Part shown: piece by piece, positions 1 through 64,000 of the stretch
Layout of the letters: each line of letters opens with the position of its first letter
Position numbering within the stretch: the stretch's first letter is position 1
NCBI GenBank assembly: GCA_030681595.1
Contig: JAUXSB010000008.1
Coordinates: 89,587-153,586 of the forward strand
DNA from: Candidatus Omnitrophota bacterium
GTDB lineage: Bacteria > Omnitrophota > Gorgyraeia > Ghiorseimicrobiales > Ghiorseimicrobiaceae
Length of the DNA stretch: 64,000 bases
Direction: 5' to 3'
The notes under the pieces: model-generated
Database searches by the model: none
Told to the model about the DNA's origin: nothing
The model's input: only the letters and a program-made list of their open reading frames with translations
Translations under genes and position numbers: made by a program

Positions 1-556
1 TAAGGTATTAAATGATTTGCTGGATAAATACAGGATAAAAAAAGAAGACATCGGATTATTCGCTGTAGGTTTAGGGCCCGGATCATTTACTGGATTAAGG
101 ATTTCTTTATCTATTCTGAAGGGGCTCGTTTTAAGCTTAGAGAAAAAAGCAATTGGTATATCAAGCCTTGATGTTATCGCCGGTAATATAAACCAAGACG
201 GGTATTTATCGGTAGTATTAGATGCAAGGCGTGGTAATGTTTATACTGCTTCATATGAATATAAAAGTGACAAGCTTAAAAGAATAACGCCCTATCTACT
301 AATAAATTTTAATGATTGGCTTAAAGGTATAAAGAAGAAAACGTTTGTCTTGGGTGATGGAATATCCGTATATAATAGAGAATTATTAAAGGAAGAAAAT
401 ATTATTTGTCTTCCGGAAAAATTTTGGTATCCGGATGCAAAAAACCTATGCGCCTTAGCCCGCGAGAAGTTTAAAAAACATGGCCCGGATAATGTGGAGA
501 GATTGCTGCCGTTATATCTTTATCCAAAAGAATGCCAAATCAAAAGAGTTGGTTAG
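1..556 (+). CDS. tsaB: tRNA threonylcarbamoyladenosine biosynthesis protein TsaB/YeaZ (5' partial, runs off window start)
   Basis: GPGSFTGLRIS motif typical of TsaB. Reading frame is open back to position 2, so the N-terminus is missing. Confidence 0.65.
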   Translation, partial: KVLNDLLDKYRIKKEDIGLFAVGLGPGSFTGLRISLSILKGLVLSLEKKAIGISSLDVIAGNINQDGYLSVVLDARRGNVYTASYEYKSDKLKRITPYLLINFNDWLKGIKKKTFVLGDGISVYNRELLKEENIICLPEKFWYPDAKNLCALAREKFKKHGPDNVERLLPLYLYPKECQIKRVG

Positions 557-578
557 TTGGATAGTTTGTTAGTTAGTT

Positions 579-608
579 CCAACCAACCAACCAACCAACC
601 AACCAACC
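579..608. repeat. (CCAA)7.5 tetranucleotide microsatellite immediately upstream of the alr ATG
   Basis: ccaaccaacc... read directly. An imperfectly complementary TTGG/TTAG-rich tract (551-578) precedes it, giving a long imperfect palindrome. Confidence 0.9.
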
Positions 609-611
609 ATT

Positions 612-1718
612 ATGTTTTACCGTCCTACTTGGGTAGAGGTTAATTTAGGCAATATTGCTTATAATATAAATTCTATCCGCAGGCTTATTTCGCCTTATAC
701 CGAGATATTGGCTACAGTTAAGGCTGATGCTTACGGCCACGGCATAATCCCGGTTTCTAAAAAGCTTGTTTCTTTAGGTATAAATTACTTGGGTGTAGCT
801 ACCCTTGATGAGGCAATCGTATTACGTAATGCCGGGATAAAATGCCGTATTCTTATCCTCGGAGGAATTTTTCCTAAAGATGCGGATGCGGTTATTCGCT
901 ATAATTTGACGCAATCCGTATTTACAAAAGATGTGGCATATGCATTAAATTTAGCCGCAGAAAAAAATAAAAAGAAAGTACCCATACATATAAAAGTAGA
1001 TACAGGTATGGGCAGATTGGGCGTATGGCATAGTGATGTTTTTTCTTTTGTTTCTCAGATAAAAAGGTTTAAATCCCTTGACATCGAAGGGATATTTACG
1101 CATTTATCCAGCGCTGATGTTGATGAGAATTTTAGTAAGAGGCAGATTAGCGATTTCAAGGTTTTATTAGCCCGGTTAGAAAAAAGCGGGATATTCATAC
1201 CATTAAGGCATGTGGCAAACAGCCTGGGAATTCTTAAGTTTAAAGACAGTCATTTTAATCTTGTCAGGCCGGGGATTATTATTTATGGTCTTTATCCGAA
1301 AGACAACCTTAACATAAAACTTAAATCCGCCATGTCCCTAAAAACCAAGATAGTATACTTAAAAAAACTTCCTAAAGGCAGGAGCGTAAGCTATGGTCAT
1401 ACATATATTGCAGATAAAAGTACTATTATCGCGACACTTCCTATTGGTTACGGTGACGGCTACCCGCGGCTTTTATCTAACAGGGCGCCTGTCTTAGTCA
1501 AAGGCAGGCGGGCGAAGGTAGCCGGCAGGGTTTGTATGGATCAGGTAATGGTCGATGTCGGTCATATTAAAAATATTAAGGTGGGCGATACGGTTATTTT
1601 GATCGGTAAAAAAGGCGGTTGCGCTGTCACTGCGGAAGAGCTGGCAGGATTATCCGGAACTATTTGCTATGAGATAGTATGCGGTATCGGCTCAAGAGTG
1701 CCAAGGGTTTATATTTAA
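612..1718 (+). CDS. alr: alanine racemase
   Basis: PLP-lysine motif VKADAYGHG near the N-terminus; length 368 aa; C-terminal beta domain. Confidence 0.88.
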   Translation: MFYRPTWVEVNLGNIAYNINSIRRLISPYTEILATVKADAYGHGIIPVSKKLVSLGINYLGVATLDEAIVLRNAGIKCRILILGGIFPKDADAVIRYNLTQSVFTKDVAYALNLAAEKNKKKVPIHIKVDTGMGRLGVWHSDVFSFVSQIKRFKSLDIEGIFTHLSSADVDENFSKRQISDFKVLLARLEKSGIFIPLRHVANSLGILKFKDSHFNLVRPGIIIYGLYPKDNLNIKLKSAMSLKTKIVYLKKLPKGRSVSYGHTYIADKSTIIATLPIGYGDGYPRLLSNRAPVLVKGRRAKVAGRVCMDQVMVDVGHIKNIKVGDTVILIGKKGGCAVTAEELAGLSGTICYEIVCGIGSRVPRVYI

Positions 1719-2806
1719 GGAAGATTTTTAATAGCTATAACGCTGAAAATAATAAAAAAGGCATGGCTTAAGATAGCAGAAATAACCGGAGGTATTACTC
1801 CAAGCTTACCGAAGGCGATAGAGGTTTGATTAAAGACATAGTAAAGAAAACTAATTCCGATACATAATCCTAAAGAAGCAACTGCTTGGTCTCTTTTACT
1901 TTTTCCCAAAGCAAAAGGGATACCCACCAAAATTATCACAAGGCTGGTAAAAGGTAAAGTAAACCTATTGTATAAGTCAACTTTTAGATTTCTTAATACC
2001 GCGGTGGCCCCGCTATTAGACAGCCTTTTTATGTAATCGTTAAGCTGCGGAATATTCATAAACATAGCTTTCTGCTGCTGATTTACGAAATCCCGGGGCC
2101 TATCATTGAGGTACATTATTTTGTTTTTGAAATAAAACGGTTCCCCTAAAGGCCTGCCGTCTTTGTCGTAATAAGACATAATGCAATCCCTGAATAACCA
2201 GCGGTTCTTTTTAAAGTACGCTTCTTTGGCGGTAGTTTTTGAAATAACATTTTGATTTTCGTCGTGTTCAAGTATAACCACATTTTGCATCATCTGTTCT
2301 TTGGAGTGGTAAATATCAATAAAAAATTGCTTGTTGTCTTGTCCGTACACGGCAAGATTATATATGAACTTATTTTCAGGTGAACTACTTTTTTTAAACA
2401 TCTCGTTTTTCAGCTGATAATTAATGCTTTGTGCTTTCGGTAAAAAACGCTCATTGAGCATAAATACAAATGAGCTTACAATTAAACCGAACGCAAGCGC
2501 CGGCAGCGATATCCGCCAGATGCTTAGGCCGCTTGAACGCATGGCGATAATTTCATTGGATTTAGATAAATTGCCGATAGAATAAAGCAGGCTGAGAAGA
2601 CAAGCCATAGGAGCAACTTGTATGAACATAAGCGGCAGGAATGAGAGGTAATAATTCAGGAGTGCCGCGATAACCACCTTTTCTTTTAATACGTCATCTA
2701 AATGCGAGAATAAATCTACGATTACATATAGGAATAAGAAAATAAATATGCAGCCTAGAAACGTAAAAACCATTGATTTGGTTACATATCTGTCTAAAAT
2801 ACGCAT
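1715..2806 (-). CDS. LPS export ABC permease, LptF/LptG (YjgP/YjgQ) family
   Basis: Multi-TM protein. Start reassigned to MRILDRYVTKS, typical of LptF/G. Forms a pair with the upstream paralog. Confidence 0.68.
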   Translation of the reverse strand: MRILDRYVTKSMVFTFLGCIFIFLFLYVIVDLFSHLDDVLKEKVVIAALLNYYLSFLPLMFIQVAPMACLLSLLYSIGNLSKSNEIIAMRSSGLSIWRISLPALAFGLIVSSFVFMLNERFLPKAQSINYQLKNEMFKKSSSPENKFIYNLAVYGQDNKQFFIDIYHSKEQMMQNVVILEHDENQNVISKTTAKEAYFKKNRWLFRDCIMSYYDKDGRPLGEPFYFKNKIMYLNDRPRDFVNQQQKAMFMNIPQLNDYIKRLSNSGATAVLRNLKVDLYNRFTLPFTSLVIILVGIPFALGKSKRDQAVASLGLCIGISFLYYVFNQTSIAFGKLGVIPPVISAILSHAFFIIFSVIAIKNLP

Positions 2807-3888
2807 ATCGATAAGGTAAAAATTAGCCCCAGCAAACCGAATACAATGTTGGGCAGCCACATAGCCAATTGCGGTGGAATAGCGCCTTCAAGGCTTAAGG
2901 CATTTGCCCCCAGCATAAGAAGATAATATACGCCAAATATTACCAAAGCTAAGCCCAGATTTACTGATTTTAATCTTTGCTTGGTGATAATGCTTAAGGG
3001 GCATCCAATAAGGATTAGGACAAGGCAGGCAAAGGCAAGGGATATTTTTTTATGTATTTCCGTAATTAACGGGTTGGGGTCAACGCCGTCGCGTTTAACG
3101 CGCTTAATTTCTGTTTTGAGTTCTTCTATGGTCATATCTTTTGGTTTTTTGCTGATTTGGCCTTGCTGGGCTTTGGCAATATTTAAATTGATAAAATTAG
3201 TCTTGAAGTTTAATTTATAGAATACATTGGGATTGCTTGGATTAGGCTCGTCAGACGAGCCGTCCATGAGCTTCAGTTTAACCATTCCTTTATCCGGAAT
3301 GGAAATAAATTCTCCCCTTTTGGCAATTGTTGTGCGCGCCGGCCTTCCCGGTCCAAGCGGCTCGTATATGCGTATATTGGTGAGTTTATTCCCTTCTATT
3401 TTGTAAATAAAAATAATATATTTCTGGAAGGTATCAATAAATGTACCTGCCTCAAGCGTTGCCGTGGGGTTATTTATGCCGATATCCACCAAGGCCTTTC
3501 TTCTTTCAAAATTTGCCCCGGGCATGAGCTTGTTATTGAATATCACCATAAACAGGCTTGCGATTAATCCCAGGGTAAGAAGGGGCATAATTAAATGGAT
3601 TATATTTGTGCCTGTCGCTTTTATAGCGGCTATCTCATTATCTGATGAAATTCTGCCTAATGACCAGAGCGTGCTGGTGAATATCGCTAAAGGCAGGATA
3701 TAACTGAAAGGATAAAATAAGGAATAGAAAAATAATTTTATTACCATGCCAACCCCGACACCTTTATTAATAATTAAGCTGGTATATTGGGTTAAAAAGA
3801 CAAGAGAAAATATGAATATCAGAACCGCCATTGATAGTATAAATGGCGTTATAAATTCGGTTAGTACATATTTACGTAAAATCTTCAT
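2794..3888 (-). CDS. LPS export ABC permease, LptF/LptG (YjgP/YjgQ) family
   Basis: N-terminus MKILRKYVLTEF with TM segments, a periplasmic beta-jellyroll-like middle and C-terminal TMs. Overlaps the downstream paralog by 13 nt. Confidence 0.68.
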   Translation of the reverse strand: MKILRKYVLTEFITPFILSMAVLIFIFSLVFLTQYTSLIINKGVGVGMVIKLFFYSLFYPFSYILPLAIFTSTLWSLGRISSDNEIAAIKATGTNIIHLIMPLLTLGLIASLFMVIFNNKLMPGANFERRKALVDIGINNPTATLEAGTFIDTFQKYIIFIYKIEGNKLTNIRIYEPLGPGRPARTTIAKRGEFISIPDKGMVKLKLMDGSSDEPNPSNPNVFYKLNFKTNFINLNIAKAQQGQISKKPKDMTIEELKTEIKRVKRDGVDPNPLITEIHKKISLAFACLVLILIGCPLSIITKQRLKSVNLGLALVIFGVYYLLMLGANALSLEGAIPPQLAMWLPNIVFGLLGLIFTLSICVF

Positions 3889-4088
3889 AAATGAAGCCTT
3901 AACTTAGCGAGCCTAAAAGCGAAGCTAAGTTATTTGGCTGAATTTATCCCATTGAGCGTATCAAAATTATAGCATAGAATTTTGATACATCTTGCCCTCT
4001 GCAATTCGAAGAATTGCGAGGACTTAGTCCCTGAAATTACTTCGCAATTTCTAGGGGCGAAACGGGATGAAGTTGGTTTATTGCTCAT

Positions 4089-4790
4089 TTAGCTGGCAAA
4101 GGTTAATACGGAAACACTCTTTGCTCCCGATTCTTTTAAGATGCGCGCAGCCTCGGAACAGGTTGCGCCTGTCGTTAAAACATCGTCTATTAGCAAGACA
4201 TTTTGTCCGTAAAATTCATCGTTATGCTTTACCGCGAACGCGCCTTGTATATTTTTAAAGCGCGATTGCGCCTTTAATCTTACCTGCGCTTTATTATTAG
4301 AGAGGCGTATTAAGTTTCCGGCTGAATGCCGTATCTTGAATTTTTCTGCAATAGGTAAAGAAATAAGCTCAGATTGATTAAATTCCCTTTCTCTTAATTT
4401 TGAGCTCGACAGGGGGACAGGCACGATCACCGCTATTTTATCCATAGCGATATGAAAGCCGGTAATGAATTTTATTAAGATTTCCGTCAGAATGCCTGAA
4501 ATTTTAATTTTGCCTTTATATTTTAAGAGATGAATAAGTTCCGCGCTTGTGCCTACGTAACGGCATGGGCTAAAGGCCCGGTCAAAATATAATCTTATAT
4601 TTCGGCAGTATGGGCAATTGCCCTCTTTTAAATTCCTGCCGCAACGCCGACAAAATGGCGGTACGTTTATTTTGATGCTACTAAGGCAATCCCGGCAGAC
4701 AATAATTTCCTGCTCGACTAACTTTTTGCAAACCAAGCATTGTACAGGATAGATTATATTGATTAGGCCGGCTAAAATATCCCTCAACAT
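4089..4790 (-). CDS. ComF-family protein (double zinc ribbon + phosphoribosyltransferase domain)
   Basis: CLVCKK..CRDC and CRRCG..CPYC zinc-ribbon motifs, then the PRTase motif VLLIDDVLTTGAT. Confidence 0.7.
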   Translation of the reverse strand: MLRDILAGLINIIYPVQCLVCKKLVEQEIIVCRDCLSSIKINVPPFCRRCGRNLKEGNCPYCRNIRLYFDRAFSPCRYVGTSAELIHLLKYKGKIKISGILTEILIKFITGFHIAMDKIAVIVPVPLSSSKLREREFNQSELISLPIAEKFKIRHSAGNLIRLSNNKAQVRLKAQSRFKNIQGAFAVKHNDEFYGQNVLLIDDVLTTGATCSEAARILKESGAKSVSVLTFAS

Positions 4791-4798
4791 AAATAACT

Positions 4799-4858
4799 AT
4801 GATACAGTACTAAATATGAATTGTCAACGTTGACATAGCCGGAATTGGATAGTAAAAT
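4799..4858. promoter_or_regulatory. divergent sigma70-like promoter pair sharing a 14-bp perfect palindrome TGTCAACGTTGACA
   Basis: Plus strand: TTGACA(4830-4835)-17 nt-TAAAAT(4853-4858), with ATG at 4866. Minus strand: TTGACA (revcomp of 4822-4827)-17 nt-TATCAT (revcomp of 4799-4804), with comF ATG at 4790. Both starts lie 7-8 nt after the -10 box. Confidence 0.55.
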
Positions 4859-4865
4859 ATATACC

Positions 4866-5429
4866 ATGGAAAAGCAAGAAAATATGCAAGATTTAAGAGG
4901 GCAGTTATTTGGGCTTTTAAAAGAATATGCCTATAAAGAAGGCAGGATAGTTTTATCCAGCGGCAAGATCGGCAGTTATTACATTGATGCCCGCGTGGTG
5001 ACTTTAAGTTCTAAAGGGGCATATCTTGTTGCCGCGTTAATTTTGGATTTAACTAAAGGAAAGAAAATTTCTGCCATCGGCGGGCCTACGCTGGGTGCTG
5101 ATCCTTTCTTGGGGGCAATTGCAACCCTGTCTCTTTTGGATAAAAACCCTATCAATACCTTTATTATCAGAAAAACCCCAAAAGAACACGGCACCAAAAA
5201 AAGAATAGAAGGGCCGGCATTAAAAAAAGGCGACAGGGTCATTATCGTGGATGATGTCGCAACCTCAGGTAGCTCGCTTATTGATTGCGTATCTGTCTTG
5301 CGTGATGAAGGCGTGGTTATAGAAAGCGCCGTAGTCATTATTGACCGCGAAGAGGGTGCAGCGGAGAATCTTGCCCGGGTTAATTGCCCGCTTATCTCGA
5401 TTTTCAAAGCCTCGGATTTTAAGAAATAA
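4866..5429 (+). CDS. pyrE: orotate phosphoribosyltransferase
   Basis: PRPP-binding motif VIIVDDVATSGSS. ORF track starts at TTG 4845; the in-frame ATG at 4866 fits the promoter spacing better. Confidence 0.72.
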   Translation: MEKQENMQDLRGQLFGLLKEYAYKEGRIVLSSGKIGSYYIDARVVTLSSKGAYLVAALILDLTKGKKISAIGGPTLGADPFLGAIATLSLLDKNPINTFIIRKTPKEHGTKKRIEGPALKKGDRVIIVDDVATSGSSLIDCVSVLRDEGVVIESAVVIIDREEGAAENLARVNCPLISIFKASDFKK

Positions 5430-5447
5430 TCTTATCCCTTTTTAATT

Positions 5448-6032
5448 ATGTATCGGCAAATAATTTTAGCCTCTAACTCAAAAGCCCGTGCGGGATTATT
5501 AAAGAAAAGCGGCTTCAGGTTTAAGGTAAGGGCATCGGGTGTTAAAGAGGTAAAATACCGCCCCGGAATGTCCGTCAGGCGTTTGGTGATTTATAATTCC
5601 TGCCTAAAAGCCAAAAAGGTTATGGCGTCTTATAAAAATGAAATAATTATCGCGGCTGATACAGTGGTATTACAGAACAAAATGGTATTTGGTAAGCCAC
5701 GGGATAAAAAAGAGGCATTCCGGATTATTAAAAGATTATCTTCACAGCCGTCTTTTGTTTATACCGGCCTTGCTGTCGCAGATTGTAAAAATAATAAAAT
5801 ATACACCGACTGCGAAGTTACTAAAGTATGGATGTTAAAATTATCAGATAGCGAGATAAATGAATACCTTTCCATCGCGGATACAAAACACCTTAGTTTT
5901 GCCGGCGGTTTTGATATACAAGGGCGGGGGAGTTTATTTATTGAAAGGATCGACGGCTGTTTTTATAATGTAGTCGGCCTGCCTTTAGCTAAATTGCATA
6001 AACTTCTTAAAAAATGCGCGATAGGCTTATAG
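5448..6032 (+). CDS. maf: Maf-like nucleoside triphosphate pyrophosphatase
   Basis: N-terminal ILASNSKARAGLL, a Maf/Ham1 signature; 194 aa. Confidence 0.75.
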   Translation: MYRQIILASNSKARAGLLKKSGFRFKVRASGVKEVKYRPGMSVRRLVIYNSCLKAKKVMASYKNEIIIAADTVVLQNKMVFGKPRDKKEAFRIIKRLSSQPSFVYTGLAVADCKNNKIYTDCEVTKVWMLKLSDSEINEYLSIADTKHLSFAGGFDIQGRGSLFIERIDGCFYNVVGLPLAKLHKLLKKCAIGL

Positions 6033-6802
6033 TTTTTTTATTTTTCATTTTTCACTTTTCATTTTTGCTTTTATTTTCTGGCTGCGCCTCAGAATATAAT
6101 CTGGCGACTAGGCGCGAAGAAACACTCTTTTACTCTTCAGACAAAGAAATAAATTTAGGCCGCTCAATCGCAAAACAGGTTGAGGCAAAGTATAAGTTAG
6201 CAGAAGACGTTTCTCTGCAGGAGAGGGCGGATGTGATTGGGCAGAAGATCGCCGTTGTCTGTGACCGCAAAGATCTGGTTTATTATTTTAAGGTTATTGA
6301 TGAAAAAGAAGTAAATGCCGTTTCTCTCCCCGGAGGATTTATTTATATAAATAAAGGTCTTATGGATATAGCTAGCGATGATGAGCTTGCCTGTGTTATT
6401 GCTCACGAAGTAGGCCATATTGCTGCCCGCCATAGCATCAAGAAACTGCAGGCTTCAATGGGGTATATGCTGGCAAGGATTTTAACCGCTACTGCGACCA
6501 GTTCTGCCGAGGCGGTTTACGGCGCAGATTTAGCATTTAGCGAAATTATGATGGGCTATTCGCGCGATGACGAGCTCTTGGCAGACAAGGTAGGCATACG
6601 TTACGCCCAAAAAGCGGGCTTTGACCCCTATGCAATGATTAGTTTCCTGGGTAAGCTAAAAGAGGCTAAACGTAAAGAACCGGCCGCTCCCCTATCATAT
6701 GGCCGCACCCACCCTTATATGGCCGATAGAGTTGCTATTGTAAAGCAGGAATTAGGCGAAAATATCAGTTTTACGGATTATATTAACCGCGAAGAAAAAT
6801 AG
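6014..6802 (+). CDS. M48-family zinc metallopeptidase, probable lipoprotein
   Basis: HEVGHIAARH (HExxH) motif. Signal peptide with lipobox LLFSGC. Confidence 0.75.
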   Translation: MRDRLIVFLFFIFHFSFLLLFSGCASEYNLATRREETLFYSSDKEINLGRSIAKQVEAKYKLAEDVSLQERADVIGQKIAVVCDRKDLVYYFKVIDEKEVNAVSLPGGFIYINKGLMDIASDDELACVIAHEVGHIAARHSIKKLQASMGYMLARILTATATSSAEAVYGADLAFSEIMMGYSRDDELLADKVGIRYAQKAGFDPYAMISFLGKLKEAKRKEPAAPLSYGRTHPYMADRVAIVKQELGENISFTDYINREEK

Positions 6803-6805
6803 AAA

Positions 6806-7930
6806 ATGGCCTCAAAGGTTGCGATTAAAAAATGCCTGGATTACCAGGCGCAGAATGTTGAGCGGGCATTAAGAGAAGCGCTGAATTTAATCGGTGGCAT
6901 AACCAGTTTTATCAAACCGAATTCGCGCGTATTGCTTAAGCCGAATCTGCTGATGGCTATTGAACCTGACCGGGCGATTACCACCCATCCTGAAATAGTC
7001 AGGGCCGTAGTCCACATTTTAAAAGAAATCAATGCTGAAATTTATCTGGGGGATACGCCGAGCGTTTTTGGCAAATCGGAAGATTTAGCGATAGAAGAGA
7101 TCTATAAGAAAACGGGTATATATAAAATTGCTTCAGAAGAAGGGATAAAATTAGTTGAATTAAGGCAGAAGAATTTTAAGAAAGGCCTGCCGTTAACCGG
7201 TTTTTTGGATAATGTGGATGCGGTAGTAAACATTCCAAAATTTAAGACACACGGGCTTATGATTTTAACCGGCGCGGTAAAGAATCTTTTCGGCCTGATT
7301 CCCGGCCTGTCAAAAAGCGAGATGCATAAAAAATATTTTAAGGCGCATGAATTTGCCGCAATGCTGGTTGATGTCTATCAGGCAGTTTTGCCGGCTATTA
7401 ATATTGTAGATGCCGTAGAGGTTATTGAGGGGGATGGGCCCGCCACCAGCGGAGAGAAGCGGCGCGCAGGTTTGATTGTTGCCGGCGCTGATGCCGTAGC
7501 AGTTGACAGCGTATTGGCCCGTCTGATGAATTTAATGCCGGGTGATATTCCGGTGATTAACGAGGCGCAAAAACGCGATTTGGGCAATAGTAGTTTAGCT
7601 TCTCTGGAAGTTTTAGGCGAAAGCTTAGATGACGTTATCATCCCGGGTTTTAAACTGCCGAAAACGTCTTTAGTGTATAAAATTCCCAAGCCGGCATTTA
7701 ACCTGATAAAAAGGTTGTTGGATTACCGGCCGCAAATTAATCCTAAAATCTGTATTCGCTGTAAAAAATGCCAGACGATTTGCCCTAAGCAGGTAATTAC
7801 TATTGAGCCGAAAATAAAGATAGATTATTCCGGATGTATCCGTTGTTTTTGTTGCCAGGAGGTATGCCCGGTTAACGCGATTTCAGTAAAGAGAAGTTTA
7901 GCGGCAAGAATCTTAGGAATGAGAGGATAA
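6806..7930 (+). CDS. DUF362-domain protein with C-terminal 2x[4Fe-4S] ferredoxin domain
   Basis: C-terminal CIRCKKCQTICP and CIRCFCCQEVCP CxxCxxCxxxCP motifs. N-terminal region is DUF362-like. Confidence 0.55.
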   Translation: MASKVAIKKCLDYQAQNVERALREALNLIGGITSFIKPNSRVLLKPNLLMAIEPDRAITTHPEIVRAVVHILKEINAEIYLGDTPSVFGKSEDLAIEEIYKKTGIYKIASEEGIKLVELRQKNFKKGLPLTGFLDNVDAVVNIPKFKTHGLMILTGAVKNLFGLIPGLSKSEMHKKYFKAHEFAAMLVDVYQAVLPAINIVDAVEVIEGDGPATSGEKRRAGLIVAGADAVAVDSVLARLMNLMPGDIPVINEAQKRDLGNSSLASLEVLGESLDDVIIPGFKLPKTSLVYKIPKPAFNLIKRLLDYRPQINPKICIRCKKCQTICPKQVITIEPKIKIDYSGCIRCFCCQEVCPVNAISVKRSLAARILGMRG

Positions 7931-7931
7931 A

Positions 7932-8972
7932 ATGGCTATTGAGACGATAAAGTGGGAGAATGGTAAGGTAAAACTAATAGATCAGACCAAGCTTCCTCTA
8001 TCTTTAGAGTATATTATCTGTTCTGATGTAAAGACGCTTTGGCAGGCCATAAAGATGCTGAAAGTAAGAGGCGCTCCGGCTATCGGTATTGCAGCAGCCT
8101 TCGGGGTAGTTTTAGGGATAAGAAATTCCAAGGCAAAAACTTTTACTCAATTTGAAAAGGATTTATCAAGAGTAATTAAATATTTGGCTTCTTCGCGCCC
8201 GACGGCAGTTAACCTTTTTTGGGCGCTGGAAAGAATGAAAAAGGTTGCATTAAGCCACTCCAGCCATTCAATAAGCCGGATAAAAAAATTATTATATCAG
8301 GAATCCGTAAAAATTTTAAGCGAAGATAAAAATATCTGCCGCGCGATGGGTCACTACGGGGCCGGGTTAATTAAGGACAATGATAGAGTTTTGACTATTT
8401 GCAATGCCGGGGCCCTTGCCACAGGAGACTTTGGGACTGCCTTAGGCGTATTTTATCAGGCAAAGACAGAAGGTAAAAAATTTAAGGTTTATTCCTCTGA
8501 GACGCGGCCTTTGCTGCAGGGGGCGCGCCTGACGACGTGGGAACTGCTGCAGGAAGGCATAGACGTAACCCTAATCTGTGATAATATGGCGGCAAGCCTA
8601 ATGGAAAAAGGTTTAATAGGCAAGGTTTTTGTCGGGGCTGACAGGATTGCCGCAAACGGCGATACCGCCAATAAAATCGGGACTTACAGTTTGGCTGTGC
8701 TGGCGCATTATCATAAAATTCCTTTTTATGTGGTTGCGCCTAAATCCAGCTTTGATTTAAAGATTAAAAGCGGCAGAGATATTCCTATTGAAGAGCGCTC
8801 CGAAGATGAGGTCGTTGAAATTTATGGAAAGCGCATCGCGCCTATAGGCGTTAAAGTTTATAATCCGGCTTTTGATGTAACCCCTCATGGTTTAATTTCC
8901 TCCATTATTACTGAAAAGGGCGTTGTGAAGCCAGTATATAAAACAAATATCAGAAAGATGCTTGGGGCATAA
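7932..8972 (+). CDS. mtnA: S-methyl-5-thioribose-1-phosphate isomerase (eIF-2B alpha/beta/delta-like)
   Basis: Motifs ICNAGALAT and GADRIAANGDTANKIGTY, characteristic of MtnA. Confidence 0.7.
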   Translation: MAIETIKWENGKVKLIDQTKLPLSLEYIICSDVKTLWQAIKMLKVRGAPAIGIAAAFGVVLGIRNSKAKTFTQFEKDLSRVIKYLASSRPTAVNLFWALERMKKVALSHSSHSISRIKKLLYQESVKILSEDKNICRAMGHYGAGLIKDNDRVLTICNAGALATGDFGTALGVFYQAKTEGKKFKVYSSETRPLLQGARLTTWELLQEGIDVTLICDNMAASLMEKGLIGKVFVGADRIAANGDTANKIGTYSLAVLAHYHKIPFYVVAPKSSFDLKIKSGRDIPIEERSEDEVVEIYGKRIAPIGVKVYNPAFDVTPHGLISSIITEKGVVKPVYKTNIRKMLGA

Positions 8973-8975
8973 ATT

Positions 8976-9878
8976 ATGCTTTTAAATAAAATTGGCGAGT
9001 TTGGCTTAATTGAACGGTTTAAGAAAATAATAAAAACAGATTCATCGGTTATTGAAGGAGTGGGGGATGATTGCGCTGTCTTAGAGTTTGATAGGCGTAA
9101 CTACCAGCTTTTTACCTGTGATATGATAGTGGAGGGTGTAGATTTTCTGCCGCAAACAGACCCTTACCTTATCGGTAGAAAGGCCGTAGCCATTTCTCTA
9201 AGCGATATTGCCGCCTGCGGCGGGCTGCCAAAGCATTGCCTCGTGTCCTTAGGTATACCTAAGAAAACATCAGTTGAATTTGTGGATAGATTTTTTAGGG
9301 GTATGCGTGATCTAGCCAAAAAATACAAAATAAATATCGTTGGAGGGGATTTAAGTAAGTCTCGGCAGTTGACCGTTGATGTGAGCATGCTGGGTTTAGT
9401 GGAGAAGAAAAATCTGGTATTACGCAGCGGCGCACAAAAGGGGCAATTAATTTTCGTAACCGGAAAGTTAGGCGGGTCATTAAATTCAGGCAGGCATTTG
9501 AAATTTATCCCAAGGATAATTGAGTCGCGCTATTTGGTAAATAACTTTAAGCCCGGAAGTATGATTGATATCTCTGACGGCTTAGCCGCAGACTTGGGTC
9601 ATATATTGGAGAGAAGTAAAAAAGGGGCAATTCTTTATGAAACGCTTATCCCTAAAAATAATAATGTTACGCTTGGCGAAGCTTTATTCTCCGGTGAAGA
9701 TTTTGAACTATTGTTTACTTTACCTTTAAAGCAGGCAATAAATTTTAATAAGGTAAGGCATCCGCAAAATATGCGGTTTTTTTTAATTGGAGAGATATCG
9801 GATTATCCCGGAATAACCCTTGTTGATAGAAAGTTTTGCTGCCGCAAGGTAAAAGATAGCGGGTTTCGGCATTTTTAG
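8976..9878 (+). CDS. thiL: thiamine-monophosphate kinase
   Basis: AIR-synthase-related fold with GDDCAV motif; 300 aa. Confidence 0.72.
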   Translation: MLLNKIGEFGLIERFKKIIKTDSSVIEGVGDDCAVLEFDRRNYQLFTCDMIVEGVDFLPQTDPYLIGRKAVAISLSDIAACGGLPKHCLVSLGIPKKTSVEFVDRFFRGMRDLAKKYKINIVGGDLSKSRQLTVDVSMLGLVEKKNLVLRSGAQKGQLIFVTGKLGGSLNSGRHLKFIPRIIESRYLVNNFKPGSMIDISDGLAADLGHILERSKKGAILYETLIPKNNNVTLGEALFSGEDFELLFTLPLKQAINFNKVRHPQNMRFFLIGEISDYPGITLVDRKFCCRKVKDSGFRHF

Positions 9879-9914
9879 CGATGGCATAAGTTACCCGGAT
9901 AAATTAATAGTTTT

Positions 9915-9988
9915 GCGCTCGTAGCTCAACTGGATAGAGCGTCAGTCTTCGGAACTGAATGTTGGGAGTTCGACTCTCCCCGAGCGCG
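9915..9988 (+). tRNA. tRNA-Arg (anticodon TCG)
   Basis: Cloverleaf readable: acceptor gcgctcg/cgagcgc, anticodon stem tcagt/actga with loop cttcgga, T-arm gggag-ttcgact-ctccc. Confidence 0.8.
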
Positions 9989-10010
9989 GTAGATAATTTC
10001 TGCCCTTGGA

Positions 10011-10062
10011 CAGTGGCTTTGGCAAATTGCGCGCCAAACCACTGCCTTCTGGCTTGGAGTTT
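10011..10062 (+). terminator. hairpin after tRNA-Arg (12-bp stem with one bulge) followed by a T-rich tract
   Basis: cagtggctttggc...gccaaaccactg, then cttctggcttggagtttt. Confidence 0.35.
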
Positions 10063-10073
10063 TAAATTATATC

Positions 10074-10103
10074 TTGACAGGGAAGTTTGATAAGGAATAA
10101 AAT
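10074..10103 (+). promoter_or_regulatory. sigma70-like promoter TTGACA-N17/18-TAAAAT giving a (near-)leaderless PilZ transcript
   Basis: TTGACA at 10074-10079, -10 box at 10098-10103, ATG at 10110. Confidence 0.45.
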
Positions 10104-10109
10104 AATTAT

Positions 10110-10469
10110 ATGAGCGAGCGGCGCCAGTGTATCAGGATAAGCAAGTCTTTAGAAATAGAGTACCGCACCGTAAACAGGTTAATGGGTAGCAGGTCGCGCA
10201 GTACTGATATTTCAAGGGCGGGAATACGTTTGCCTATCATAGAGAAGTTTGACCCGGGAACACTTTTAAAGTTGGATATCCGTTTTGTGGGCCTTAAGCC
10301 TATAAGCGTAGTCGGTGAAGTGGTCTGGATGAATGAAAAGAAAGACGGTGACTTCAGGTTTGAAATAGGGGTAAGGTTTATTAATATTACTCATTATGAC
10401 CGTGAAGCCCTAAACAGCGTTATTCAAAAATTGGAAGATAAGGGCTCTGGAGAAGTGCGTTGGCTTTAA
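10110..10469 (+). CDS. PilZ-domain c-di-GMP receptor
   Basis: RxxxR motif (SERRQCIR) and D/N-x-S-x-x-G motif (TDISRAGIRL). Confidence 0.6.
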   Translation: MSERRQCIRISKSLEIEYRTVNRLMGSRSRSTDISRAGIRLPIIEKFDPGTLLKLDIRFVGLKPISVVGEVVWMNEKKDGDFRFEIGVRFINITHYDREALNSVIQKLEDKGSGEVRWL

Positions 10470-10542
10470 TGATCCCGAAGCCAGACTTTGTTTTTTTAAA
10501 GGCTTTGAGGGAAGAGCTACAATAATATTGAGAAACGCAAAA

Positions 10543-10702
10543 CTAATGGAACTTCTTCGCACACGAAATTTTTTGCCGTCTATTTCGGTTTACGCCTTTA
10601 GGTGTTACGCTCCATAGAAGATTGTCGCTACACCTTCGCCGTAATTCCTCGTAGACTTTTGCCAAAAAATTTCTTATTGTGTGCTTTCAGGAATTCCATT
10701 AG
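10543..10702. repeat. MITE-like or structured-RNA element: imperfect 35-42 nt terminal inverted repeats around an 83-nt core with nested dyads
   Basis: Left arm ctaatggaacttcttcgcacacgaaattttttgcc (10543-10577). Reverse complement of the right arm (10661-10702) is ctaatggaattcctgaaagcacacaataagaaattttttggc. Confidence 0.5.
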
Positions 10703-10734
10703 TTTTGCATACCTCTATAGGGTAGCGTTTGTTT

Positions 10735-11022
10735 ATGAATATAAAACAGATATTAGTTATATGCGGTTTAATTGGAATAATAGCATTGAGTTTATTGTTC
10801 CCGCCTAAGGTGTTGAAACGCGACGGAAGGGTAATAATGCGCTTTGCTCCACTTGAGACAAAAAAATTCCAAAGCCGCGGAATATTAATCCAGGCAGGTT
10901 ACCGTGACCCGAATCTGGAATGCGACTGGCAAAGATTAGCGCTTTTTATCGTTTTAGTTATTTTAGCCGGCGGGACAGCAGCTTATATATTTAGAGATAA
11001 GCGAAAAATAGAAAGTAGTTAG
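10735..11022 (+). CDS. small hypothetical membrane protein (2 TM)
   Basis: ORF with two hydrophobic segments; start moved to ATG 10735. No recognisable family. Confidence 0.3.
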   Translation: MNIKQILVICGLIGIIALSLLFPPKVLKRDGRVIMRFAPLETKKFQSRGILIQAGYRDPNLECDWQRLALFIVLVILAGGTAAYIFRDKRKIESS

Positions 11023-11140
11023 TTTCTGGGGCTATCAATAATAGAATAGCCCGTTTCTTTGCCCGATTAAATCTTTCCTTTAAGCCTTTAAGGTATTTCT
11101 TGATTTTACATAATGATACTCTTTCAAAATTAAGGATTTG

Positions 11141-11149
11141 TGGTATAAT
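11141..11149 (+). promoter_or_regulatory. extended -10 (TGgTATAAT) promoter for tRNA-Lys
   Basis: tggtataat read directly about 45 nt upstream of the tRNA. Confidence 0.4.
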
Positions 11150-11193
11150 TATTTTTACCTTTCTTTTTCTTTCTTCTTATCAGTTTTAATTTT

Positions 11194-11266
11194 GGGCCAT
11201 TAGCTCATCTGGTAGAGCAGGACACTCTTAATGTCAAGGTGGCAGGTTCGAGTCCTGCATGGCCCA
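11194..11266 (+). tRNA. tRNA-Lys (anticodon CTT)
   Basis: Acceptor gggccat/atggccc, D-arm gctc-atctggtaga-gagc, anticodon loop ctCTTaa, T-arm gcagg-ttcgagt-cctgc. Confidence 0.85.
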
Positions 11267-11328
11267 TTAATGACGCATCGTTTGCCACGATTAAACTGCC
11301 GTAAGCGATAGGACTGAATTAATCCCCA

Positions 11329-11751
11329 GTGAAAAATTACGAATTAATCGAGCATACAGCAGATATCGGCATCAGGTTAAAAGCTAAAAGCCTTAATGAA
11401 TTATTTAAAAATGCTGCCTTAGCGATGTTTGAGATTATGGCTGAAGACAAGTCGCCTGTCGCCTGTCACCGGTCGCCTGTAAAAATTGATATTGAACAAA
11501 AAGCGGATAATATAGAAGAGTTATTTATAAATTGGCTAAACGAGCTTCTTTCATTATCAGCGGTAAAAGAGCTGATATTCTCGGATTTTGCAATAAAAAA
11601 ACTTACCGAAAAATCCATAGAAGCAGTAGCATTAGGCGAAGATGCCTCGGATTATAAAGTAAACGTTGAAATCAAGGCCGCAACATACCATCAGTTAAAA
11701 TTAGAGCAGTCTAAAGCTGGTTGGTTGGGAGAGGTAATTTTTGATGTCTAA
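11329..11751 (+). CDS. archease (RtcB activator)
   Basis: N-terminal YELIEHTADIGIRL archease signature. GTG start. Overlaps rtcB by 11 nt. Confidence 0.72.
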   Translation: MKNYELIEHTADIGIRLKAKSLNELFKNAALAMFEIMAEDKSPVACHRSPVKIDIEQKADNIEELFINWLNELLSLSAVKELIFSDFAIKKLTEKSIEAVALGEDASDYKVNVEIKAATYHQLKLEQSKAGWLGEVIFDV

Positions 11752-13192
11752 TCCACTAGAGAAAATTGATGACTATCGCTGGCGCATACCTAAATCATAT
11801 AAGCCGGGTATGCGTGTTGACGGAATTATCTATGCGGATGAGTTGCTCTTAAAGGATATTTACCGGGACAAGGCGTTGGAACAGGTGGCGAATGTGGCAT
11901 TTTTGCCGGGGATTGTCAACGCCTCTTTAGCCATGCCGGATATACATTGGGGTTTTGGTTTTCCGATTGGAGGAGTTGCTGCTACTGATATCGAAAATGG
12001 GGGAGTAATTGCGCCTGGAGGAATTGGGTATGACATAAATTGCGGAGTGCGATTATTAAAAACAAATTTACAATATGAAGACGTAAAAGATAAAATTAAG
12101 GATTTGACTTGTGCCTTATTTTCAAATGTGCCCAGCGGGGTGGGTTCAAAAGGCGATATCAGAGTTTCAGTTAAAGAAGAAAGGGACATTTTGCTTAAGG
12201 GCGCTAAATGGGCGGTGGAAAAAGGCTATGGAACGCAGGATGATTTAGAGTGTTGCGAAGAATACGGCGCAATAGCCGGGGCAGACCCGGAGGCTGTTTC
12301 TGAAAGGGCGTACGAGAGAGGTAAAGCGCAGTCAGGAACCCTAGGTTCAGGCAATCATTTCTTGGAAGTGCAGGTGATTGACCAACTTTATGATCAGGAA
12401 CTCTCTGATGCTTTTGGTTTGGATTTGGGGCGGGTTTTAGTGATGATACATTCCGGCTCGCGCGGTTTCGGCTATCAGATCTGCGACGATTATGTAAGGC
12501 AGATGGTGCATTGCCTGCAAAAATACAATATAAATGTCCCTGACCGGCAGCTTGTTTGTTCCCCGGTAAATTCGCCTGAAGCCAAAGCTTATCTGGGGGC
12601 GATGAGGTGTGCTGCAAATTACGCCTGGGCAAACAGGCAGTGTTTGACGCACCTTGCGCGGATGAGTTTTGAAAAAATCTTTAATAGTTCCTGGCAAAAG
12701 CTTGGGATGCAACTTATATACGACGTAGCGCACAATATCGCGAAAATAGAAAAATATAATATTAACGGCAAGGAAAAGAATTTGTGCGTGCATCGTAAAG
12801 GGGCGACCCGCGCCTTTGGGCCGAATCATCCGGCTTTGCCTGACCGGTATAAAAAAACCGGCCAGCCCGTGATTATTCCCGGAGATATGGGGAGGAATTC
12901 ATACTTGCTCGTTGGAACTAAAAAAGCTGAAGAAGAAACATTTGGTTCAACTTGTCACGGTGCAGGCCGCCTTAAGTCGCGCACCGCAGCCAGTCATTCC
13001 ATAAATCTTAATGCCTTGCTGAAGCAGTTGGAAGCAAAGGGGATTACCGTTATGGCTTCCGGAAAAGGCACTATTGTTGAAGAAGCGCCGGAAGCTTATA
13101 AAGACGTGAATGAAGTCGTGGATGTGGTACATAATGCGGGGATATCCAAAAGAGTCGCCCGGATGCGGCCATTAGGAGTGATTAAAGGCTAG
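11741..13192 (+). CDS. rtcB: RNA-splicing ligase RtcB
   Basis: GYDINCG, GSRGFGYQ and HGAGR motifs; 483 aa. Confidence 0.85.
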   Translation: MMSNPLEKIDDYRWRIPKSYKPGMRVDGIIYADELLLKDIYRDKALEQVANVAFLPGIVNASLAMPDIHWGFGFPIGGVAATDIENGGVIAPGGIGYDINCGVRLLKTNLQYEDVKDKIKDLTCALFSNVPSGVGSKGDIRVSVKEERDILLKGAKWAVEKGYGTQDDLECCEEYGAIAGADPEAVSERAYERGKAQSGTLGSGNHFLEVQVIDQLYDQELSDAFGLDLGRVLVMIHSGSRGFGYQICDDYVRQMVHCLQKYNINVPDRQLVCSPVNSPEAKAYLGAMRCAANYAWANRQCLTHLARMSFEKIFNSSWQKLGMQLIYDVAHNIAKIEKYNINGKEKNLCVHRKGATRAFGPNHPALPDRYKKTGQPVIIPGDMGRNSYLLVGTKKAEEETFGSTCHGAGRLKSRTAASHSINLNALLKQLEAKGITVMASGKGTIVEEAPEAYKDVNEVVDVVHNAGISKRVARMRPLGVIKG

Positions 13193-13245
13193 GGCAGCCC
13201 CGGGCTTGTCGAAGGGGCGCCGCTGGGAGCAATAAAGGGATAGAA

Positions 13246-13620
13246 ATGGAAAAAAAAGATATTAATATTAAAATAATCGAAGGAAAACAGGCTGATATAA
13301 AGCTGGTGAAATTGGAAGGGGTTTTGGATACAATAACTGTGCCTAAACTCGATAGTTTTATGTCGAGCTTAACACACCGGGAAAATATTTGCGTAATTAT
13401 TGACTGCACGGCATTGACTTATATTAATAGTACAGGGCTTGCAACTTTGATATTATATTATATCCAGACAAAGAGGCGTAACGGGGCATTAAAATTAGTT
13501 ACGCGTTCCGAGTTTGTGGATGAGCTTATGAGCGTTTCAGGAGCAAGGAAGCTTTTAGATACATACGAAACAATAGAGGCGGCAATAAAAGATTGGGAAT
13601 TGCATAAAAAATCTGTATAA
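13246..13620 (+). CDS. STAS-domain anti-sigma-factor antagonist (SpoIIAA/RsbV-like)
   Basis: STAS fold pattern with conserved YINSTGL region (phosphorylatable Ser/Thr). Confidence 0.68.
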   Translation: MEKKDINIKIIEGKQADIKLVKLEGVLDTITVPKLDSFMSSLTHRENICVIIDCTALTYINSTGLATLILYYIQTKRRNGALKLVTRSEFVDELMSVSGARKLLDTYETIEAAIKDWELHKKSV

Positions 13621-13647
13621 TATATTATATTTGGGGGGGGCGTTTGT

Positions 13648-14103
13648 ATGAACAAGTTAAAAATAGAAATACCTAATGAATTCAGTTTTGTCAGAGGGGT
13701 TAGGGTCTGCGTGTCTAATATCGCTTCCAATTTTGGTTTTAGTGACAGGGAGGCATATCAGATAGAGACGATAGTAGACGAGTTGTGCAATAATGCCATA
13801 GAACATGGCGGAGGCCGGAATAAAGTCTTAAAAGAGAAAGACGCTATAAAAATCGAATGCGGTTTTAAGCCGGGGGAATTAGAGTTTTGTGTTAACGACA
13901 GCGGTGGAGAGGGTTTTAACCTTAAGGACGTATTGAAGCGCAATAAGCAACTAATTCAAAAAAATAGGCTTTTGGATAATTTGGATAAAAGAGGCAGGGG
14001 ATTACTCATTATCCAGCGTTTCGTGGATGAGCTAAAGGTTGATACGAGCAAAGGCGGCACCGCGGTTAAAATTATCAAGAAAGCAAAGAATCTTAAAGAG
14101 TAG
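13648..14103 (+). CDS. anti-sigma regulatory factor, Ser/Thr protein kinase (SpoIIAB/RsbW-like GHKL ATPase)
   Basis: N-box ELCNNAIEHGG and G-box DSGGEGF. Confidence 0.7.
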   Translation: MNKLKIEIPNEFSFVRGVRVCVSNIASNFGFSDREAYQIETIVDELCNNAIEHGGGRNKVLKEKDAIKIECGFKPGELEFCVNDSGGEGFNLKDVLKRNKQLIQKNRLLDNLDKRGRGLLIIQRFVDELKVDTSKGGTAVKIIKKAKNLKE

Positions 14104-14116
14104 GCGGGGTGATCTT

Positions 14117-14485
14117 ATGTTTAGTATAAACATAAAAGATGTAAAGGATGATTTAAAGCGGAAAGTTAGCCTCGTGGAATTGAAGGGAAAATTAGATATG
14201 GTCAGCAGCCCTTCTCTAAGCAGCGAAATAATTGCCCTTGTTGACCAGGGAGAGATATATTTTGTTTTAGATATGGATAATTTGGAGTATATCGATAGCG
14301 CAGGAATCTATGCTTTATTGCAATGTTATACGCGGCTTAAAGAAAAGAAGGGTTTTTTAAAGTTAGTGAAGCTGAATAAGAACGTCGGTGATATACTGAG
14401 TTCTATAGGAGTGACTAAAATCCTGCTTACCTATAATACAATCGAAGAGGCATTAAACCCCGTTAGAGATAATGAGAAAGACTAA
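14117..14485 (+). CDS. second STAS-domain anti-sigma-factor antagonist
   Basis: STAS-like with YIDSAGI motif. Start reassigned to ATG 14117 behind RBS aggcgggg. Confidence 0.62.
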   Translation: MFSINIKDVKDDLKRKVSLVELKGKLDMVSSPSLSSEIIALVDQGEIYFVLDMDNLEYIDSAGIYALLQCYTRLKEKKGFLKLVKLNKNVGDILSSIGVTKILLTYNTIEEALNPVRDNEKD

Positions 14486-14546
14486 TTTAGGTTGATAGCG
14501 AACTATGGAAGCACAAGTTTGTCAGCGAGATTTGTAAAGAACAGAC

Positions 14547-14564
14547 GCCCCGAAGCTTCGGGGC
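14547..14564. other. 18-bp perfect palindrome GCCCCGAAGCTTCGGGGC (GC-rich hairpin or protein-binding site) between STAS gene and serS
   Basis: Read directly. Not followed by a T-run. Confidence 0.5.
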
Positions 14565-14616
14565 TATCTCTAACGGGGTAAAAGTATAAAGGAATTATTC
14601 TAAAATTTGGGATGAT

Positions 14617-15909
14617 ATGTTAGACATAAAATTTATCCGGGAAAATGCCGATAAAGTTACCGCAGCTTTAAAAGACCGCGGCCTGAATTTTGATTTAGCC
14701 GAATTATTAAAAAATGATGCGAGGCGGCGCGAGCTTACCGCGAGGTTAGATGAACTGAGGGCTAAAAAAAACGCCGCTAACCAGCGCATAACGCAGGCCT
14801 TAAAAGAAAAGAAAGACCTTATGCCGGAAATAGCGGCAATGAAAGAAACCGCCGCCCAAATCGACAGTTTAGAAAAAGATGCCGGTGAATTTGAAGAGAA
14901 AATCGCAAAAATCATCCTAACCATTCCTAATATTCCGCATGAGAGTATTCCCCGGGGGGCACCCTCTGCCAATAAGGTTGTGCGTACTTGGGGGAGCCAG
15001 CGCGCTTTTGATTTTAAGCCGCTTAGTCATATTGAGCTATGCGCGCATTTAGACCTCATCGATTTTGCCCGCGCTTCCAAGATTACCGGTTCAAACTTTA
15101 TTTTATTTAAGGGGCAAGGCGCGCGCTTAGAACGCGCACTTTATAATTTTATGCTGGATCTGCATACTAAAGAACACGGTTATACTGAGATTTTTCCGCC
15201 GTTTTTAGTTAACCGTGCCTCAATGATTGGGACAGGACAGCTCCCAAAATTAGAAGAGGATATGTATCGCCTGAAAGATGACGACTTATTCCTTATCCCT
15301 ACTGCGGAGGTTCCGGTTACCAATATATTCCGCGATGATATTTTGGATGAGGGGCAGCTACCGGTATACTATACTGCCTATACTGCTTGTTTCCGGCGCG
15401 AGGCCGGCTCTTACGGTAAAGAAACTCGCGGCCTAATGCGCGTACACCAGTTTGATAAGGTGGAATTGGTAAAATTTGTGCGCCCGGATACTTCTTACGA
15501 CGAACTTGAGAAATTAGTTGCTAATGCTGAGAGAGTCTTGCAATTATTACGCCTGCCTTACCGGGTGGTAATGCTTGCTACCGGCGATATCAGTTTTTCT
15601 GCCGCCAAATGCTATGATTTAGAGGCATATGCTCCGGGGATGGATAAATGGCTTGAGGTTTCCAGCTGCAGTAATTTTGAAAGTTTTCAGGCCAGAAGGG
15701 CGAATATTAAATATAAACCGGCAAACCGGCAAACCGGCAAACCGGCAACTGAATATGTCCATACCTTAAACGGTTCAGGCGTGGCTTTAGCCCGTACCTA
15801 CGCCGCGATCTTAGAAAACTATCAGCGTCCGGATGGAAGTATGGAAATCCCTGAAGTTTTAGTGCCGTATATGGGTGGTTCGACTTTGCTCGCTACAAGA
15901 AAATCCTGA
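14617..15909 (+). CDS. serS: seryl-tRNA synthetase
   Basis: N-terminal coiled-coil arm plus class II core (motif 2 FRREAGS, motif 3 region VHTLNGSGVALARTY); 430 aa. Confidence 0.9.
   Translation: MLDIKFIRENADKVTAALKDRGLNFDLAELLKNDARRRELTARLDELRAKKNAANQRITQALKEKKDLMPEIAAMKETAAQIDSLEKDAGEFEEKIAKIILTIPNIPHESIPRGAPSANKVVRTWGSQRAFDFKPLSHIELCAHLDLIDFARASKITGSNFILFKGQGARLERALYNFMLDLHTKEHGYTEIFPPFLVNRASMIGTGQLPKLEEDMYRLKDDDLFLIPTAEVPVTNIFRDDILDEGQLPVYYTAYTACFRREAGSYGKETRGLMRVHQFDKVELVKFVRPDTSYDELEKLVANAERVLQLLRLPYRVVMLATGDISFSAAKCYDLEAYAPGMDKWLEVSSCSNFESFQARRANIKYKPANRQTGKPATEYVHTLNGSGVALARTYAAILENYQRPDGSMEIPEVLVPYMGGSTLLATRKS
15716..15747 (+). repeat. 4x tandem 8-nt repeat (AACCGGCA) inside the serS coding sequence
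   Basis: aaccggcaaaccggcaaaccggcaaaccggca encodes KPANRQTGKPA. Confidence 0.85.
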
Positions 15910-15953
15910 GCGTAGTCGAAGGAATGGACGGAAAGAGTAGGATAGGTTAACCT

Positions 15954-16637
15954 ATGGCAAAGAATAGCGCAGATGCAGAAAGATTCCTGCCTAAAGGCGG
16001 AGGCGGTGGAGTAGCCGTTTCGGTAAAAAGCAATAAACTTGTCTCTATTTTAAAACTCCTAATTTTTCTTTCTATTCTTCCGGTAGCAGCGGGAGTTTCT
16101 TATGGGTTTCTTAATACCTTTTCTGTCTTTGATAAGCAGATTACTGATGTATTCTGGGCAGGCGTGGCGGCATTTTTCTTGGTAGATTTAGTTATTCTTA
16201 GGCTGGCATCTCTATATAAAAAAGGGCAGCGGATTATTGAGATAATCTTCCATTTCGTAGCACCTTTGGTAAAATTTGCTCCGTATGTCCTGCCGATTTA
16301 TACTATTTTGATTTTAGTTTTTGCCGTTACCTTTAGTTTTTTTAAGGATATTTCTCCTTACCGGGATACGCTTTTATTTTTGACCGGCTTTAGCATCATT
16401 TTACATTTTGTCTATACCGCGGATGCTATGCGCGCAAAACAATCGGATTTTTTAAAGGCTAGTTATTTCTTTTCCATCGTACTTGTTTTTCTTTTTAATG
16501 TGATTATCCTTGCCGCGACGCTCAATAGATTCCTCCCTGAATTTTCCTTTATGCAATTCTTCCAGAACGCCTGTACTTCCACCAAAGATGCCTATAAGGT
16601 CATTTTTGACCAGTTCTTTGCGGTGAAAAACAGTTAA
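15954..16637 (+). CDS. hypothetical polytopic membrane protein
   Basis: About 6 hydrophobic segments after a Gly-rich N-terminus. No recognisable family. Confidence 0.4.
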   Translation: MAKNSADAERFLPKGGGGGVAVSVKSNKLVSILKLLIFLSILPVAAGVSYGFLNTFSVFDKQITDVFWAGVAAFFLVDLVILRLASLYKKGQRIIEIIFHFVAPLVKFAPYVLPIYTILILVFAVTFSFFKDISPYRDTLLFLTGFSIILHFVYTADAMRAKQSDFLKASYFFSIVLVFLFNVIILAATLNRFLPEFSFMQFFQNACTSTKDAYKVIFDQFFAVKNS

Positions 16638-16638
16638 A

Positions 16639-16667
16639 TTGACACCCTTAAGTTTCGGTGTTATTAT
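16639..16667 (+). promoter_or_regulatory. sigma70-like promoter TTGACA-N17-TATTAT for tRNA-Ser
   Basis: TTGACA at 16639-16644, TATTAT at 16662-16667, tRNA begins at 16692. Confidence 0.5.
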
Positions 16668-16691
16668 TAATTTTGTCTGTCTGTTATTTTA

Positions 16692-16780
16692 GGAGAGGTC
16701 GCATAGTTGGTTGAGTGCACCGGTCTTGAAAACCGGAAGGGGCCTAGTGTCCCTCGCGAGTTCGAATCTCGCCCTCTCCG
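16692..16780 (+). tRNA. tRNA-Ser (anticodon TGA), long variable arm
   Basis: Acceptor ggagagg/cctctcc, anticodon stem ccggt/accgg with loop ctTGAaa, long variable arm, T-arm gcgag-ttcgaat-ctcgc; 89 nt. Confidence 0.85.
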
Positions 16781-16794
16781 AAAAATTTTTATCT

Positions 16795-16822
16795 AAATAG
16801 TTAAGCAGTTCTGACACCGAGT
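16795..16822. repeat. 28-nt direct repeat copy 1 (aaatagTtaagcagttctgacaccgagt), immediately after tRNA-Ser
   Basis: 27/28 identical to 17215-17242. Contains the small hairpin gacac-cga-gtgtc. Confidence 0.8.
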
Positions 16823-16918
16823 GTCTGCGGAATAGGGAATTATGCAGAAACGACACGGTTTTTTCCGGGTCTAGATTATGAAACTACGAGACGTTCCCAG
16901 GTTTCAAGGGGTGTTTTT

Positions 16919-17137
16919 ATGGTGGCACGTATGGATTTTAAACTAAAAACTGAGTTTATTGAGCTGGATAATCTGCTTAAGGTGCTGAATTTTGTTGCAA
17001 GCGGAGCTGAGGCCAAGCAATACATACAATCTAATTCGATCAAAGTCAATGGGCAAGGCGAAGCTCGTATTCGTCGAAAACTGCGAGCGGGAGATTTCAT
17101 AGAATTTGGTCAGCAACAAATTAGTATTGTTGCGTAA
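16919..17137 (+). CDS. S4-domain RNA-binding protein (YbcJ-like)
   Basis: 72-aa S4 fold pattern (LDNLLKVLNFVASGAEAKQYIQSNSIKVNGQ). Confidence 0.55.
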   Translation: MVARMDFKLKTEFIELDNLLKVLNFVASGAEAKQYIQSNSIKVNGQGEARIRRKLRAGDFIEFGQQQISIVA

Positions 17138-17171
17138 TCTTCCGGACCGGTATTTCACTGGAGCTAAAAAT

Positions 17172-17248
17172 TCGGTGTTAGAACTCAGAATTTATTTATA
17201 ATTTTAATATTACCAAATAGGTAAGCAGTTCTGACACCGAGTTTTTTT
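17172..17248 (+). terminator. long-loop hairpin (14-bp stem with one G-U pair) plus T7 tract downstream of the S4 gene
   Basis: tcggtgttagaact (17172-17185) pairs with agttctgacaccga (17226-17239), followed by gttttttt. Confidence 0.4.
17215..17242. repeat. 28-nt direct repeat copy 2 (aaatagGtaagcagttctgacaccgagt)
   Basis: 27/28 identical to 16795-16822. A partial inverted copy lies at 17172-17185. Confidence 0.8.
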
Positions 17249-17371
17249 AGAGATAAAAAGTTTAGAATTGAAAACCTTAACTGATGAAGCAGAAGTGATA
17301 AGCTAGAGAGCAATGGTTTGGCCTCCGATAGCCAAAGCCATAAAAGCAGAATAAATTTAAAAAGGCAGGGC

Positions 17372-18691
17372 ATGGGAAAAAGAAATAGACTTTATAATGA
17401 AGCAAATGTTCTTCCTGATAATTTGGAATTAAATGATGAATTCGTAGGCACCTTTAATTTAATAGAAAATACGACTGACAACATTTTTATTACCGGCAAG
17501 GCAGGTTCTGGTAAATCAACCCTCCTTAAATATTTTAAAAAAAATACCTCAAAAAATGTTGCCGTTTTAGCTCCGACCGGTGTTGCGGCAGTAAACATTG
17601 GCGGCCAGACAGTACACTCTTTTTTCAGATTTCCTCCTCGCTTAATTCAAAAGGGCAATATCCGTAGAAGACGTAACAGCGAAGTTATTCAAAAACTCGA
17701 TACAGTAATAATCGATGAGGTTTCTATGGTGCGCGCTGACCTCATGGACGGAATTGACCATGCGCTTAGAATAAATCGGGACGAAATGAAGCTGCCATTC
17801 GGTGGCGTCCAAATGGTATTTTTTGGAGATTTGTTTCAACTTTCTCCTGTAGTAGAGAAGGAAGCGCGAGATATTTTGGAACAGCGATATGGTAGTCCGT
17901 ATTTTTTTAGCGCAAAGGTTTTTAATAAACTAAGGCTGCGATATGTGGAATTGAGTAAAAATTACCGCCAATCAGATGTTCAATTTATTAATTTATTGAA
18001 TAAGATCCGGAATAAAACTCAAGGGGTTGATGACCTTAATAAGCTAAATGAAAGAGTGAGAAATATAATTCCAAGAGATTCTAAGCACTATGTTATTTTA
18101 ACGACTACCAATAGCCGCGCCAATGTGGTAAATGAAGGAAAATTAGCCGATCTAGTTGGCAAAGAATATAAATATGAAGCCGCTATTACTAAAGAATTTA
18201 ATGAATCTGCTTATCCAGGGGAACATTGTTTGAGGCTTAAGAAGGGCTCACAGATTATTTTGATAAGAAATGATCCAGATAAAAGATGGGTTAATGGCAC
18301 CATTGCTCAGATTGTGGCGCTATCTTCAGACACTATAAGAGTTTCTATAAATGGGAGTATTCACGAGGTGCCAAAATCAAGCTGGGAAAAGATTGAGTAC
18401 GAATATAATCGAGACGAAGATAAAATTGAAGAACGAATAATTGGCACCTTTGAACAGTATCCGATAAAACTCGCTTGGGCAATTACCATTCACAAGAGTC
18501 AGGGGCAAACTTTTGATAACATTGTTATAGATTTAGGAGCCGGAGCCTTTACTCATGGCCAGGTATATGTTGGCCTTAGCCGCTGCACTTCATTGAAAGG
18601 CATTATCTTAAAAAGGCCAATATTTGCCAGGGATATTATTTTTGATGAAAGAGTCCATGAGTTTAGAAGCAGATTTCTGAATTTAATATAA
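17372..18691 (+). CDS. Pif1/RecD-like SF1B DNA helicase
   Basis: Walker A GKAGSGKST, Walker B VIIDEVSM, FFGDLFQLSPV (Pif1 motif III-like) and TIHKSQGQTFD. Track start TTG 17318; first in-frame ATG is 17372. Confidence 0.7.
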   Translation: MGKRNRLYNEANVLPDNLELNDEFVGTFNLIENTTDNIFITGKAGSGKSTLLKYFKKNTSKNVAVLAPTGVAAVNIGGQTVHSFFRFPPRLIQKGNIRRRRNSEVIQKLDTVIIDEVSMVRADLMDGIDHALRINRDEMKLPFGGVQMVFFGDLFQLSPVVEKEARDILEQRYGSPYFFSAKVFNKLRLRYVELSKNYRQSDVQFINLLNKIRNKTQGVDDLNKLNERVRNIIPRDSKHYVILTTTNSRANVVNEGKLADLVGKEYKYEAAITKEFNESAYPGEHCLRLKKGSQIILIRNDPDKRWVNGTIAQIVALSSDTIRVSINGSIHEVPKSSWEKIEYEYNRDEDKIEERIIGTFEQYPIKLAWAITIHKSQGQTFDNIVIDLGAGAFTHGQVYVGLSRCTSLKGIILKRPIFARDIIFDERVHEFRSRFLNLI

Positions 18692-18746
18692 AAAACGGGT
18701 AATTCCGAATTCCGTTGGCACGTACCTAATTTAGGAGATTTTTCAG

Positions 18747-19400
18747 ATGCGCATATTACTTATATCTTCAAGTCCGCATAAGGAAAAAAGCCAGACCTTT
18801 TTCCTGGCAAAAGAGGTAGCTAAAGGATTTCCCAGTTCTGTAATAATCGAAATCATACATCTCTGCGATTACAAGATTGAGTTTTGCCGCCATTGCGAGA
18901 GCTGTCATAGAAAAATTATGCTTTGCCCGATAGAAGACGATGCCGGCATAATTTTAGAGAAAATGCTTAAGGCCGAAGGGATAATCTTTGCCTCGCCAAA
19001 CTATATAAATCAGATTACTGCTTCAATGAAGGCGCTCTGGGAACGCGCAGGCCATTTTATCCACTGCCGGCGGCTCTTAGGCAAGTATGTTGTGGGTGTC
19101 GTTTCTTCGGGAAGTGGTGAGGATAGAACTGTTTTAGATTATATTCAGCACTATGCCAATATCTGCGGGGCTCTGTATACGGGAGGTGTTTCTTCTCGCG
19201 CGCCGATTAACAAGGAAACAAAGGAAGAAGCCCGTAACTTAGGCGATAAGCTAATGTTGGATATCCAGGAAAAGAGAGTTTCCTCAGAACAGATAAAAGT
19301 TATTGAGGAGTTTAAGGAGCATTTTGCGGATATAATCAAGATGAAAAAAGATGATTGGAAAGAGGAGTATCATTACTGGCTAAATAAGGGGTGGTTATGA
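18747..19400 (+). CDS. iron-sulfur flavoprotein (Isf-like, NADPH-dependent FMN reductase fold)
   Basis: Flavodoxin-like fold with compact Cys cluster CRHCESCHRKIMLC (Cx2Cx2Cx6C), typical of Isf. Confidence 0.6.
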   Translation: MRILLISSSPHKEKSQTFFLAKEVAKGFPSSVIIEIIHLCDYKIEFCRHCESCHRKIMLCPIEDDAGIILEKMLKAEGIIFASPNYINQITASMKALWERAGHFIHCRRLLGKYVVGVVSSGSGEDRTVLDYIQHYANICGALYTGGVSSRAPINKETKEEARNLGDKLMLDIQEKRVSSEQIKVIEEFKEHFADIIKMKKDDWKEEYHYWLNKGWL

Positions 19401-19523
19401 ATATCTTACTTTTTTTTGGCGGGGCATCGCGCCCGCCTGACTTCATTCGGGCAGGCAAAATCTAATCGCCAGCCACCGCCGAATGGCGGGGTGCCGCCAA
19501 CGGCGGCATTGGCAGATTTTGCT

Positions 19524-19550
19524 TGACAAAATATAAAAAGATGGTATACT
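19524..19550 (+). promoter_or_regulatory. sigma70-like promoter TTGACA-N15-TGgTATACT for the cold-shock gene
   Basis: TTGACA at 19524-19529, extended -10 tggtatact at 19542-19550. Gives a roughly 170-nt 5'UTR. Confidence 0.5.
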
Positions 19551-19583
19551 CGTACCAGTAAATAAGAGTTTAGAAGTCTGAAG

Positions 19584-19619
19584 CCGTAAGGGTAGGATAT
19601 CTGACCTTGCGGTTTTTTT
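19584..19619 (+). terminator. attenuator-like hairpin (8-bp stem with G-U pair) plus T7 inside the csp 5'UTR
   Basis: ccgtaagg...ccttgcgg followed by ttttttt. Confidence 0.4.
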
Positions 19620-19725
19620 GTTATTGTCATTGTTTGCCCAGTTAGGAATCTATGATTCTGGCAGGTAAAGATGATGTGGATTTCTAGCCGGTTTACTAAA
19701 TTTTGAGAAAAGGAGGTAGCAAGCA

Positions 19726-19926
19726 ATGGCAAAAGGAACAGTAAAGTGGTTCAGTGACCAGAAGGGTTATGGATTCATCACCCCCGAAAACGGAAAAGAT
19801 GTATTTGTGCATCATTCCGCGATCCAGGGCGATGGTTTTAAATCTTTAGCAGAAGGCCAGCAAGTCGAGTTCAATATCGAACAAGGCTCTAAAGGCGAAC
19901 AGGCTACAAACGTAGTGAAGCTGTAA
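19726..19926 (+). CDS. cspA: cold-shock protein (CspA family)
   Basis: [18 protein letters not shown] with RNP1/RNP2 motifs; 66 aa. RBS aggagg upstream. Confidence 0.92.
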
Positions 19927-19942
19927 ATCTGGAATAAAACAA

Positions 19943-19976
19943 GGCCCGGCATCTTTTTAGATCCGGGCCTTTTTTT
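19943..19976 (+). terminator. intrinsic terminator of csp
   Basis: ggcccgg-catctttttagat-ccgggcc followed by ttttttt. Confidence 0.75.
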
Positions 19977-20007
19977 ATAATTAAGTGGCATTGAGTGAAA
20001 GGATGCG

Positions 20008-20736
20008 ATGCAAATATTTGTAGGTAATTTATCGTTTGCTTCTACTGATGCAGAGGTAAAGGAGCTTTTTGAAGGTTTTGGGAGTGTTGCTTCTGTTGTA
20101 ATTATAAAGGAGAAAAACGGAGTTAAGTCCCGGGGATTTGGCTTTGTGGAGATGTCCCTCGATCAGGAAGCACAAGCTGCCATCGCCGCTTTAGACGGCA
20201 AGGAGTTTATGGGCCGGCCTCTAAATGTTAGCCCGGTGCGCCCTAAAACGCAAAATGAGAGCCGCGCCGATGAAGTAAAAAATATGCAGGCAAAGATTAA
20301 TGTTAAAACCGAAGCGTATCCCGAGGAACATTTTCAGCAGGAGAAAACACAAAAGGATAACCGGTTTAGTCCGATTTCTAACAAAACGGGCGGATATAAA
20401 AGAGGAAGGCGTTCGCTCAGCTTTTTGAAGAAACGCGCCGCCGCCGGCATTATTGAGGAAGAGATTAAGCCTCGGATAAAAAGTCATGAGAATCCTATGC
20501 GCTGGCGAAAAAGACAAGGCCAAGACAAGCCTTGGCATAAAGGCCGCAGTACGCCTGAACCCGGACAGAGAACTGAGGGCGAACATAAACCTGAAAGAAG
20601 AATTGAGGGAGCCTTTATGCCTTGGAAGAAATCCGCAGGTGGTTCTAAACCTTTGCGTAAGAGTGATGCGCGTAAGTACCATTCCTCGTTTAAAAGCCGC
20701 AAAAGACCCGGCGGCTATAAAAGAGGTGTAGGTTAG
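20008..20736 (+). CDS. RRM-domain RNA-binding protein with long Arg/Lys/Gly-rich C-terminal tail
   Basis: RNP-2 IFVGNL and RNP-1 RGFGFVEM, then a low-complexity basic tail. Confidence 0.7.
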   Translation: MQIFVGNLSFASTDAEVKELFEGFGSVASVVIIKEKNGVKSRGFGFVEMSLDQEAQAAIAALDGKEFMGRPLNVSPVRPKTQNESRADEVKNMQAKINVKTEAYPEEHFQQEKTQKDNRFSPISNKTGGYKRGRRSLSFLKKRAAAGIIEEEIKPRIKSHENPMRWRKRQGQDKPWHKGRSTPEPGQRTEGEHKPERRIEGAFMPWKKSAGGSKPLRKSDARKYHSSFKSRKRPGGYKRGVG

Positions 20737-20804
20737 TAGAAAGTTAATTCTCTTGATAGATGTTTTGTTTAGTAGTAAAATTAATAAAATAACCCAAGGG
20801 TGTT

Positions 20805-22538
20805 ATGCATTATTTTACCGAGCAAAACATTTTTATTTTTCTGGTACAGGTTTTTTTGCTTTTGGGGTTAGCTAGGGCGGCGGGAGAGTTATTCCGCAGG
20901 TTCAGGCAGCCCGCACTCACAGGAGAAATTTTAGTAGGTGTAATTTTAGGCCCCACCATTTTTGGCAGGTTCCTGCCGAATTTATATCAGAACATTTTCC
21001 CGCAGGATATCACGCAGAAGAATATGCTTGAGACGGTAATCTGGCTAGGGCTTTTATTCTTCCTTTTGGAGACAGGCCTGAAGATGGATTTTTCCAGTGC
21101 CTGGCGCCATCGCGGCAAGGCGCTTACCATAGCACTTACCGGTATTATTGTGCCGATGGCTTTAGGTTTTTTTGCCTGCCTTTTATTGCCGGAGCATTAC
21201 TTGGTAAATCCCCGAGAGCGGCTGGTTTTCGCCTTTTTTATGGCGACCGTAATGACGATCAGCGCGATGCCGACTGCCGCGCGCGCCTTAAACGATTTGG
21301 ACTTAGCTAAGACCGACTTGGGTTTTTTGATAATGTCGGCACTCTCGGTGAATGAAATTATCGGCTGGGTGGTTTTCGCGTTTATTTTGCATTTTCTTAA
21401 TCCCGCAGAGAGTATTCAGGCGCAAAAAATATTTCTGATTTTTTCCGGCATTGTGGCGGTAATCATTTTTTGCCTTACCTTCGGCCGCAGGTTTAGCGAT
21501 TTTGTAATTTCCAAGATAAAGGAGTATGGCCTGCCTGAGCCGGCGAGCTCTTTGACTTTTATATCTTTGCTGGGTTTTCTCTGCGGGGCGATATTTCAGA
21601 AAATAGGCGTAAGCGCCCTCTTAGGATTTTTTATCGCCGGCATAATGGCAGGGGAGGCAAGGGCGCTTTCGGAAAGAACACGGCAGGTAATTTCCCAGAT
21701 GGTTTATGCCATATTTATTCCGCTATTTTTTGCCGGAATCGGGCTTAAGGCGGATTTTGTAAAACATTTTGATGTTGGCCTTGTAATTTTTATCGCGGGC
21801 TTAGGGATATTTGGGAAGTTTTTTGGGGCATGGCTAGGTGCCTTATTCAGCGGGCTTGCCAAAGAAAACATAATGCCGCTTGCTATCGCGCATACCCCTG
21901 GCGGCTCAATGGAGATCGTTATCGGAATTTTAGCTTTGCAATACGGCTTGATTAATGAAGTAGTATTTGTGGCGATAGTCTCAGGAGGTATAATTTCATC
22001 ACTTATCCTTGGGCCGTGGTTAAAATACGTAGTAAATAAGCGCAAGGAAATAAGTATTCTTGAATTTTTCTCAAAGCGCGTTGTAATTGCCGATTTAAAG
22101 TCAGGAGAGCGCAACGGCGCAATCCATGAGCTCTGCACAGTTATTGCCGAGCAGGGAAATACTCCACATCCGGATACTTTATATTCTGCGGTATTGCGAA
22201 GGGAAAATACAATGGGTACGGCAATAGAAGAGGGGGTGGCTATTCCGCATGCGCGCCTTGGTTCTTTGGTTAAGCCGATAGTCGCTTTCAGCAGGTCAAA
22301 CCGTGGTATAGAATGGAATTCTCCCGATGGAAAACCCACGCATTTTATTTTTTTAATCCTTACGCCAAAGGAAGACGACTGGTCGCAGGTTGAGATATTG
22401 CGGATTATTGCCAAGGCAATGAGCGATAAGAATGTAAGCCAGGCAATAGCAAAGGCAGGCGACCATAATGATCTGTGGCAGGCGCTTGAGCATGCCTTTA
22501 CCCAGCACCGTATTGCAAGGAAAGGGAAGGGCAAATAA
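20805..22538 (+). CDS. CPA2-family cation/proton antiporter fused to a C-terminal PTS EIIA(Ntr)-type domain
   Basis: About 12 TM Na_H_exchanger-like core. C-terminal domain has the phospho-His motif GVAIPHARL and the EIIA-2 pattern. Confidence 0.62.
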   Translation: MHYFTEQNIFIFLVQVFLLLGLARAAGELFRRFRQPALTGEILVGVILGPTIFGRFLPNLYQNIFPQDITQKNMLETVIWLGLLFFLLETGLKMDFSSAWRHRGKALTIALTGIIVPMALGFFACLLLPEHYLVNPRERLVFAFFMATVMTISAMPTAARALNDLDLAKTDLGFLIMSALSVNEIIGWVVFAFILHFLNPAESIQAQKIFLIFSGIVAVIIFCLTFGRRFSDFVISKIKEYGLPEPASSLTFISLLGFLCGAIFQKIGVSALLGFFIAGIMAGEARALSERTRQVISQMVYAIFIPLFFAGIGLKADFVKHFDVGLVIFIAGLGIFGKFFGAWLGALFSGLAKENIMPLAIAHTPGGSMEIVIGILALQYGLINEVVFVAIVSGGIISSLILGPWLKYVVNKRKEISILEFFSKRVVIADLKSGERNGAIHELCTVIAEQGNTPHPDTLYSAVLRRENTMGTAIEEGVAIPHARLGSLVKPIVAFSRSNRGIEWNSPDGKPTHFIFLILTPKEDDWSQVEILRIIAKAMSDKNVSQAIAKAGDHNDLWQALEHAFTQHRIARKGKGK

Positions 22539-22541
22539 ACC

Positions 22542-23234
22542 ATGTTTAGAATATCGCCTACAACAGGTTTAAACCTTTTTAAGGGATGCCCGCGTTGTTT
22601 TTGGCTGCATTATAACCGAAAGATTGCGCGCCCGCGCGGAATTTTTCCCTCTTTACCCGGCGGGATGGATTTAGTGATTAAGGAATATTTTAATGCTTAC
22701 CGCGGAAAACTTCCTCCGGAACTTGAGGGTAAAATAAAAGGAAAGCTTATGCCGGATTTGGCACTTCTGGAGAAATGGCGCAACTGGAGGACCGGCCTTG
22801 AATACTGCGATAAAGCCTTGGATGCGGTTTTGTTCGGCGCGCTCGATGATTGCCTTGTTGAGGGAGATTTATATATTCCGCTTGATTATAAAACTAAAGG
22901 CAGCGCCCCTAATGACGGCGATTCTGAAAAATATTACCAGACGCAGTTAGACAGCTATGCCTTTTTATTAAGCGCAAATGGCTACCGTACGGCAGATTTT
23001 GCCTATTTAGTTTATTATTACCCCGCAAAGGTAGAAAAAGACGGAATGGTGAAATTTAACATCAAGGCATGCGAAATAGGGACCAGTATTACGCGGATAA
23101 AAAAACTTTTTAGCGAAGCAGTCGAAGTGCTTAAAGGCGCGATTCCTAAGGCGGCGTATACCTGCGAATATTGCTCATGGCATAATAGCCGCCTGAGTGC
23201 CGAAGATAAATACTTCGGCAAATCGCTTATTTGA
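22542..23234 (+). CDS. Cas4/RecB-like PD-(D/E)xK nuclease, standalone
   Basis: N-terminal SPTxxxxxFxxCPRCFWLHY (Cas4 CPR motif), GALDD (motif II), IPLDYKTK ((D/E)xK), QTQLDSY (QxxxY) and a C-terminal CEYC pair, 4 Cys in total. Start lies 4 nt after the antiporter stop. Confidence 0.5.
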   Translation: MFRISPTTGLNLFKGCPRCFWLHYNRKIARPRGIFPSLPGGMDLVIKEYFNAYRGKLPPELEGKIKGKLMPDLALLEKWRNWRTGLEYCDKALDAVLFGALDDCLVEGDLYIPLDYKTKGSAPNDGDSEKYYQTQLDSYAFLLSANGYRTADFAYLVYYYPAKVEKDGMVKFNIKACEIGTSITRIKKLFSEAVEVLKGAIPKAAYTCEYCSWHNSRLSAEDKYFGKSLI

Positions 23235-23279
23235 TATTAAGTTTGCTGTTTTAGCGGATATTCTATCCGCAAGCGCCAT

Positions 23280-23669
23280 ATGGATAGAAAAAAGCTTGCC
23301 CTCATACATATTATTAAAAAAGAGCTGAACTTAAGCGACGCTGAATACAGAGATATTTTACGTAATGCCTGCGGTGTGAATAGCGCGAAAGAATTAGACG
23401 AGGGAAAGTTCAAAAAACTAATGCGCTATTTTGTGCGCAGTAAATATTACCGGGTTAATTCGCACGGCTTGACCTTAAGGCAAAAACTGTATATCCAAAG
23501 CCTTGCCCAAAAATTAGAATGGCTGCCTGAACACCTGCGTAATTTCACCCACAAATACTATCATAAGTCTGACATGACACAGTTGACAAAAGAAGAAGCG
23601 AGCAGGCTCATTGAATCCTTAAAAAATATCAGAGTTCACGCTTCCATTAAAGATGAGGGGTTACGTTAG
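23280..23669 (+). CDS. GemA-like (phage Mu gp16, DUF1018) small protein
   Basis: Pattern LALIHIIKKELNLSDAEYRDILRNACGV.SAKEL....FKKLMRYF resembles the DUF1018/GemA consensus. Assigned from memory of that family. Confidence 0.35.
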   Translation: MDRKKLALIHIIKKELNLSDAEYRDILRNACGVNSAKELDEGKFKKLMRYFVRSKYYRVNSHGLTLRQKLYIQSLAQKLEWLPEHLRNFTHKYYHKSDMTQLTKEEASRLIESLKNIRVHASIKDEGLR

Positions 23670-23779
23670 CGCAAGGCTATGCGAATTGGTATGATGTGCC
23701 GGATGAAGAGGTAATTGAGGCAATGAACAGATTTAAGATTGAAAATTAATCATTTTACTATTAGAATAAAGGTCAATAG

Positions 23780-24700
23780 ATGAGCGATAATCGTGATGTT
23801 GCATACGCCGCGTTTGGTTTTGTAGCCGGTATCTGCGCTTTTTTCTGGGGATTTAACCGGCTGCGCAGGAAAAGATTGATTGAAAATATTCCTACTTCTA
23901 CGGTGCGCGGCATGGCAATGGGGCTTGTGGAGATAAGCGGCAAGGCAAAGAAAGTTACATCGCTTAAAAGCCCCCTTACACAGACCGAATGCGTTTTGTT
24001 CCAGTATAAGGTGGAAGAGTATCGAAAAAGCGGAAAATCCGGTTCATGGGTAACCATTGCTTCCGGAAACAGTTTTGATTGCCCTTTCTGGCTTGAGGAT
24101 GAGACCGGAAAAATTATGGTTTTTCCCAAAGGAGCGGAATTTATCTGGCCGCTTGATTTTCAATCCAGGACAGGGTTTGGTATTGAAATGCCTTATACCT
24201 TGACTAATTTTATGGTAAACAAGGGTATTAATTACAAGGACTTTTTTGGTGTGCGGCCGCTACGTTTTAGCGAATGGTTTATCTGTGAGGGTGAGACAGT
24301 GTATGCCCTTGGTTCTACCAAGAAAAGGGAGGGAACAACTAAGATTTACAGCGAGCAGATTATACGGCGTATTGAAAAATTAAAAGAAAATAAAGAAAGA
24401 ACGAAGGAAATAGACTTAAATAAAGACGGCCAGGTTAGTATAGAAGAATGGGATGGGGCGGTAAGGAAAATTGAGGCGGAGGTATTAAAAGAAGCGCTAA
24501 ATATAGATCAGGCTGATAATGTTTATGATATTATAATTACAAAAGGTGATACGGAAAAAATATTTATTATTTCTGACCAGAGCGAAAAAGATTTGACTAA
24601 AAAATTAACTCAGCAATCTGCGTTAGGAATTTACGGTGGAGGATTTTTAAGCGTAGCTACACTCGCGTACGTATTATTTAGATTAGGATTTTTTAACTAA
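23780..24700 (+). CDS. membrane protein with N- and C-terminal TM helices and an EF-hand loop; GIDE-like LemA partner (tentative)
   Basis: TM at residues about 10-30 and 280-300. Canonical EF-hand loop DLNKDGQVSIEE. Sits immediately upstream of lemA. Confidence 0.35.
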   Translation: MSDNRDVAYAAFGFVAGICAFFWGFNRLRRKRLIENIPTSTVRGMAMGLVEISGKAKKVTSLKSPLTQTECVLFQYKVEEYRKSGKSGSWVTIASGNSFDCPFWLEDETGKIMVFPKGAEFIWPLDFQSRTGFGIEMPYTLTNFMVNKGINYKDFFGVRPLRFSEWFICEGETVYALGSTKKREGTTKIYSEQIIRRIEKLKENKERTKEIDLNKDGQVSIEEWDGAVRKIEAEVLKEALNIDQADNVYDIIITKGDTEKIFIISDQSEKDLTKKLTQQSALGIYGGGFLSVATLAYVLFRLGFFN

Positions 24701-24714
24701 GAAAAGGGGGTAAT

Positions 24715-25287
24715 ATGGTTGCGGCGATAATAGGGTTTGTACTTTTATTATTGGTAGTTGGGGTTTTGCTTTATTTTGTTTCAGTTTACAACGGCTTGGT
24801 GCGGCTTGCGCGCAACATTGAAAAGGCATGGGCGAATATCGACGTTTTATTGAAGCAGCGCCACGACGAGGTTTCTAAATTAATTAAAATCTGCGAAGGA
24901 TACATGAAATATGAAAGAGAAACCTTAGAAAAGATTACCGCAGCGCGTACCGTTTGTATGCAGGCAAAGGGTGCAAAAGACTCAGCCGCCGCGGAGAATC
25001 TGTTGAGCGGGGCATTAAAGACGCTCTTTGCGGTTGCGGAAAATTACCCCGATTTAAAGGTAAATCAGAATTTTCTGCAATTACAGGAACGGGTCAGTTA
25101 TTTAGAAAATCAGATTGCCGACCGCAGGGAATTTTTTAATGACTCGGTGAATGTTTATAATATCCGTATAAACCAGATTCCTGATATGTGGGTGGCAAGG
25201 CAAATGAGCCTTGTGCCTAAAGAAATGTTTAAGGTTGGCGAGGAAGATAAGAAAGACGTTGAGATAAAATTTGACTTTCCAAAATAA
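24715..25287 (+). CDS. LemA-family protein
   Basis: N-terminal TM, then LemA-typical helices (NGLVRLARNIEKAWANIDVLLKQRHDEV...). Confidence 0.75.
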   Translation: MVAAIIGFVLLLLVVGVLLYFVSVYNGLVRLARNIEKAWANIDVLLKQRHDEVSKLIKICEGYMKYERETLEKITAARTVCMQAKGAKDSAAAENLLSGALKTLFAVAENYPDLKVNQNFLQLQERVSYLENQIADRREFFNDSVNVYNIRINQIPDMWVARQMSLVPKEMFKVGEEDKKDVEIKFDFPK

Positions 25288-25309
25288 CTATAGTTTTTAT
25301 TGACTGTCT

Positions 25310-25804
25310 ATGCAAATAAAAAAGGAAAGAAGAAAATATCTTAGATACAATACTGAGGTTAAGATTTATTTTCATGTAAACTACGACCTTAAAACTAAAG
25401 TAAGGTTTCAGGTTTTAGATGAGAAAGAAAGCATGCTGCTATCAAAGAAATACCCCGCTTTAAGCAGAGACGTCAGCGCGGAGGGTTTGCGTTTTAATTC
25501 GGGTAAAGAGCTTAAGAAGGGAAATAGCCTTTATTTGGAAGTGTATTTACCAAGGAAGAAACGGCCTGTGCGTATGACAGGCCAGGTCAGGTGGTCAAAA
25601 AAAGTTTTGGGCTCCGGCTCCGGTAAAAATAAATTTGATACAGGGGTAAAATTATTAACTGTTTCGGGTAAGCCTGTTTCTAACTCAATTTATTTCGATA
25701 ACGAAAGCAGGGTTATCTGGAGCACGGTTTTGGATTCTGTCTTTGGCAGCTTCCGTAAGCTGATGCAAAAAAACACAGTTCCGCGGCGAGGTAACCGATT
25801 ATGA
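25310..25804 (+). CDS. PilZ-domain protein
   Basis: RRKYLRY (RxxxR) and RDVSAEGLRFNS (DxSxxG). Confidence 0.58.
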   Translation: MQIKKERRKYLRYNTEVKIYFHVNYDLKTKVRFQVLDEKESMLLSKKYPALSRDVSAEGLRFNSGKELKKGNSLYLEVYLPRKKRPVRMTGQVRWSKKVLGSGSGKNKFDTGVKLLTVSGKPVSNSIYFDNESRVIWSTVLDSVFGSFRKLMQKNTVPRRGNRL

Positions 25805-26280
25805 CAAGCAAAATTATACGAAGGCTAAATAAAAAAGTTGAGCGCCGGCGTTTTTTACGGCATTCGATGTGTTTTCCGCTTAGCTTTAGAGTAGCCCATG
25901 GAAGAGAAGGTAAAATCACAAAAGAAGAGATTTCCCTGACTAAGGATGTAAGCTGGGGAGGTTTATTGTTTTCGGCAAAGCACCGGGTTGAAAAAGGGAC
26001 CCCTATCGTTATAGCCATGCCTGTGCAGGATAAGATATTTAAAGTTAAGGCGAAGGTTGCGCGTTGTGTGATTAACCCGGACGCGAAACTTTATGATATC
26101 GGTGTTTATTTTCAAAGATTCAGCGAAGCGTTTAAGGTAAAATTGATTGAACAGATGTATCTAATCAGCGAATACCGGGAGCTGCGCAGTGTAGAGTTAG
26201 GCAGGATGCTGTCTATGCAGGAGGCTTCTGAGGAATGGATAAAACGCTATTCAGCGAGGTTTCAAAGGATTTATTGGTAA
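25801..26280 (+). CDS. PilZ-domain protein
   Basis: ERRRFLRH and TKDVSWGGLLFS motifs. Overlaps the upstream PilZ gene by 4 nt. Confidence 0.55.
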   Translation: MTSKIIRRLNKKVERRRFLRHSMCFPLSFRVAHGREGKITKEEISLTKDVSWGGLLFSAKHRVEKGTPIVIAMPVQDKIFKVKAKVARCVINPDAKLYDIGVYFQRFSEAFKVKLIEQMYLISEYRELRSVELGRMLSMQEASEEWIKRYSARFQRIYW

Positions 26281-26313
26281 TTTAAGATTATGAGTTTAGC
26301 ACGGCAATAATAC

Positions 26314-26341
26314 TTGCTTTTTTGCGATTTTTTGATATACT
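26314..26341 (+). promoter_or_regulatory. putative sigma70 promoter TTGCTT-N16-TATACT at the head of the glycan locus
   Basis: Read directly about 45 nt upstream of ugd. Confidence 0.35.
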
Positions 26342-26384
26342 GATTAATTCAAATAGGAACATAACTATATGGTAGAGTAATAGT

Positions 26385-27683
26385 ATGAATATCGCGGTAA
26401 TAGGCACAGGGTATGTAGGTTTGGTTACCGGCACCTGTTTTGCGGAGCTGGGTAATAAGGTTGTCTGCGTAGATAGCAACAGGAAAAAAATAGATAACCT
26501 CAAAAAACTTATTATGCCCATATACGAACCGGGCCTTGAAGATCTAGTAAGGCGAAACGTAAAGGAAAAACGCCTTAATTTTTCTGTAAATATCAAATCG
26601 GCAGTTGAGAATTCCGAAATCATTTTTATTTGCGTCAATACCCCCCCTAAAGAAAATGGCGAAGCAGATTTGACTTTCGTAGAGAATGTGGCGAAAGAGA
26701 TCGCGCTTTGCATGGATTCTTACCGTTTAATTGTAGATAAATCAACCGTTCCAGTCGAGACAGGCAAATGGGTAGAACATACCGTAAAAATAAATTTAAA
26801 GCGCAAAAAAAACGTAGAATTTGACGTGGCTTCAAGCCCGGAATTTTTAAGGGAGGGCAGCGCGATTTATGATTTTATGCACCCGGACAGGATTGTTATA
26901 GGCGCAGAAAGCCGGAAAGCAAAGGATATATTAATTAGGCTTTATAAGCCGCTCAATGCGCCTTTAGTGGTTACGGATATAAAGTCAGCAGAATTGATAA
27001 AGCACGCATCAAACTCCTTTTTAGCCACAAAAATTTCTTTTATTAACGCGGTCAGCCGCCTCTGTGAGAAAGTCGGCGCGGATACTACCAAGGTTGCGGA
27101 AGGCATGGGGCTGGATAGAAGGATTGGCAGGAGTTTTCTTGACGCTGGAATTGGCTACGGCGGAAGCTGTTTTCCCAAGGATGTGTCCGCATTTATAAAG
27201 ATTGCCGAAAAAAACGGCTATGATTTTTCTCTCTTAAGGGAAACTGAACGTATCAATGCTGAGCAGATAAAATTATTTATAAAAAAGATAGAGGATAGCC
27301 TTTGGATTATAAAAGACAAGCTAATCGGCGTGTTGGGTTTGGCTTTTAAACCGGGGACAGATGATTTACGAAATGCGCCCTCCATTGAAATAATTAATAC
27401 CCTTATCTTGGAGGGGGCCAAGATAAGGGTGTTCGATCCGCAGGCAATGCAGAAGGCGCAAGAATTTTTTGGCGATAAGGTTAAATTTTGCAAGAATGCC
27501 TATGAGGCGGCGAAGGGCTCTGATTGCCTGACAATTGTTACCGAGTGGGACGAATTTAAGGAGATGGATCTGGCGCGTATTAAAAAGGAAATGAGGCAGC
27601 CTCTTGTTATTGATGGGCGGAATATTTTTGATCCAGAGCAGATGAGAAAAAACGGGATAAGATATTTATCGATAGGAAGATAA
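26385..27683 (+). CDS. ugd: UDP-glucose 6-dehydrogenase
   Basis: NAD-binding IAVIGTGYVGLVTG, catalytic GGSCFPKD; 432 aa. Confidence 0.85.
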   Translation: MNIAVIGTGYVGLVTGTCFAELGNKVVCVDSNRKKIDNLKKLIMPIYEPGLEDLVRRNVKEKRLNFSVNIKSAVENSEIIFICVNTPPKENGEADLTFVENVAKEIALCMDSYRLIVDKSTVPVETGKWVEHTVKINLKRKKNVEFDVASSPEFLREGSAIYDFMHPDRIVIGAESRKAKDILIRLYKPLNAPLVVTDIKSAELIKHASNSFLATKISFINAVSRLCEKVGADTTKVAEGMGLDRRIGRSFLDAGIGYGGSCFPKDVSAFIKIAEKNGYDFSLLRETERINAEQIKLFIKKIEDSLWIIKDKLIGVLGLAFKPGTDDLRNAPSIEIINTLILEGAKIRVFDPQAMQKAQEFFGDKVKFCKNAYEAAKGSDCLTIVTEWDEFKEMDLARIKKEMRQPLVIDGRNIFDPEQMRKNGIRYLSIGR

Positions 27684-27684
27684 A

Positions 27685-28989
27685 ATGAGCTATAGCAGAT
27701 TAAAAGATAGAATAAATTCAAAGAAAGCAAAAATTTGTGTTATTGGGTTAGGCTATGTCGGCCTTCCTTTAGCGGTTGAATTTGCCAAGGGGGGGTTTAA
27801 GGTTAGCGGCATAGATACTGATGCGGATAGGGTTAATAATGTCATAAATTCTGTGCCTTATATTTTGGATGTTCCTATTGAAGAGATAAAAAAAGTGGTA
27901 AAGTCAGGCAGGCTTTCTGCTACAACAAAATTTGATGCCTTAAAGGATGCGGATGCAGTGGTTATTTGTGTGCCGACGCCGCTTAAGAAGCGCAACCAGC
28001 CGAATATATCTTATATTGTAAGCGCGGTAAAAGAAATTACCAAATACCTGCATAAAGATGAATTAGTCGTTTTAGAAAGTACTACTTATCCCGGCACAAC
28101 CGATGAGGTAATTTTGCCGATCTTAGAGAAAAGCGGCTTATCCTGCGGCCGCGATTTTTATCTGGCGTTTTCTCCGGAGAGGATTGACCCGGGTAATGAA
28201 AAATACCCGTTTAAGAAAATCCCCAAGGTAGTCGGCGGGATAACTTCTGAAGCTACGGATTTAGTAAAGACGCTTTATGAGAAAGTAATCGTAAGGGTAA
28301 TACCTGTATCTTCACCAAGAGTGGCAGAGACGGTAAAATTGCTGGAAAATACCTTTCGCCTGATAAATATTGGCTTGGTTAACGAGTTGGCGATGATGGC
28401 GCAGAAGATGAATATTGATATATGGGAGGTTATTGACGCAGCTTCGACTAAACCGTTCGGGTTTATGCCGTTTTATCCCGGCCCCGGGGTGGGTGGGCAC
28501 TGCATTCCCAAAGATCCATTATACCTTTATTGGAAGGCGCGGCATCATGGGTTTACCTCTAAGTTTATAAGGCTGGCTTCACAGATAAACTCTCATATGC
28601 CGAGTTATGTTGTGCATAAAACCGAAGAAATATTAGCGAATAAAAATATCGCCATAAAAGATGCCAAGGTTTTAGTATTGGGGGCAACTTATAAAAAAGA
28701 CGTTAAAGACCTGCGTAAATCTCCCGCGCTTGAAATAATTGATTTGTTGTTAAAAAAAGCAGGTAAAGCCGCTTATTCTGACCCGCTGATTCCTTATTTG
28801 AAGTTTGATTCTATAAATTTGAAGTCGGAGAATCTTAGCGCGAAAGCGCTTAAGAAATATGATTGCGTGATTTTGGCTACTAATCATTCGGCTTTTGATT
28901 ATGATTTAATCAGGAAGCATTCTTTGCTTATTTTTGACACAAGGAATGTATATAAAGGCATAAAAGACGAAAAGATTTTTAAGCTATAA
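27685..28989 (+). CDS. UDP-N-acetyl-D-hexosamine 6-dehydrogenase (WbpA/WecC/TviB-like)
   Basis: ICVIGLGYVGLPLA and GGHCIPKDP motifs, plus the C-terminal UDP-binding domain. Confidence 0.75.
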   Translation: MSYSRLKDRINSKKAKICVIGLGYVGLPLAVEFAKGGFKVSGIDTDADRVNNVINSVPYILDVPIEEIKKVVKSGRLSATTKFDALKDADAVVICVPTPLKKRNQPNISYIVSAVKEITKYLHKDELVVLESTTYPGTTDEVILPILEKSGLSCGRDFYLAFSPERIDPGNEKYPFKKIPKVVGGITSEATDLVKTLYEKVIVRVIPVSSPRVAETVKLLENTFRLINIGLVNELAMMAQKMNIDIWEVIDAASTKPFGFMPFYPGPGVGGHCIPKDPLYLYWKARHHGFTSKFIRLASQINSHMPSYVVHKTEEILANKNIAIKDAKVLVLGATYKKDVKDLRKSPALEIIDLLLKKAGKAAYSDPLIPYLKFDSINLKSENLSAKALKKYDCVILATNHSAFDYDLIRKHSLLIFDTRNVYKGIKDEKIFKL

Positions 28990-29093
28990 TTGAGGCAAAG
29001 GAAAGGCGATTTTAAGTTTTAGGTATTAAGGAATTAAGTATTAATTCGTCATTCGAAATTCGGGTTTAATATTTATTAAAATTAGAGGTTATT

Positions 29094-30029
29094 ATGGATA
29101 AGTTTTTAGTTACCGGCGGCGCAGGTTTTATCGGTTCGCACATAGTAGAGAGATTGCTAAAAGATGGGCATTTCGTGCGTGTTTTGGATAATCTTTCCAG
29201 CGGCAAGAAGGAAAACCTTGATTTAACGAATCCTAATTTGGAGTTATTCGTAGGTGATATAGTAAATTATGAAGATTGCCGCAACGCGTTAAGGGGGATA
29301 GAGTTTTGCCTGCATCAGGCCGCCTTACGTTCAGTGCCTAAATCCATGTTAAATCCCTATGATTACAATAAAGTAAATATTGACGGGATTCTGAATATGT
29401 TAAGGGCAGCGCGTGAAGCGGGAATAAAACGCTTTGTCTTTGCGTCTTCTAGTTCTGTATACGGCGATACAAATATTTTTCCGCAAAAGGAAGAGCATCT
29501 GCCGCGGCTTATTTCGCCTTATGCTTTAAGTAAATTAGCCGGAGAGTACTATTGCCGTATTTTTTCAAAAAATTACGGCCTGGAAACCGTGTCATTGCGT
29601 TATTTTAATGTTTTTGGGCCGCGCCAGGCATTAGATGATGAGTATTCCGTAGTAATACCTAAATTTATCGCTAATATGCTTAAGGATTTGCCGCCTCCTG
29701 TGCATGGCGATGGCAGGCAATCCCGCGATTTTACTTATGTCGAGAGTATAGTTGAAGCCAATGTACTTTCGGCCCTGACAGCAAATGTTAAATGTGAGGT
29801 ATTTAATGCTGCCTGCGGAAAAGATTACTCGATTTTGGAAATTGTAGGCGCCTTGAATAAGATAATGCATAAAAAAATACGCCCGGTATTTGAACCTTCA
29901 CGTATGGGTGACGTAAAGCGTACATTAGCAGATATCAGCCGGATTAAGAAGAGCTTAAAATATAGGCCGCAGGTTAGTTTTGAGGACGGTTTGGCTACTA
30001 CGGTTAACTGGGTTAGTTCAAGGCTCTAA
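29094..30029 (+). CDS. NAD-dependent nucleotide-sugar 4-epimerase (WbpP/TviC-like SDR)
   Basis: GGAGFIGSH and YALSKLAGE (YxxxK). Confidence 0.7.
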   Translation: MDKFLVTGGAGFIGSHIVERLLKDGHFVRVLDNLSSGKKENLDLTNPNLELFVGDIVNYEDCRNALRGIEFCLHQAALRSVPKSMLNPYDYNKVNIDGILNMLRAAREAGIKRFVFASSSSVYGDTNIFPQKEEHLPRLISPYALSKLAGEYYCRIFSKNYGLETVSLRYFNVFGPRQALDDEYSVVIPKFIANMLKDLPPPVHGDGRQSRDFTYVESIVEANVLSALTANVKCEVFNAACGKDYSILEIVGALNKIMHKKIRPVFEPSRMGDVKRTLADISRIKKSLKYRPQVSFEDGLATTVNWVSSRL

Positions 30030-30060
30030 CCATATATATAGCAAATAGTTAAGTACATCA

Positions 30061-30088
30061 ATATCCCTATTTATCAAAATAGGGATAT
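30061..30088. terminator. 28-bp perfect hairpin/palindrome ATATCCCTATTT-ATCA-AAATAGGGATAT followed by a T-rich tract (terminator and/or operator)
   Basis: 12-bp perfect stem with a 4-nt loop, followed by tgttttatc. Sits 27 nt upstream of a promoter. Confidence 0.6.
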
Positions 30089-30114
30089 TGTTTTATCGGC
30101 CGGCGAAAAATGCC

Positions 30115-30142
30115 TTGACATAGCCTCAAAATATGGTAACAT
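30115..30142 (+). promoter_or_regulatory. internal sigma70-like promoter TTGACA-N16-TAACAT
   Basis: TTGACA at 30115-30120 and TAACAT at 30137-30142. The first ATG (30146) would lie upstream of the predicted start site, so ATG 30170 is the more likely start codon. Confidence 0.45.
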
Positions 30143-30169
30143 TTTATGTATGTTTTTGAAAGGATCAAT

Positions 30170-30409
30170 ATGGGGAATAATCATTTAACCGCAAGACAGG
30201 CGCAGATTTACGAGTTTCTAAAAGGTTACTTTTTGCGGAATGGCCATTCGCCTTACTTGCGCGAGATACAGGATGGATGCCAAGTGAAGTCGCATAAGTC
30301 AGTGATCGACAAACTGTTGGCGCTTGAGCGAAAAGGCTACATACGCAGAAGGCTTAATAAACACCGAAGCATAAAACTTGTAGCGCAGAAAGAAAACCAG
30401 GTGGTTTAG
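30170..30409 (+). CDS. LexA-N-terminal-domain-only winged-helix DNA-binding protein (no S24 peptidase domain)
   Basis: LTARQAQIYEFLKGYFLRNGHSPYLREIQ...LLALERKGYIRR closely matches the LexA DNA-binding domain pattern. Stop TAG abuts the uxs ATG. Confidence 0.55.
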   Translation: MGNNHLTARQAQIYEFLKGYFLRNGHSPYLREIQDGCQVKSHKSVIDKLLALERKGYIRRRLNKHRSIKLVAQKENQVV

Positions 30410-31342
30410 ATGAAGAAAACAGTTTTAGTCACAGGCGGCGCAGGATTTATCGGTTCACATCTATGTGGCAGGCTGATAACTAAAGGATATAAGGTAATTT
30501 GTATGGATAACTTGCTTACCGGCAGGCTATCTAATGTCCGCCGCCTCTTAAAAGATAAAAACTTTAGGTTTATAAAACATAACATTTGTGATTATATTAA
30601 GATAAGTTCTAAAATAGGCTATATCTTGCATTTTGCCTCACCGGCAAGCCCCGCCGATTATTTAAATTATCCGATTCAAACCCTGAAAGTCGGTTCTTTG
30701 GGTACCCATAATGCCTTAGGTTTGGCTAAAGCCAAAAGAGCGGTTTTTTTGCTTGCTTCGACTTCGGAAGTTTATGGGGACCCTTTAGTGCATCCTCAAT
30801 CCGAGAGCTATTGGGGCAATGTTAACCCTGTAGGCCCGCGGGGCGTGTACGACGAAAGCAAGCGTTTTGCTGAAGCAATAACTTTGGCGTATCATCGCGT
30901 GCACAAGATCGATACTAAGATTGTGCGTATTTTTAATACCTACGGGCCGCAAATGAGAAAAAATGACGGCCGGGCAATTCCTAATTTTATATCTCAGGCA
31001 TTGTCCAATCGCGATATTACTGTTTACGGCAAGGGAAGCCATACCCGTAGCTTCTGTTATATTGACGATTTGATAGATGGCATATTCAGGTTAATGCTCT
31101 CAAAGATCAATGAACCGGTTAACGTAGGCAACCCCGCAGAATACACGGTGCTAAGATTGGCCAAGGAAATAGTTAAGTTGACCGGATCAAAAAGCAAAAT
31201 TGTTTTTAAGCCCCTGCCGCAGGATGACCCAAAAGTCCGCTGCCCGGATATCACAAAAGCCAAAAAGGTGTTGGGATGGTTGCCTAGCGTTTCTTTGAGC
31301 GATGGCCTAAAAAAAACCATAGAATATTTTCGGAGTAGATAA
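30410..31342 (+). CDS. uxs: UDP-glucuronate decarboxylase (UDP-xylose synthase-like SDR)
   Basis: [15 protein letters not shown] and [10 protein letters not shown]...[11 protein letters not shown]...[19 protein letters not shown]. Confidence 0.78.
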
Positions 31343-31343
31343 T

Positions 31344-32486
31344 ATGCAAATACCGTTACTGGATTTAACAAGTCAGTATAAGAGTATTAAAAGCGAGATA
31401 GATGAGGCAATAGAGCAGGTTTTGAATAACGGAACATTTATCTTGGGAGAAAATGTACGCAGACTCGAAGAAGAAATCGCTCATTTTATTGGCACGGGTT
31501 TTGGTATAGGAGTTGCTTCCGGCACCGATGCCCTGGAGTTATCTCTTACGGCATTAGGTATAGGTGAGGGCGATGAGGTGATTACTACGCCTTTTACTTT
31601 TATCGCGACAGCCGAGGCGATTTGCGCTGTGGGAGCCAAGCCGGTATTTATAGACATCGACCTAGATACCTATAACATTGATCCGCAAAAAGTGAGAGAA
31701 TATTTACGCAAAGCGCAGAGCGCAAAGCGCAGAGCGATAAAAGCTCTAATCCCCGTGCATTTATACGGCCAGACATGCCTGATGGATGAATTATGCGAAA
31801 TTACCAAGGAATATAAAATAAAAATGGTTGAGGATTGCGCTCAGGCAATAGGCGCCGAATGCCGGGGCAAAAAAGTCGGCTCTTTTGGCGACTGCGCCGG
31901 TTTTAGTTTTTTCCCGAGCAAGAACTTAGGCGCTTACGGTGACGGCGGGATGGTGCTTACAAATAATCCGGAGGTAGCCGCAACATTAAAAATGCTGCGC
32001 GCACACGGCAGCAGCAAGAAATATTTCCATAAAATAAAAGGCCGTAACAGCCGCCTTGATGAATTACAGGCCGCAATTTTAAGAGTGAAGTTAAAGAAAA
32101 TATCTGGCTGGAACCAGGCACGGATAAAATACGCTAATTTATACAATACTCTTTTTAGTAAGCAAGAGTTAGAAAAAGAGATAATATTGCCAAAATCTCA
32201 AGGAGATAGGCTGCATATTTACCATCTTTATTGTATACGCGTAAAAAATAGGGATAAGCTCAAGGAGTTTTTAGCTGCCAATGGTGTTTCTTGCGCCATA
32301 CATTACCCATTGGGTATTCATCTCCAGGAAGTCTATAAAAATTTAGGATATAAGAATGGGGATTTGCCGAATAGCGAATTAGCCTCTTCGCAGATCCTTG
32401 CTTTGCCTTTATATCCGGAAATGAGCATTGAACAGATTGAGTATGTGGTAGATAAAATAAACTCTTTTTATTCAAAAGGAGCGTAG
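31344..32486 (+). CDS. DegT/DnrJ/EryC1/StrS-family PLP-dependent sugar aminotransferase (WbpE/ArnB-like)
   Basis: Fold-type I aminotransferase pattern with PLP-lysine region FSFFPSKNLGAYGDGG. Confidence 0.8.
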   Translation: MQIPLLDLTSQYKSIKSEIDEAIEQVLNNGTFILGENVRRLEEEIAHFIGTGFGIGVASGTDALELSLTALGIGEGDEVITTPFTFIATAEAICAVGAKPVFIDIDLDTYNIDPQKVREYLRKAQSAKRRAIKALIPVHLYGQTCLMDELCEITKEYKIKMVEDCAQAIGAECRGKKVGSFGDCAGFSFFPSKNLGAYGDGGMVLTNNPEVAATLKMLRAHGSSKKYFHKIKGRNSRLDELQAAILRVKLKKISGWNQARIKYANLYNTLFSKQELEKEIILPKSQGDRLHIYHLYCIRVKNRDKLKEFLAANGVSCAIHYPLGIHLQEVYKNLGYKNGDLPNSELASSQILALPLYPEMSIEQIEYVVDKINSFYSKGA

Positions 32487-33497
32487 ATGCTTAAAATAGC
32501 GCAGATTGGGATAGGCAGTTGGGGGCGTAACCTTTTAAGGAATTTTGCCGCACTTTCCGATTCACAGGTTACGCTATGTTGTGACCAGAATAAGAAGGTG
32601 CTGGAGAGCATAAAGGCGCAATATAACAATAAGATAAAGGTTACTACAAGGTTTGATGATATATTGGAAGATCCCGATATTGATGCGGTAGTTGTCGCGA
32701 CACTTCCCCAAACACACGCCCATTTTGCCATAAAGGCGCTGTCAAGCGGAAAACATGTCTTTGTTGAAAAGCCGTTATCTTTAGATATTGCCGACGCTGA
32801 AAAAATGATAAAAGCGGCAGAGAGAAACAAGCGCCTCTTGATGGTCGGGCATTTACTCTTATATCATCCGGCAGTAAGAAAGCTAAAAGGCTATATTGAA
32901 CAAGGCTATTTAGGCGATGTGCGTTACTTATATTCGACAAGGGTGAATCTTGGGCAGGTCCGCGAGATGGAAAATGCTCTTTGGAGCCTTACGGCGCATG
33001 ACATATCCGTAGCGATGTATTTATCAAATAAAAAACCGCTTAAAGTTTCCGCCACCGGCAAAGCGTATCTTAGAAAAAATATACAGGATGTAGTTTTTTT
33101 AAATATCAGTTTTAAAGACAATGTTATCGCCCATATACATGCCAGTTGGCTTGACCCGCATAAAATAAGAAAATTCACCGTTGTCGGCTCAAAGAAAATG
33201 GCAGTGTTTGATGATATGGACCCGGCTGAAAAAATCCGTATTTACGACAAAGGCTATGATTGGCAGAAAAACGTGGGCACATACGATACTTTTCTTACTT
33301 TAAGAGAAGGAGATATTAATATCCCGCGCGTAGACATGGTTGAGCCGTTAAAGCTTGAATGCCAGCATTTTGTTGATTGTATCAGGGATAGAAAAAGGCC
33401 TTTTACAGACGGAGAAAGCGGATTGTCTGTCTTAAAAGTTTTGAAGGCCGCACAGGAGTCTCTAGAATTAGATGGCGTACCGGTCAAAATCAAATAA
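32487..33497 (+). CDS. Gfo/Idh/MocA-family oxidoreductase (WbpB-like sugar 3-dehydrogenase candidate)
   Basis: N-terminal Rossmann [11 protein letters not shown] and the family's C-terminal domain. Confidence 0.72.
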
Positions 33498-33513
33498 AAA
33501 ACGGGATTATTTT

Positions 33514-34068
33514 GTGCATGAGTCGTCCTATGTAGACAAAAATGTCTCAATAGGCAGAGGTACCAAAATCTGGCATTTCTGCCATATTTTGGAAGGTTCC
33601 GCTATAGGCACGAACTGTAAGATCGGGCAAAATGTCGTAATCGGGCCGAATGTAAGGATAGGTAATAATGTTAAAATACAAAATAATGTTTCTGTTTATC
33701 CGGGCGTAATATTGGAAGACGATGTATTTTGCGGCCCAGCGTGTGTTTTTACGAATGTTTTTAACCCTAGGGCCGACATAGCAAGGATGGATGAGATGCG
33801 CCATACTTTGGTAAAAAAAGGCGCTACTATTGGTGCAAATGCCACGATTGTCTGCGGCCATACTATAGGTAGATATGCCTTTATAGGCGCAGGAGCGGTA
33901 GTTACTAAAAATACCCCGGATTTCGCTCTGGTTTATGGTAATCCTGCCAGAGTGTCCGGCTATATGTGTGAGTGTGGCATAAAACTAAAATTTAATAAAT
34001 TAAGCGCTTATTGTGTTGCTTGCGGCAGGCGGTATAGGATTAAGAAAGGAATAGTAGAAAATGAGTAA
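33514..34068 (+). CDS. left-handed beta-helix (hexapeptide) sugar N-acetyltransferase (WbpD-like)
   Basis: Hexapeptide repeats ([25 protein letters not shown]). GTG 33514 chosen as start; track gave 33472, which overlaps the upstream gene. Confidence 0.65.
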
Positions 34069-35719
34069 AGCAAAGAAACTGCGGGAGTTGTTCGCTAATG
34101 AGAAAATAATACGCGTAGTTGGCGCGCATAACGCCTTAAGTGCGAAGTTAGTCGAAGGCGCGGGGTTTGATGCGGTCTGGTCAAGCGGTTTAGAGATTTC
34201 AACCAGCTTTGGCGTTCCGGACGCGAATATTCTTACTATGACTGATTTCCTGAATGTTTCTAGTATTATGAATGAGGCCGTCTCTATACCTATCGTTGCT
34301 GATTGTGATACGGGGTTTGGTAATTCTAATAACGTGATTCACATGGTTAAAAAGTATGAAGCCGCGGGGATAGCCGCGGTTTGCCTAGAGGACAAATATT
34401 TCCCTAAGGTTAATAGTTTTATTCCGGGAAGGCAGGAGTTGGCTTCGATTTCGGAATTTGTCGGTAAGATTTTGGCGGCCAAAAATGCCCAGCTTAGTAA
34501 GGATTTTATGGTTATCGCCAGGGTAGAAGCATTAATTGCCGGATGGGGAATGGATGAAGCATTGAGGAGGGCGGGGGCCTACGCGGATGCCGGAGCAGAC
34601 GCTATACTTATCCATAGTAAAAGTAAAACTATCGATGAAATAGCTGAGTTTGCAAAGCGTTGGAAAAATATGTCGCCGTTGGTTGTCGTGCCTACGACTT
34701 ACTGCGATGTCCATATTGACGATTTAAGCCGTATCAACATCAAGATGGTTATTTACGCCAATCAAGGAATAAGGGCATCGATAAAGTCGATGCAGGAGGT
34801 TCTTGGGCGAATACATAAGGATGGGACTAGTAGAAATATCGAAAACCATATCAGTACCATGGAAGAAGTTTTTTGCCTCCAGGGCATGCATAAAATGAAA
34901 GAAGATGAACTTGTTTATTCATCCACAAGCGATAAGATTGTAGCTGTTATACCTGCCGCGGGGGATCATTTAGAAGAATATTCGATGAAAGATATATCAA
35001 AAGATATCCCGATTACGATGCTGGACATTAATGGTAAATCGCTCTTGCAGCGCCAGGCCGATATATTAAACAGGTCAAAAATCTATGATATCAGAGTGAT
35101 CGGCGGGTATAAAAAAGAAAAAATAAGCGTCGAAGGCGTAAAAATTATACCTAATTTAGAATATGAAACGCGGGGAATGATCCATTCGATTATGTGCGCG
35201 TTGAAAGACATTAAAGATTCGGCGTTTATTATATACGGAGATACACTTTTTGACTATTTGCTTATCAGTAAGATATTGAATACCCGCCGTGATATAACAT
35301 TGGCAGTTGATACAAGTAATGTGATAGGTGATGCTGGAACGGGCAAGAAGCCGGAGCTTGTTTTGACTGATGGCCCGGTTAAATCCCGGAGAAGAAGTTT
35401 GCATCAGGATAGCCTGCATGCGGTGAAAGACATCGGAAGCTCTGTTAAATACGCAAAGGATAATTTACAATTTACCGGTATTATGTTTTTATCGCAAAAA
35501 GGCGTAGAGATATTCAAGAAGAATTACGCCAAATATGAAAAAGAATACGCGCGGTCAAAGTCGCCAGAGGCAGGTACCTTTTGCCGCATGAATCTAATCG
35601 ATTTTTTAAAAAAATTGCATGATTCAGGCTATGGAATTGACTGTCTGTATGTTAATTCCGGGTGGATGGAAATCCATTCGCTCGATGATTATAAGCTTGC
35701 CTGCTCAATTTTTAAATAA
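34061..35719 (+). CDS. ppm: phosphoenolpyruvate phosphomutase fused to a C-terminal nucleotidyltransferase domain
   Basis: ICL/PEP-mutase fold with the Ppm-diagnostic [10 protein letters not shown] (EDK-x5-NS) and [10 protein letters not shown]-terminal roughly 250 aa is NTP-transferase-like (IVAVIPAAG...). Confidence 0.78.
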
Positions 35720-35728
35720 AGAAATTTT

Positions 35729-36217
35729 ATGATTAGGGTAAAAGATTTTTGGGATTATTTAGCGGGAAAAAATTTTATTTTTTTTAGCGGGGTACCGTGC
35801 TCTATTTTTAAAACGGTGTTAGATGAGGCAATAAATAGCGAAATCATTACATATGTTCCGGCTGTGCGGGAAGATGTTGCCATGGGAGTAAGCTCCGGCG
35901 CGTATTTGGCGGGCAAGAAAAGCGGAATTTTAATTCAAAATTCAGGGTTGGGGCATATCGTAAATACCCTGACTTCGTTTAACCTTATTTACAAAATTCC
36001 CGTCCTCATGTTTATCAGTTGGCGCGGCTATATGGGTAAAGACGCTCCGGAGCATAAAATTATGGGTAGGAAAACGATAAGTTTGTTGAGTGGCCTTGAT
36101 ATACCGCATAGGGCGCTTAGCGTAGATTTTGACAAAGATTTGAACTGGGCAATCGGCATAATGGAAAAGAAACACATCCCCGTTGCGTTAATAGTTAAAG
36201 AGGGCCTATTTAAATGA
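35729..36217 (+). CDS. ppd: phosphonopyruvate decarboxylase, alpha (N-terminal ThDP pyrimidine-binding) subunit
   Basis: TPP_enzyme_N-like 162-aa protein directly after ppm, overlapping the beta subunit by 4 nt. Confidence 0.7.
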   Translation: MIRVKDFWDYLAGKNFIFFSGVPCSIFKTVLDEAINSEIITYVPAVREDVAMGVSSGAYLAGKKSGILIQNSGLGHIVNTLTSFNLIYKIPVLMFISWRGYMGKDAPEHKIMGRKTISLLSGLDIPHRALSVDFDKDLNWAIGIMEKKHIPVALIVKEGLFK

Positions 36218-36777
36218 CGACCGAGGATATCTTGAGATCAGTCTTAGCTTTTAAGGTTGATAACGCCGTATACCTTTTTACTAACGGCTATATCAGCCGG
36301 CAGGCCTACGGAATCGCCGATAGCGCTAAGAATTTTTATTTGATCGGGTCAATGGGGTTAGTTTCTTCCTTAGGGTTAGGAATCGCCATGAACTCTAAAA
36401 AGAAAGTTGTCGTTCTAGACGGAGATGGAAGCATCTTGATGAATATGGGCACAATGCCGCTTATCGGGTACATAGAACCGAATAATTTGATACATTTTAT
36501 TTTGGATAACTTTGCCTATCATAGTACCGGTAACCAGCCGACTATTTCGGAAAATATAGATTTTTTAAAGATGGCTTGCGCTTGTGGGTACAAAAAGGTG
36601 TTTCGTTTTAAAAAGATCAGTGAATTTAAGAGCGCGCTACCAGAAATATTTAATGCTTGCGGCCCGGTTTTTGTGCATATGGTTATCGGCAAGAATGATT
36701 CCAGCGCCGGCCCCCGGGTGGGCCTGGCTCCTCTTATGCTCGCGCGACGCATTAGGAAAACCATAAGGTCTCTTTAA
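36214..36777 (+). CDS. ppd: phosphonopyruvate decarboxylase, beta (ThDP-binding) subunit
   Basis: ThDP motif GDGSILMNMG...N. Confidence 0.72.
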   Translation: MTTEDILRSVLAFKVDNAVYLFTNGYISRQAYGIADSAKNFYLIGSMGLVSSLGLGIAMNSKKKVVVLDGDGSILMNMGTMPLIGYIEPNNLIHFILDNFAYHSTGNQPTISENIDFLKMACACGYKKVFRFKKISEFKSALPEIFNACGPVFVHMVIGKNDSSAGPRVGLAPLMLARRIRKTIRSL

Positions 36778-36779
36778 TT

Positions 36780-37934
36780 ATGTTTCATATTTTTACTGTT
36801 ATAGGCGCTCGGCCACAATTTGTTAAAGCGGCGGTAGTTTCTCTGGCAATAAAGAGGCTGGGGCGTGGTATTATTAAAGAGTCTATTATACACACGGGAC
36901 AGCATTACGACTATAGTATGAGCGGTATTTTTTTTAAAGAATTGAATATTCCCCGGCCGATAGATAATCTTAATGTTGGTTCTTTTAGCCATGGTAAGCA
37001 GACCGGTATTATGCTGGAGAGGCTGGAAAGGGTTTTTATTAGGGATCATCCTGATATGGTTTTAGTTTACGGCGATACAAATTCTACTTTGGCGGCAACG
37101 CTCGCCGCCGCTAAATTGCACATACCTGTCGCCCATGTGGAAGCCGGCATGCGCAGTTTCAATAAATTAATGCCGGAAGAACTTAACCGTGTAGCGGTAG
37201 ACCACATGAGCGATATTTTATTCTGTTCTTCGGATGCCTCGGTAAAGAATTTACGCCGGGAAGGAATACCGGATAAAAATAACGGTAAGTGCTGCGTTGT
37301 GTTAAATGTAGGCGATGTTATGGTTGATGCTTTAAAATTTTTTTATAGTTATGCAGAGAAGAGGTCAAAAATATTAGCTAAATTGAATCTTAAGCCCCGG
37401 AATTATTACTTAGTTACTGTGCATAGGGCAGAAAATACGGATAGTTTGGAAAAATTAAAAGTTATTTTTAAATCTTTGAATATCATCGCCGAGAAAGGCA
37501 GTTGTGTCGTGATTCCCATGCACCCGCGCACTCTCAGCGCGTTGAAAAGATTGGGGATGAAGAATTTTTCAAAAAATATGCGTATAATCGGACCTGTTTC
37601 TTATTTTGATATGCTGCTTTTGGAAAAAAACGCGGCAGGAATTTTTACTGATTCAGGCGGCGTGCAAAAAGAAGCCTATATTTTTAGAGTGCCTGCTATT
37701 ACATTGAGGACAGAGACAGAGTGGGTGGAGACCGTAAAGAGCGGATGGAATACCTTGGTGCCAATAAACGAAAAGGCGATTATGTTGGCTTTTGATAAGA
37801 TGGCGCGCTTTAAGCGGGATTCTTTGAGGGTCACAAGCAATATTTACGGTGACGGGAAGGCATCTGGCCGCATAGCCGGTTTTTTTCAAAAATATTTTAT
37901 AACAACAGTAAAAATTAAACCAGGACTCGGCTAA
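36780..37934 (+). CDS. UDP-N-acetylglucosamine 2-epimerase (WecB/WbpI/NeuC family)
   Basis: FHIFTVIGARPQFVKAA N-terminus, HVEAGMRS and PMHPRT motifs. Confidence 0.8.
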   Translation: MFHIFTVIGARPQFVKAAVVSLAIKRLGRGIIKESIIHTGQHYDYSMSGIFFKELNIPRPIDNLNVGSFSHGKQTGIMLERLERVFIRDHPDMVLVYGDTNSTLAATLAAAKLHIPVAHVEAGMRSFNKLMPEELNRVAVDHMSDILFCSSDASVKNLRREGIPDKNNGKCCVVLNVGDVMVDALKFFYSYAEKRSKILAKLNLKPRNYYLVTVHRAENTDSLEKLKVIFKSLNIIAEKGSCVVIPMHPRTLSALKRLGMKNFSKNMRIIGPVSYFDMLLLEKNAAGIFTDSGGVQKEAYIFRVPAITLRTETEWVETVKSGWNTLVPINEKAIMLAFDKMARFKRDSLRVTSNIYGDGKASGRIAGFFQKYFITTVKIKPGLG

Positions 37935-38110
37935 TGAGGTTTGCCAAAGAATGTTAAGCCTAAAAGAAATCAGGGCAAAATACCAGTCTCCTTGGTATGA
38001 GAAGAAGAGAATTAACAATACGATTTATTTTTTTTGTACCGCCGTAGGCAGCTTAAGGCATGGTTTTGATCCCGCCCTTATCTTAATACTCGGTTTTTGC
38101 GCTTCTCCGG
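37792..38110. repeat. segmental duplication copy A (3' end of the 2-epimerase gene + intergenic + 5' part of the CDP-alcohol phosphatidyltransferase gene; carries an internal 281-bp deletion)
   Basis: 37792-38020 is about 97% identical to 39444-39673. 38021-38110 aligns to 39955-40046. Confidence 0.85.
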
Positions 38111-38211
38111 GGGTTATTTTTTACGGCCTACTTTCTTATTTATTTAAGATGGAAGAACTTAAGTTTGTATTATCATTAATTCGAAAAAAACCATCAGAAG
38201 TTGCAGTTTAA
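37951..38211 (+). pseudogene. truncated remnant of the CDP-alcohol phosphatidyltransferase gene
   Basis: MLSLKEIRAKYQSPWYEKKRINN is joined directly to IYFFCTAVGSLRHGFDPALILILGFCAS (residues about 1-23 and 120-150 of the intact copy at 39604). Confidence 0.7.
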
Positions 38212-38255
38212 AATAAACTGATCGGCTTTACGCATAAATTTTAACAGGACATGAG

Positions 38256-39368
38256 ATGCATTCACGAATAAAAATTTTGATATTTTCATTCCTTCCGCTT
38301 ATACTGTTGCTATTTTTCGGCGAGTTATTTTGCAGGGTGAGGTCCTATGTTCGAGACAAAGATGCCTCTTATTTGCTTACGCCGTTAATCAGGAAAGAGA
38401 AGTCCGTAGAGTATCAATTCCAGGCTAGCCATTTTTTTAAAGGCAGCCCTGATTGGTATTATAAGTTAAAACCCGCTTCTTACTCTCCTCATAAAATTTC
38501 TGGTTATTGCGGCCGCTATACAATAAATTCGCTTGGATTCCGCGGCAAGGAATTCGATCCGTTCAATAAGGATGGGAAGCTGAGGATATTTTGTGTCGGC
38601 GAATCCAGTACCTTTTGTGCCGAGTCGTCCGATGCGGACACCTGGCCGGCGCGGCTAGAATACTACTTGGACAAAAATAAAGAAGATAGTTATGAGGTAA
38701 TAAACAGCGGTTTCCCCGGATATTACAGCTGGAATTATATCAATCTTATCCGCCTTGAGTTAATAAAATATAAACCTGATATGTTGATTATTTACGCAGG
38801 GATAAATGATTTATACGGCAGCATTGAGAAGAAGAAAAAAATAATTAACAGGATGGCAGATTATATCCATGCTTTATTATATTATCGCGGGTCTATGTTT
38901 TATGCCTTGTTTTCAGAAAAGGTGAAAGTTGCGACAAATTCTCACAGACCAATAAATATTGATACGATTGATAGTATCGGAACTTATATTAATAATATTG
39001 AAGGTATAATTAAAATCTGTAAAGATAACGGTATAAGGGTTATATTGGTGAGGCAGTTGCTTTATGCGCCTAATGAAATATTCGCGCGCGATAATTTAAC
39101 ACTGGAAGGGGTTAGGAAGGCTTTAGAGGCAATGCCGTCAGATAGCCATGGCGTGAACTATTCTACTTATCTGGAATTCTATCGCCATTATGAATTAATG
39201 GAATCTTTGGCAAAGTTATCCAGTAAATACACCATAACCACATTAGATTTTAGAGGAGAATTTTTAAAGGTTTTGGCTAATGATAAGGGAAAGCTTTTCT
39301 TTGATATGGTACACCTGACTCTTTATGGGAATGACCTTTTAGCCAAATTAATATCAGGCTTCATTTAG
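38256..39368 (+). CDS. SGNH/GDSL-family hydrolase with N-terminal membrane anchor
   Basis: Block I FCVGESST, block III GINDL, block V DMVHLT. Inserted between the two duplication copies. Confidence 0.6.
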   Translation: MHSRIKILIFSFLPLILLLFFGELFCRVRSYVRDKDASYLLTPLIRKEKSVEYQFQASHFFKGSPDWYYKLKPASYSPHKISGYCGRYTINSLGFRGKEFDPFNKDGKLRIFCVGESSTFCAESSDADTWPARLEYYLDKNKEDSYEVINSGFPGYYSWNYINLIRLELIKYKPDMLIIYAGINDLYGSIEKKKKIINRMADYIHALLYYRGSMFYALFSEKVKVATNSHRPINIDTIDSIGTYINNIEGIIKICKDNGIRVILVRQLLYAPNEIFARDNLTLEGVRKALEAMPSDSHGVNYSTYLEFYRHYELMESLAKLSSKYTITTLDFRGEFLKVLANDKGKLFFDMVHLTLYGNDLLAKLISGFI

Positions 39369-39443
39369 AAAAGCAGTATTTCAAAAACGATAAACAATAA
39401 ATGAGCATAAAACAGAAAATATTTATTTTTTTAATCCTTGGTT

Positions 39444-40046
39444 TTTGATAAAATGGCGCGCTTTAAGCGGGATTCTTTGAGGGTCACAAGCAATATTTAC
39501 GGTGACGGGAAGGCATCTGGCCGCATAGCCGGTTTTTTTAAAAAATATTTTATAACAACAGTAAAAATTAAACCAGGACTCTGCTAATGGGGTTTGCCAA
39601 AGAATGTTAAGCCTAAAAGAAATCAGGGAAAAATACCAGTCTCCTTGGTATGAGAAGAAGAGAATTAACAATATTTTCTCGCGGTATTTCTATACTGCCA
39701 TAGCAACTGTATTGGTCAAGTTTATTTTGCCTACAAAGATTACAGCTAATCAGATTACTGTAAGTTGGGTTATCCTGGGTTTTTTAGGGTGTTTGCTATT
39801 TACCGCGGGAAATTATTGGGTTAGTATCTTGGCCGTTTTGGTTATACAGTTGCATGTTGTTTTAGATTATGTGGATGGCCCGATTGCAAGGGCGCGCAAT
39901 AAAAAAAGCTTCAAAGGCATCTATATTGAACGCGTAGGGCATGATCTCATCTATACGATTTATTTCTTTTGTATCGCCGTAGGCAGCTTAAAGCATGGTT
40001 TTGATCCCACCCTTATTTTAATACTCGGTTTTTGCGCTTCGGTGGG
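39444..40046. repeat. segmental duplication copy B (intact)
   Basis: Carries a 44-codon remnant of the epimerase 3' end (39444-39580) upstream of the intact phosphatidyltransferase gene. Confidence 0.85.
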
Positions 40047-40395
40047 AGGTTTTTTTTATAAGCATGCCAGGCGGGCAAAGATTTATTGCTCGCTTACCTC
40101 AAAAAAAAATACGCCTGAGAATAACGTTGCCTTAGGAGGGCAGGCCGGAAATATGAAGGTTTCCGGTAAGAAGAAGCCAAGTTTTGCGCGTAGAGTCTAT
40201 CGAAGTTCGTTGATTATATGGGAACCTGTTTTTTTTACCGCGGTTTCATTGGTGCTGGCAATATTTGACCGCTTATATTTCTTACCCATATTTTATGGAT
40301 TGACGTATCCTTTGCATTTTGTGCTTTCGTATGTTTACCAGGCGCGTATGGCGGATAAAGAGGTTGATAAATTAACGGATATGACGGGTGATTAA
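39604..40395 (+). CDS. CDP-alcohol phosphatidyltransferase-family membrane protein
   Basis: DYVDGPIARARNKKSFKGIYIERVGHD (D-x2-DG-x2-AR...G...D-like motif) and about 6 TM segments. Confidence 0.62.
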   Translation: MLSLKEIREKYQSPWYEKKRINNIFSRYFYTAIATVLVKFILPTKITANQITVSWVILGFLGCLLFTAGNYWVSILAVLVIQLHVVLDYVDGPIARARNKKSFKGIYIERVGHDLIYTIYFFCIAVGSLKHGFDPTLILILGFCASVGGFFYKHARRAKIYCSLTSKKNTPENNVALGGQAGNMKVSGKKKPSFARRVYRSSLIIWEPVFFTAVSLVLAIFDRLYFLPIFYGLTYPLHFVLSYVYQARMADKEVDKLTDMTGD

Positions 40396-40401
40396 ATTAT
40401 T

Positions 40402-41151
40402 ATGAGAGCGATAATTATTGCCGCTGGAAGGGCAAAGCGCATGGGGCATTTATCGGATAGCCTACCGAAGTGCCTGCTTCAGGTTAACGGTAAAACCGTA
40501 TTAGCGCATCAAATCGATGCCTTAAGGGCGTCTAAGATCAATGATATTGTAGTAATTAAGGGTTACAAAAAAGACCTTATTGATTATCCCGAAATACGTT
40601 ATCGTATCAACGATAATTATATGAACAATAATATTTTGAATTCTTTATTTTGTGCCGAAGAGGATATTAGTGGAGATGTCTTAATTACATACGGCGATGT
40701 GTTGTTTAGGCCAACTATAGTCAGTAAATTATTCAATACAGAGGGCGATTTTGTGATAGCTGTTGAGGATGGCTGGCGCAGCCGCTATCATGAAAGGGAT
40801 GCCCACCCTCTAAGTGAGGCGGAAAATGTTGTTATGGACAGCCAGAGGCGCTTAATTGAAATCGGCAAAATTATGAATGGTAAAGATAGCGCTAATGCCG
40901 AGTTTATAGGTATGCTGAAGTTGAGTGCTTCCGGCGCTCAGATACTAAAAAAGGTATTCCGTGAGGTTAAACTAAAACTTTCCGGCAAACCGTTTCAGCG
41001 CGCTGTTACGTTTGAGCAGGCTTATTTGACTGATATGCTTCAGGAGCTGGCTGACAGGAATTATGTATTGCCCTGCGTTGACGCCGCGGGAGATTGGGCA
41101 GAAATTGATACTCCCCAGGATTATCAGTTTGCCCAGAAAATGTTCGCATAG
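40402..41151 (+). CDS. sugar-phosphate/phosphonate nucleotidyltransferase (LicC/PntC-like NTP_transferase)
   Basis: MRAIIIAAGRAKRMG N-terminal Rossmann-like signature. Confidence 0.6.
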   Translation: MRAIIIAAGRAKRMGHLSDSLPKCLLQVNGKTVLAHQIDALRASKINDIVVIKGYKKDLIDYPEIRYRINDNYMNNNILNSLFCAEEDISGDVLITYGDVLFRPTIVSKLFNTEGDFVIAVEDGWRSRYHERDAHPLSEAENVVMDSQRRLIEIGKIMNGKDSANAEFIGMLKLSASGAQILKKVFREVKLKLSGKPFQRAVTFEQAYLTDMLQELADRNYVLPCVDAAGDWAEIDTPQDYQFAQKMFA

Positions 41152-42027
41152 ATGAATAACTATACGGCATTTGCGCTTATACTTGTTTCGGCATTAATTC
41201 ATCCTTTTTGGAATATATTGCTCAAGGCAAGTAGAGATAAAGTAATTTTTTATTTTAATATACATTTATTTTTCACGGTATTTTTTAGTTTTATCCTTTT
41301 TATATACCCGGTAACGTCTTTGGACGGCGCTGCCTGGTTTCTGGTTTTATTATCCAGCGTCGCGCATTTTTTTTATCAGTTGTTTCTTTGTAAGGCATAC
41401 AAATTAGGGGATTTATCGGTAACTTATCCTATTGTCAGGTCAGCGCCTCTATTTGTGGCAGCTATGGGGTTCTTTTTTCTTGGCGAGAAGCCATCATTGA
41501 TTGCCGTATTCGGGATTGCGCTTACAGTAATCGGAGCCCAGATGATTAACCAAAAGGAGCTGTCGTTAAGGCATTTTATTAATTCATGGAGGCATTCCGA
41601 AAAGCGGATTATTTTAGCGGCTGTTCTTACAGCTATGTTTTCCGCGGTATATTCCGTTATAGATAAGAAAGGCGTATTGAAGGTAGAGCCGGTTTTGTTC
41701 TTTTATCTTTTTTTTGCTTTTTCAGGGGCGATGTTTGGTATATACCTATTTTTTTCTAAAAAAAGACGGCATATTTATAGAGATTATACCAATAGGGATA
41801 AATACAAGATTGCCTTAGCGGCAATATTAGAATTTTCTTCCTATCTTTTAATACTATATGCCTTCAGGGTTCTTAATGTGGCGCATGTTGTAGCGATACG
41901 CCAAATAAGCGTGGTATTCGGTGCTATCTTAGGAATATTCATCTTAAAGGAGAGATGTGGAAGGATAAGGATATTGGCGTCTTTCGTTATATGCCTGGGA
42001 ATTTATTTTTTGGTCGCGTATAAATAA
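41152..42027 (+). CDS. EamA/DMT-superfamily transporter
   Basis: 10 predicted TM segments arranged as two 5-TM repeats. Confidence 0.6.
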   Translation: MNNYTAFALILVSALIHPFWNILLKASRDKVIFYFNIHLFFTVFFSFILFIYPVTSLDGAAWFLVLLSSVAHFFYQLFLCKAYKLGDLSVTYPIVRSAPLFVAAMGFFFLGEKPSLIAVFGIALTVIGAQMINQKELSLRHFINSWRHSEKRIILAAVLTAMFSAVYSVIDKKGVLKVEPVLFFYLFFAFSGAMFGIYLFFSKKRRHIYRDYTNRDKYKIALAAILEFSSYLLILYAFRVLNVAHVVAIRQISVVFGAILGIFILKERCGRIRILASFVICLGIYFLVAYK

Positions 42028-42059
42028 AATAATTTTTTAGAAAATAAGGAGATCACGCA

Positions 42060-43280
42060 ATGGAACACAATGGTAATAAAAGAGAGAACAAGGAAAAAAT
42101 TGCCTTGTTTCCCGGTATGGCGGGTTTGACCAGAGATATTATTGAGCGTATGAAATCCGAAGGGGTCAAGCTTCTTTCTTTGGATATTATGGTTACCCAG
42201 AAATGTAATTTTTGTTGCAGCTATTGTTACGCCGAGGGGTCTCCTGCGAAAACTAATGAGCTTAGTATGAAAGAGGCAATGGCAATCGTTGATGAAGCCA
42301 TCGGGTTAGGCGTGAGGATTATTAATATGCAGGGCGGAGAGCCGCTTATGTGGCATCCCGCGGATTGGAAGGGTAAAAGCGGAGAAGCGCTATTTCATCT
42401 TATGGAATATATCCGCGGCTCTTTTGCTAAGAAAGGCCTGCCGCTTGACCTGGTAAGCTTTACAGACGTGGCTTTAATTACTGAGGAAAAGGCGCGTAGG
42501 CTTGCCGGTTTAGGTGTCGCGCTCTGTTGTAAGCTTGATTCGCTTGATCAGGATATTCAGGATAAGTTACTGGGGACGCCTGGTGGCGCAAAAAAGATGA
42601 TGCAGGGTTTTAACAATTTAATCATGGCTGGCTACGGATCGAAAGATATGCCGACGATTTCTACGAATACCGTAGTCACAACTTTAAACTACGGCGTAAT
42701 TAAAGATGTCTTTAGATGGTCCAGAAGTCATGGGTTTCGCCCTTTTGTGATTCCGGTGCATGTTCACGGAAGGGCTAAAGAGAATAGCGATATTATGCTT
42801 TCGGGTAAAGAAACAAAAAGCACGCTTAGCCCCAAAGATATAAAAACATTATTTGAAGAATTGGCAAAGATAGACAGGGAGGAATTCGGGATAAATTGGG
42901 AACCGCTCAGTCCCTGGATAGAAAATAAGGCCTGTTCTCGCCATTTAGGAGGCGTGCATATTAGGGCAGATGGTGTTGTTGTTCCTTGCTCCGAGGCGCC
43001 TGACCGCTGGGCGTTGGGGGATATCCGTAAGCAGTCTCTAAGTGAGATAGTTCTTTCAGAAAAAGTTGAGAAATTCAGGCAGGTCTATAGCCAGCTGCAT
43101 GAGCATTCCAAATGTTCTCCTAATAATTGCCCTTTAAGTGCTGCGAAGAAATGCTATGGTTGCAGGACCAGGGCTTATGACGAGTCCGCATTTGACGAGA
43201 ACGGTAATTTTGATGCCGCCAGATTAAATCCTGACAGTTTTTTTGCCGGTGATCCGGCTTGTTGGCGCGGCACGGAGTAA
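42060..43280 (+). CDS. radical SAM enzyme with C-terminal SPASM/twitch-like Cys-rich domain
   Basis: CNFCCSYC (Cx3Cx2C). C-terminal CSEAP...CSPNNCPLSAAKKCYGCRT. Confidence 0.62.
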   Translation: MEHNGNKRENKEKIALFPGMAGLTRDIIERMKSEGVKLLSLDIMVTQKCNFCCSYCYAEGSPAKTNELSMKEAMAIVDEAIGLGVRIINMQGGEPLMWHPADWKGKSGEALFHLMEYIRGSFAKKGLPLDLVSFTDVALITEEKARRLAGLGVALCCKLDSLDQDIQDKLLGTPGGAKKMMQGFNNLIMAGYGSKDMPTISTNTVVTTLNYGVIKDVFRWSRSHGFRPFVIPVHVHGRAKENSDIMLSGKETKSTLSPKDIKTLFEELAKIDREEFGINWEPLSPWIENKACSRHLGGVHIRADGVVVPCSEAPDRWALGDIRKQSLSEIVLSEKVEKFRQVYSQLHEHSKCSPNNCPLSAAKKCYGCRTRAYDESAFDENGNFDAARLNPDSFFAGDPACWRGTE

Positions 43281-43297
43281 TTTAAAATACCTAATAT

Positions 43298-44659
43298 ATG
43301 GCAAAAGTTACTGTATATATAACAGCGCATAATTACGGCAAGTACGTTAAAAAGGCTATAGATAGCGTTTTGAGCCAGAAATTTAATGACTGGGAATTGA
43401 TTGTTATTAATGATGGCTCAACCGATAACACTAAAGAGATCCTCAAAAAATATAGTTCACATGGCAAGATAAAAGTTATACATCAAGAAAAAAAAGGTTT
43501 AGCCGTAAGTAATAATATCGCGCTGAGGCTTTCGCGCGGCGAATATATCATGCGTCTTGACGCGGATGACTACCTTGATGAAAATGCGCTGTTAGTCCTG
43601 TCTAATATTTTAGATAGCCATCGCGATGTGGGCTTGGTCTATCCTGACTATTATAGGGTAGATGAAAAGGGTGAGATTATTGATATAGAAAGAAGGAAAA
43701 AGGTCGGCAAAGATGCAAAATTGCTGGATCTGCCAGCGCATGGGGCATGCACGATGATACGTAAATCATGCCTTTTGGATTTAGGCGGCTACGATGAATC
43801 GCTTTCGTGCCAGGATGGATATGACCTATGGATAAGGTTTATAAACAGATTTAAGCCGTATAACGTGAATATTCCATTATTTTATTACCGGCAGCATCCC
43901 TTAAGCCTTACGCGCGACCGGGAGAAAATACTTCTCACCAGGCATGGCATAAAGAGGAATTTCGTAAGGAAGAATTTTCTAAAAATCCCCAAAGTTTTGG
44001 CAATAATACCAATAAGAAAAGAATCGGATGCAAGCACGGCTTCCGCTTTAAAGGAATTTACAGGCAGGCCATTAATTGATTTTACCATTTTGGAAGCGAA
44101 AAAAACAAAGCTGCTTGATAAAATAGTAGTTAGTTCTGACGATGACCGGATACTTAAATACGCGGCTAAATTTAGCGGTATATCATGTGTTAGGCGCCCT
44201 GAGGAATTATCTTTACCGAATTCGCGTATAGAGCCGACGGTTGATTATGTGCTTAAAGCGTTAAGAAGAGAAGCGGGTTATAAACCGGACGCGGTTATGT
44301 TGTTATATATCCATACGCCGTTAAGAAAATATATTCATATTGAGAAAGCCATTGATACAATGCTTATTTTTGGCGTAGACAGCGTGGTATCGGTTTGCGA
44401 AGATTATAGTTTTTATTATCGCCACAACAAAAATGGGCTTACGCCGTTTTCGCGCAAGCGGCTTTTGCGCCTTGAACGGGAAGCGCTCTATAAAGAAAAT
44501 TGCGCTTTATATCTTTCGCGTGTATCTTCGATTACGAAAGATAATTTTTTGGGAAAGCGGATTGGGCATATTACGATGCTGCCGCAGGAAAGTATAAAGT
44601 TAGACAATGAATTTGATTTTTGGCTGGCGGAAAAGATCGCTAAAGAATGGAAAAACTAA
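43298..44659 (+). CDS. bifunctional GT2 glycosyltransferase / CMP-sugar synthetase-like (CTP_transf_3) protein
   Basis: N-terminal GT2 (VINDGSTDNT, RLDADD). C-terminal NeuA/KdsB-like domain (LAIIPIRKESDAST...VVSSDDDRI). Confidence 0.62.
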   Translation: MAKVTVYITAHNYGKYVKKAIDSVLSQKFNDWELIVINDGSTDNTKEILKKYSSHGKIKVIHQEKKGLAVSNNIALRLSRGEYIMRLDADDYLDENALLVLSNILDSHRDVGLVYPDYYRVDEKGEIIDIERRKKVGKDAKLLDLPAHGACTMIRKSCLLDLGGYDESLSCQDGYDLWIRFINRFKPYNVNIPLFYYRQHPLSLTRDREKILLTRHGIKRNFVRKNFLKIPKVLAIIPIRKESDASTASALKEFTGRPLIDFTILEAKKTKLLDKIVVSSDDDRILKYAAKFSGISCVRRPEELSLPNSRIEPTVDYVLKALRREAGYKPDAVMLLYIHTPLRKYIHIEKAIDTMLIFGVDSVVSVCEDYSFYYRHNKNGLTPFSRKRLLRLEREALYKENCALYLSRVSSITKDNFLGKRIGHITMLPQESIKLDNEFDFWLAEKIAKEWKN

Positions 44660-45813
44660 AATTAATTTCGAAACGCATCAAAAATCCTATCGGATGCCTG
44701 CCGCTTCGTAAATACGCAAGTAGTGCAAAAAGCGTATTAATAATTACGGATGATAATACCAGGTTTACTCCGTTAAAAAGCATATTGCCGATAGTATTAA
44801 ATGAATTAAGGGACGCGGGGATAACCAATAAACAGCTAAAGATATTAATTGCATCCGGCACGCATCGGCCGATGACAAAAAAAGAGATTAGAGATAAATT
44901 CGGCTCTGCGCTCGCAGCCAATTACAAAATCTATAATCATTCTTGGAATAAAGAATCTTCCTTATCAAGGATCAGCGAAAAAATCAGAGGCAGGCGTATT
45001 TGCATTAACCGCCTGGCAAAGGAGGCGGATTTTATAGTAGGCATAGGAAGCATTGTGCCGCATGCTACGACAGGGTTTTCAGGCGGCGGTAAAATAATCT
45101 TGCCCGGTATTTGCGGCAAGGAAACAGTTGAAGACATGCATTGGGAGGCTTTAAATTTCCAGATGAAAGAAATCTTAGGGGTTTATGATAACCCTATGCG
45201 CAGGAGGGTGGATTCCGTAGCAGAAAAATCAGGGCTTAAGTTTATAGTTAACGCGATTATGGATTGTAAGGGCAGGCTTGTAGATGTGGTAGCCGGCGAT
45301 CCGGTTAAGGCGCATAAAAAGGGAGTAGAGCTCGCAAAAGCTATATTTGGCCTGCCTATGGATAGCCTAGCCGATATCGTAATAGCGGATGCAAAGCCTA
45401 TGGATATAGATTTACGTCAGGCAATTAAAGCGGTTGCTTCAAGCGAACTTGCTGTTAAAGACGGCGGAGTTATTATACTTTTGGCGAGATGCCCTGAAGG
45501 GGCGGCACCGCAGTTTCCGGAATTTGAAAAATACGGATTTAGCGACCCTGATAAATTAAAAGTTATGGCAGAAAAAGGAAAAATAAATAGATTAGCCGCT
45601 TATACATTGATTGCCATAGGGAGAATCATAAAGTATAAAGCGAAGGTTATTTTAGTCTCAAAAGGGATACCTCGCGGGGCTGCCGAAAAGTTAGGATTTC
45701 TCTGGGCGAGATCTTTGGAAGCCGCCTTGAGAAAAGCAAAAGATTTAAGCGGACAGAATGCGAGAGTTGTTTTTTTGAAGAGGGCCTGCGAAGTATTACC
45801 GTTGATGAATTAG
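44647..45813 (+). CDS. LarA-like (DUF2088, lactate-racemase N-terminal-domain family) protein
   Basis: Whole-protein pattern resembles nickel-pincer-nucleotide-dependent LarA homologs, with a GFSGGGKIILPG region. Assigned by pattern memory only. Confidence 0.45.
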   Translation: MEKLKLISKRIKNPIGCLPLRKYASSAKSVLIITDDNTRFTPLKSILPIVLNELRDAGITNKQLKILIASGTHRPMTKKEIRDKFGSALAANYKIYNHSWNKESSLSRISEKIRGRRICINRLAKEADFIVGIGSIVPHATTGFSGGGKIILPGICGKETVEDMHWEALNFQMKEILGVYDNPMRRRVDSVAEKSGLKFIVNAIMDCKGRLVDVVAGDPVKAHKKGVELAKAIFGLPMDSLADIVIADAKPMDIDLRQAIKAVASSELAVKDGGVIILLARCPEGAAPQFPEFEKYGFSDPDKLKVMAEKGKINRLAAYTLIAIGRIIKYKAKVILVSKGIPRGAAEKLGFLWARSLEAALRKAKDLSGQNARVVFLKRACEVLPLMN

Positions 45814-45841
45814 AATGTAATTTAATAATTTGGAGGCATAA

Positions 45842-46516
45842 TTGTCTGAAAGAGTCGGTAGGTTAATAAAAAAAACCATCGGCAAGCTACCTTTTTTTAT
45901 CAGGAAAATATATACAAAAAGGAAGAAGCGCGAAGAGTTGTTTGACTATTGGACTTCTCCTAATGATGGTAACAATAATCCTACAGAATATTTAAAATGT
46001 AGGGAGCGTAGCGCCTTTTTGCTGAATTTGATTACAAAATATCTTGACAAAAAAGACAGAGTTCTAGAAATCGGATGCAATGTGGGACGTAATCTCAATG
46101 AGTTATTTTGCGCAGGTTTTAACAATCTATCCGGTGTTGAAATAAACAAGAACGCAATAGAAATAATGAAAACGGTATATCCAAATATGGCGCAGGTAAT
46201 TAAGATTTATCAGGGACCTGTTGAGAATTTTATTGGAAGTTTCGAAGATGATTCTTTTGACTCTGTATATACGATGGCCGTCTTGGAGCACATACATACG
46301 GATAGCGAATTCATATTTTCGCATATGGCACGAATAGCCAGGAAAATTTTAGTTACGATTGAAGATGAAAGAGGAGTATCCTGGCGGCATTTTCCGCGGA
46401 ACTATAAGAAGGTCTTTGAGGATTTAGGAATGAGGCAGATAGAGGAGATTAGTTTGAAGCAAACCAAAGTCGAAGGACTGGATAAAAAATTTTTTGCCAG
46501 AGTTTTTAAAAAATGA
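45842..46516 (+). CDS. class I SAM-dependent methyltransferase
   Basis: VLEIGCNVGRNL (motif I). TTG start behind RBS tggagg. Confidence 0.55.
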   Translation: MSERVGRLIKKTIGKLPFFIRKIYTKRKKREELFDYWTSPNDGNNNPTEYLKCRERSAFLLNLITKYLDKKDRVLEIGCNVGRNLNELFCAGFNNLSGVEINKNAIEIMKTVYPNMAQVIKIYQGPVENFIGSFEDDSFDSVYTMAVLEHIHTDSEFIFSHMARIARKILVTIEDERGVSWRHFPRNYKKVFEDLGMRQIEEISLKQTKVEGLDKKFFARVFKK

Positions 46517-48135
46517 ACAACTATAGAACAAGCATAGTAGCTATAATACCAGCAAAAACGGATTCAAAGAGGTTGCCTAATAAAAATATGGCCCTAATAA
46601 ATGGTAAGCCGCTTTTATATTATACGATTAAGACGGCAAAGGAATGCGGGCTGTTGGATAAGATATATGTCTCAACCGATTCAGCGACTATCGCGGAGTT
46701 CGCAAAGAAAGAAGGAATATCTGTGATTATGCGTCCTGCCGAACTCGCAGGAGAAACGCCTGTGGTTGAAGTCTACCGTCATGCTTTGTTGAACGTCCCC
46801 GATGAAGATATCGTCTATGTAGTTGGACTTCAGCCCGACCACCCTGACCGGACCATAGATTTAGAAAAAGCAATAAAATTTGCCTTAGAAAAGGATTTAG
46901 ATGACTTAATAAGCATTGATTCCAGCGGATTAAAAAACGGCTCCATTAGGATAATGAAAGCGCAGGCTTTAAAGGAAGGAAGGATAAGCGTAAATTCAGG
47001 TTCGATTATAGATAATTCGACCAACATCCATTCATTAGGAGACCTAAAAATTGCTCAGATTCGACTTAAACAAAAAGGCCATCCTTTGACCATTAAAATA
47101 AATGGTAAGATTGTCTCAAAACAATCACCCACTTTTATAATTGCCGAAGGCGCCTGTAATCATATTTGCGATATGGACATTGCCAAAAAGATGATTGATG
47201 CGGCGGAGGCTTCAGGTGCCGATGCCATAAAGTTCCAGACGTATAAAGCCGAGCGGCTGGTCGCAAAAGACGCAAAAACCTACTGGAATTACAGTTCGGT
47301 AAAATCTCAATATGAATATTATAAAAAATTAGATAAGTTTGACCGGGATGAATATAAGGTTTTGTTTGACTACGCGAAAAATAAAGAAATAATAGTTTTT
47401 TCAAGCCCGTTTGATGCAGAAAGCGCTGATATGCTTAATGAGTTAGGTATGCCTTTATTTAAAATCGCCTCTTGCCTTATTCCCGACTTAAAGCTAATAA
47501 AACATATCGCCAAATTTAAAAAACCGATTATTCTCTCCTTGGGCGGTTCAGAAGTTGATGAGATAAAGGAAGCGATAGATGTGATATACAGCCAAGATAA
47601 TTATTCCTTAATCCTTCTTGCCTGTACATTGAGCTATCCTTCAAAAAATGAGGATGCACATCTTTTGCGCATACGTTCACTGCAACTGATGTTTCCGGAT
47701 ACAGTTATCGGCTATTCCGATCATACCGAGCCCGATGAAAATATGGTCATACCTTCGCTTGCCGTAAGCCTGGGGGCAAAAGTAATTGAAAAACATTTTA
47801 CGCTTGATAGGGCAATGACCGGTTCAGGACATTCTTTTTCTGTTGATCCAGTTTGCCTTAAAAAAATGGTTGAAAATATAAGATTAGCGGAAAAAGTAAT
47901 GGGAAGTGCCGAGATAGCGGTTAAGGGAGCGGAAGAAAAAACGCGCCTTGGCGCGCGGATGAGCGTTGTGGCGGCAAGAGAGATTAAAAAAGACGCGGTA
48001 ATAACCGAAGATATGCTTACGGTTTTAAGGCCGGGGACAGGCATATCGCCGCGGTTCATTAGCAAAATAGCTAATAAGAGGGCAAAACGCGATATCGCGG
48101 CATTTGACCAATTAAACTGGGATGATATTGAATAA
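46513..48135 (+). CDS. fusion of CMP-nonulosonate synthetase-like cytidylyltransferase (N-terminal) and NeuB-family nonulosonic acid synthase with SAF domain (C-terminal)
   Basis: N-terminal IVAIIPAKTDSKRLPNKN...VSTDS. C-terminal PTFIIAEGACNH...ADAIKFQTYK (NeuB TIM barrel) and a SAF domain. Confidence 0.75.
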   Translation: MNNYRTSIVAIIPAKTDSKRLPNKNMALINGKPLLYYTIKTAKECGLLDKIYVSTDSATIAEFAKKEGISVIMRPAELAGETPVVEVYRHALLNVPDEDIVYVVGLQPDHPDRTIDLEKAIKFALEKDLDDLISIDSSGLKNGSIRIMKAQALKEGRISVNSGSIIDNSTNIHSLGDLKIAQIRLKQKGHPLTIKINGKIVSKQSPTFIIAEGACNHICDMDIAKKMIDAAEASGADAIKFQTYKAERLVAKDAKTYWNYSSVKSQYEYYKKLDKFDRDEYKVLFDYAKNKEIIVFSSPFDAESADMLNELGMPLFKIASCLIPDLKLIKHIAKFKKPIILSLGGSEVDEIKEAIDVIYSQDNYSLILLACTLSYPSKNEDAHLLRIRSLQLMFPDTVIGYSDHTEPDENMVIPSLAVSLGAKVIEKHFTLDRAMTGSGHSFSVDPVCLKKMVENIRLAEKVMGSAEIAVKGAEEKTRLGARMSVVAAREIKKDAVITEDMLTVLRPGTGISPRFISKIANKRAKRDIAAFDQLNWDDIE

Positions 48136-49951
48136 GATTAGGTATTTTTTAAAGAGATACCCTGATAAGAAGGCAGTGATATTAGTAAATTTAATAAATC
48201 CGGCGCATAGACTGGATCATTACCTTTGCGCCATACCAAAAGATTCGACTTTTATTTTTTGGGGTATTGATATACCGCGTGGATTAAAAGAACTAGGCTT
48301 AAACATAAAGACATCCGAGGGTTATTTGGATGCTAACGATTATAAGGCCATCGATAGTTATGTATTCAGAGGCCTAAGCAAGTCTTGGTATTTGCATAAT
48401 AGCATTACTGATTATAAGGGAATTCATTTAGGTAAAATATTTGAATACGATTTCCAGAAATTTTTAGTGCCGAGAATAAAAAATTTAGAGATTTTGAGCA
48501 AGGTATGCAGCGCGGAAAAACCCGAGAAAATAATAGTGTTGGATGATTCCGGTGAATTATGGACCGCAGCCAAGTTATACGCAAAAATCGTTGATATCCC
48601 GGTGCTGACGGTAAAAATCAATAACACAAAAGTGGGATGTTTAGCACGGGTAAGCTCATATTTGAAACGCGCTCTTTCCCAGGCGTTAAGCGGTGTTATA
48701 AATTACGTATCATTAAAGCGGCTTTATCGGCAAGCGAATGCCAAACATACTTTGGTGGATGCAAAACTATTTAACTATTTTTCCGGGCATAATAGCGGCA
48801 TGGCAGTTATGCCGTCTATATTAGATGGCGGTTTTAATTATCGCTGGAAAATATTTTCTTTGCGGCAGCCTTATTTATCGTTTTATTCTTCCGGACGCGC
48901 GCGGTATCTAAAAGAATATAACGTTTACAGAAGGCGGTGGCATCTTTTATCGTCCGATAAAGGATTCCGGGATATTTTTACCTATAAAGGTATTCCTTTG
49001 TGGGATATCCTTCATTTAAAGCTTGCCGATTTTTTTCTAAAAGGTATTCCGCGTATAATTAGTAATTTTAAGCTATTGGATAATTTGTGCCAAAGGCTTG
49101 ACATAAAATCCGTGTTGTTGCGCAACGATGTAAAAGAACAGGAGCGAACAATGATTTTATCTCTGCGCCTGCATAAAATCCCTTCTTTGGTTATGCAGCA
49201 TGGCATATTGGCGGAATCAAACGGCCACAATGAATTATTGGCGGATAAATTTATCGCCTGGGGAAAAGCGTCAGCCGATTGGTATGAGAAGTTCGGAAAT
49301 TCAAAGGATAAATTTTTTATAGCGGGCAATCCGCGTTTTGATAAATTAAAAGATTGGAAGCCCGAGCTATCCAGGGATATTTTATATAAGAAACTTGGCA
49401 GGGATTTAAATAAAAAAACAATTTTATTTGCCACACAACAAGTTAATAAATTCTCTTCTTTCTGGACCGATGATTTATTCTGGGTGATGGCGGATGAGTT
49501 GTTAAAATGCATCAAAGGGAGGCCCGACATTCAGTTAATTATAAAATGTGACCCTTATGAAGATGTGCTGCCGTATAACAGGATAGCCGCTTATTATCCT
49601 GATGCGCAGGTAACAACTATCAGGAATTTTGATATTTATACGCTAATATACCATTCCGATCTAGTAATTACGCTTGATTCAACGGTGGGCCTAGAGGCTA
49701 TGCTTTTTGATAAACCGTTGATTACCTTTAATTTAACCACTAGGGAAGACAGGGTTCCTTATGCGCAAAAAGGCGCGGCAGTCGCTGTCTATAAGGATGA
49801 TACTTTGGGGGATGCGATTGAGCGGGTATTAAATGATAAAAATTTAGCCCTTCAGCTTAAAGAAGAGAGGAAAAAATTTATTTTGGAATACGCTAACAAT
49901 ATCGAAAACAAGGCCAGGGAAAAGATGCTAGCGATAGTCAGGGAAAGATGA
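48122..49951 (+). CDS. TagF/KpsS-like (Glyphos_transf / capsule-synthesis family) GT-B transferase, putative
   Basis: C-terminal half resembles CDP-glycerol glycerophosphotransferases (HGILAE...IAGNPRFDKL; ILFATQQ...). Low-confidence family call. Confidence 0.38.
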   Translation: MILNKIRYFLKRYPDKKAVILVNLINPAHRLDHYLCAIPKDSTFIFWGIDIPRGLKELGLNIKTSEGYLDANDYKAIDSYVFRGLSKSWYLHNSITDYKGIHLGKIFEYDFQKFLVPRIKNLEILSKVCSAEKPEKIIVLDDSGELWTAAKLYAKIVDIPVLTVKINNTKVGCLARVSSYLKRALSQALSGVINYVSLKRLYRQANAKHTLVDAKLFNYFSGHNSGMAVMPSILDGGFNYRWKIFSLRQPYLSFYSSGRARYLKEYNVYRRRWHLLSSDKGFRDIFTYKGIPLWDILHLKLADFFLKGIPRIISNFKLLDNLCQRLDIKSVLLRNDVKEQERTMILSLRLHKIPSLVMQHGILAESNGHNELLADKFIAWGKASADWYEKFGNSKDKFFIAGNPRFDKLKDWKPELSRDILYKKLGRDLNKKTILFATQQVNKFSSFWTDDLFWVMADELLKCIKGRPDIQLIIKCDPYEDVLPYNRIAAYYPDAQVTTIRNFDIYTLIYHSDLVITLDSTVGLEAMLFDKPLITFNLTTREDRVPYAQKGAAVAVYKDDTLGDAIERVLNDKNLALQLKEERKKFILEYANNIENKAREKMLAIVRER

Positions 49952-51369
49952 AAAAAGTCCTTCTTATAAATCCGCCTTCAGGTATGTACATAAGGGATGA
50001 CCGCTGTCAAGTCCCGGTTAAGGGCATTTCTTCTGCCCTGCGTACACCGCTGGATTTGGCGTATATGGCGGCTGTGCTGGAGCAATCAGGCAATCAATGT
50101 GTGATTAGAGATTATCCTGCGGAAAGGAAAAACTGGCAAGACCTTAAGGATGATTTAAAGCAAACTAAATTCGATATACTTATCATCAGCGTTACTACCC
50201 CTACGGTTTATATCGATATTATTGCTTGCGATATCGCCAAGGAGCTAAATCCGCAAATTGTGACTATTGCTAAGGGGGCGCATTTTGCCGCGCAAGATTT
50301 AGAAATTATTGAGCATTTTAAAAGTTTGGATATCGTTATACGCGGCGAATATGAGTTGGCGGTTGGTGAAATAGCCGATAAAAATGACCTTTCGGGTGTT
50401 TTAGGCATTACATACCGGATAAACGGCGCAATTAAAAAAAATCCCGATAGGCCATTCTTGGAAAATATGGACATCCTGCCTTTTCCCGCCCGGCATCTTT
50501 TAAATAACAGCCTATACACACGGCCGGATACGGGTGAAACGATGACCTCCATTCAGACAAACAGGGGTTGCCCTGCCAGATGCGTATACTGTTTGGTAAG
50601 CCTTGTATCCGGCAGAAAAATAAGGGCGAGGTCTGCGGAAAATATAGTTCGCGAAATGCAGGTTTGTAAAGAAAAGTTTGGAATAAAAAACTTTTATTTT
50701 AGGGCCGATACTTTTACCTGGGATAAAGAATGGATGATAGAAGTATGCAAAAATATCATAGAGCGAAAGCTTAATGTGAGCTGGGTATGTAACAGCCGGG
50801 TTGACACAATAGATAAAGAGCGCCTTGAGTGGTTAAAAAAGGCTGGTTGTTGGATGATAGGTTTTGGCATTGAAAGCGGCGATCAGGATATTTTAAATAA
50901 AATGAAAAAAGGTATAACATTAAAGCAGGCATTGGATTCCGTTTTCCTCTCTCGGCAATTCGGGATGAAGACATATTTATTTTGGGTCTTAGGCCTGCCG
51001 TGGGAAACCGAAGAATCTATTAGAAATACCATGAAATTCGCAAAAAAGATACAGGGCGATTTTGCGGAATTTCATATTGCTTATCCTTTTCCGGGGACCG
51101 AGTTTTACAATATTGGTTTAGAGAATAATTTATTCAAGGCCCAGGACCTTTATAAGGGCGATGTTAAGGCCGGGATAGTAGGGAGTTTTACTTTGCCAAA
51201 AGAAAAATTGCTGCAGTACCAGAAAGAGATAACCATGAGCTATTATTTGTCTTTTGGCAGGATTCTAAGATTGCTTAGCGGGGTTAAGTCGCCAAAGGTT
51301 TTGGCAAATTATATTACCAAAGGGTATTCTGTATTATTTAATCGCGGAGGAAGCGACAGCAATGGATGA
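49948..51369 (+). CDS. class B (B12-binding domain) radical SAM protein, cassette 1
   Basis: N-terminal B12-binding-like domain, TNRGCPARCVYC (Cx3Cx2C). Paralogous to 56109 and 62353. Confidence 0.75.
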   Translation: MKKVLLINPPSGMYIRDDRCQVPVKGISSALRTPLDLAYMAAVLEQSGNQCVIRDYPAERKNWQDLKDDLKQTKFDILIISVTTPTVYIDIIACDIAKELNPQIVTIAKGAHFAAQDLEIIEHFKSLDIVIRGEYELAVGEIADKNDLSGVLGITYRINGAIKKNPDRPFLENMDILPFPARHLLNNSLYTRPDTGETMTSIQTNRGCPARCVYCLVSLVSGRKIRARSAENIVREMQVCKEKFGIKNFYFRADTFTWDKEWMIEVCKNIIERKLNVSWVCNSRVDTIDKERLEWLKKAGCWMIGFGIESGDQDILNKMKKGITLKQALDSVFLSRQFGMKTYLFWVLGLPWETEESIRNTMKFAKKIQGDFAEFHIAYPFPGTEFYNIGLENNLFKAQDLYKGDVKAGIVGSFTLPKEKLLQYQKEITMSYYLSFGRILRLLSGVKSPKVLANYITKGYSVLFNRGGSDSNG

Positions 51370-52078
51370 GAGAAGTAAAGTTATAGTGGTCATGCCGGCG
51401 TATAACGCGGATAGGACCTTAAAAAAGACATACGAGGAAATACCCAAGGAATATGTCGATGAGATAATTTTAGTTGATGACGCCAGCCAAGATAATACGA
51501 TAGAGGTGGCTAAGAAGCTGGGAATTGAAGTCATTGCACACGAAAAGAACAAAGGCTACGGCGGCAACCAGAAGACATGTTATAAAAATGCTTTAGAAAG
51601 AGGTGCAGCAGTTATAGTCATGGTTCATCCTGATTATCAGTATGATCCTTCGTCCATACCGCAAATGATTAAGCCGATACTTGAGAAGAAGGTAGATATC
51701 ATGTTCGGCTCGCGGATGATTTATAAACGTGATGCGCTCAAAGGAGGCATGCCGTTATATAAGTTCGTCAGTAATATATTTTTAACAACACTGGAAAATA
51801 TCGTATTTAAGCGTTCTTTATCCGAATATCATACGGGCCTGCGCGCTTATAGCAGGAAGTTTTTGGAATCGATTGATTTTTGCGCTTTATCCGACGGGTT
51901 TGTCTTTGATACGGAGATAATTGCTGAAGCTACGAAATTAAAATTTAAAATCGGAGAAGTGCCGATAAAGACGCGCTATCTGGATGATTCTTCGTCGATA
52001 TCGTTTCGCGCCAGCGTAAAATACGGATTGAAAACTTTGAAGGTCCTATACGATTATATGATAAAGGCGAAGAAATAA
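51362..52078 (+). CDS. GT2 polyprenyl-phosphate sugar synthase (DPM1/ArnC/GtrB-like), cassette 1
   Basis: VVMPAYNA..., ILVDDASQDNT and DxD-type motifs; 238 aa soluble GT-A. Confidence 0.72.
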   Translation: MDERSKVIVVMPAYNADRTLKKTYEEIPKEYVDEIILVDDASQDNTIEVAKKLGIEVIAHEKNKGYGGNQKTCYKNALERGAAVIVMVHPDYQYDPSSIPQMIKPILEKKVDIMFGSRMIYKRDALKGGMPLYKFVSNIFLTTLENIVFKRSLSEYHTGLRAYSRKFLESIDFCALSDGFVFDTEIIAEATKLKFKIGEVPIKTRYLDDSSSISFRASVKYGLKTLKVLYDYMIKAKK

Positions 52079-52084
52079 TTTATT

Positions 52085-52741
52085 ATGCAGATTAGAATAC
52101 CAAAACGGAATAAGCACCCTGTTGTCGGGGATAATCTTACCAGGTTTTATCATTATCCGGTATTAAATTATTTTTTCTTGCGTCGGCTTACAATGACCTT
52201 AGGTTTTATGCCTGACGGAAAATTTGATTCAGTCCTGGAGATTGGTTTTGGAAGCGGGGTCTTTTTGCCTGAATTATCCAGGCGTTCAAAGCGTCTCTTT
52301 GGTTTAGATGTGCATGAACATATACTGAAAGTAAAGGATATGCTAGCTTGCGAAAATATCAAAGCTGAGTTAATAAAGGGGAGTATAGTGCACCTGCCTT
52401 ACAAAGACGCCTCATTTGATTGTGTAATCAGTATCGCGACATTAGAACATATAAACGAATTATCTTTAGCGATATCCGAAATAATACGCGTATTAAAAAA
52501 GGGCGGGCTTATGATACTGGGTTTTCCGGTAGAAAATAAGCTGTCTGATCTGTTATTGGTATTAACCGGAAGCGTGCGCGCTTACAAAAAGAAGTTAAAG
52601 GAAATCCACCCAAATAGCCATAATAAGATAATTAGCGAAATCAAGAGGCAATGCGGAAACGATATGAAGATAAGGCTCTTTCCGAATTTTTTGCCTTTGG
52701 ATTTAGCGTTATACTGTAGTTGTATGAGTAGAAAGGTTTAA
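52085..52741 (+). CDS. class I SAM-dependent methyltransferase
   Basis: VLEIGFGSGVF (motif I), LKKGGLMIL. Confidence 0.6.
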   Translation: MQIRIPKRNKHPVVGDNLTRFYHYPVLNYFFLRRLTMTLGFMPDGKFDSVLEIGFGSGVFLPELSRRSKRLFGLDVHEHILKVKDMLACENIKAELIKGSIVHLPYKDASFDCVISIATLEHINELSLAISEIIRVLKKGGLMILGFPVENKLSDLLLVLTGSVRAYKKKLKEIHPNSHNKIISEIKRQCGNDMKIRLFPNFLPLDLALYCSCMSRKV

Positions 52742-52746
52742 GTAAG

Positions 52747-54354
52747 ATGCGGAAAAATCGCACTGCACTGATATTCGGATTATTTTTTCTTTTGGGGATA
52801 GCCTCAAGAGTCATATTCGCGGTCAAAGATTTTACCCATTTGGATGAAGTTTTGTATGCCATCGGCTCCGTTGACTTTTCAGTAAAAAATGCTACGCCGC
52901 CTTCTCCGGGATATTTTCTCTACATAATGAGCGCAAGGTTCCTGAATATTTTTACCAATAACCCGCATACCTCGTTAATGGCCCTCAGTATTATTTATAG
53001 CGGCGCAATAGCCGGGCTGATTTATTATTTTGCGAAACTGCTAAAGAGTGAGGCAGTTGGGATTATTGCGGCGCTGCTTTTTTTAACCAGCCCTTTGTTT
53101 TGGTATAAAGGGGTGACGATATTTGGATACCTTAATTCGGGATTTTTTATATTATTAACCGCGTTATTGGGTTGGCGCATAGTTGCCGAAAAAAAGACAG
53201 GCCTATTATTCTGGTTTTCGCTGTCTTTTGCTATTTTGACCGGTGTCCGGCCACAAGAATTCCCCATAATGTTTCCGCTATATATTTTTGTCTTAGCCCA
53301 CTTAAATATTAGAGAGGCAATAAGGTCTATTTTTATTTTTGGCCTTACTTGCTGCGCGTGGCTTATTCCGCTTCTTGTTATGTCCGGCGGATTGAGAGAA
53401 TACATTTCGGTTTTGAAAGATGCAAGCGGTTATGTGGCTTATGATTCGATATTCGGCGGGAGTTTTACGGCGAAGCTAAATAACCATTTAGTAAGGATGG
53501 AAAGGTATTTTATCTGGGCATATTTTTTGGGGGTTATGCCTTTTATTTATTATATAGGCAAATTTTTTTATATTCCCAATCTTGTTAATGAAAAAAAAGC
53601 GCAGTTTTTCGCCGTATGGCTGTTTCCCGCGCTTATTTATAATGTTTTTATTCAGTTCGGCGAAATCGGCCACGGCATGAGCTGGGGGTTGGGATTTTTA
53701 ATAATTATAGCAGAAGCCGTTACGGTTATTTGCGACGACGTCTTAGGAGCATTGTCAGCCTTATCGCGTAAGGGTATAAGAATATCAAACGCTATTATCC
53801 AAAGCCCGTATGTAAGAAAAATAACTAGCGCACTTGTAGTGGGGCCGATAATTATTTTTAATTGTTTTATATTTTTTCATGATTTTGATAAAGACAAACA
53901 TGATTTCTACGATTTTCGTAAATACCGGCAGTTTAATTATAATGATGTGTTAAAAAAGAGCCGTTTTCTAAAATCCAAGGTTGATTTTATCAAGAAAAAT
54001 TTTAATCAAAAAAATATCGCGGTATTAGTAACGGGAACTTTTGGCCACCAGGTTATGTATCGCCTGGAGGAGGCGCTTATTATTCAGGCCGGCGTGATTA
54101 TGAGAGAAGACCATACCAGTTTTTCCACTTGGCAGAAATTAAAACCACGGTATTACGAAAACGCGAATGAGTTTGTTATCCCCGAAGGAATTCAATATTT
54201 AGTTCTATTTGACGATATATTTGTTCCATATTTCAAAAATACCCAAGATAATAATTGTTACAGGATAGATGATACGCATAAATTATTTGTGCATAAAGTA
54301 AGCCCGGGCGAGAGGCTTAATTTTGCCTATCAGGCGATAACAATTAACTACTGA
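52747..54354 (+). CDS. GT-C-fold polytopic membrane glycosyltransferase (PMT/ArnT-like), putative, cassette 1
   Basis: About 11 TM segments, first-loop HLDEV acidic motif, C-terminal soluble domain. Confidence 0.4.
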   Translation: MRKNRTALIFGLFFLLGIASRVIFAVKDFTHLDEVLYAIGSVDFSVKNATPPSPGYFLYIMSARFLNIFTNNPHTSLMALSIIYSGAIAGLIYYFAKLLKSEAVGIIAALLFLTSPLFWYKGVTIFGYLNSGFFILLTALLGWRIVAEKKTGLLFWFSLSFAILTGVRPQEFPIMFPLYIFVLAHLNIREAIRSIFIFGLTCCAWLIPLLVMSGGLREYISVLKDASGYVAYDSIFGGSFTAKLNNHLVRMERYFIWAYFLGVMPFIYYIGKFFYIPNLVNEKKAQFFAVWLFPALIYNVFIQFGEIGHGMSWGLGFLIIIAEAVTVICDDVLGALSALSRKGIRISNAIIQSPYVRKITSALVVGPIIIFNCFIFFHDFDKDKHDFYDFRKYRQFNYNDVLKKSRFLKSKVDFIKKNFNQKNIAVLVTGTFGHQVMYRLEEALIIQAGVIMREDHTSFSTWQKLKPRYYENANEFVIPEGIQYLVLFDDIFVPYFKNTQDNNCYRIDDTHKLFVHKVSPGERLNFAYQAITINY

Positions 54355-54360
54355 GTAAGA

Positions 54361-56103
54361 ATGCAGAAAAAAGGGGTTTTTACGATTTCGATTGATACCG
54401 AACTTGCCTGGGGTACTTTTGACCTTGGCGGCCATATTAAGTATAAAGAGGCATATAAAAAATACCGCCCGATCATTGCCAAGGTTTTAGGCTTATTTGA
54501 TAAATACGAAATACCCGCCACTTGGGCAATAGTGGGGCATCTTTTTTTGGAGGGCTGTAAAAAAGATGGCGGTATGGCGCATCCTGAGATAATCCGCCCG
54601 CAGCATAAATGGTTTAGCGGTGATTGGCTTAGGCTTGATCCAGCGACGAACGTTATGGCGGATGATTTATGGTATGGCAGCGATATAGTGAAGATGATTT
54701 TAAGCGCTCAAACTAAACAAGAAATAGCCAGTCATTCTTTTTGCCATATGATATTTTCCGATCCCGGGTGCTCTAGCGAAGCAGCCGAATCAGACTTGGC
54801 TAAGTGCGTAGATTTAGCGAAAAAAGAAGGTATCGATTTAAAAACTTTCGTTTTCCCGCGTAATTCCGGAGGGCATTTTGACCTATTGGCAAAATATGGT
54901 TTTAATGTTTTTCGCGGGCAACGCGAGTTATTTCCCTGTTTTAAATTGGGCTATTTGCAAAGGTTATTATATTTTGTTTCCGATTTATTCTGTATATCGC
55001 CGCCTGTTGTTGTCCCCAATCCTATGCCGCGCCAAGGATTAATTGAGGTAAGGGATTCAATGTTATTCAGATTTTCATATGGAATAAGCAGGTTTATACC
55101 TAAAGGCGCGCGTTTTAAACGGGCAAAGAAAGGGATTAACAAAGCGGTAGCCGAAGGTAAAATATTCCATCTTTGGTTTCACCCGTTTAATTTCGCATGG
55201 CAGACGGAAAGTTTATTTGATGAGTTAGAACATATTTTGAGTTACGCGCAACAATTTCGCGAAGAAGGGAAATTGGATATCTCTACTTTATATGATGCCG
55301 CACAAGCCTTCCCTGATATGAGCGATGACGGCGAACGCTTTAACCCGCTGGGCGTGATTTTGCATAATGACCGTAGCGGCCTGTTTAAGAAGGATTATTC
55401 GGATAACCTCAATGATTACCATTCAAATGCTTTTAAATACGGCCGTAAAAAAGTAGAGCCTTTATTTTTTGATTTCTTGGGCCATCTTAACGGCAAGAAG
55501 CGTATATTAGATTTGGGTTCAGGGACCGGTTATTTTTTAAATTTAGTGCGTAAGAACGGCTTTGAAGGGGTGGGCCTTGATATTTCCGGAAATATGCTTA
55601 AGCAGCTGAAAAATAATTATCCCCAGCTGCGCGTTAATCAGGCGGATGCCAGGAATACTCCTTTTAGAGATAATACTTTTGACGCGGTGGTCAGCATTGA
55701 AACATTAAGGTATTTTAGTGACAGGAAACCTCTTTTAAGGGAAATATTTAGGGTTGTTAAGCCCGGAGGGTTGGTTTTTATTACCGCCGCCCCGGCATTT
55801 GCGTTAAATTTCTATGGGTTTTTTAACGCTTTTTGCCGTTTTCTAAGGCTGAAAAAATTTGTTTCATGTTTTCAGTCTTTTGAAACCGTTGGGTCATTGC
55901 AGGGAAAACTTAAAAACGTGGGTTTCGTTGATATCAAGGTTTCCGGGCGTTTTTTCGGCCCGTATTTTTTACTGGATAAAATATTTCCAAGAATCAGCTC
56001 GTTTTTAATGCGTAAATTTGAACCGCTGGACGATAGGCTGTCTAGCTTGGATAACTTAAGGAACCTCTCTAATCATTTAATCGCAGTGGCAAAAAAACCT
56101 TAA
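54361..56103 (+). CDS. bifunctional polysaccharide-deacetylase-like (CE4/NodB-like) / class I SAM methyltransferase protein
   Basis: N-terminal ISIDTELAWG and HSFCHM (NodB motifs 1/2-like). C-terminal RILDLGSGTGYF and VVKPGG. Confidence 0.5.
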   Translation: MQKKGVFTISIDTELAWGTFDLGGHIKYKEAYKKYRPIIAKVLGLFDKYEIPATWAIVGHLFLEGCKKDGGMAHPEIIRPQHKWFSGDWLRLDPATNVMADDLWYGSDIVKMILSAQTKQEIASHSFCHMIFSDPGCSSEAAESDLAKCVDLAKKEGIDLKTFVFPRNSGGHFDLLAKYGFNVFRGQRELFPCFKLGYLQRLLYFVSDLFCISPPVVVPNPMPRQGLIEVRDSMLFRFSYGISRFIPKGARFKRAKKGINKAVAEGKIFHLWFHPFNFAWQTESLFDELEHILSYAQQFREEGKLDISTLYDAAQAFPDMSDDGERFNPLGVILHNDRSGLFKKDYSDNLNDYHSNAFKYGRKKVEPLFFDFLGHLNGKKRILDLGSGTGYFLNLVRKNGFEGVGLDISGNMLKQLKNNYPQLRVNQADARNTPFRDNTFDAVVSIETLRYFSDRKPLLREIFRVVKPGGLVFITAAPAFALNFYGFFNAFCRFLRLKKFVSCFQSFETVGSLQGKLKNVGFVDIKVSGRFFGPYFLLDKIFPRISSFLMRKFEPLDDRLSSLDNLRNLSNHLIAVAKKP

Positions 56104-56108
56104 ATTTT

Positions 56109-57509
56109 ATGGCTGATGTAGTCCTTATTAACCCGGCATATAACAATATTATTTATTCGGAAGCAAAAATCAAGGCGGGTGTTCCGGTTAATCCGTTGCT
56201 TAATCTGGCGCTTTTAGCGGCAGAGCCGGTTAAGGCCGGCATTGCGACAGAAATATGGGATTTGAATTTAGTCCCGGATCCTGACGACTTTGTCAAGCGA
56301 GAGATTCAGGCAAAAAAACCGAAGCTGGTGGGGATTACTTTTACGACGCCTCTTTTTGCGGAATCGGTTAGATTGGCCGGTATCATTAAGGCGATAGACA
56401 AAACAATAGTTTTGGTTGCCGGCGGGCCGCATGCCACAACGTTTCCCGAAGATGTACTTAAAAATTCATCTTTTGATGTGGTGGCGGTAGGGGAAGCGGA
56501 TTTTATAATAACCAAGCTTTTAAATTTGCCTTTTAAGGAGATAGAGGGGATTGTTTTTAAAGAGGGCAGTGAAATAGTAGGTACACCCGAGGCCGCGAGA
56601 ATGGATAATTTGGATAACCTCCCGTTTCCGGCTTGGCATCTTTATGACTTAAATAAGTATAATAGGTCATCGCTGTCCAATAAGGCTAGCCCTCCCGGTT
56701 ATTTAGAGACGAGCCGCGGTTGCCCATGGGGATGCGTATTCTGTAATAAAAATATTCAAGGTACAAAGTTTAGGCCGAAGTCGGCAAAACGAGTGGTTGA
56801 CGAAATAGAATTTATGTTAAAAGCAGGGTTTAGGGAGATAAATTTTCTTGATGATACATTCTCTACCGATTTAAATAGGGCAAAATTAATCTGCGAAGAA
56901 ATCATCAGGCGCGGCCTTAAATTTCCCTGGCATCCCTTAAATGGCATGAGGGTGGATAGGGTTGACAGCGAGCTCTTTTCATTGATGAAACGCAGCGGCT
57001 GTTATAAAGTTTCTTTTGGCATCGAGTCTGGTAACCAGGAGATATTAGATAGGATTAATAAGGGCATAAAGCTTGAGCAAGTTATCCGAGCGGTTAAATT
57101 GGCCAAGAAAGAGGGATTTGAGACATTTGGTTATTTTATGTTGGGGCTGCCGGGGGAGACCGAAAGCACAATGAAGGAAACGGTCAGGTTTGCTAAAAAA
57201 CTCAAACTTGATATGGCAAAGTTTAATATTACTATTCCGCTGCCGGGAACGGAAATTTTCAAAGAATGGGACGAAAAAGGCTGTATTAAGACTAAAGACT
57301 GGGCGAAATATAATTTTTATGCTCCATATGAAGCAATTTATGAACACCCTACAGTGCCACATAGCATTTTAAACAAGTCTTATAGAAACGCATATTTAGC
57401 TTTTTATTTTGACCCCTCATTTTTATTGCGCAGGTTTTTCGGAGGCATAAAAAGGGGAGTTTTGTTAAGAGATATTAAATTATTTTTTAAAACCAGTTGG
57501 TTTAATTAG
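56109..57509 (+). CDS. class B (B12-binding domain) radical SAM protein, cassette 2
   Basis: TSRGCPWGCVFC. Co-linear similarity to 49948 and 62353. Confidence 0.75.
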   Translation: MADVVLINPAYNNIIYSEAKIKAGVPVNPLLNLALLAAEPVKAGIATEIWDLNLVPDPDDFVKREIQAKKPKLVGITFTTPLFAESVRLAGIIKAIDKTIVLVAGGPHATTFPEDVLKNSSFDVVAVGEADFIITKLLNLPFKEIEGIVFKEGSEIVGTPEAARMDNLDNLPFPAWHLYDLNKYNRSSLSNKASPPGYLETSRGCPWGCVFCNKNIQGTKFRPKSAKRVVDEIEFMLKAGFREINFLDDTFSTDLNRAKLICEEIIRRGLKFPWHPLNGMRVDRVDSELFSLMKRSGCYKVSFGIESGNQEILDRINKGIKLEQVIRAVKLAKKEGFETFGYFMLGLPGETESTMKETVRFAKKLKLDMAKFNITIPLPGTEIFKEWDEKGCIKTKDWAKYNFYAPYEAIYEHPTVPHSILNKSYRNAYLAFYFDPSFLLRRFFGGIKRGVLLRDIKLFFKTSWFN

Positions 57510-57519
57510 CGGGTTTATC

Positions 57520-58254
57520 ATGAAACTATCATTAGTAATTCCAGCGCATAATGAAGAAACCTCTATTGGACGGGGCATCGAAGAATTGATAATTGAGCTG
57601 TCCAAAGAAGAAATCAGCTATGAGGTAATCGTGGTAAACGATAACAGCAGGGATAATACTCGTAAGGTTATTGAAGAACTGTCAAAAAAATATCCGGGAA
57701 TAAAGCTGATTAACCGTAATCCACCGAATGGTTTTGGCCGCGCCATAAGAGAGGGGCTAAACAATGTTACCGGAGACGTAGTGGGTATTGTGATGGGCGA
57801 TTTATCGGATGAGCCGAAAGATGTGGTCAGGTGTTTTCGCAAAATTCAGGAAGGTTACGATTGCGTATTTGGTTCCCGTTTTATGCGGGGCTCGAAAGTC
57901 AAAGATTATCCGTTAATTAAGCTCGTCATCAATCGTATCGCTAATCTGTTTATCCAAATCATGTTTCTTACCAAGGCCAATGATATCACCAACGCGTTTA
58001 AATTTTACAAGGCAGGCGTCATTAAGGCGGTTATGCCGCTGCAGTCGTTATATTTTAATATTACTGTTGAAATCCCGTTGAAGGCGATGGTGCGTGGTTT
58101 TTCCTACGTTCAAATACCGATTAATTGGTATGGCAGGGAAAGCGGCGTATCAAAATTAAGCGTAAGGCAAATGGGCAGGAAGTATCTTTTTATGGTCTTG
58201 TATGTTTGGCTGGAAAAGATGCTCTTGGCCGATGAAATAAACAGGCAAAAATGA
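57520..58254 (+). CDS. GT2 polyprenyl-phosphate sugar synthase (DPM1/ArnC-like), cassette 2
   Basis: SLVIPAHNEE and IVVNDNSRDNT. Stop overlaps the next ATG (ATGA). Confidence 0.72.
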   Translation: MKLSLVIPAHNEETSIGRGIEELIIELSKEEISYEVIVVNDNSRDNTRKVIEELSKKYPGIKLINRNPPNGFGRAIREGLNNVTGDVVGIVMGDLSDEPKDVVRCFRKIQEGYDCVFGSRFMRGSKVKDYPLIKLVINRIANLFIQIMFLTKANDITNAFKFYKAGVIKAVMPLQSLYFNITVEIPLKAMVRGFSYVQIPINWYGRESGVSKLSVRQMGRKYLFMVLYVWLEKMLLADEINRQK

Positions 58255-59795
58255 TTAAGATAAATAATATAAAAGCGAATTATTTTTTGCTGATTTTTTT
58301 AGCAGCAGTATCACTCAGGTCGGTAAATTTAACCCAGCCGTTACTGGAAGGGGCAGCGACACGTCAGGTTGAGAATGCGATGATCGCCCGTAATTTTTAT
58401 CAGGATAAGCTGGATATTTTTTATCCCTACCTTAATGATTTCGGGAAAGACCCAGCCTATCAAATGATTGAATTTCAGCTGATCCCGTTTTTAGGGGCCA
58501 TAATTTATCGCCTGCTGGGAGGGGTTTATGAGCCTGTTTTAAGGTGCATCATAATATTTTTCTTTGGATTAAGCACGGTATTCCTTTACAAGCTTCTAAA
58601 GTACTATTTCGATAGAACTTTAGCCCTTTGCGCGGTATTTGTTTTTTCTTTCAGCCCGATCAGCATTTACCTGGGTAGGGCTTTTCATTATGAAATGCCG
58701 ATGTTATTTTTTATTTTAGCGTCCCTTTATTATTTTTCTTTATGGATGGATCGTAAAAAGCGTATTTATTTATTTATTTCCGCTCTTTGCTGCAGCGTAG
58801 CATTATTATTAAAGGTAATAAATTTTTATGTGATATTTATTCTGTTATTCTTGGCGGCAGAAAAATTTAGAGGAAAAATATTTAAGAAATTAGATTTATA
58901 TATTTTTGCGGGGATAGTTTTTCTTTTTGTTGTCCCTTGGTATATGCATGCGCGCAGCGTTATGGTTAGATATCCGAATATGTATTCATTTTATTATAAT
59001 GACACTTTTGGTTTTATGTGGAAGATGATGAAGTTTTGGTTATCCAACCCGTTATTTTATAAAATAAATTTTGACAATCTGGTTACTTATACGCTTACGC
59101 CGTTAGGGTTTGGCCTGGCAATTGCCGGATTTTTTATGAAATCCGAAAACAGGAACGACCGGTTGATCTATGCTTGGTTATTGAGTGCCTGTATTTTATT
59201 TATCGCGGCCCCCGCGGAGGCAACACAAGGTTATTACCAAATTCACTTCCTCGTTCCCTGCAGCTTATTGATTGGGAAAGCGCTGACAAAATTAATAAAG
59301 TTAAATTTTTTTGGCAAAACTACCTTTGACAGAAAGTTATTTATTTGTGCTCTTTTACTAATTGTATTTGTTGTGGTAACCCGGTACTCTATCGGCCTTT
59401 ATCGGGTACCGGAAAGCCTGGGCAATGTTGTTAAAACCGGTAAAGTTGTGCAGTCCCTGACGAAAAATGAAGATTTGCTTATTGCTTCCGCGGGCAATAG
59501 CGCTGAGCTATTGTATTATTCTAACCGCAGTGGTTGGCCTTTTATGATAGATTTGGAGGCAAAGCGCCAGCAAGATAAGACCGACGGAACGGATGTTTCT
59601 AGGAAAATTTATGACCCGATTGAGGTTTTAGAGCGCCTAAGAAAAGAAGGGGCGGGTTATTTTGTCAGCGCGTCTAAGGAGAATGAATTTTTAAAGAACA
59701 AAATATTTTCCGAATACATGTTTGCGAATTACAAACTAATAAGGGAAACTCCGGATTATATCATTTTTGATCTGAGGGGTAAGGAAAAAAGATAA
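58251..59795 (+). CDS. GT-C-fold membrane glycosyltransferase (ArnT/PMT-like), cassette 2a
   Basis: About 12 TM segments and a C-terminal periplasmic-type domain. Confidence 0.42.
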   Translation: MIKINNIKANYFLLIFLAAVSLRSVNLTQPLLEGAATRQVENAMIARNFYQDKLDIFYPYLNDFGKDPAYQMIEFQLIPFLGAIIYRLLGGVYEPVLRCIIIFFFGLSTVFLYKLLKYYFDRTLALCAVFVFSFSPISIYLGRAFHYEMPMLFFILASLYYFSLWMDRKKRIYLFISALCCSVALLLKVINFYVIFILLFLAAEKFRGKIFKKLDLYIFAGIVFLFVVPWYMHARSVMVRYPNMYSFYYNDTFGFMWKMMKFWLSNPLFYKINFDNLVTYTLTPLGFGLAIAGFFMKSENRNDRLIYAWLLSACILFIAAPAEATQGYYQIHFLVPCSLLIGKALTKLIKLNFFGKTTFDRKLFICALLLIVFVVVTRYSIGLYRVPESLGNVVKTGKVVQSLTKNEDLLIASAGNSAELLYYSNRSGWPFMIDLEAKRQQDKTDGTDVSRKIYDPIEVLERLRKEGAGYFVSASKENEFLKNKIFSEYMFANYKLIRETPDYIIFDLRGKEKR

Positions 59796-59836
59796 CTAGC
59801 GCTATTAGGCATAGCAAGAAAGATAAAAAGGGCAAA

Positions 59837-61354
59837 ATGGGATTTAAGGGGAAAACATTGTTTTTTATAATTTTATTTATTGCTATTTCTTTGCGGCTCG
59901 TTAACTTGGATAAGGGGTATAGTTCAGATGAGGGCTGGCTTCTTAGGGCATCGGAAGTGAAGAGAAGCGAACTCATTCCTTTTTTAAGCAAGGGGCGGAG
60001 CGTCTATCCGCCGCTTTCGCCGTTTTTGTTAGGCCTCTGGCGTAATTTTAGCAATAATGAGATTTGGGTGCGAAGTTATTTCGTAAGTTTTGGTATCGCG
60101 TTATGCCTGCTTATTTATTTTTTAGGAAAAATTCTTAATGGCGCTAAATTTGGTTTATTGGTTTTTTTTATCGCGGCTGTTTCGCCTTTATTGATATGGG
60201 CTTCGCAGTTTATAAGAAGCTACGCGGATTCATCGTTTTGGGTTGTGCTTTCGGCGTTTTTTTTGGTAAAGCTGCTCAAGGATGGGTTTAGGTTTAACAA
60301 TATTTTGGGATATATCTTAGCCTCAACTGTTTCGCTTTATTCGTCGTATCTTAATATTATTATTTTATTTGCCTATAACCTGGCGGTAGCCGCGTTGTAT
60401 TTTCATAGAGGCATTAATTTCTTAAGGAAATGGTTTTATTTACAGCTTGTAATAGGGCTAATGTTTTTGCCATGCCTATCTTTACTTCTTAAGCAGTCTG
60501 CCTTGGCAACAGCCATTGATGTGAAATGGGGGGAGCGCGGATTCAATATCCTCGGCATAAATATAGGCTATTACGCGCGCGGCGTTGCCGCTCTTTTCGG
60601 GATGGACCCGGCTTTTTTAGCGCTTACGTCATTTAGGGATAAGTATAGTTTATGGCTTTTGTGCGCTTTAGCGGTATTAGCTTTCTCGATTATGATTTAT
60701 TTTTCTCTTAAAGGAATAAGTAACCTCTGTAAAATTTTCCAGGAAAAAAGAGTACCGCTATTTTTTCCTGCCACATCAATTCTCTCTCTATTGGTTTATC
60801 TTATCTTGGTCGAAGTAAAGCATTTTCCGTTACAGCCGGAATATCTTATCACGCCGCATATTTTATTTTTATTTGTCATTGCGGCAGCGCTATATTCTTC
60901 CAAAAATTCATCCAAAATAAACTATGTTGTATTGGGTGTTGTGTCTTTGGCTATGTCACTGAGGTTTAGTGAAGCGGTTAAGCCCGAATTTGATACTAAA
61001 AAATCTTCTATCTATTTATCTAAAAATGCAAAGCCCCAAGATTGTATTTTACTAATCAGAAATACTAATCATTACATAACGCCTGATAAATTTAGGCTAG
61101 TTAGCATGAGTAGCCTTTTAAATAAGAATAGCGATGCGGATATGTATGAGCCGCTTAGTGAACCCGCCCAAGATTTTCTTCTGAGTATTAAAGCGCAATA
61201 TGAAGATATCTGGTTTTACCGTTTGTACGGCAATGATGAAATATTAGGCGCTAATAAACTGATAATTGATTGGCTTTCTGTAAATGGTTATGCGATTGAT
61301 GGGATAGAGAAGTTAAGAAGGGTGGATATAATAAAATACACAAGGGAAGATTAA
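59837..61354 (+). CDS. GT-C-fold membrane glycosyltransferase (ArnT/PMT-like), cassette 2b
   Basis: First-loop SSDEGW (DE motif) and about 12 TM segments. Confidence 0.42.
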   Translation: MGFKGKTLFFIILFIAISLRLVNLDKGYSSDEGWLLRASEVKRSELIPFLSKGRSVYPPLSPFLLGLWRNFSNNEIWVRSYFVSFGIALCLLIYFLGKILNGAKFGLLVFFIAAVSPLLIWASQFIRSYADSSFWVVLSAFFLVKLLKDGFRFNNILGYILASTVSLYSSYLNIIILFAYNLAVAALYFHRGINFLRKWFYLQLVIGLMFLPCLSLLLKQSALATAIDVKWGERGFNILGINIGYYARGVAALFGMDPAFLALTSFRDKYSLWLLCALAVLAFSIMIYFSLKGISNLCKIFQEKRVPLFFPATSILSLLVYLILVEVKHFPLQPEYLITPHILFLFVIAAALYSSKNSSKINYVVLGVVSLAMSLRFSEAVKPEFDTKKSSIYLSKNAKPQDCILLIRNTNHYITPDKFRLVSMSSLLNKNSDADMYEPLSEPAQDFLLSIKAQYEDIWFYRLYGNDEILGANKLIIDWLSVNGYAIDGIEKLRRVDIIKYTRED

Positions 61355-61358
61355 AATT

Positions 61359-62345
61359 ATGAAAAAAGTATTAATAACAGGAGTGGCAGGTTTTGTTGGT
61401 TCAAATTTAGCAAAGGAACTATTGGATAGGGGCTATGAAGTTATCGGAATTGATAACTATTCTCAGGGGTTTAAGAGAAATATACAGGATTTATTTGCTA
61501 ATCAGGCTTTTAAATTTTACGAAGGGGATGTATGCGATAAAGATTTTTGCGATAGGCTCATAGGCGATGTGGGGGGAGTCTTTCATCTGGCGGCTTTTAA
61601 AATACCGCGTTACGGCGGCGCCTTAGATACATTGCATATAAACACAAGAGGAACAGAAAATATTTTAGAGGGAGCACGGAAAACTAAATGCAAGGTTGTT
61701 TTTGCTTCAACTTCCGATATTTATGGCAAAAACCCGGATATCCCGTTTAATGAGGGCTCTGACCTGGTCTTGGGGCAGACCAATATTAAGCGTTGGAGTT
61801 ACGCCGTTTCTAAAATATTTGATGAGCACTTATGTTATGCTTATCAGGAAAAATATGGGTTGCCTGTAACGATTGTTCGTTATTTTGGCGGCTACGGGCC
61901 GAATCAGAATATAACCTGGCGCGGCGGGCCGCAATCGGTTTTTATCGAATGCGCTTTAGGCAAAAAACCAATCCCTATTCACGGAAATGGAAAGCAAAGA
62001 AGAAGTTTTACTTATATTTCTGATATTATCAATGGTACAATTTTGGCTATGGAAAGGGATAAAACCATAGGCGAAGCATTTAATATCGGCAATGATAGGG
62101 AAATCGAAATAATAGAGTTGGCGAAAATGATTTGGCGCATGGTTAACCCGGATGGGGAGCCGCGGATAGAATTTATCGAATACGGCAGCTTTTCGGGAAA
62201 ATATGAAGATGTCCAGCGCCGTATACCGGATATAACTAAATCAAAACAATTATTAGGGTTTGAGGCCAGTGTTGAGTTGGAAGAAGGCCTTCCGTTGGCA
62301 ATCGATTGGCAAAAGCGGATCCCAAGCGAAGAGAAGGGTAGTTGA
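61359..62345 (+). CDS. NAD-dependent nucleotide-sugar epimerase/dehydratase (UXS/ArnA-decarboxylase-like SDR)
   Basis: TGVAGFVGSN, YAVSKI (YxxxK), VRYFGGYGPNQ. Confidence 0.72.
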   Translation: MKKVLITGVAGFVGSNLAKELLDRGYEVIGIDNYSQGFKRNIQDLFANQAFKFYEGDVCDKDFCDRLIGDVGGVFHLAAFKIPRYGGALDTLHINTRGTENILEGARKTKCKVVFASTSDIYGKNPDIPFNEGSDLVLGQTNIKRWSYAVSKIFDEHLCYAYQEKYGLPVTIVRYFGGYGPNQNITWRGGPQSVFIECALGKKPIPIHGNGKQRRSFTYISDIINGTILAMERDKTIGEAFNIGNDREIEIIELAKMIWRMVNPDGEPRIEFIEYGSFSGKYEDVQRRIPDITKSKQLLGFEASVELEEGLPLAIDWQKRIPSEEKGS

Positions 62346-62352
62346 TACGATT

Positions 62353-63768
62353 ATGGTAGATATTGTATTAGTTTATCCTCCTGTTTCTTTAGGCGGCAGG
62401 TATAAGAAAGTAGCCACAGGCCATGAGGTGGCCCCTCAGCCGCTAATTTACCTCGCGGCTTACTTACGCGAAAATAATTTTAAGCCTCAGATTATAGATT
62501 CAAACGCCTTAGGTTTGAACCATGAAGAAACGGTAAAAAAGATACTTAGCTATAATCCCCGCTATGTGGGGATAACTTCCCCGACTATGCTTATATCAGC
62601 CGCCGCTAAATTATCGCAAATGATAAAATGCCTAAATCCCGGCGTTGTTACGATAGTAGGCGGGCCGCATATCACAGCCGTTCCCGATGAGACAATGAAA
62701 ATGTATCCCGATATTGACATCGGTGTTCTTGGGGAGGGGGAGATTACGTTAGTGGAGTTGATCAATACATTAGATAAGAGGGCCGATATCGGTAAAGTTG
62801 ACGGGATAATTTTTAGGGATGGCGCGGAATTAAAAAAAACAGCCCAAAGGGAATTTATAAAAGATATAGATATTTTGCCTTTTCCGGCATGGGATATGTT
62901 GCCGGATCTCTTGGCGCATTATCAGCAGTCAGCCGCCAGAATAAACCGGATACCGAATATTTCTCTTGTTTCATCGCGCGGCTGCCCGTTTAAATGTATA
63001 TTTTGTGCCAGGAATGTATTTGGCAATACTACAAGGACGCACAGCGCGGGCTATGTCATCAATGAAATAAAGTATTTAATAAATAAATATAAAATTAAGA
63101 GTGCAAGCTTTGAGGATGAGAATTTTGTTGTTTATCGCAGCCGGCTGATAGAGTTTTGTAACCGCGTTATAGAAGAAAAAATCGATATAACTTGGGATTG
63201 CGCCTCCAACATAAATGCTATAAATCCGGAAATTTTATCTTTAATGAAAAAAGCTGGCTGCTGGCAGATTAATTACGGAATAGAGAGCGGATCGCAAAGA
63301 ATTTTAGATTTTATCAAAAAAGATATACGGCTAGAAAAAGTCAACGAAGCGCTTAAAATGACGAAGAACGCCGGCATAGTTACAAAGGGGTATTTTATCA
63401 TCGGCCATCCCACAGAAACACTCGAATCTATCCAGGAAACAATAGATTTCATAAAGAAAATAGATTTGGATGTATTCCAGATGTCTTTTATGATACCCCT
63501 GCCGGGTACGGAATTTTATTCTATCGCCAGCCGGTATGGGGAATTTAATAATGATTGGGATAACATGAATATCTGGACGCCGCTTTTTATACCCAGCGGA
63601 TTGACTCGGGCGGATCTGGAAAAAGAGTCGAAGAGGGCATACAGGGAATTTTATTTTCGAAGGGCGCCTATTGCGACATATTTAAAGCGTATGGCAAGAA
63701 GCACAAATTTCTTTAAATTTTTTAAGGACGGGTTTAAAATATTAAAATTTATCCTCGAGAATGACTGA
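62353..63768 (+). CDS. class B (B12-binding domain) radical SAM protein, cassette 3
   Basis: SSRGCPFKCIFC. Track ORF begins at 62260 and overlaps the upstream gene; ATG 62353 (MVDIVLVYPP) matches the paralog N-termini. Confidence 0.7.
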   Translation: MVDIVLVYPPVSLGGRYKKVATGHEVAPQPLIYLAAYLRENNFKPQIIDSNALGLNHEETVKKILSYNPRYVGITSPTMLISAAAKLSQMIKCLNPGVVTIVGGPHITAVPDETMKMYPDIDIGVLGEGEITLVELINTLDKRADIGKVDGIIFRDGAELKKTAQREFIKDIDILPFPAWDMLPDLLAHYQQSAARINRIPNISLVSSRGCPFKCIFCARNVFGNTTRTHSAGYVINEIKYLINKYKIKSASFEDENFVVYRSRLIEFCNRVIEEKIDITWDCASNINAINPEILSLMKKAGCWQINYGIESGSQRILDFIKKDIRLEKVNEALKMTKNAGIVTKGYFIIGHPTETLESIQETIDFIKKIDLDVFQMSFMIPLPGTEFYSIASRYGEFNNDWDNMNIWTPLFIPSGLTRADLEKESKRAYREFYFRRAPIATYLKRMARSTNFFKFFKDGFKILKFILEND

Positions 63769-64000
63769 TGATTATATTCATTGTACCGGTTTATAACGAA
63801 GCTCAGAATATTGTAAATTTACTTGCCAGGACCCATGGAGAGATGGCGCACAATGGTTTGCCGTATAAGATGATAGTTGTAAATGACGGTAGCACGGACG
63901 GGACCGAAAAAAAGGTTGAATCTTTAATGGGCAAGTTTAATATTGAAATTTGCAGCCATTACCCAAATAAAGGGGTCGGCGAAGCTTTTCGCGTTGGATT
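63768..64000 (+). CDS. GT2 polyprenyl-phosphate sugar synthase (DPM1-like), cassette 3, 3' partial
   Basis: MIIFIVPVYNEAQNI...MIVVNDGSTDGT. ATG overlaps the rSAM stop (TGATG). Runs off the window end. Confidence 0.6.
   Translation, partial: MIIFIVPVYNEAQNIVNLLARTHGEMAHNGLPYKMIVVNDGSTDGTEKKVESLMGKFNIEICSHYPNKGVGEAFRVG

What the first reader, a model, noticed from the sequence alone, without database searches (positions are those of the whole stretch)
43298..48135. Nonulosonic-acid branch with two unusual fusions: CMP-synthetase-like/NeuB and GT2/CMP-synthetase-like
46513-48135 joins an N-terminal NeuA/KdsB-like cytidylyltransferase to a C-terminal NeuB-family synthase with SAF domain. 43298-44659 joins a GT2 to a second CTP_transf_3 domain. 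The locus has four nucleotidyltransferase domains in total. The 2-epimerase at 36780 (WecB/NeuC family) could supply the hexosamine. Coupling sialic-acid-like sugar synthesis and activation in one polypeptide, in the same locus as phosphonate genes, suggests a decorated nonulosonate or Kdo-like sugar.
Basis: partly seen in the sequence, partly recalled or inferred. Interest (0 to 1): 0.55.

Follow-up and report, generated by a model that had tools for sequence, protein, structure and literature searches.

The report
Paired sialic-acid-like sugar synthesis fusion genes
Both fusion genes are real and form a gene pair that stays together across several bacterial phyla, apparently to build and activate a sialic-acid-like surface sugar, but one of the two "activating" domains has lost its catalytic residues and probably serves only as a partner for the other.

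Summary
Both ORFs exist exactly as described. 46513-48135 encodes cytidylyltransferase (CT) + NeuB + SAF. 43298-44659 encodes GT2 + CT-like.

The window comes from a Candidatus Omnitrophota genome assembled from a metagenome. Neither fusion is rare: each has more than 120 full-length sequence clusters at 48% identity or above. They are a linked pair. Every orthologous NeuB fusion whose neighbourhood I read has the GT2-CT gene close by, in Omnitrophota, Cytophagia, Dehalococcoidia and Pirellulales.

The NeuB domain keeps the metal, PEP and Arg314 residues. It forms its own clade and scores below NCBIfam's NeuB and PseI cut-offs. Here it has Leu at the putative catalytic Glu134 position.

The two CT domains are degenerate in complementary ways:
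- The NeuB-fused CT keeps the CTP loop and Gln, but lacks the dimerisation arm and has N-I-H where D-I-D is expected.
- The GT2-fused CT keeps the arm and its Arg, but has lost the CTP loop, Gln104 and both catalytic Asp.

Best reading: a module that synthesises, CMP-activates and transfers a nonulosonate-like sugar, with a pseudo-CT partner. A heterodimer is inferred, not shown.

The WecB at 36780 more likely belongs to a UDP-ManNAc3NAcA cassette that makes the acceptor sugar. Phosphonate genes accompany the module only in the closest relatives.

The parts
46513..47082 (+). CTn: N-terminal armless cytidylyltransferase domain (aa 1-190) of the CT-NeuB-SAF protein.
   Evidence: Pfam CTP_transf_3 at aa 9-111. 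Foldseek TM 0.73 to CMP-NeuAc synthetases 1eyr and 6ifd. K15, R20, K24, N25, Q107, D109, R113, D167, N171 and H173 are invariant in 51/51 relatives. There is a 36-column gap where NmCNS has its dimerisation arm.
47110..47922 (+). NeuB-family PEP-condensing TIM-barrel domain (aa about 200-470).
   Evidence: Pfam NeuB 254.9 bits. Foldseek TM 0.92 to 1xuu. E212, K240, Q242, K317, S342, S402, D403, H404, E426 and H428 are invariant in 51/51, and S320 in 50/51. L322 stands at the NmNeuB E134 position.
47959..48132 (+). SAF (antifreeze-like) domain carrying R506, the equivalent of NmNeuB Arg314.
   Evidence: Pfam SAF 3.2e-10. R506 is invariant in 51/51 and aligns with R314.
43298..43972 (+). GT2 (GT-A) glycosyltransferase domain of the GT2-CT protein, with an intact D88-x-D90-D91 motif.
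   Evidence: Pfam Glycos_transf_2 3.9e-31. Best PDB matches are K4CP chondroitin polymerase and 6p61. D88, D90 and D91 are invariant in 51/51.
43979..44656 (+). CTc: CT-like domain with the full CMP-sialate-synthetase fold but degenerate catalytic residues (a pseudo-cytidylyltransferase).
   Evidence: Foldseek TM 0.79-0.84 to 6ifd and 1eyr. The Arg12-equivalent R240 is kept in only 16/51; Lys appears at the Lys21-equivalent in 1/51. Gln104 is replaced by Y337 (48/51) and Asp209 by K434 (40/51); the Asp211-equivalent is Asp in 17/51.
44390..44488 (+). Dimerisation arm of CTc (aa 365-397), with E368, H376, G380, L381 and E393 invariant; R391 aligns with catalytic Arg165 of NmCNS.
   Evidence: Alignments; frequencies. 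AF2 pLDDT is below 50 for aa 369-376 and 380-397 in the monomer model.
44647..45813 (+). LarA-like (nickel-pincer-nucleotide) 2-hydroxyacid racemase/epimerase homologue, a recurrent member of the module.
   Evidence: Pfam Lar_N and LarA_C. NCBIfam malate racemase model 296 bits, below its cut-off of 500. PDB 6d6z at 4e-51. Orthologues lie next to the pair in L005, L006, L007, L009, L010, L086 and L087.
45842..46516 (+). SAM methyltransferase that overlaps the start of CT-NeuB by 4 nt.
   Evidence: Pfam Methyltransf_11. Weak hit to NCBIfam Pse_Me-ase, 43.9 bits against a cut-off of 112. Orthologues are in L003 and L008 (246 bits) and L087.
48122..49951 (+). TagB/Capsule_synth-like GT-B protein, the candidate transferase for the CMP-activated sugar. 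It overlaps the NeuB ORF by 14 nt.
   Evidence: Pfam Glyphos_transf, Capsule_synth and Epimerase_2 at aa 387-586. NCBIfam BFO_1060 family GT 90.6 bits (cut-off 200) and surf_polysacc 75 bits (cut-off 125). An orthologue lies directly downstream of the NeuB fusion in L001, L006, L086 and L087.
49948..51369 (+). B12-binding radical SAM enzyme, a recurrent neighbour of the pair.
   Evidence: Pfam B12-binding and Radical_SAM. Homologues lie next to the pair in L003, L008, L010, L086 and L087.
36780..37934 (+). Non-hydrolysing WecB-type UDP-sugar 2-epimerase. It probably makes the ManNAc(3NAc)A-type acceptor sugar, not the NeuB substrate.
   Evidence: NCBIfam wecB 295 bits (above cut-off 210) and NeuC 70 bits (below cut-off 236). 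In L006 it lies directly between the hexapeptide acetyltransferase and GT2-CT.
26385..34068 (+). UDP-sugar dehydrogenases, SDRs, a DegT aminotransferase, a GFO 3-dehydrogenase-like protein and a WlbB-like acetyltransferase: a cassette for a 2,3-diacetamido-uronic acid.
   Evidence: Pfam, NCBIfam. The acetyltransferase matches PDB 3mqg at 3.4e-64. The same order is found in L006.
34061..36777 (+). PEP mutase fused to a nucleotidyltransferase, plus a split phosphonopyruvate decarboxylase: a phosphonate block that is an accessory to the module in this lineage only.
   Evidence: NCBIfam PEP_mutase 326.5 bits (above cut-off 319.55). Pfam TPP_enzyme_N and TPP_enzyme_C. Present in L086 and L087 and absent from L006 and the other phyla.

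Best explanation
The two fusion proteins are the core of a widely distributed gene module that has not been studied experimentally. The module makes, activates and installs a sialic-acid-like sugar (a 3-deoxy-2-ulosonic, nonulosonate-type acid) on a surface glycan.

Proposed steps:
1. The NeuB-SAF part of the 540-aa protein condenses PEP with an unidentified 2-acetamido-aldose. Catalytic competence is supported by residues and fold; the substrate is unknown.
2. The N-terminal CT domain (CTn) of the same protein converts the product to its CMP ester with CTP. This is inferred: the CTP-binding loop and Gln are intact, and the metal site is altered to D109/N171/H173.
3. CTn lacks the dimerisation arm which, in all solved CMP-sialate synthetases, reaches into the partner's active site and supplies a catalytic Arg.
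4. The CT-like domain fused to GT2 (CTc) has lost the CTP loop and both catalytic Asp, but keeps a strongly conserved arm with an Arg at the Arg165 position.
5. I therefore propose that CTc is a pseudo-enzyme that pairs with CTn. This would complete one composite active site and tether synthase, activator and the GT2 domain together. This step is inference only.
6. The GT2 domain has an intact DxDD motif and so probably uses a UDP-sugar donor. It probably adds the neighbouring sugar, for example the ManNAc(3NAc)A made by the upstream WecB cassette.
7. The TagB-like protein at 48122-49951 probably transfers the CMP-activated acid onto that sugar, as in Tannerella forsythia.
8. The LarA-like protein, the methyltransferase and the B12-radical-SAM enzyme are tailoring enzymes.
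For: - Domain content and intact NeuB residues. AF2 model pLDDT 90.8, TM 0.92 to NmNeuB.
- Pairing: GT2-CT lies within 10 kb of every orthologous CT-NeuB-SAF fusion read, in L001-L009, L086 and L087. It is also beside the fusion-clade NeuB of L010. Among the other NeuB loci only L076 carries a GT2-CT fusion.
- Complementary degeneracy is shown in three alignments and in 51-sequence frequency tables.
- Literature: the CMP-sialate synthetase active site is built from one protomer's globular domain and the other protomer's dimerisation domain, which carries the catalytic Arg (PMC6580227). R165A has no or strongly reduced activity. D209A and D211A cripple activity. Arg12 and Lys21 bind the nucleotide (PMC2901514).
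- The CTc arm is disordered in the monomer model although it holds 5 of the domain's 15 invariant residues.
- Independent canonical CT-NeuB fusions (L014, L020, L077) keep the arm and DxD, so the armless state is specific to this family.
- BFO_1060/TagB-like proteins are the Pse/Leg transferases acting on ManNAcA in T. forsythia (PMC5420450).
- GT2+CT, CT+NeuB and CT+methyltransferase fusions elsewhere link these activities.
Against: - There is no experimental data for any member, and no heteromer model could be computed.
- Armless CTs also occur alone and in GT2-CT fusions that look catalytically intact (P0285 in L092), with no arm-bearing partner in the DNA available. The arm may therefore not be required.
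- CTn itself lacks Asp209/Asp211 (N171/H173), so its activity is not assured.
- In L010 the fusion-clade NeuB lacks CTn, and a different NeuB-CT fusion is present.
- In L076 a degenerate GT2-CT sits with canonical CTs.
- The window's NeuB has Leu at the putative catalytic Glu134 position; across the family this position is D 32, L 13, E 4, S 2.
- No hydrolysing 2-epimerase, or any other conserved route to a free hexosamine, accompanies the module.
- The NeuB domain misses NCBIfam's equivalog cut-offs for both NeuB and PseI.
Confidence: 0.5

Rival explanations
1. One reading: two independent, active cytidylyltransferases. One activates the NeuB product. The other, fused to GT2, activates a second sugar acid (Kdo-like, or a second nonulosonate) for transfer by its own GT2 domain.
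For: The CTc domain has the full CMP-sialate synthetase fold (TM 0.79-0.84). It aligns over the whole PseF model. GT2 fused to an apparently active armless CT exists elsewhere (P0285 and P0303).
Against: In CTc, Lys appears at the Lys21 position in only 1/51 sequences. Arg12 is kept in 16/51. Gln104 is replaced by Tyr in 48/51 and Asp209 by Lys or Arg in 49/51. The Asp211 position is variable. Mutating these residues in NmCNS cripples activity (PMC2901514). The PseF score of 62 bits is far below the cut-off of 205.
Confidence: 0.1
2. CTn is a self-sufficient minimal cytidylyltransferase. CTc is a non-catalytic domain that binds ligand, or acts as a scaffold or regulator for the GT2 domain, for example by sensing or handing over the CMP-sugar. 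No composite active site forms.
For: Armless CTs occur as stand-alone proteins of 180-200 aa, and in fusions without any arm-bearing partner visible. CTc has its own invariant residues outside the canonical site: H347, H424, E431 and W442.
Against: The NeuB-fused CTn co-occurs with CTc in every locus read. The catalytic Arg of this enzyme family is always supplied in trans by the arm. CTc conserves exactly that arm and an Arg at that position.
Confidence: 0.25
3. The NeuB-type domain does not make a nonulosonic acid. It condenses PEP with a different aldehyde: a shorter sugar, or in this lineage phosphonoacetaldehyde from the adjacent PEP-mutase/decarboxylase genes. The result would be a new activated keto-acid. 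The LarA-like enzyme and the 2-hydroxyacid-dehydrogenase partners seen elsewhere would then act on the reduced 2-hydroxy form.
For: No nonulosonate precursor pathway is conserved next to the module. The sugar-pocket positions differ from NmNeuB: N184 is replaced by Leu in 51/51, D247 by Gly in 48/51, and E134 is variable. The domain forms its own clade, away from the PseI, NeuB and SpsE references. It recurs with a LarA-like 2-hydroxyacid racemase, and CTn is fused to a 2-hydroxyacid dehydrogenase in P0241. Phosphonate genes are adjacent in the window, L086 and L087.
Against: The SAF domain and the Arg314 equivalent are invariant. Most carriers of the module have no phosphonate genes nearby. 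A BFO_1060/TagB-like transferase of the kind used for Pse and Leg lies immediately downstream. The closest solved relatives are Leg and Pse synthases.
Confidence: 0.15

Closest known systems
Bacillus subtilis SpsE (legionaminic acid synthase, PDB 1vli) with SpsF (CMP-Leg synthetase); SpsA (GT2) and SpsB (TagB-like) are encoded in the same operon
   Same: SpsE is the best solved-structure sequence match to the NeuB-SAF part (3e-60). The same four activities are encoded together: GT2, TagB-like, NeuB-type synthase and CTP_transf_3 (PMC7439481).
   Different: In B. subtilis the four are separate proteins. In the window they are fused pairwise. The NeuB-fused CT lacks the arm and the GT2-fused CT is degenerate. 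The NeuB domain is only about 36% identical to SpsE and lies in a separate clade. The window has no SpsG-type hydrolysing epimerase.
Neisseria meningitidis NeuB (1xuu) and CMP-NeuAc synthetase (1eyr); Vibrio cholerae CMAS (6ifd)
   Same: The NeuB fold matches (TM 0.92) and both CT domains have the CMAS fold. The metal and PEP ligands and Arg314 are conserved. CTn keeps the CTP loop and Gln104.
   Different: The canonical enzyme is a homodimer whose arms are swapped between two identical active sites. Here the functional elements are split between two different polypeptides. D-I-D is replaced by N-I-H in CTn, with a KdsB-like Q-x-D at 107-109.
Tannerella forsythia Pse/Leg loci with the TagB-like transferase Tanf_01245/BFO_1060
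   Same: A TagB/GT-B-like gene lies directly downstream of the nonulosonate genes. The acceptor there is ManNAcA (PMC5420450). The window encodes a ManNAc(3NAc)A-type cassette and a protein similar to BFO_1060.
   Different: The window protein has 609 aa rather than about 445, and scores below the NCBIfam cut-off (90.6 against 200). Transfer activity is inferred only.
Canonical CT-NeuB-SAF fusions found here (L014 Thermoplasmata, L020 Anaeromyxobacter, L077 Gemmatimonadales)
   Same: They have the same Pfam architecture, CTP_transf_3 + NeuB + SAF.
   Different: Their CT domain is full length (about 230-270 aa), with PARGGSKG..KN, LLQPTSPL, an RRQ arm and DxD. They have no GT2-CT partner and lie in other NeuB clades. 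They are independent fusion events.

Membership tests
NeuB-family nonulosonic acid synthase (PF03102 + SAF) | NeuB TIM-barrel followed by a SAF/antifreeze-like domain | tested here: met
   Pfam NeuB 254.9 bits and SAF 40.8 bits. Foldseek TM 0.92 to 1xuu and 8h2c.
NeuB-family nonulosonic acid synthase (PF03102 + SAF) | Metal ligands His215/His236 and PEP-binding Lys53, Gln55, Lys129, Ser132, Ser154, Ser213 (NmNeuB numbering) | tested here: met
   H404, H428, K240, Q242, K317, S342 and S402 are invariant in 51/51, and S320 in 50/51.
NeuB-family nonulosonic acid synthase (PF03102 + SAF) | Putative catalytic acids Glu25, Glu134 and Glu234 (PMC8208679) | tested here: inconclusive
   E212 and E426 are invariant. 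The Glu134 position is Leu322 in the window; across the family it is D 32, L 13, E 4, S 2 of 51.
NeuB-family nonulosonic acid synthase (PF03102 + SAF) | Arg314 supplied by the SAF domain | tested here: met
   R506 is invariant in 51/51 and aligns with R314.
NeuB (TIGR03569) or PseI (TIGR03586) equivalog | Score above NCBIfam's curated cut-off | tested here: not met
   308.7 against 399.65, and 281.6 against 340.25. The NJ tree places the family in a clade away from both references.
Legionaminic acid synthase (LegI/SpsE) | Clusters with characterised Leg synthases | tested here: inconclusive
   SpsE is the best sequence hit (207 bits), but the fusion clade does not group with SpsE in the NJ tree. 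No LegI reference sequence was available.
CMP-nonulosonate/Kdo synthetase (PF02348): CTn domain, aa 1-190 | CTP-binding loop with the Arg12 and Lys21 equivalents | tested here: met
   K15, R20, K24 and N25 are invariant in 51/51.
CMP-nonulosonate/Kdo synthetase (PF02348): CTn domain, aa 1-190 | Mg2+ ligands Asp209/Asp211 (CNS), or Asp98/Asp225 (Kdo enzyme) | tested here: inconclusive
   N171 and H173 replace D209 and D211 (51/51). A Kdo-enzyme-like Q107-P-D109 is present (51/51).
CMP-nonulosonate/Kdo synthetase (PF02348): CTn domain, aa 1-190 | Dimerisation arm carrying the catalytic Arg165 | tested here: not met
   A 36-column deletion between aa 135 and 136. Foldseek TM to CNS structures is only 0.73.
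CMP-nonulosonate synthetase (PF02348): CTc domain, aa 228-453 of the GT2 fusion | CTP-binding loop, Gln104 and Asp209/Asp211 | tested here: not met
   R240 is kept in 16/51. Lys at the Lys21 position appears in 1/51. Y337 stands for Gln104 in 48/51. K or R stands at the Asp209 position in 49/51. Asp at the Asp211 position appears in 17/51.
CMP-nonulosonate synthetase (PF02348): CTc domain, aa 228-453 of the GT2 fusion | Overall fold with a dimerisation arm and its Arg | tested here: met
   TM 0.79-0.84 to 6ifd and 1eyr. The arm is present; R391 (47/51) aligns with Arg165.
GT2 glycosyltransferase | GT-A fold with a DxD motif | tested here: met
   Pfam 108.7 bits. D88, D90 and D91 are invariant in 51/51.
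Hydrolysing UDP-GlcNAc 2-epimerase NeuC (for 36780-37934) | NCBIfam NeuC_NnaA equivalog score | tested here: not met
   70.5 against a cut-off of 235.9. The wecB model scores 295.2 against a cut-off of 210.15.
BFO_1060/TagB-like nonulosonate transferase (for 48122-49951) | Score above the NCBIfam cut-off; transfer from a CMP-sugar | tested here: inconclusive
   90.6 bits against a cut-off of 200. Position directly downstream of the NeuB fusion is conserved. Activity cannot be tested here.

The most novel reading that the evidence does not exclude
The armless, catalytically equipped CT fused to NeuB and the arm-bearing, catalytically dead CT fused to GT2 form an obligate heterodimeric CMP-ulosonate synthetase with a single composite active site. 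This would physically couple synthase, activator and glycosyltransferase into one assembly line. It would be a pseudo-enzyme-completed sugar-nucleotide synthetase not described before. A possible addition is a nickel-pincer (LarA-type) enzyme acting for the first time in glycan tailoring.
Probability: 0.3. Interest if true: 0.6.

Novelty: new variant of a known kind. Interest (0 to 1): 0.45.

Why it matters
Nonulosonic acids shape how microbial surfaces are recognised, yet their biosynthesis is known almost entirely from pathogens. This module is common in environmental phyla: Omnitrophota, Bacteroidota, Chloroflexota, Planctomycetota and Desulfobacterota-like symbionts. Automated pipelines annotate it simply as "N-acetylneuraminate synthase", "CMP-NeuAc synthetase" or "glycosyltransferase".

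If the pairing model holds, three things follow:
- Automated pipelines over-count active cytidylyltransferases.
- It gives a natural example of an active site split between an enzyme and a pseudo-enzyme.
- It offers a compact synthase-activator unit for making CMP-sugars.

The work also corrects the pathway logic for this locus: the WecB cassette makes the acceptor sugar, not the precursor.

Tried and rejected
It returned mostly stand-alone NeuBs. These were useful as negative controls, but it is not a census of the fusion.
- No LegI reference sequence could be obtained, so the tree cannot separate Leg-type from other clades. It is a simple NJ tree without bootstrap support.
- Literature searches for this domain architecture found nothing.
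- I considered the fusion being an assembly or frameshift artefact and rejected it, given more than 120 independent full-length clusters.
- I considered WecB as the NeuC-like supplier of ManNAc and judged it unlikely.
- I considered phosphonate genes as an integral part of the module and rejected this. They are, however, conserved in the nearest relatives.
- The idea that the trans-arm is strictly obligatory was weakened when armless CTs turned up without a visible partner.

Full report
**Observation**

The two ORFs are at the stated coordinates on the + strand: 43298..44659 (453 aa) and 46513..48135 (540 aa).

- The 540-aa protein carries CTP_transf_3 (aa 9-111), NeuB (227-466) and SAF (483-540) by Pfam.
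- The 453-aa protein carries Glycos_transf_2 (5-131) and CTP_transf_3 (235-316).
- The locus does hold four nucleotidyltransferase-type domains.
- The 540-aa protein is 100% identical to an NCBI protein from a Candidatus Omnitrophota metagenome-assembled genome, named "N-acetylneuraminate synthase family protein".

**How unusual are the fusions?**

They are not unusual in sequence space. For each protein, all of the best 120 clusters at 90% identity are full length with the same architecture. Identity ranges from 48-100% for the NeuB fusion and 55-94% for the GT2 fusion. JGI names them "SpsE/SpsF" or "CMP-NeuAc synthetase". I found no paper that describes either architecture.

Other lineages have made CT-NeuB-SAF fusions independently: L014 (Thermoplasmata), L020 (Anaeromyxobacter) and L077 (Gemmatimonadales). 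Those use a canonical, full-length CT.

**The two fusions are one conserved pair**

- In every locus with an orthologous CT-NeuB-SAF (phmmer NeuB-domain score 388 or more), a GT2-CT gene lies within 10 kb, usually within one to three genes. These loci are L001-L009, L086 and L087, from Omnitrophota, Cytophagia, Dehalococcoidia and an unclassified bacterium.
- L010 (Pirellulales) has a fusion-clade NeuB without the CT, next to a LarA-like gene and GT2-CT. It also has a different NeuB-CT fusion.
- Among the roughly 70 loci with other NeuB clades, only L076 carries a GT2-CT fusion.
- Recurrent further members are a LarA-like protein, a small methyltransferase, a B12-radical-SAM enzyme and a TagB/Capsule_synth-like protein directly downstream of the NeuB fusion.

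**NeuB domain**

- The AF2 model is confident (pLDDT 90.8). It superposes on NmNeuB and PseI at TM 0.92. DAHP and Kdo8P synthases reach only about 0.4 at 13% identity or less.
- Residues aligned with NmNeuB are invariant in 51/51 family members: E25, K53, Q55, K129, S154, S213/D214/H215, E234, H236 and R314. S132 is kept in 50/51.
- The position of Glu134 is Leu322 in the window and its Omnitrophota relatives. Glu134 is one of three putative catalytic acids (PMC8208679). The family as a whole shows D 32, L 13, E 4, S 2 at this position.
- N184 and D247 are replaced by Leu (51/51) and Gly (48/51).
- The domain scores below NCBIfam's equivalog cut-offs for NeuB and PseI.
- Its best solved relative by sequence is B. 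subtilis SpsE, a legionaminic acid synthase (PMC7439481).
- In an NJ tree the fusion family is a separate monophyletic clade.
- So it is a competent-looking NeuB-family synthase of undetermined sugar specificity.

**The two CT domains are degenerate in complementary ways**

This is the main finding.

[quoted passage not shown] The latter carries a catalytic Arg: Arg165 in N. meningitidis, Arg169 in V. cholerae (PMC6580227). Arg12 and Lys21 bind the nucleotide. R165A has no or strongly reduced activity. D209A and D211A cripple activity. Gln104 matters for sugar binding and catalysis (PMC2901514).

| Feature (NmCNS numbering) | CTn (fused to NeuB, aa 1-190) | CTc (fused to GT2, aa 228-453) |
|---|---|---|
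| CTP loop (Arg12, Lys21) | Kept: K15, R20, K24, N25, 51/51 | Lost: Arg12 equivalent in 16/51; Lys at the Lys21 position in 1/51 |
| Gln104 | Kept: Q107, with D109 and R113, 51/51 | Tyr in 48/51 |
| Asp209-x-Asp211 | N171-I-H173, 51/51 | Asp209 position K or R in 49/51; Asp211 position variable |
| Dimerisation arm | Absent: 36-column deletion | Present: E368, H376, G380, L381, E393 invariant; R391 (47/51) aligns with Arg165 |
| Fold match to CNS structures | TM 0.73 | TM 0.79-0.84 |

Sources.

In the AF2 monomer model the CTc arm is the least confident region (pLDDT below 50 for aa 369-376 and 380-397). That fits an element that folds against a partner.

**Mechanistic reading**

Shown:
- domain identities;
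- conservation patterns;
- gene linkage.

Inferred:
- NeuB-SAF condenses PEP with an acetamido-aldose.
- CTn makes the CMP ester.
- CTc is a pseudo-enzyme that pairs with CTn. It supplies the arm and its Arg in trans and ties the GT2 domain to the synthase-activator.
- The GT2 domain has D88-x-D90-D91 invariant and so probably uses a UDP-sugar.
- The TagB-like 609-aa protein probably transfers the CMP-sugar. Its ORF overlaps the NeuB ORF by 14 nt, and it has weak BFO_1060 and surf_polysacc hits. In T. forsythia the BFO_1060/Tanf_01245 family puts CMP-Pse or CMP-Leg derivatives on a ManNAcA residue (PMC5420450).

**The upstream genes fit an acceptor-sugar role**

- 26385-34068 encodes two UDP-sugar dehydrogenases (one TviB/UDP-ManNAc-DH-like), SDRs, a DegT aminotransferase and a GFO protein closest to UDP-GlcNAc 3-dehydrogenase.
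- The same stretch encodes a hexapeptide acetyltransferase that matches PDB 3mqg/3mqh at 3.4e-64. To my knowledge that entry is WlbB of the 2,3-diacetamido-mannuronic acid pathway.
- The 2-epimerase at 36780 passes the non-hydrolysing WecB cut-off and fails the NeuC cut-off.
- In L006 the order is dehydrogenases, SDR, DegT, GFO, acetyltransferase, WecB, GT2-CT, LarA, CT-NeuB, TagB-like, with nothing in between.
- WecB therefore more likely yields UDP-ManNAc(3NAc)A, a probable acceptor or neighbouring sugar, than a free hexosamine for NeuB.
- No hydrolysing epimerase or complete Pse/Leg precursor set is conserved beside the module. The source of the NeuB substrate remains open.

**Phosphonate genes**

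The phosphonate block consists of a PEP mutase fused to a nucleotidyltransferase, a split phosphonopyruvate decarboxylase, a CDP-alcohol phosphotransferase-like protein, an NTP transferase, EamA and a radical-SAM/SPASM protein.

- The block is interleaved with the module in the window and in the two closest relatives, L086 (82% identity) and L087 (70%).
- It is absent from L006 (65%) and from the other phyla.
- It is an accessory specific to this lineage, possibly decorating the same glycan. It is not part of the core module.

**Caveats**

- A profile-free search with CTn alone shows that armless CTs form a wider family with the signature (D/N)-I-H.
- That family includes stand-alone proteins of 180-200 aa, and fusions to a 2-hydroxyacid dehydrogenase (P0241, on phage-like contigs), to methyltransferases, and to GT2 with an intact CTP loop (P0285, P0303).
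- In those contigs no arm-bearing partner is visible. The arm may therefore be dispensable, and CTc may have another role such as ligand binding, scaffolding or regulation.
- CTn's altered metal site and the window's Leu322 are further uncertainties.
- On the other hand, these fusions link GT2, CT and NeuB functionally by Rosetta-stone logic.
- The recurring 2-hydroxyacid enzymes (LarA-like, 2-Hacid_dh) hint at a 2-hydroxyacyl substituent, for example glyceroyl or lactyl, or at chemistry on a reduced keto-acid. I could not test either.

**Verdict**

- This is a new variant of a known kind: nonulosonate synthesis and activation with a split enzyme/pseudo-enzyme CT pair. It is widespread but uncharacterised.
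- Interest is moderate. It yields a clear, testable structural hypothesis and a correction to annotation, but no evidence of a new class of chemistry.

Noticed in passing
window 34061-36777 and 39604-43280: Phosphonate block: a PEP mutase fused C-terminally to a MobA-like nucleotidyltransferase, and a phosphonopyruvate decarboxylase split into two ORFs. These are followed by a CDP-alcohol phosphotransferase-like protein, an NTP transferase, an EamA transporter and a radical-SAM/SPASM protein. The NT3-EamA-rSAM/SPASM trio is conserved in L086 and L087. No AEP transaminase or alcohol dehydrogenase was seen, so the final phosphonate is unclear.
   Followed up: partly
window 44647-45813: A LarA-family (nickel-pincer nucleotide) racemase/epimerase homologue is embedded in a glycan locus and conserved next to the fusion pair across phyla. 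It is about 35 aa shorter at the N-terminus than solved LarA/Mar2. In the alignment to Mar2 (6d6z), His/Lys-containing stretches that I read as LarA's catalytic His and cofactor Lys motifs are kept. No larB/C/E genes are in the window.
   Followed up: partly
window 49948-54354 and 56109-59795 (plus 62260-63768): A cassette of B12-binding radical SAM, GT2 (about 240 aa), a methyltransferase (first copy only) and a PMT_2-like membrane protein appears twice in tandem. The copies are separated by a 580-aa methyltransferase-domain protein. A third B12-radical-SAM paralogue lies at 62260. The best NCBIfam hits are HpnJ, BchE and PhpK-type, all far below cut-off.
   Followed up: no
L089-L091 (P0241) and L092 (P0285): Armless CT domains occur in other fusions. 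One is CT + D-2-hydroxyacid dehydrogenase, on contigs that look phage-like (QueC, dCMP deaminase, many small ORFs), beside a SAF-less NeuB, GT2, methyltransferases and a sulfotransferase. Another is GT2 + armless CT with an intact CTP loop, beside a SAF-less NeuB, a radical-SAM/SPASM protein and an asparagine synthase.
   Followed up: partly
L010:6697-8514: In a Pirellulales genome, a reversed fusion (NeuB without SAF, followed by a CTP_transf_3 domain, 605 aa) sits beside a stand-alone fusion-clade NeuB, a LarA-like gene and GT2-CT.
   Followed up: partly
L011:509-2176 and L018:9217-12738: CT domains fused to Glyco_tran_28_C (PseG/MurG-like) domains lie next to NeuB genes in Anaerolinea and Vicinamibacteria. 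This shows that fusing the CT to other pathway enzymes is common.
   Followed up: no
window 38256-39368: A GDSL/SGNH hydrolase-family protein lies between WecB and the CDP-alcohol phosphotransferase-like gene. It is absent at this position in L086. It may be an O-acetyl esterase or transferase acting on the glycan.
   Followed up: no
window 1715-3888 (- strand): LptF and LptG lipopolysaccharide export permeases lie about 22 kb upstream of the glycan locus. This fits an organism with an outer membrane, and the glycan could be LPS-linked.
   Followed up: no

Follow-up and report, generated by a model that had tools for sequence, protein, structure and literature searches.

Tandem cassettes of B12-binding radical SAM, GT2, and GT-C genes in a Candidatus Omnitrophota glycan island suggest tailoring of lipid-linked sugars

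The window, by which we mean the whole 64,000-nucleotide stretch of Candidatus Omnitrophota DNA that was analyzed, contains between positions 49948 and 64000 three genes for B12-binding radical SAM (rSAM) enzymes, beginning at 49948, 56109, and 62353. Each is followed by a gene for a small, soluble GT2 glycosyltransferase (Table 1), as an earlier note on this DNA had reported; the coordinates it gave are correct, the domain content is as it described, and all cassette genes lie on the + strand. ORF calling and counts of transmembrane (TM) segments are crude. The start of rSAM3 is the ATG at 62353, in agreement with how the gene is called on a public contig of identical sequence; a mechanical ORF list places it at a TTG at 62260. 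Spacing between neighboring cassette genes ranges from -8 to +41 nt, because of which the genes probably constitute a single operon. rSAM1 shares 4 nt with the gene before it and 8 nt with GT2_1. A consensus scan detected promoter-like sites at a frequency not above that in shuffled sequences and 31 terminator-like sites (18.7 ± 4.5 in shuffles), none of which falls in the gaps between cassette genes.

Table 1 Cassette genes in the window, with the evidence for each assignment
Gene	Position	Strand	Assignment and evidence
rSAM1	49948..51369	+	473 aa; Pfam PF02310 + PF04055; window copy nearest HpnJ
GT2_1	51362..52078	+	Dpm1/PpgS/AglJ-like, small, soluble; Glycos_transf_2 86.9 bits (Pfam)
Methyltransferase	52085..52741	+	Class I SAM-dependent methyltransferase, Methyltransf_11 (Pfam)
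GT-C_1	52747..54354	+	Polytopic, PMT_2/TMEM260-like; own Pfam match weak (E 0.004)
Deacetylase-methyltransferase fusion	54361..56103	+	CE4 (NodB-type) deacetylase-like N-half, Methyltransf_11 C-half; Pfam and stand-alone homologues
rSAM2	56109..57509	+	466 aa; B12-binding domain and radical SAM enzyme (Pfam)
GT2_2	57520..58254	+	ArnC/PgfS/AglJ-like; Glycos_transf_2 97.2 bits (Pfam)
GT-C_2a	58251..59795	+	GT39/GT83-like; PMT_2 53.2 and PMT 38.8 bits, both over Pfam gathering scores
GT-C_2b	59837..61354	+	Divergent GT-C; orthologues with PF13231 and predicted fold
SDR	61359..62345	+	Nucleotide-sugar dehydratase, decarboxylase, or epimerase; Pfam Epimerase and GDP_Man_Dehyd
rSAM3	62353..63768	+	471 aa; B12-binding domain and radical SAM enzyme (Pfam)
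GT2_3	63768..64000	+	ArnC/PpgS-like; Glycos_transf_2 43.1 bits on 77 aa (Pfam); cut by window end

The earlier note described three tandem paralogous cassettes. The units are indeed mutually homologous, but they are more than simple triplets and diverged long ago. Cassette 1 additionally contains the Methyltransf_11 gene and the deacetylase-methyltransferase fusion, and the SDR gene lies directly before rSAM3. Pairwise identity between cassettes is 31–32% for the rSAMs and 25–33% for the GT2s, while the GT-C proteins are barely alignable, and each rSAM has nearer relatives in other phyla than among the copies of its own locus. By these sequence comparisons, the three cassettes are ancient paralogues with no recent duplication. 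In a relative that is 94% identical (L003), cassette 3 continues with the GT2 gene followed by genes for a CN-hydrolase, a WbuX-like amidotransferase, and a flippase-like membrane protein.

The GT2 proteins had been likened to DPM1 and ArnC, and their database matches agree. The best NCBIfam matches across the GT2s are AglJ, PpgS, dolichyl-P hexose transferase, ArnC, and PgfS, every one of them below its cut-off. GT2_1 scores 85 bits against AglJ and has Pyrococcus DPMS (5MLZ; E = 2.6e-8) and ArnC as its best solved relatives; GT2_2 scores 71.6, 70, and 65.6 bits against PgfS, AglJ, and ArnC, respectively. The truncated GT2_3 has a 263-amino acid orthologue in L003 (87% identical over 77 amino acids) that matches ArnC best. 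The window GT2s, all of which lack a membrane anchor, belong by family to the polyprenyl-phosphate sugar synthase type.

The products of the genes at 52747, 58251, and 59837 are GT-C transferases, as had been proposed for the polytopic proteins. Among 44 sampled homologues of GT-C_1, PMT_2 is found in 43 and a TMEM260-like domain in 31; D33 is invariant (alignment A5), and a hydropathy count gives eight hydrophobic segments. In addition to its PMT_2 and PMT matches, GT-C_2a has an Agl23-like match of 44.6 bits (cut-off 126). GT-C_2b itself has no Pfam match; its orthologues (50–54% identity), one of which is named GT39, contain PF13231. Nearly all structures matched by its AlphaFold2 model (pLDDT 84.9, pTM 0.83) are GT-C; the top 40 Foldseek matches in the PDB are all GT-C enzymes, comprising STT3, ArnT, ALG9/ALG12/ALG3, Pmt4, Pmt1/Pmt2, DPY19, PglB, AglB, AftA, AftD, and Emb. 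D31 and E32 of GT-C_2b are invariant.

The recurrence of an rSAM gene within this unit, to which the earlier note drew attention, is conserved across phyla. Set 1 contained one locus per GTDB species, with 44 genomes encoding a close rSAM (170 bits or more when compared with the window rSAMs) and a comparison group of 35 genomes encoding only weaker B12-rSAMs. A Dpm1-like GT2 gene lies within 4 kb in 25 of the 44 close-rSAM genomes and in 2 of the 35 distant-rSAM genomes (Fisher p = 9e-7). The corresponding numbers for a polytopic protein (400 or more amino acids and 7 or more TM segments, no farther away than 5 kb) are 31/44 and 14/35, and for both partners together 20/44 and 2/35 (Fisher p = 6e-5). 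No GT2 gene is detectable within this 4-kb distance in about half of set 1, for which short contigs are one reason. PMT_2 was matched by 29 of the 55 polytopic proteins scanned (52 neighbors and the three window proteins); PMT, STT3, YfhO, PTPS_related, and DUF2079 are matched by others. Set 2, which is independent, was drawn from metagenomes and consists of loci of rSAM1-type relatives, 31 of which have 2 kb or more on both flanks. GT2 genes are present at 23 of these 31 loci, polytopic proteins at 20, and one or the other at 28; an additional B12-rSAM gene at 16 of the 31 indicates that tandem multi-cassette arrays are common. The immediate neighbors of related rSAMs (n = 98) repeat the window's gene set: GT2 accounts for 18, Methyltransf_11 is the second commonest family with 10, and PMT_2 and Polysacc_deac_1 follow with 7 and 4. 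The association is not universal, as close rSAM1 homologues at L099 and L104–L106 (41–47% identity) have unrelated neighbors. The linkage of rSAM, GT2, and GT-C genes is nonetheless beyond chance, and the module spans bacterial and archaeal phyla, with numerous uncultured organisms among its carriers.

Several related loci without a GT2 gene (L101, L102, L103, L108, L115, L133, and the cut locus L119) contain a UbiA-family gene 0–360 nt from the rSAM gene on the same strand. The profile of this family matches the decaprenyl-phosphate phosphoribosyltransferase 8J8J over its full length with 183 bits; the next UbiA enzyme scores 48 bits. The UbiA-family gene appears to be a non-homologous replacement of the GT2 gene at these loci. 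Such a substitution ties the rSAM to polyprenyl-phosphate sugars, whichever enzyme produces them.

These features suggest a model in which each cassette builds a monosaccharide donor on a lipid, modifies it, and sends it across the membrane, with rSAM tailoring preceding GT-C transfer; we give this model a somewhat better than even chance. The island's nucleotide-sugar enzymes, the SDR among them, would provide an activated sugar, and the soluble GT2, whose family assignment is firmer than its presumed substrate, would load it onto polyprenyl phosphate at the cytoplasmic face. The adjoining and translationally coupled rSAM would then cleave SAM to generate a 5'-deoxyadenosyl radical that takes a hydrogen from the lipid-linked sugar, allowing a modification beyond the reach of ordinary enzymes, which could be addition of a C-methyl group from methylcobalamin or a rearrangement or deoxygenation of the HpnJ/AprD4 type. 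In cassette 1, the class I methyltransferase and the deacetylase-methyltransferase may add tailoring at the N- or O-level. The donor would be flipped across the membrane, for which the flippase-like protein encoded 3' of cassette 3 in L003 is a candidate, and a GT-C protein of the PMT_2/TMEM260 type, as fold and family indicate, would attach the modified sugar to an acceptor at the surface, which may be a glycan, protein, or lipid. Three cassettes would yield three distinct decorations. True HpnJ, in the same part of the rSAM tree and with a gene order like that of the window, offers a precedent for this model. Alternatively, the rSAM could act on a nucleotide sugar, on the carrier lipid, or on the acceptor.

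Three-component extracytoplasmic glycosylation systems (GtrA/GtrB/Gtr*, ArnC/ArnE-F/ArnT, CsbB/YfhO) likewise place a polyprenyl-phosphate monosaccharide synthase beside a GT-C protein; this synthase is of the GT2 type in the window and of the UbiA type at some related loci. These systems provide precedents for modification of the lipid-linked sugar, namely deformylation by ArnD, deacetylation by NaxD, and epimerization by DprE1/E2; ArnD and NaxD, too, tailor polyprenyl-phosphate sugars before transfer. In mycobacteria, PpgS (Rv3631), Rv3632, and a GT-C protein provide the galactosamine substituent of arabinogalactan. The PpgS pathway and the Francisella FlmF2/NaxD/FlmK pathway produce a polyprenyl-P-N-acetylhexosamine, which loses its acetyl group while still on the lipid and is then passed on by a GT-C protein. 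PpgS is a soluble GT2 like GT2_1, which scores 78 bits against the PpgS model (cut-off 370), and a Lawsonia cluster contains DUF2304 genes beside a GT2 gene, comparable to Rv3632 beside PpgS. Unlike the window cassettes, neither pathway includes a radical SAM enzyme. To our knowledge, no described three-component system does, and the rSAM is the part that is not in described GT2/flippase/GT-C systems. The cassettes differ further in their anchorless GT2s, in their tandem arrays of old paralogues, and in the absence of flippase genes (GtrA, MATE, or ArnE/F) inside the window's cassettes. DprE1/E2 are an established case of modification of polyprenyl-phosphate sugars ahead of GT-C transfer, and a further example of three-component glycosylation is provided by the PPPRS/MATE/GT136 pentofuranose systems (Kelly et al. 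2024, PMC11127046). The word "radical" is absent from that paper, and a targeted full-text literature search found no description of the rSAM, GT2, and GT-C combination, in line with the earlier note, which likewise knew of no such described system.

That note took the three rSAMs to be class B methylcobalamin-dependent methyltransferases, so that the transferred unit would be a C-methylated (branched) sugar. We regard this as a tentative possibility on the unlikely side. The domain architecture is that of MgmA, TokK, TsrM, CysS, Fom3, GenK, and PhpK: all three rSAMs retain the CxxxCxxC motif, pass the Radical_SAM gathering score, and exceed the Pfam cut-off of 32.1 bits for B12-binding (35.7, 43.9, and 68.3 bits for rSAM1, rSAM2, and rSAM3). 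Methylases are the majority of characterized B12-rSAMs (PMC12931638), and the C-methylase MgmA, a B12-dependent enzyme (9CCB; PMC11796369, PMC12931638), is one of the two nearest solved structures of the window rSAMs (69–90 bits), being the nearest of rSAM2 (89.7 bits, then AprD4 with 79.5) and the second nearest of rSAM3 (69.4 bits). The P-methylase models PhpK and Sden_1168 score 139–162 bits for rSAM2 and rSAM3, but no methylase family cut-off in NCBIfam is reached by any window rSAM. The top NCBIfam matches are instead the non-methylating HpnJ (256, 200, and 217 bits for rSAM1, rSAM2, and rSAM3, far under the cut-off of 577.6) and BchE (152, 178, and 209 bits). The nearest solved structure of rSAM1 (118 bits) and rSAM3 (89.9 bits) is AprD4 (6FD2), which does not bind cobalamin (PMC12931638); the AprD4 model in NCBIfam gives 100–134 bits (cut-off 500). 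Structures of TokK, TsrM, CysS, and OxsB are much more distant (E = 1e-13 to 4e-4 for the first three), and the window rSAMs do not classify among the class B methylases; membership in the Fom3, GenK, and CysS clades, with which the earlier note proposed a comparison, is not supported. Class I methyltransferases, moreover, already accompany the module. Because sequence and structure cannot separate non-methylating from alkylating B12-rSAMs, according to a 2026 review (PMC12931638), C-methylation is one option rather than the inference.

Another reading, which we consider quite doubtful, has the rSAM act on a lipid-linked amino sugar once this has been deacetylated: it would contract or rearrange the ring, as HpnJ or Cds might, or deoxygenate it as AprD4 does, and the head group would end up carbocyclic or deoxy. 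AprD4 dehydrates a sugar diol in apramycin C3-deoxygenation and does not methylate. This rSAM has a Rossmann-like domain at its N terminus and works on the ring of an amino sugar, but its substrate is a soluble pseudodisaccharide. HpnJ, the nearest curated family of all three rSAMs, is thought to act on lipid-linked glucosamine, although its reaction is itself inferred solely from genetics (PMC13459092). Scores against the HpnJ model fall stepwise from true HpnJ (843 and 613 bits) through the rSAM of the Lawsonia glycan cluster (376) to rSAM1, L052, and L073 (253–269). In the rSAM tree, true HpnJ groups with rSAM1 (bootstrap 51%), and HpnJ, the Lawsonia rSAM, and L015_8 form a group at 100%; the 48-member clade of all three window rSAMs and HpnJ appears in 0 of 100 bootstraps, the deep nodes being unresolved. 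A RiPP-context rSAM of Clostridium estertheticum is also about 30% identical, so similarity at that level is not function-specific. The gene order hpnJ-hpnI(GT2)-hpnL(flippase-like) parallels rSAM, GT2, and flippase-like protein here, and the CE4 deacetylase in cassette 1 and in a Parcubacteria module mirrors the HpnK deacetylase. However, HpnK is YdjC-type rather than CE4-type, and the CE4 domain of cassette 1 is fused to a methyltransferase (Methyltransf_11 at residues 383–474, with a weak Polysacc_deac_1 match). Stand-alone homologues of its N-terminal half (42–58% identity) contain PF01522 and are named polysaccharide deacetylase; in both of two contexts examined, the gene directly follows one for a methyltransferase, and the surrounding glycan cluster contains no rSAM, so this pair exists independently. 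HpnI belongs to another GT2 subfamily that the Dpm1-like model misses, the hpn genes have nothing corresponding to the GT-C partners, and there are no hopanoid genes in the window. A carbocyclic phosphate ester would also be a poor GT-C donor, because it lacks anomeric leaving-group chemistry. rSAM2, which matches more than 6000 proteins at E ≤ 1e-20, belongs to a clade (bootstrap 90%) that it shares with Elusimicrobia, Patescibacteria, Woesearchaeota, and Nanoarchaeota, and the same clade of rSAMs is plentiful in Patescibacteria and DPANN archaea, which are not known as hopanoid producers.

It is distinctly improbable that the rSAM uses a soluble nucleotide sugar ahead of the GT2 step, or the completed glycan or protein once transfer has taken place, and is only co-regulated with GT2 and GT-C. 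The locus is a long glycan operon rich in nucleotide-sugar enzymes, SDR and aminotransferase genes are likewise frequent neighbors, and AprD4 and GenK-type enzymes use soluble sugars. Against this stand the overlap between the rSAM and GT2 genes at their start and stop codons and an adjacency, often 0–200 nt, that is specific to two non-homologous types of polyprenyl-phosphate sugar synthase and to GT-C. Action after export is impossible, since the rSAM needs cytoplasmic SAM and reductant.

HpnI/HpnJ and Cds work on membrane lipids (PMC13459092), and cassette 3 of L003, with its flippase-like protein, has no GT-C gene in the 3.7 kb downstream of rSAM3. A GT2 that glycosylates a membrane lipid, with the rSAM remodeling a hopanoid- or calditol-like head group and the GT-C genes serving a separate function, is nevertheless very unlikely: the GT2s resemble DPMS, ArnC, and PpgS rather than HpnI, GT-C proteins directly adjoin in many phyla, and the partner of the UbiA type is homologous to a polyprenyl-phosphate phosphoribosyltransferase. 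That unrelated genes came together by chance is extremely improbable, even though glycan islands are gene-dense and GT2-rich and certain close rSAM homologues lack these neighbors, given the strong enrichment over distant B12-rSAMs (p = 9e-7), its replication in the second data set, and the spread of the module across bacterial and archaeal phyla.

Returning to the model of a tailored lipid-linked donor, the SDR is probably the donor supplier for cassette 3. Its NCBIfam scores, all under the respective cut-offs (LegB 147 bits; UDP-4-keto-pentose/UDP-xylose synthase 141.7, cut-off 294; ArnA 122.8, cut-off 777), weaken the earlier suggestion of an Ara4N or pentose donor, as does the rest of the island, in which the product of the gene at 30410 is nearest dTDP-glucose dehydratase and the aminotransferase is nearest PseC and LegC. 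A suggested phosphonate link is without support: the gene for PEP mutase is 14 kb upstream, and the 25 Pfam families most often found in the immediate neighbors of sampled related loci include none from a phosphonate pathway. An SDR resembling that of cassette 3 is also present in the Parcubacteria module.

The last 14 kb of the window are filled by twelve genes on the + strand, with a spacing of −8 to +41 nt between them. The genes, their domains and their order agree with the earlier note, which described three cassettes. Each cassette contains a gene for a protein of 466–473 amino acids with B12-binding and radical SAM domains (rSAM1–3), directly followed by a gene for a GT2 protein (GT2_1–3). 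The units are mutually homologous, with identities of 31–32% among the rSAM proteins and 25–33% among the GT2 proteins. In a distance tree, each of the three rSAM proteins falls into a separate subgroup and has its nearer kin in other phyla; by these comparisons the cassettes appear to be old paralogues and not recent tandem duplicates. ORF calls and transmembrane (TM) counts here and below are crude. Scans for Rfam families, tRNAs, tandem repeats, promoters and terminators returned nothing bearing on the cassettes.

Genes of the three cassettes, in window coordinates
Gene	Coordinates	Strand	Description
rSAM1	49948-51369	+	Cassette 1; Pfam B12-binding + Radical_SAM
GT2_1	51362-52078	+	Cassette 1; Glycos_transf_2, directly after rSAM1
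52085	52085	+	Cassette 1, after GT2_1; Methyltransf_11 protein
52747	52747	+	Cassette 1, after GT2_1; polytopic protein
54361	54361	+	Cassette 1, after GT2_1; fusion protein of 580 aa
rSAM2	56109-57509	+	Cassette 2; Pfam B12-binding + Radical_SAM
GT2_2	57520-58254	+	Cassette 2; Glycos_transf_2, directly after rSAM2
58251	58251	+	Cassette 2, after GT2_2; polytopic protein
59837	59837	+	Cassette 2, after GT2_2; polytopic protein
61359	61359	+	SDR gene, upstream of rSAM3
rSAM3	62353-63768	+	Cassette 3; Pfam B12-binding + Radical_SAM
GT2_3	63768 onwards, cut by window end	+	Cassette 3; Glycos_transf_2; 263 aa in L003, a 94%-identical relative

The three rSAM proteins match the radical SAM family PF04055 with 80–96 bits, and the cysteines of the CxxxCxxC motif (C205, C209 and C212 in rSAM2) are invariant in the window copies and 11 homologues. 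Scores against the B12-binding family PF02310 are 35.7, 43.9 and 68.3 bits for rSAM1, rSAM2 and rSAM3, respectively (gathering score 32.1). The proteins have the broad class B architecture (B12-binding plus radical SAM) and may bind cobalamin. The best curated family for all three is HpnJ (TIGR03471) with 256, 200 and 217 bits, which do not reach the cut-off of 577.6; BchE comes second (152–209 bits). Every methylase model scores under HpnJ and no methylase cut-off is reached: 116–127 bits for the MgmA family (cut-off 360), 114–162 for PhpK (600), 111–150 for Sden_1168 (575), and 77–90 for HpnR (650). The nearest solved structures are AprD4 and 9CCB, with TokK, TsrM, CysS and OxsB far more remote. 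AprD4 is a non-methylating diol dehydratase that works on an amino-sugar, and these scores and structures do not bear out membership in a Fom3/GenK/CysS-type methylase clade, a comparison that the earlier note had proposed. C-methylation itself is a possible reaction that the classification does not specifically support, since HpnJ and BchE outscore the methylases and AprD4 is among the nearest structures. Assignment to non-methylating families, which had been named as evidence against the proposal, was borne out by half. Two papers identify 9CCB as MgmA, the C-methylase of a glutamine in MCR. AprD4, a close relative, has a B12-binding-type domain yet binds no B12, and non-methylating B12-rSAMs show no features that separate them from alkylating ones, according to a 2026 review (PMC12931638).

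True HpnJ proteins are 29–30% identical to rSAM1 across 87% of its length, the same level as the window paralogues. Scores against the HpnJ model fall in steps, from 843 and 613 bits for true HpnJ to 376 for an rSAM from a glycan cluster on a Lawsonia intracellularis plasmid, 253–269 for rSAM1 and its nearest relatives, and 180–217 for the remaining members. In a neighbour-joining tree of 121 sequences (100 bootstraps), HpnJ, an HpnJ equivalog (L015_8) and the Lawsonia protein group together at 100%, and their union with rSAM1 and its relatives has 51% support; support for the rSAM2 group is 90%, and deeper nodes are not resolved. A 48-member clade of GT2-associated proteins was recovered in none of the 100 bootstraps, so we relied on score classes and neighbour-gene counts instead. 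An rSAM from a RiPP context in Clostridium estertheticum is also at 31% identity, so similarity of this level does not fix function. More than 6000 proteins match the rSAM2 family by itself at E<=1e-20, and names in the rSAM family are now generic or wrong automatic ones, such as "anaerobic Mg-protoporphyrin cyclase". Apparently long fusion proteins at three related loci (L014, L040 and L062) are start-codon artefacts; only that at L026 (9977-12454) looks real, an 825-aa protein that is seemingly a B12-rSAM fused to a second CxxxCxxC radical SAM domain. The equivalog comes from L015, a locus of an uncultured Pseudomonadales MAG with five B12-rSAM genes, one of them above the HpnJ equivalog cut-off (613 bits); this protein does not adjoin an HpnI-type GT2.

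The GT2 proteins (238–263 aa) match PF00535. Their best NCBIfam models are AglJ, PpgS, dolichyl-phosphate hexose transferase, ArnC and PgfS, at 36–85 bits against cut-offs of 325–529, none of which is reached, and the only solved relatives found were Pyrococcus dolichol-phosphate mannose synthase (DPMS, 5MLZ) and ArnC. All of these best matches belong to one functional group, in agreement, at family level, with the proposed DPM1/ArnC-like identity; the proteins are family-level relatives of polyprenyl-phosphate sugar synthases and not equivalogs. They are without a strongly hydrophobic run of at least three segments, and this absence of a membrane anchor is shared with proteins of the PpgS and Ppm1 type.

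The conservation of this arrangement was assessed in two sets of related loci. Set 1 comprised 80 loci, one per GTDB species, encoding relatives of rSAM2. The scan used the rSAM2-family alignment; an alignment of the three window rSAM proteins and their homologues was too divergent. All six-frame ORFs were scored against the window proteins and a model built from Dpm1-like GT2 neighbours. In 44 genomes an rSAM reached 170 bits or more with one of the window copies (close class), whereas 35 had weaker B12-rSAMs only. A Dpm1-like GT2 gene lay within 4 kb in 25 of the 44 close-class genomes (within 200 nt in 15) but in only 2 of the 35 others (Fisher p = 9e-7), many of the contigs counted being short. 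Polytopic proteins (>=400 aa, >=7 TM segments, <=5 kb) were encoded in 31/44 and 14/35 genomes, respectively, and both partners together in 20/44 and 2/35. PMT_2 was present in 29 of 55 polytopic proteins scanned (52 neighbours and the three window proteins); the rest include PMT, STT3, YfhO, PTPS_related and DUF2079, and 12 of the 55 are Wzx-like (Polysacc_synt). The two genes on each side of the rSAM in 26 low-GC loci (n=98) most often encoded GT2 (18), Methyltransf_11 (10), another rSAM (9, six with a SPASM domain), PMT_2 (7), GT1 (6) and Polysacc_deac_1 (4), which is the composition of the window cassettes.

Set 2 was independent: an rSAM1-type alignment retrieved 80 metagenome loci, and the counts were made on the 31 that have 2 kb or more on each side. 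GT2 occurred in 23, polytopic proteins in 20 and either in 28; a further B12-rSAM lay within 5 kb in 16, so tandem multi-cassette arrays are common. The linkage of B12-rSAM genes to genes for polyprenyl-phosphate sugar synthases and GT-C proteins is real and widespread. Among the carriers are Omnitrophota, Elusimicrobia, Patescibacteria, Planctomycetota (anammox), Acidobacteriota (Vicinamibacterales), Actinomycetes, Desulfobacteraceae, SAR324, Woese- and Nanoarchaeota, and Bathyarchaeia. For several cassette proteins the best named homologues are from Omnitrophota, the phylum to which the source organism probably belongs; the identical contig occurs in a metagenome run only. A few rSAM1 homologues that are close (L099, L104-L106) have an unrelated gene context.

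The most telling result for a link between the rSAM proteins and lipid-linked sugars is a replacement of GT2. Seven set 2 loci (L101, L102, L103, L108, L115, L133 and the cut L119) are GT2-less, and in each a UbiA-family gene lies 0–360 nt from the rSAM gene on the same strand. A profile of the UbiA proteins matched decaprenyl-phosphate phosphoribosyltransferase (8J8J) over its full length with 183 bits, compared with 48 for the next UbiA enzyme. Decaprenyl-phosphate phosphoribosyltransferase uses PRPP to form a polyprenyl-phosphate sugar and shares no homology with GT2. One rSAM group thus adjoins two unrelated kinds of polyprenyl-phosphate sugar synthase, which suggests that the rSAM works on or with the lipid-linked sugar.

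The polytopic proteins 52747, 58251 and 59837 have the GT-C fold, as the earlier note had proposed. They and their L003 orthologues contain 6–9 strongly hydrophobic segments apiece. PMT_2 and PMT are above threshold in 58251. Although 59837 itself has no Pfam match, PF13231 occurs in its orthologues (50–54% identity), one of which bears the name GT39. PDB sequence searches with profiles of 59837 and 52747 and with the N-terminal half of 54361 gave nothing useful, so a fold search and the annotation of homologues were used to settle these three. For an AlphaFold2 model of 59837 built from 18 sequences (pLDDT 84.9, pTM 0.83), the 40 best Foldseek matches in the PDB were GT-C enzymes, namely STT3, ArnT, ALG9/ALG12/ALG3, Pmt4, Pmt1/Pmt2, DPY19, PglB, AglB, AftA, AftD and Emb, and nearly all structures that the model matched were of this kind. 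For 52747, which has 1661 representative homologues, PMT_2 was found in 43 of 44 sampled and the TMEM260-like O-mannosyltransferase family in 31 of 44. Acidic residues are invariant in the 59837 family (D31 and E32) and in the 52747 family (D33); they are candidates for the conserved acidic residue that GT-C enzymes have in the first extracytoplasmic loop. Comparison of the three proteins by hhalign gave weak in-register matches only (E 4e-4, probability 33%).

The N-terminal half of 54361, a deacetylase-methyltransferase fusion, is a CE4 polysaccharide deacetylase, stand-alone homologues of which (42–58% identity) carry PF01522. In both contexts examined, the stand-alone deacetylase gene directly follows a methyltransferase gene in a glycan cluster without rSAM, so the pair is a separate tailoring unit recruited by cassette 1; an HpnK analogue that defines the module was rejected on the same ground. 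At these loci (L090:6183-8005 and L091:6213-7987, in unrelated glycan clusters), a Methyltransf_11 gene directly precedes the CE4 deacetylase gene, whereas the two are fused in reverse order in Omnitrophota. L090, L091 and the Omnitrophota fusion suggest a conserved pair that may deacetylate and then methylate.

Several known systems were weighed as models. The hpn system resembles the cassettes in layout: in Paraburkholderia graminis, hpnJ, hpnI (GT2) and hpnL (flippase-like) follow one another, an order mirrored in L003, where the third rSAM and GT2 genes are followed by one for a flippase-like TIGR00374/LPG_synthase_TM protein. It was rejected because the HpnJ cut-off was not reached, the GT2 proteins are not of the HpnI type, and the hopanoid genes shc, hpnH, hpnI and hpnK were absent among ORFs scanned at 17.3–64 kb of the window. 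The Arn system was rejected as well, and the Ara4N/pentose-type donor that the earlier note had considered plausible is a weak reading. The nucleotide-sugar SDR 61359 has no firm assignment and scored 147 bits against LegB, 141.7 against UDP-4-keto-pentose/UDP-xylose synthase and 122.8 against ArnA (cut-off 777), all below cut-offs; 31344 scored 214 against ArnB (cut-off 631) and is nearer PseC; and none of the three GT-C proteins had a match to ArnT in NCBIfam. The phosphonate (Fom3-like) variant was abandoned, the PEP mutase gene being 14 kb from the cassettes and no phosphonate-pathway family being among the commonest rSAM neighbours in the related loci sampled. Three-component systems of GT2 (or PPPRS), flippase and GT-C share the working plan of the cassettes, which add a radical SAM tailoring enzyme; the word "radical" does not occur in an account of such systems (PMC11127046). 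No dedicated flippase gene (GtrA, ArnE/F, MATE or Wzx-like) was found inside the window cassettes. The B12-rSAM plus GT2/GT-C combination is apparently undescribed, as our literature search found neither a description of it nor an experimental study of any module member.

From the enzyme families, folds and conserved neighbourhoods observed, we infer substrates, an order of steps, chemistry and an acceptor. GT2 would load a sugar on polyprenyl phosphate, and the coupled rSAM would modify this lipid-linked sugar via hydrogen abstraction. Class I methyltransferases and the deacetylase could tailor it further and, after flipping, a GT-C protein of the PMT_2/TMEM260 type would put the sugar on an extracytoplasmic acceptor. 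Polyprenyl-phosphate sugars and GT-C glycosylation shape O antigens, lipid A, teichoic acids, mycobacterial walls and glycoproteins. To our knowledge, the known tailoring of lipid-linked donors is limited to epimerisation and deacylation; ArnD and NaxD are precedents for tailoring at this stage. DprE1/E2 also act at the lipid-linked stage (PMC11127046), and HpnJ is a precedent for a B12-rSAM on a lipid-linked amino-sugar, its reaction being deduced from genetics (PMC13459092). A radical SAM step would bring chemistry at unactivated carbons to the lipid-linked stage and would predict unusual sugars on lineages with almost unknown envelopes. The linkage also offers thousands of B12-rSAM proteins a function that can be tested, and it sets the HpnJ reaction, which is still unproven, in a genomic context.

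A broader reading, which we consider improbable, is that the B12-rSAM group containing HpnJ is a general family of lipid-linked-sugar remodelers, the products of which GT-C proteins install on the cell surface; the family would perform radical rearrangements of polyprenyl-phosphate sugars, for example contraction of the ring to a carbocycle, deoxygenation or the formation of C-C bonds. If so, HpnJ would be a hopanoid-specialised offshoot of a much larger, older glycan-tailoring family, and ultra-small uncultured lineages (Patescibacteria, DPANN, Omnitrophota, Elusimicrobia) would be particularly rich in a class of non-canonical surface sugars.

A related module also occurs in a cultured and annotated organism, the pathogen Lawsonia intracellularis, whose plasmid 1 (L087, NC_008012.1, 27 kb) has a cluster, genes LI_RS06575 to LI_RS06630, with two Dpm1-like GT2 genes, galE, two DUF2304 genes, a SIS-domain gene, a third GT2, a second rSAM, five class I methyltransferases in all, a HAD-IIIA hydrolase and a GHMP kinase. 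Its first rSAM has the top HpnJ-model score outside true HpnJ (376 bits), and a DUF2142 membrane protein is encoded upstream on the other strand. SPASM-type radical SAM genes stand beside B12-rSAM homologues in L004, L007, L015, L022, L023, L064, L073 and L077 (6/98 immediate neighbours). A separate archaeal B12-rSAM group (L039, L046 and L048 from Thermoplasmata, including Oxyplasma and I-plasma, with L049 and L051) has no GT2 or GT-C neighbours. Thermoplasmata are a class rich in acidophiles, and the group could be relatives of calditol synthase (Cds).

In L003 (18438-20592), the third GT2 and the flippase-like protein are separated by genes for a nitrilase-like CN-hydrolase and for a WbuX N-acetyl sugar amidotransferase, the latter with 229 bits and thus above its cut-off; the sugar of cassette 3 may therefore receive an acetamidino-type modification. 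Elsewhere in the island, 34061-35719 encodes a fusion of PEP mutase with a nucleotidyltransferase domain. Next come a split TPP enzyme (35729-36217 and 36214-36777), which by its domain resembles phosphonopyruvate decarboxylase, a CDP-alcohol phosphatidyltransferase-like gene and another NTP_transf_3 gene; together, 34061-36777 and 39604-41151 look like a pathway for phosphonate decoration of a glycan. The region 27685-37934 encodes a UDP-sugar 6-dehydrogenase, a GFO/IDH/MocA oxidoreductase, a DegT aminotransferase, a hexapeptide acetyltransferase and a UDP-GlcNAc 2-epimerase. By domain content, this set may represent a UDP-2,3-diacetamido-2,3-dideoxy-mannuronic acid (WbpA/B/E/D/I-type) pathway, to which the aminotransferase earlier called ArnB-like would then belong. 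Unusual fusions and enzymes occupy 42060-49951: an rSAM/SPASM protein (42060), a GT2-cytidylyltransferase fusion (43298), a LarA-like protein (44647), a methyltransferase (45842), a cytidylyltransferase-NeuB-SAF fusion (46513) and a 609-aa BFO_1060/"surface carbohydrate biosynthesis"-type protein (48122), the stop codon of which overlaps the rSAM1 start. The 1.2 kb between tRNA-Arg and tRNA-Lys (9990-11192) hold no long ORF; a 119-aa ORF there (10110-10469) is PilZ-like by eye, with RxxxR and D/NxSxxG-like motifs, and PilZ genes are also present at 25310 and 25801.
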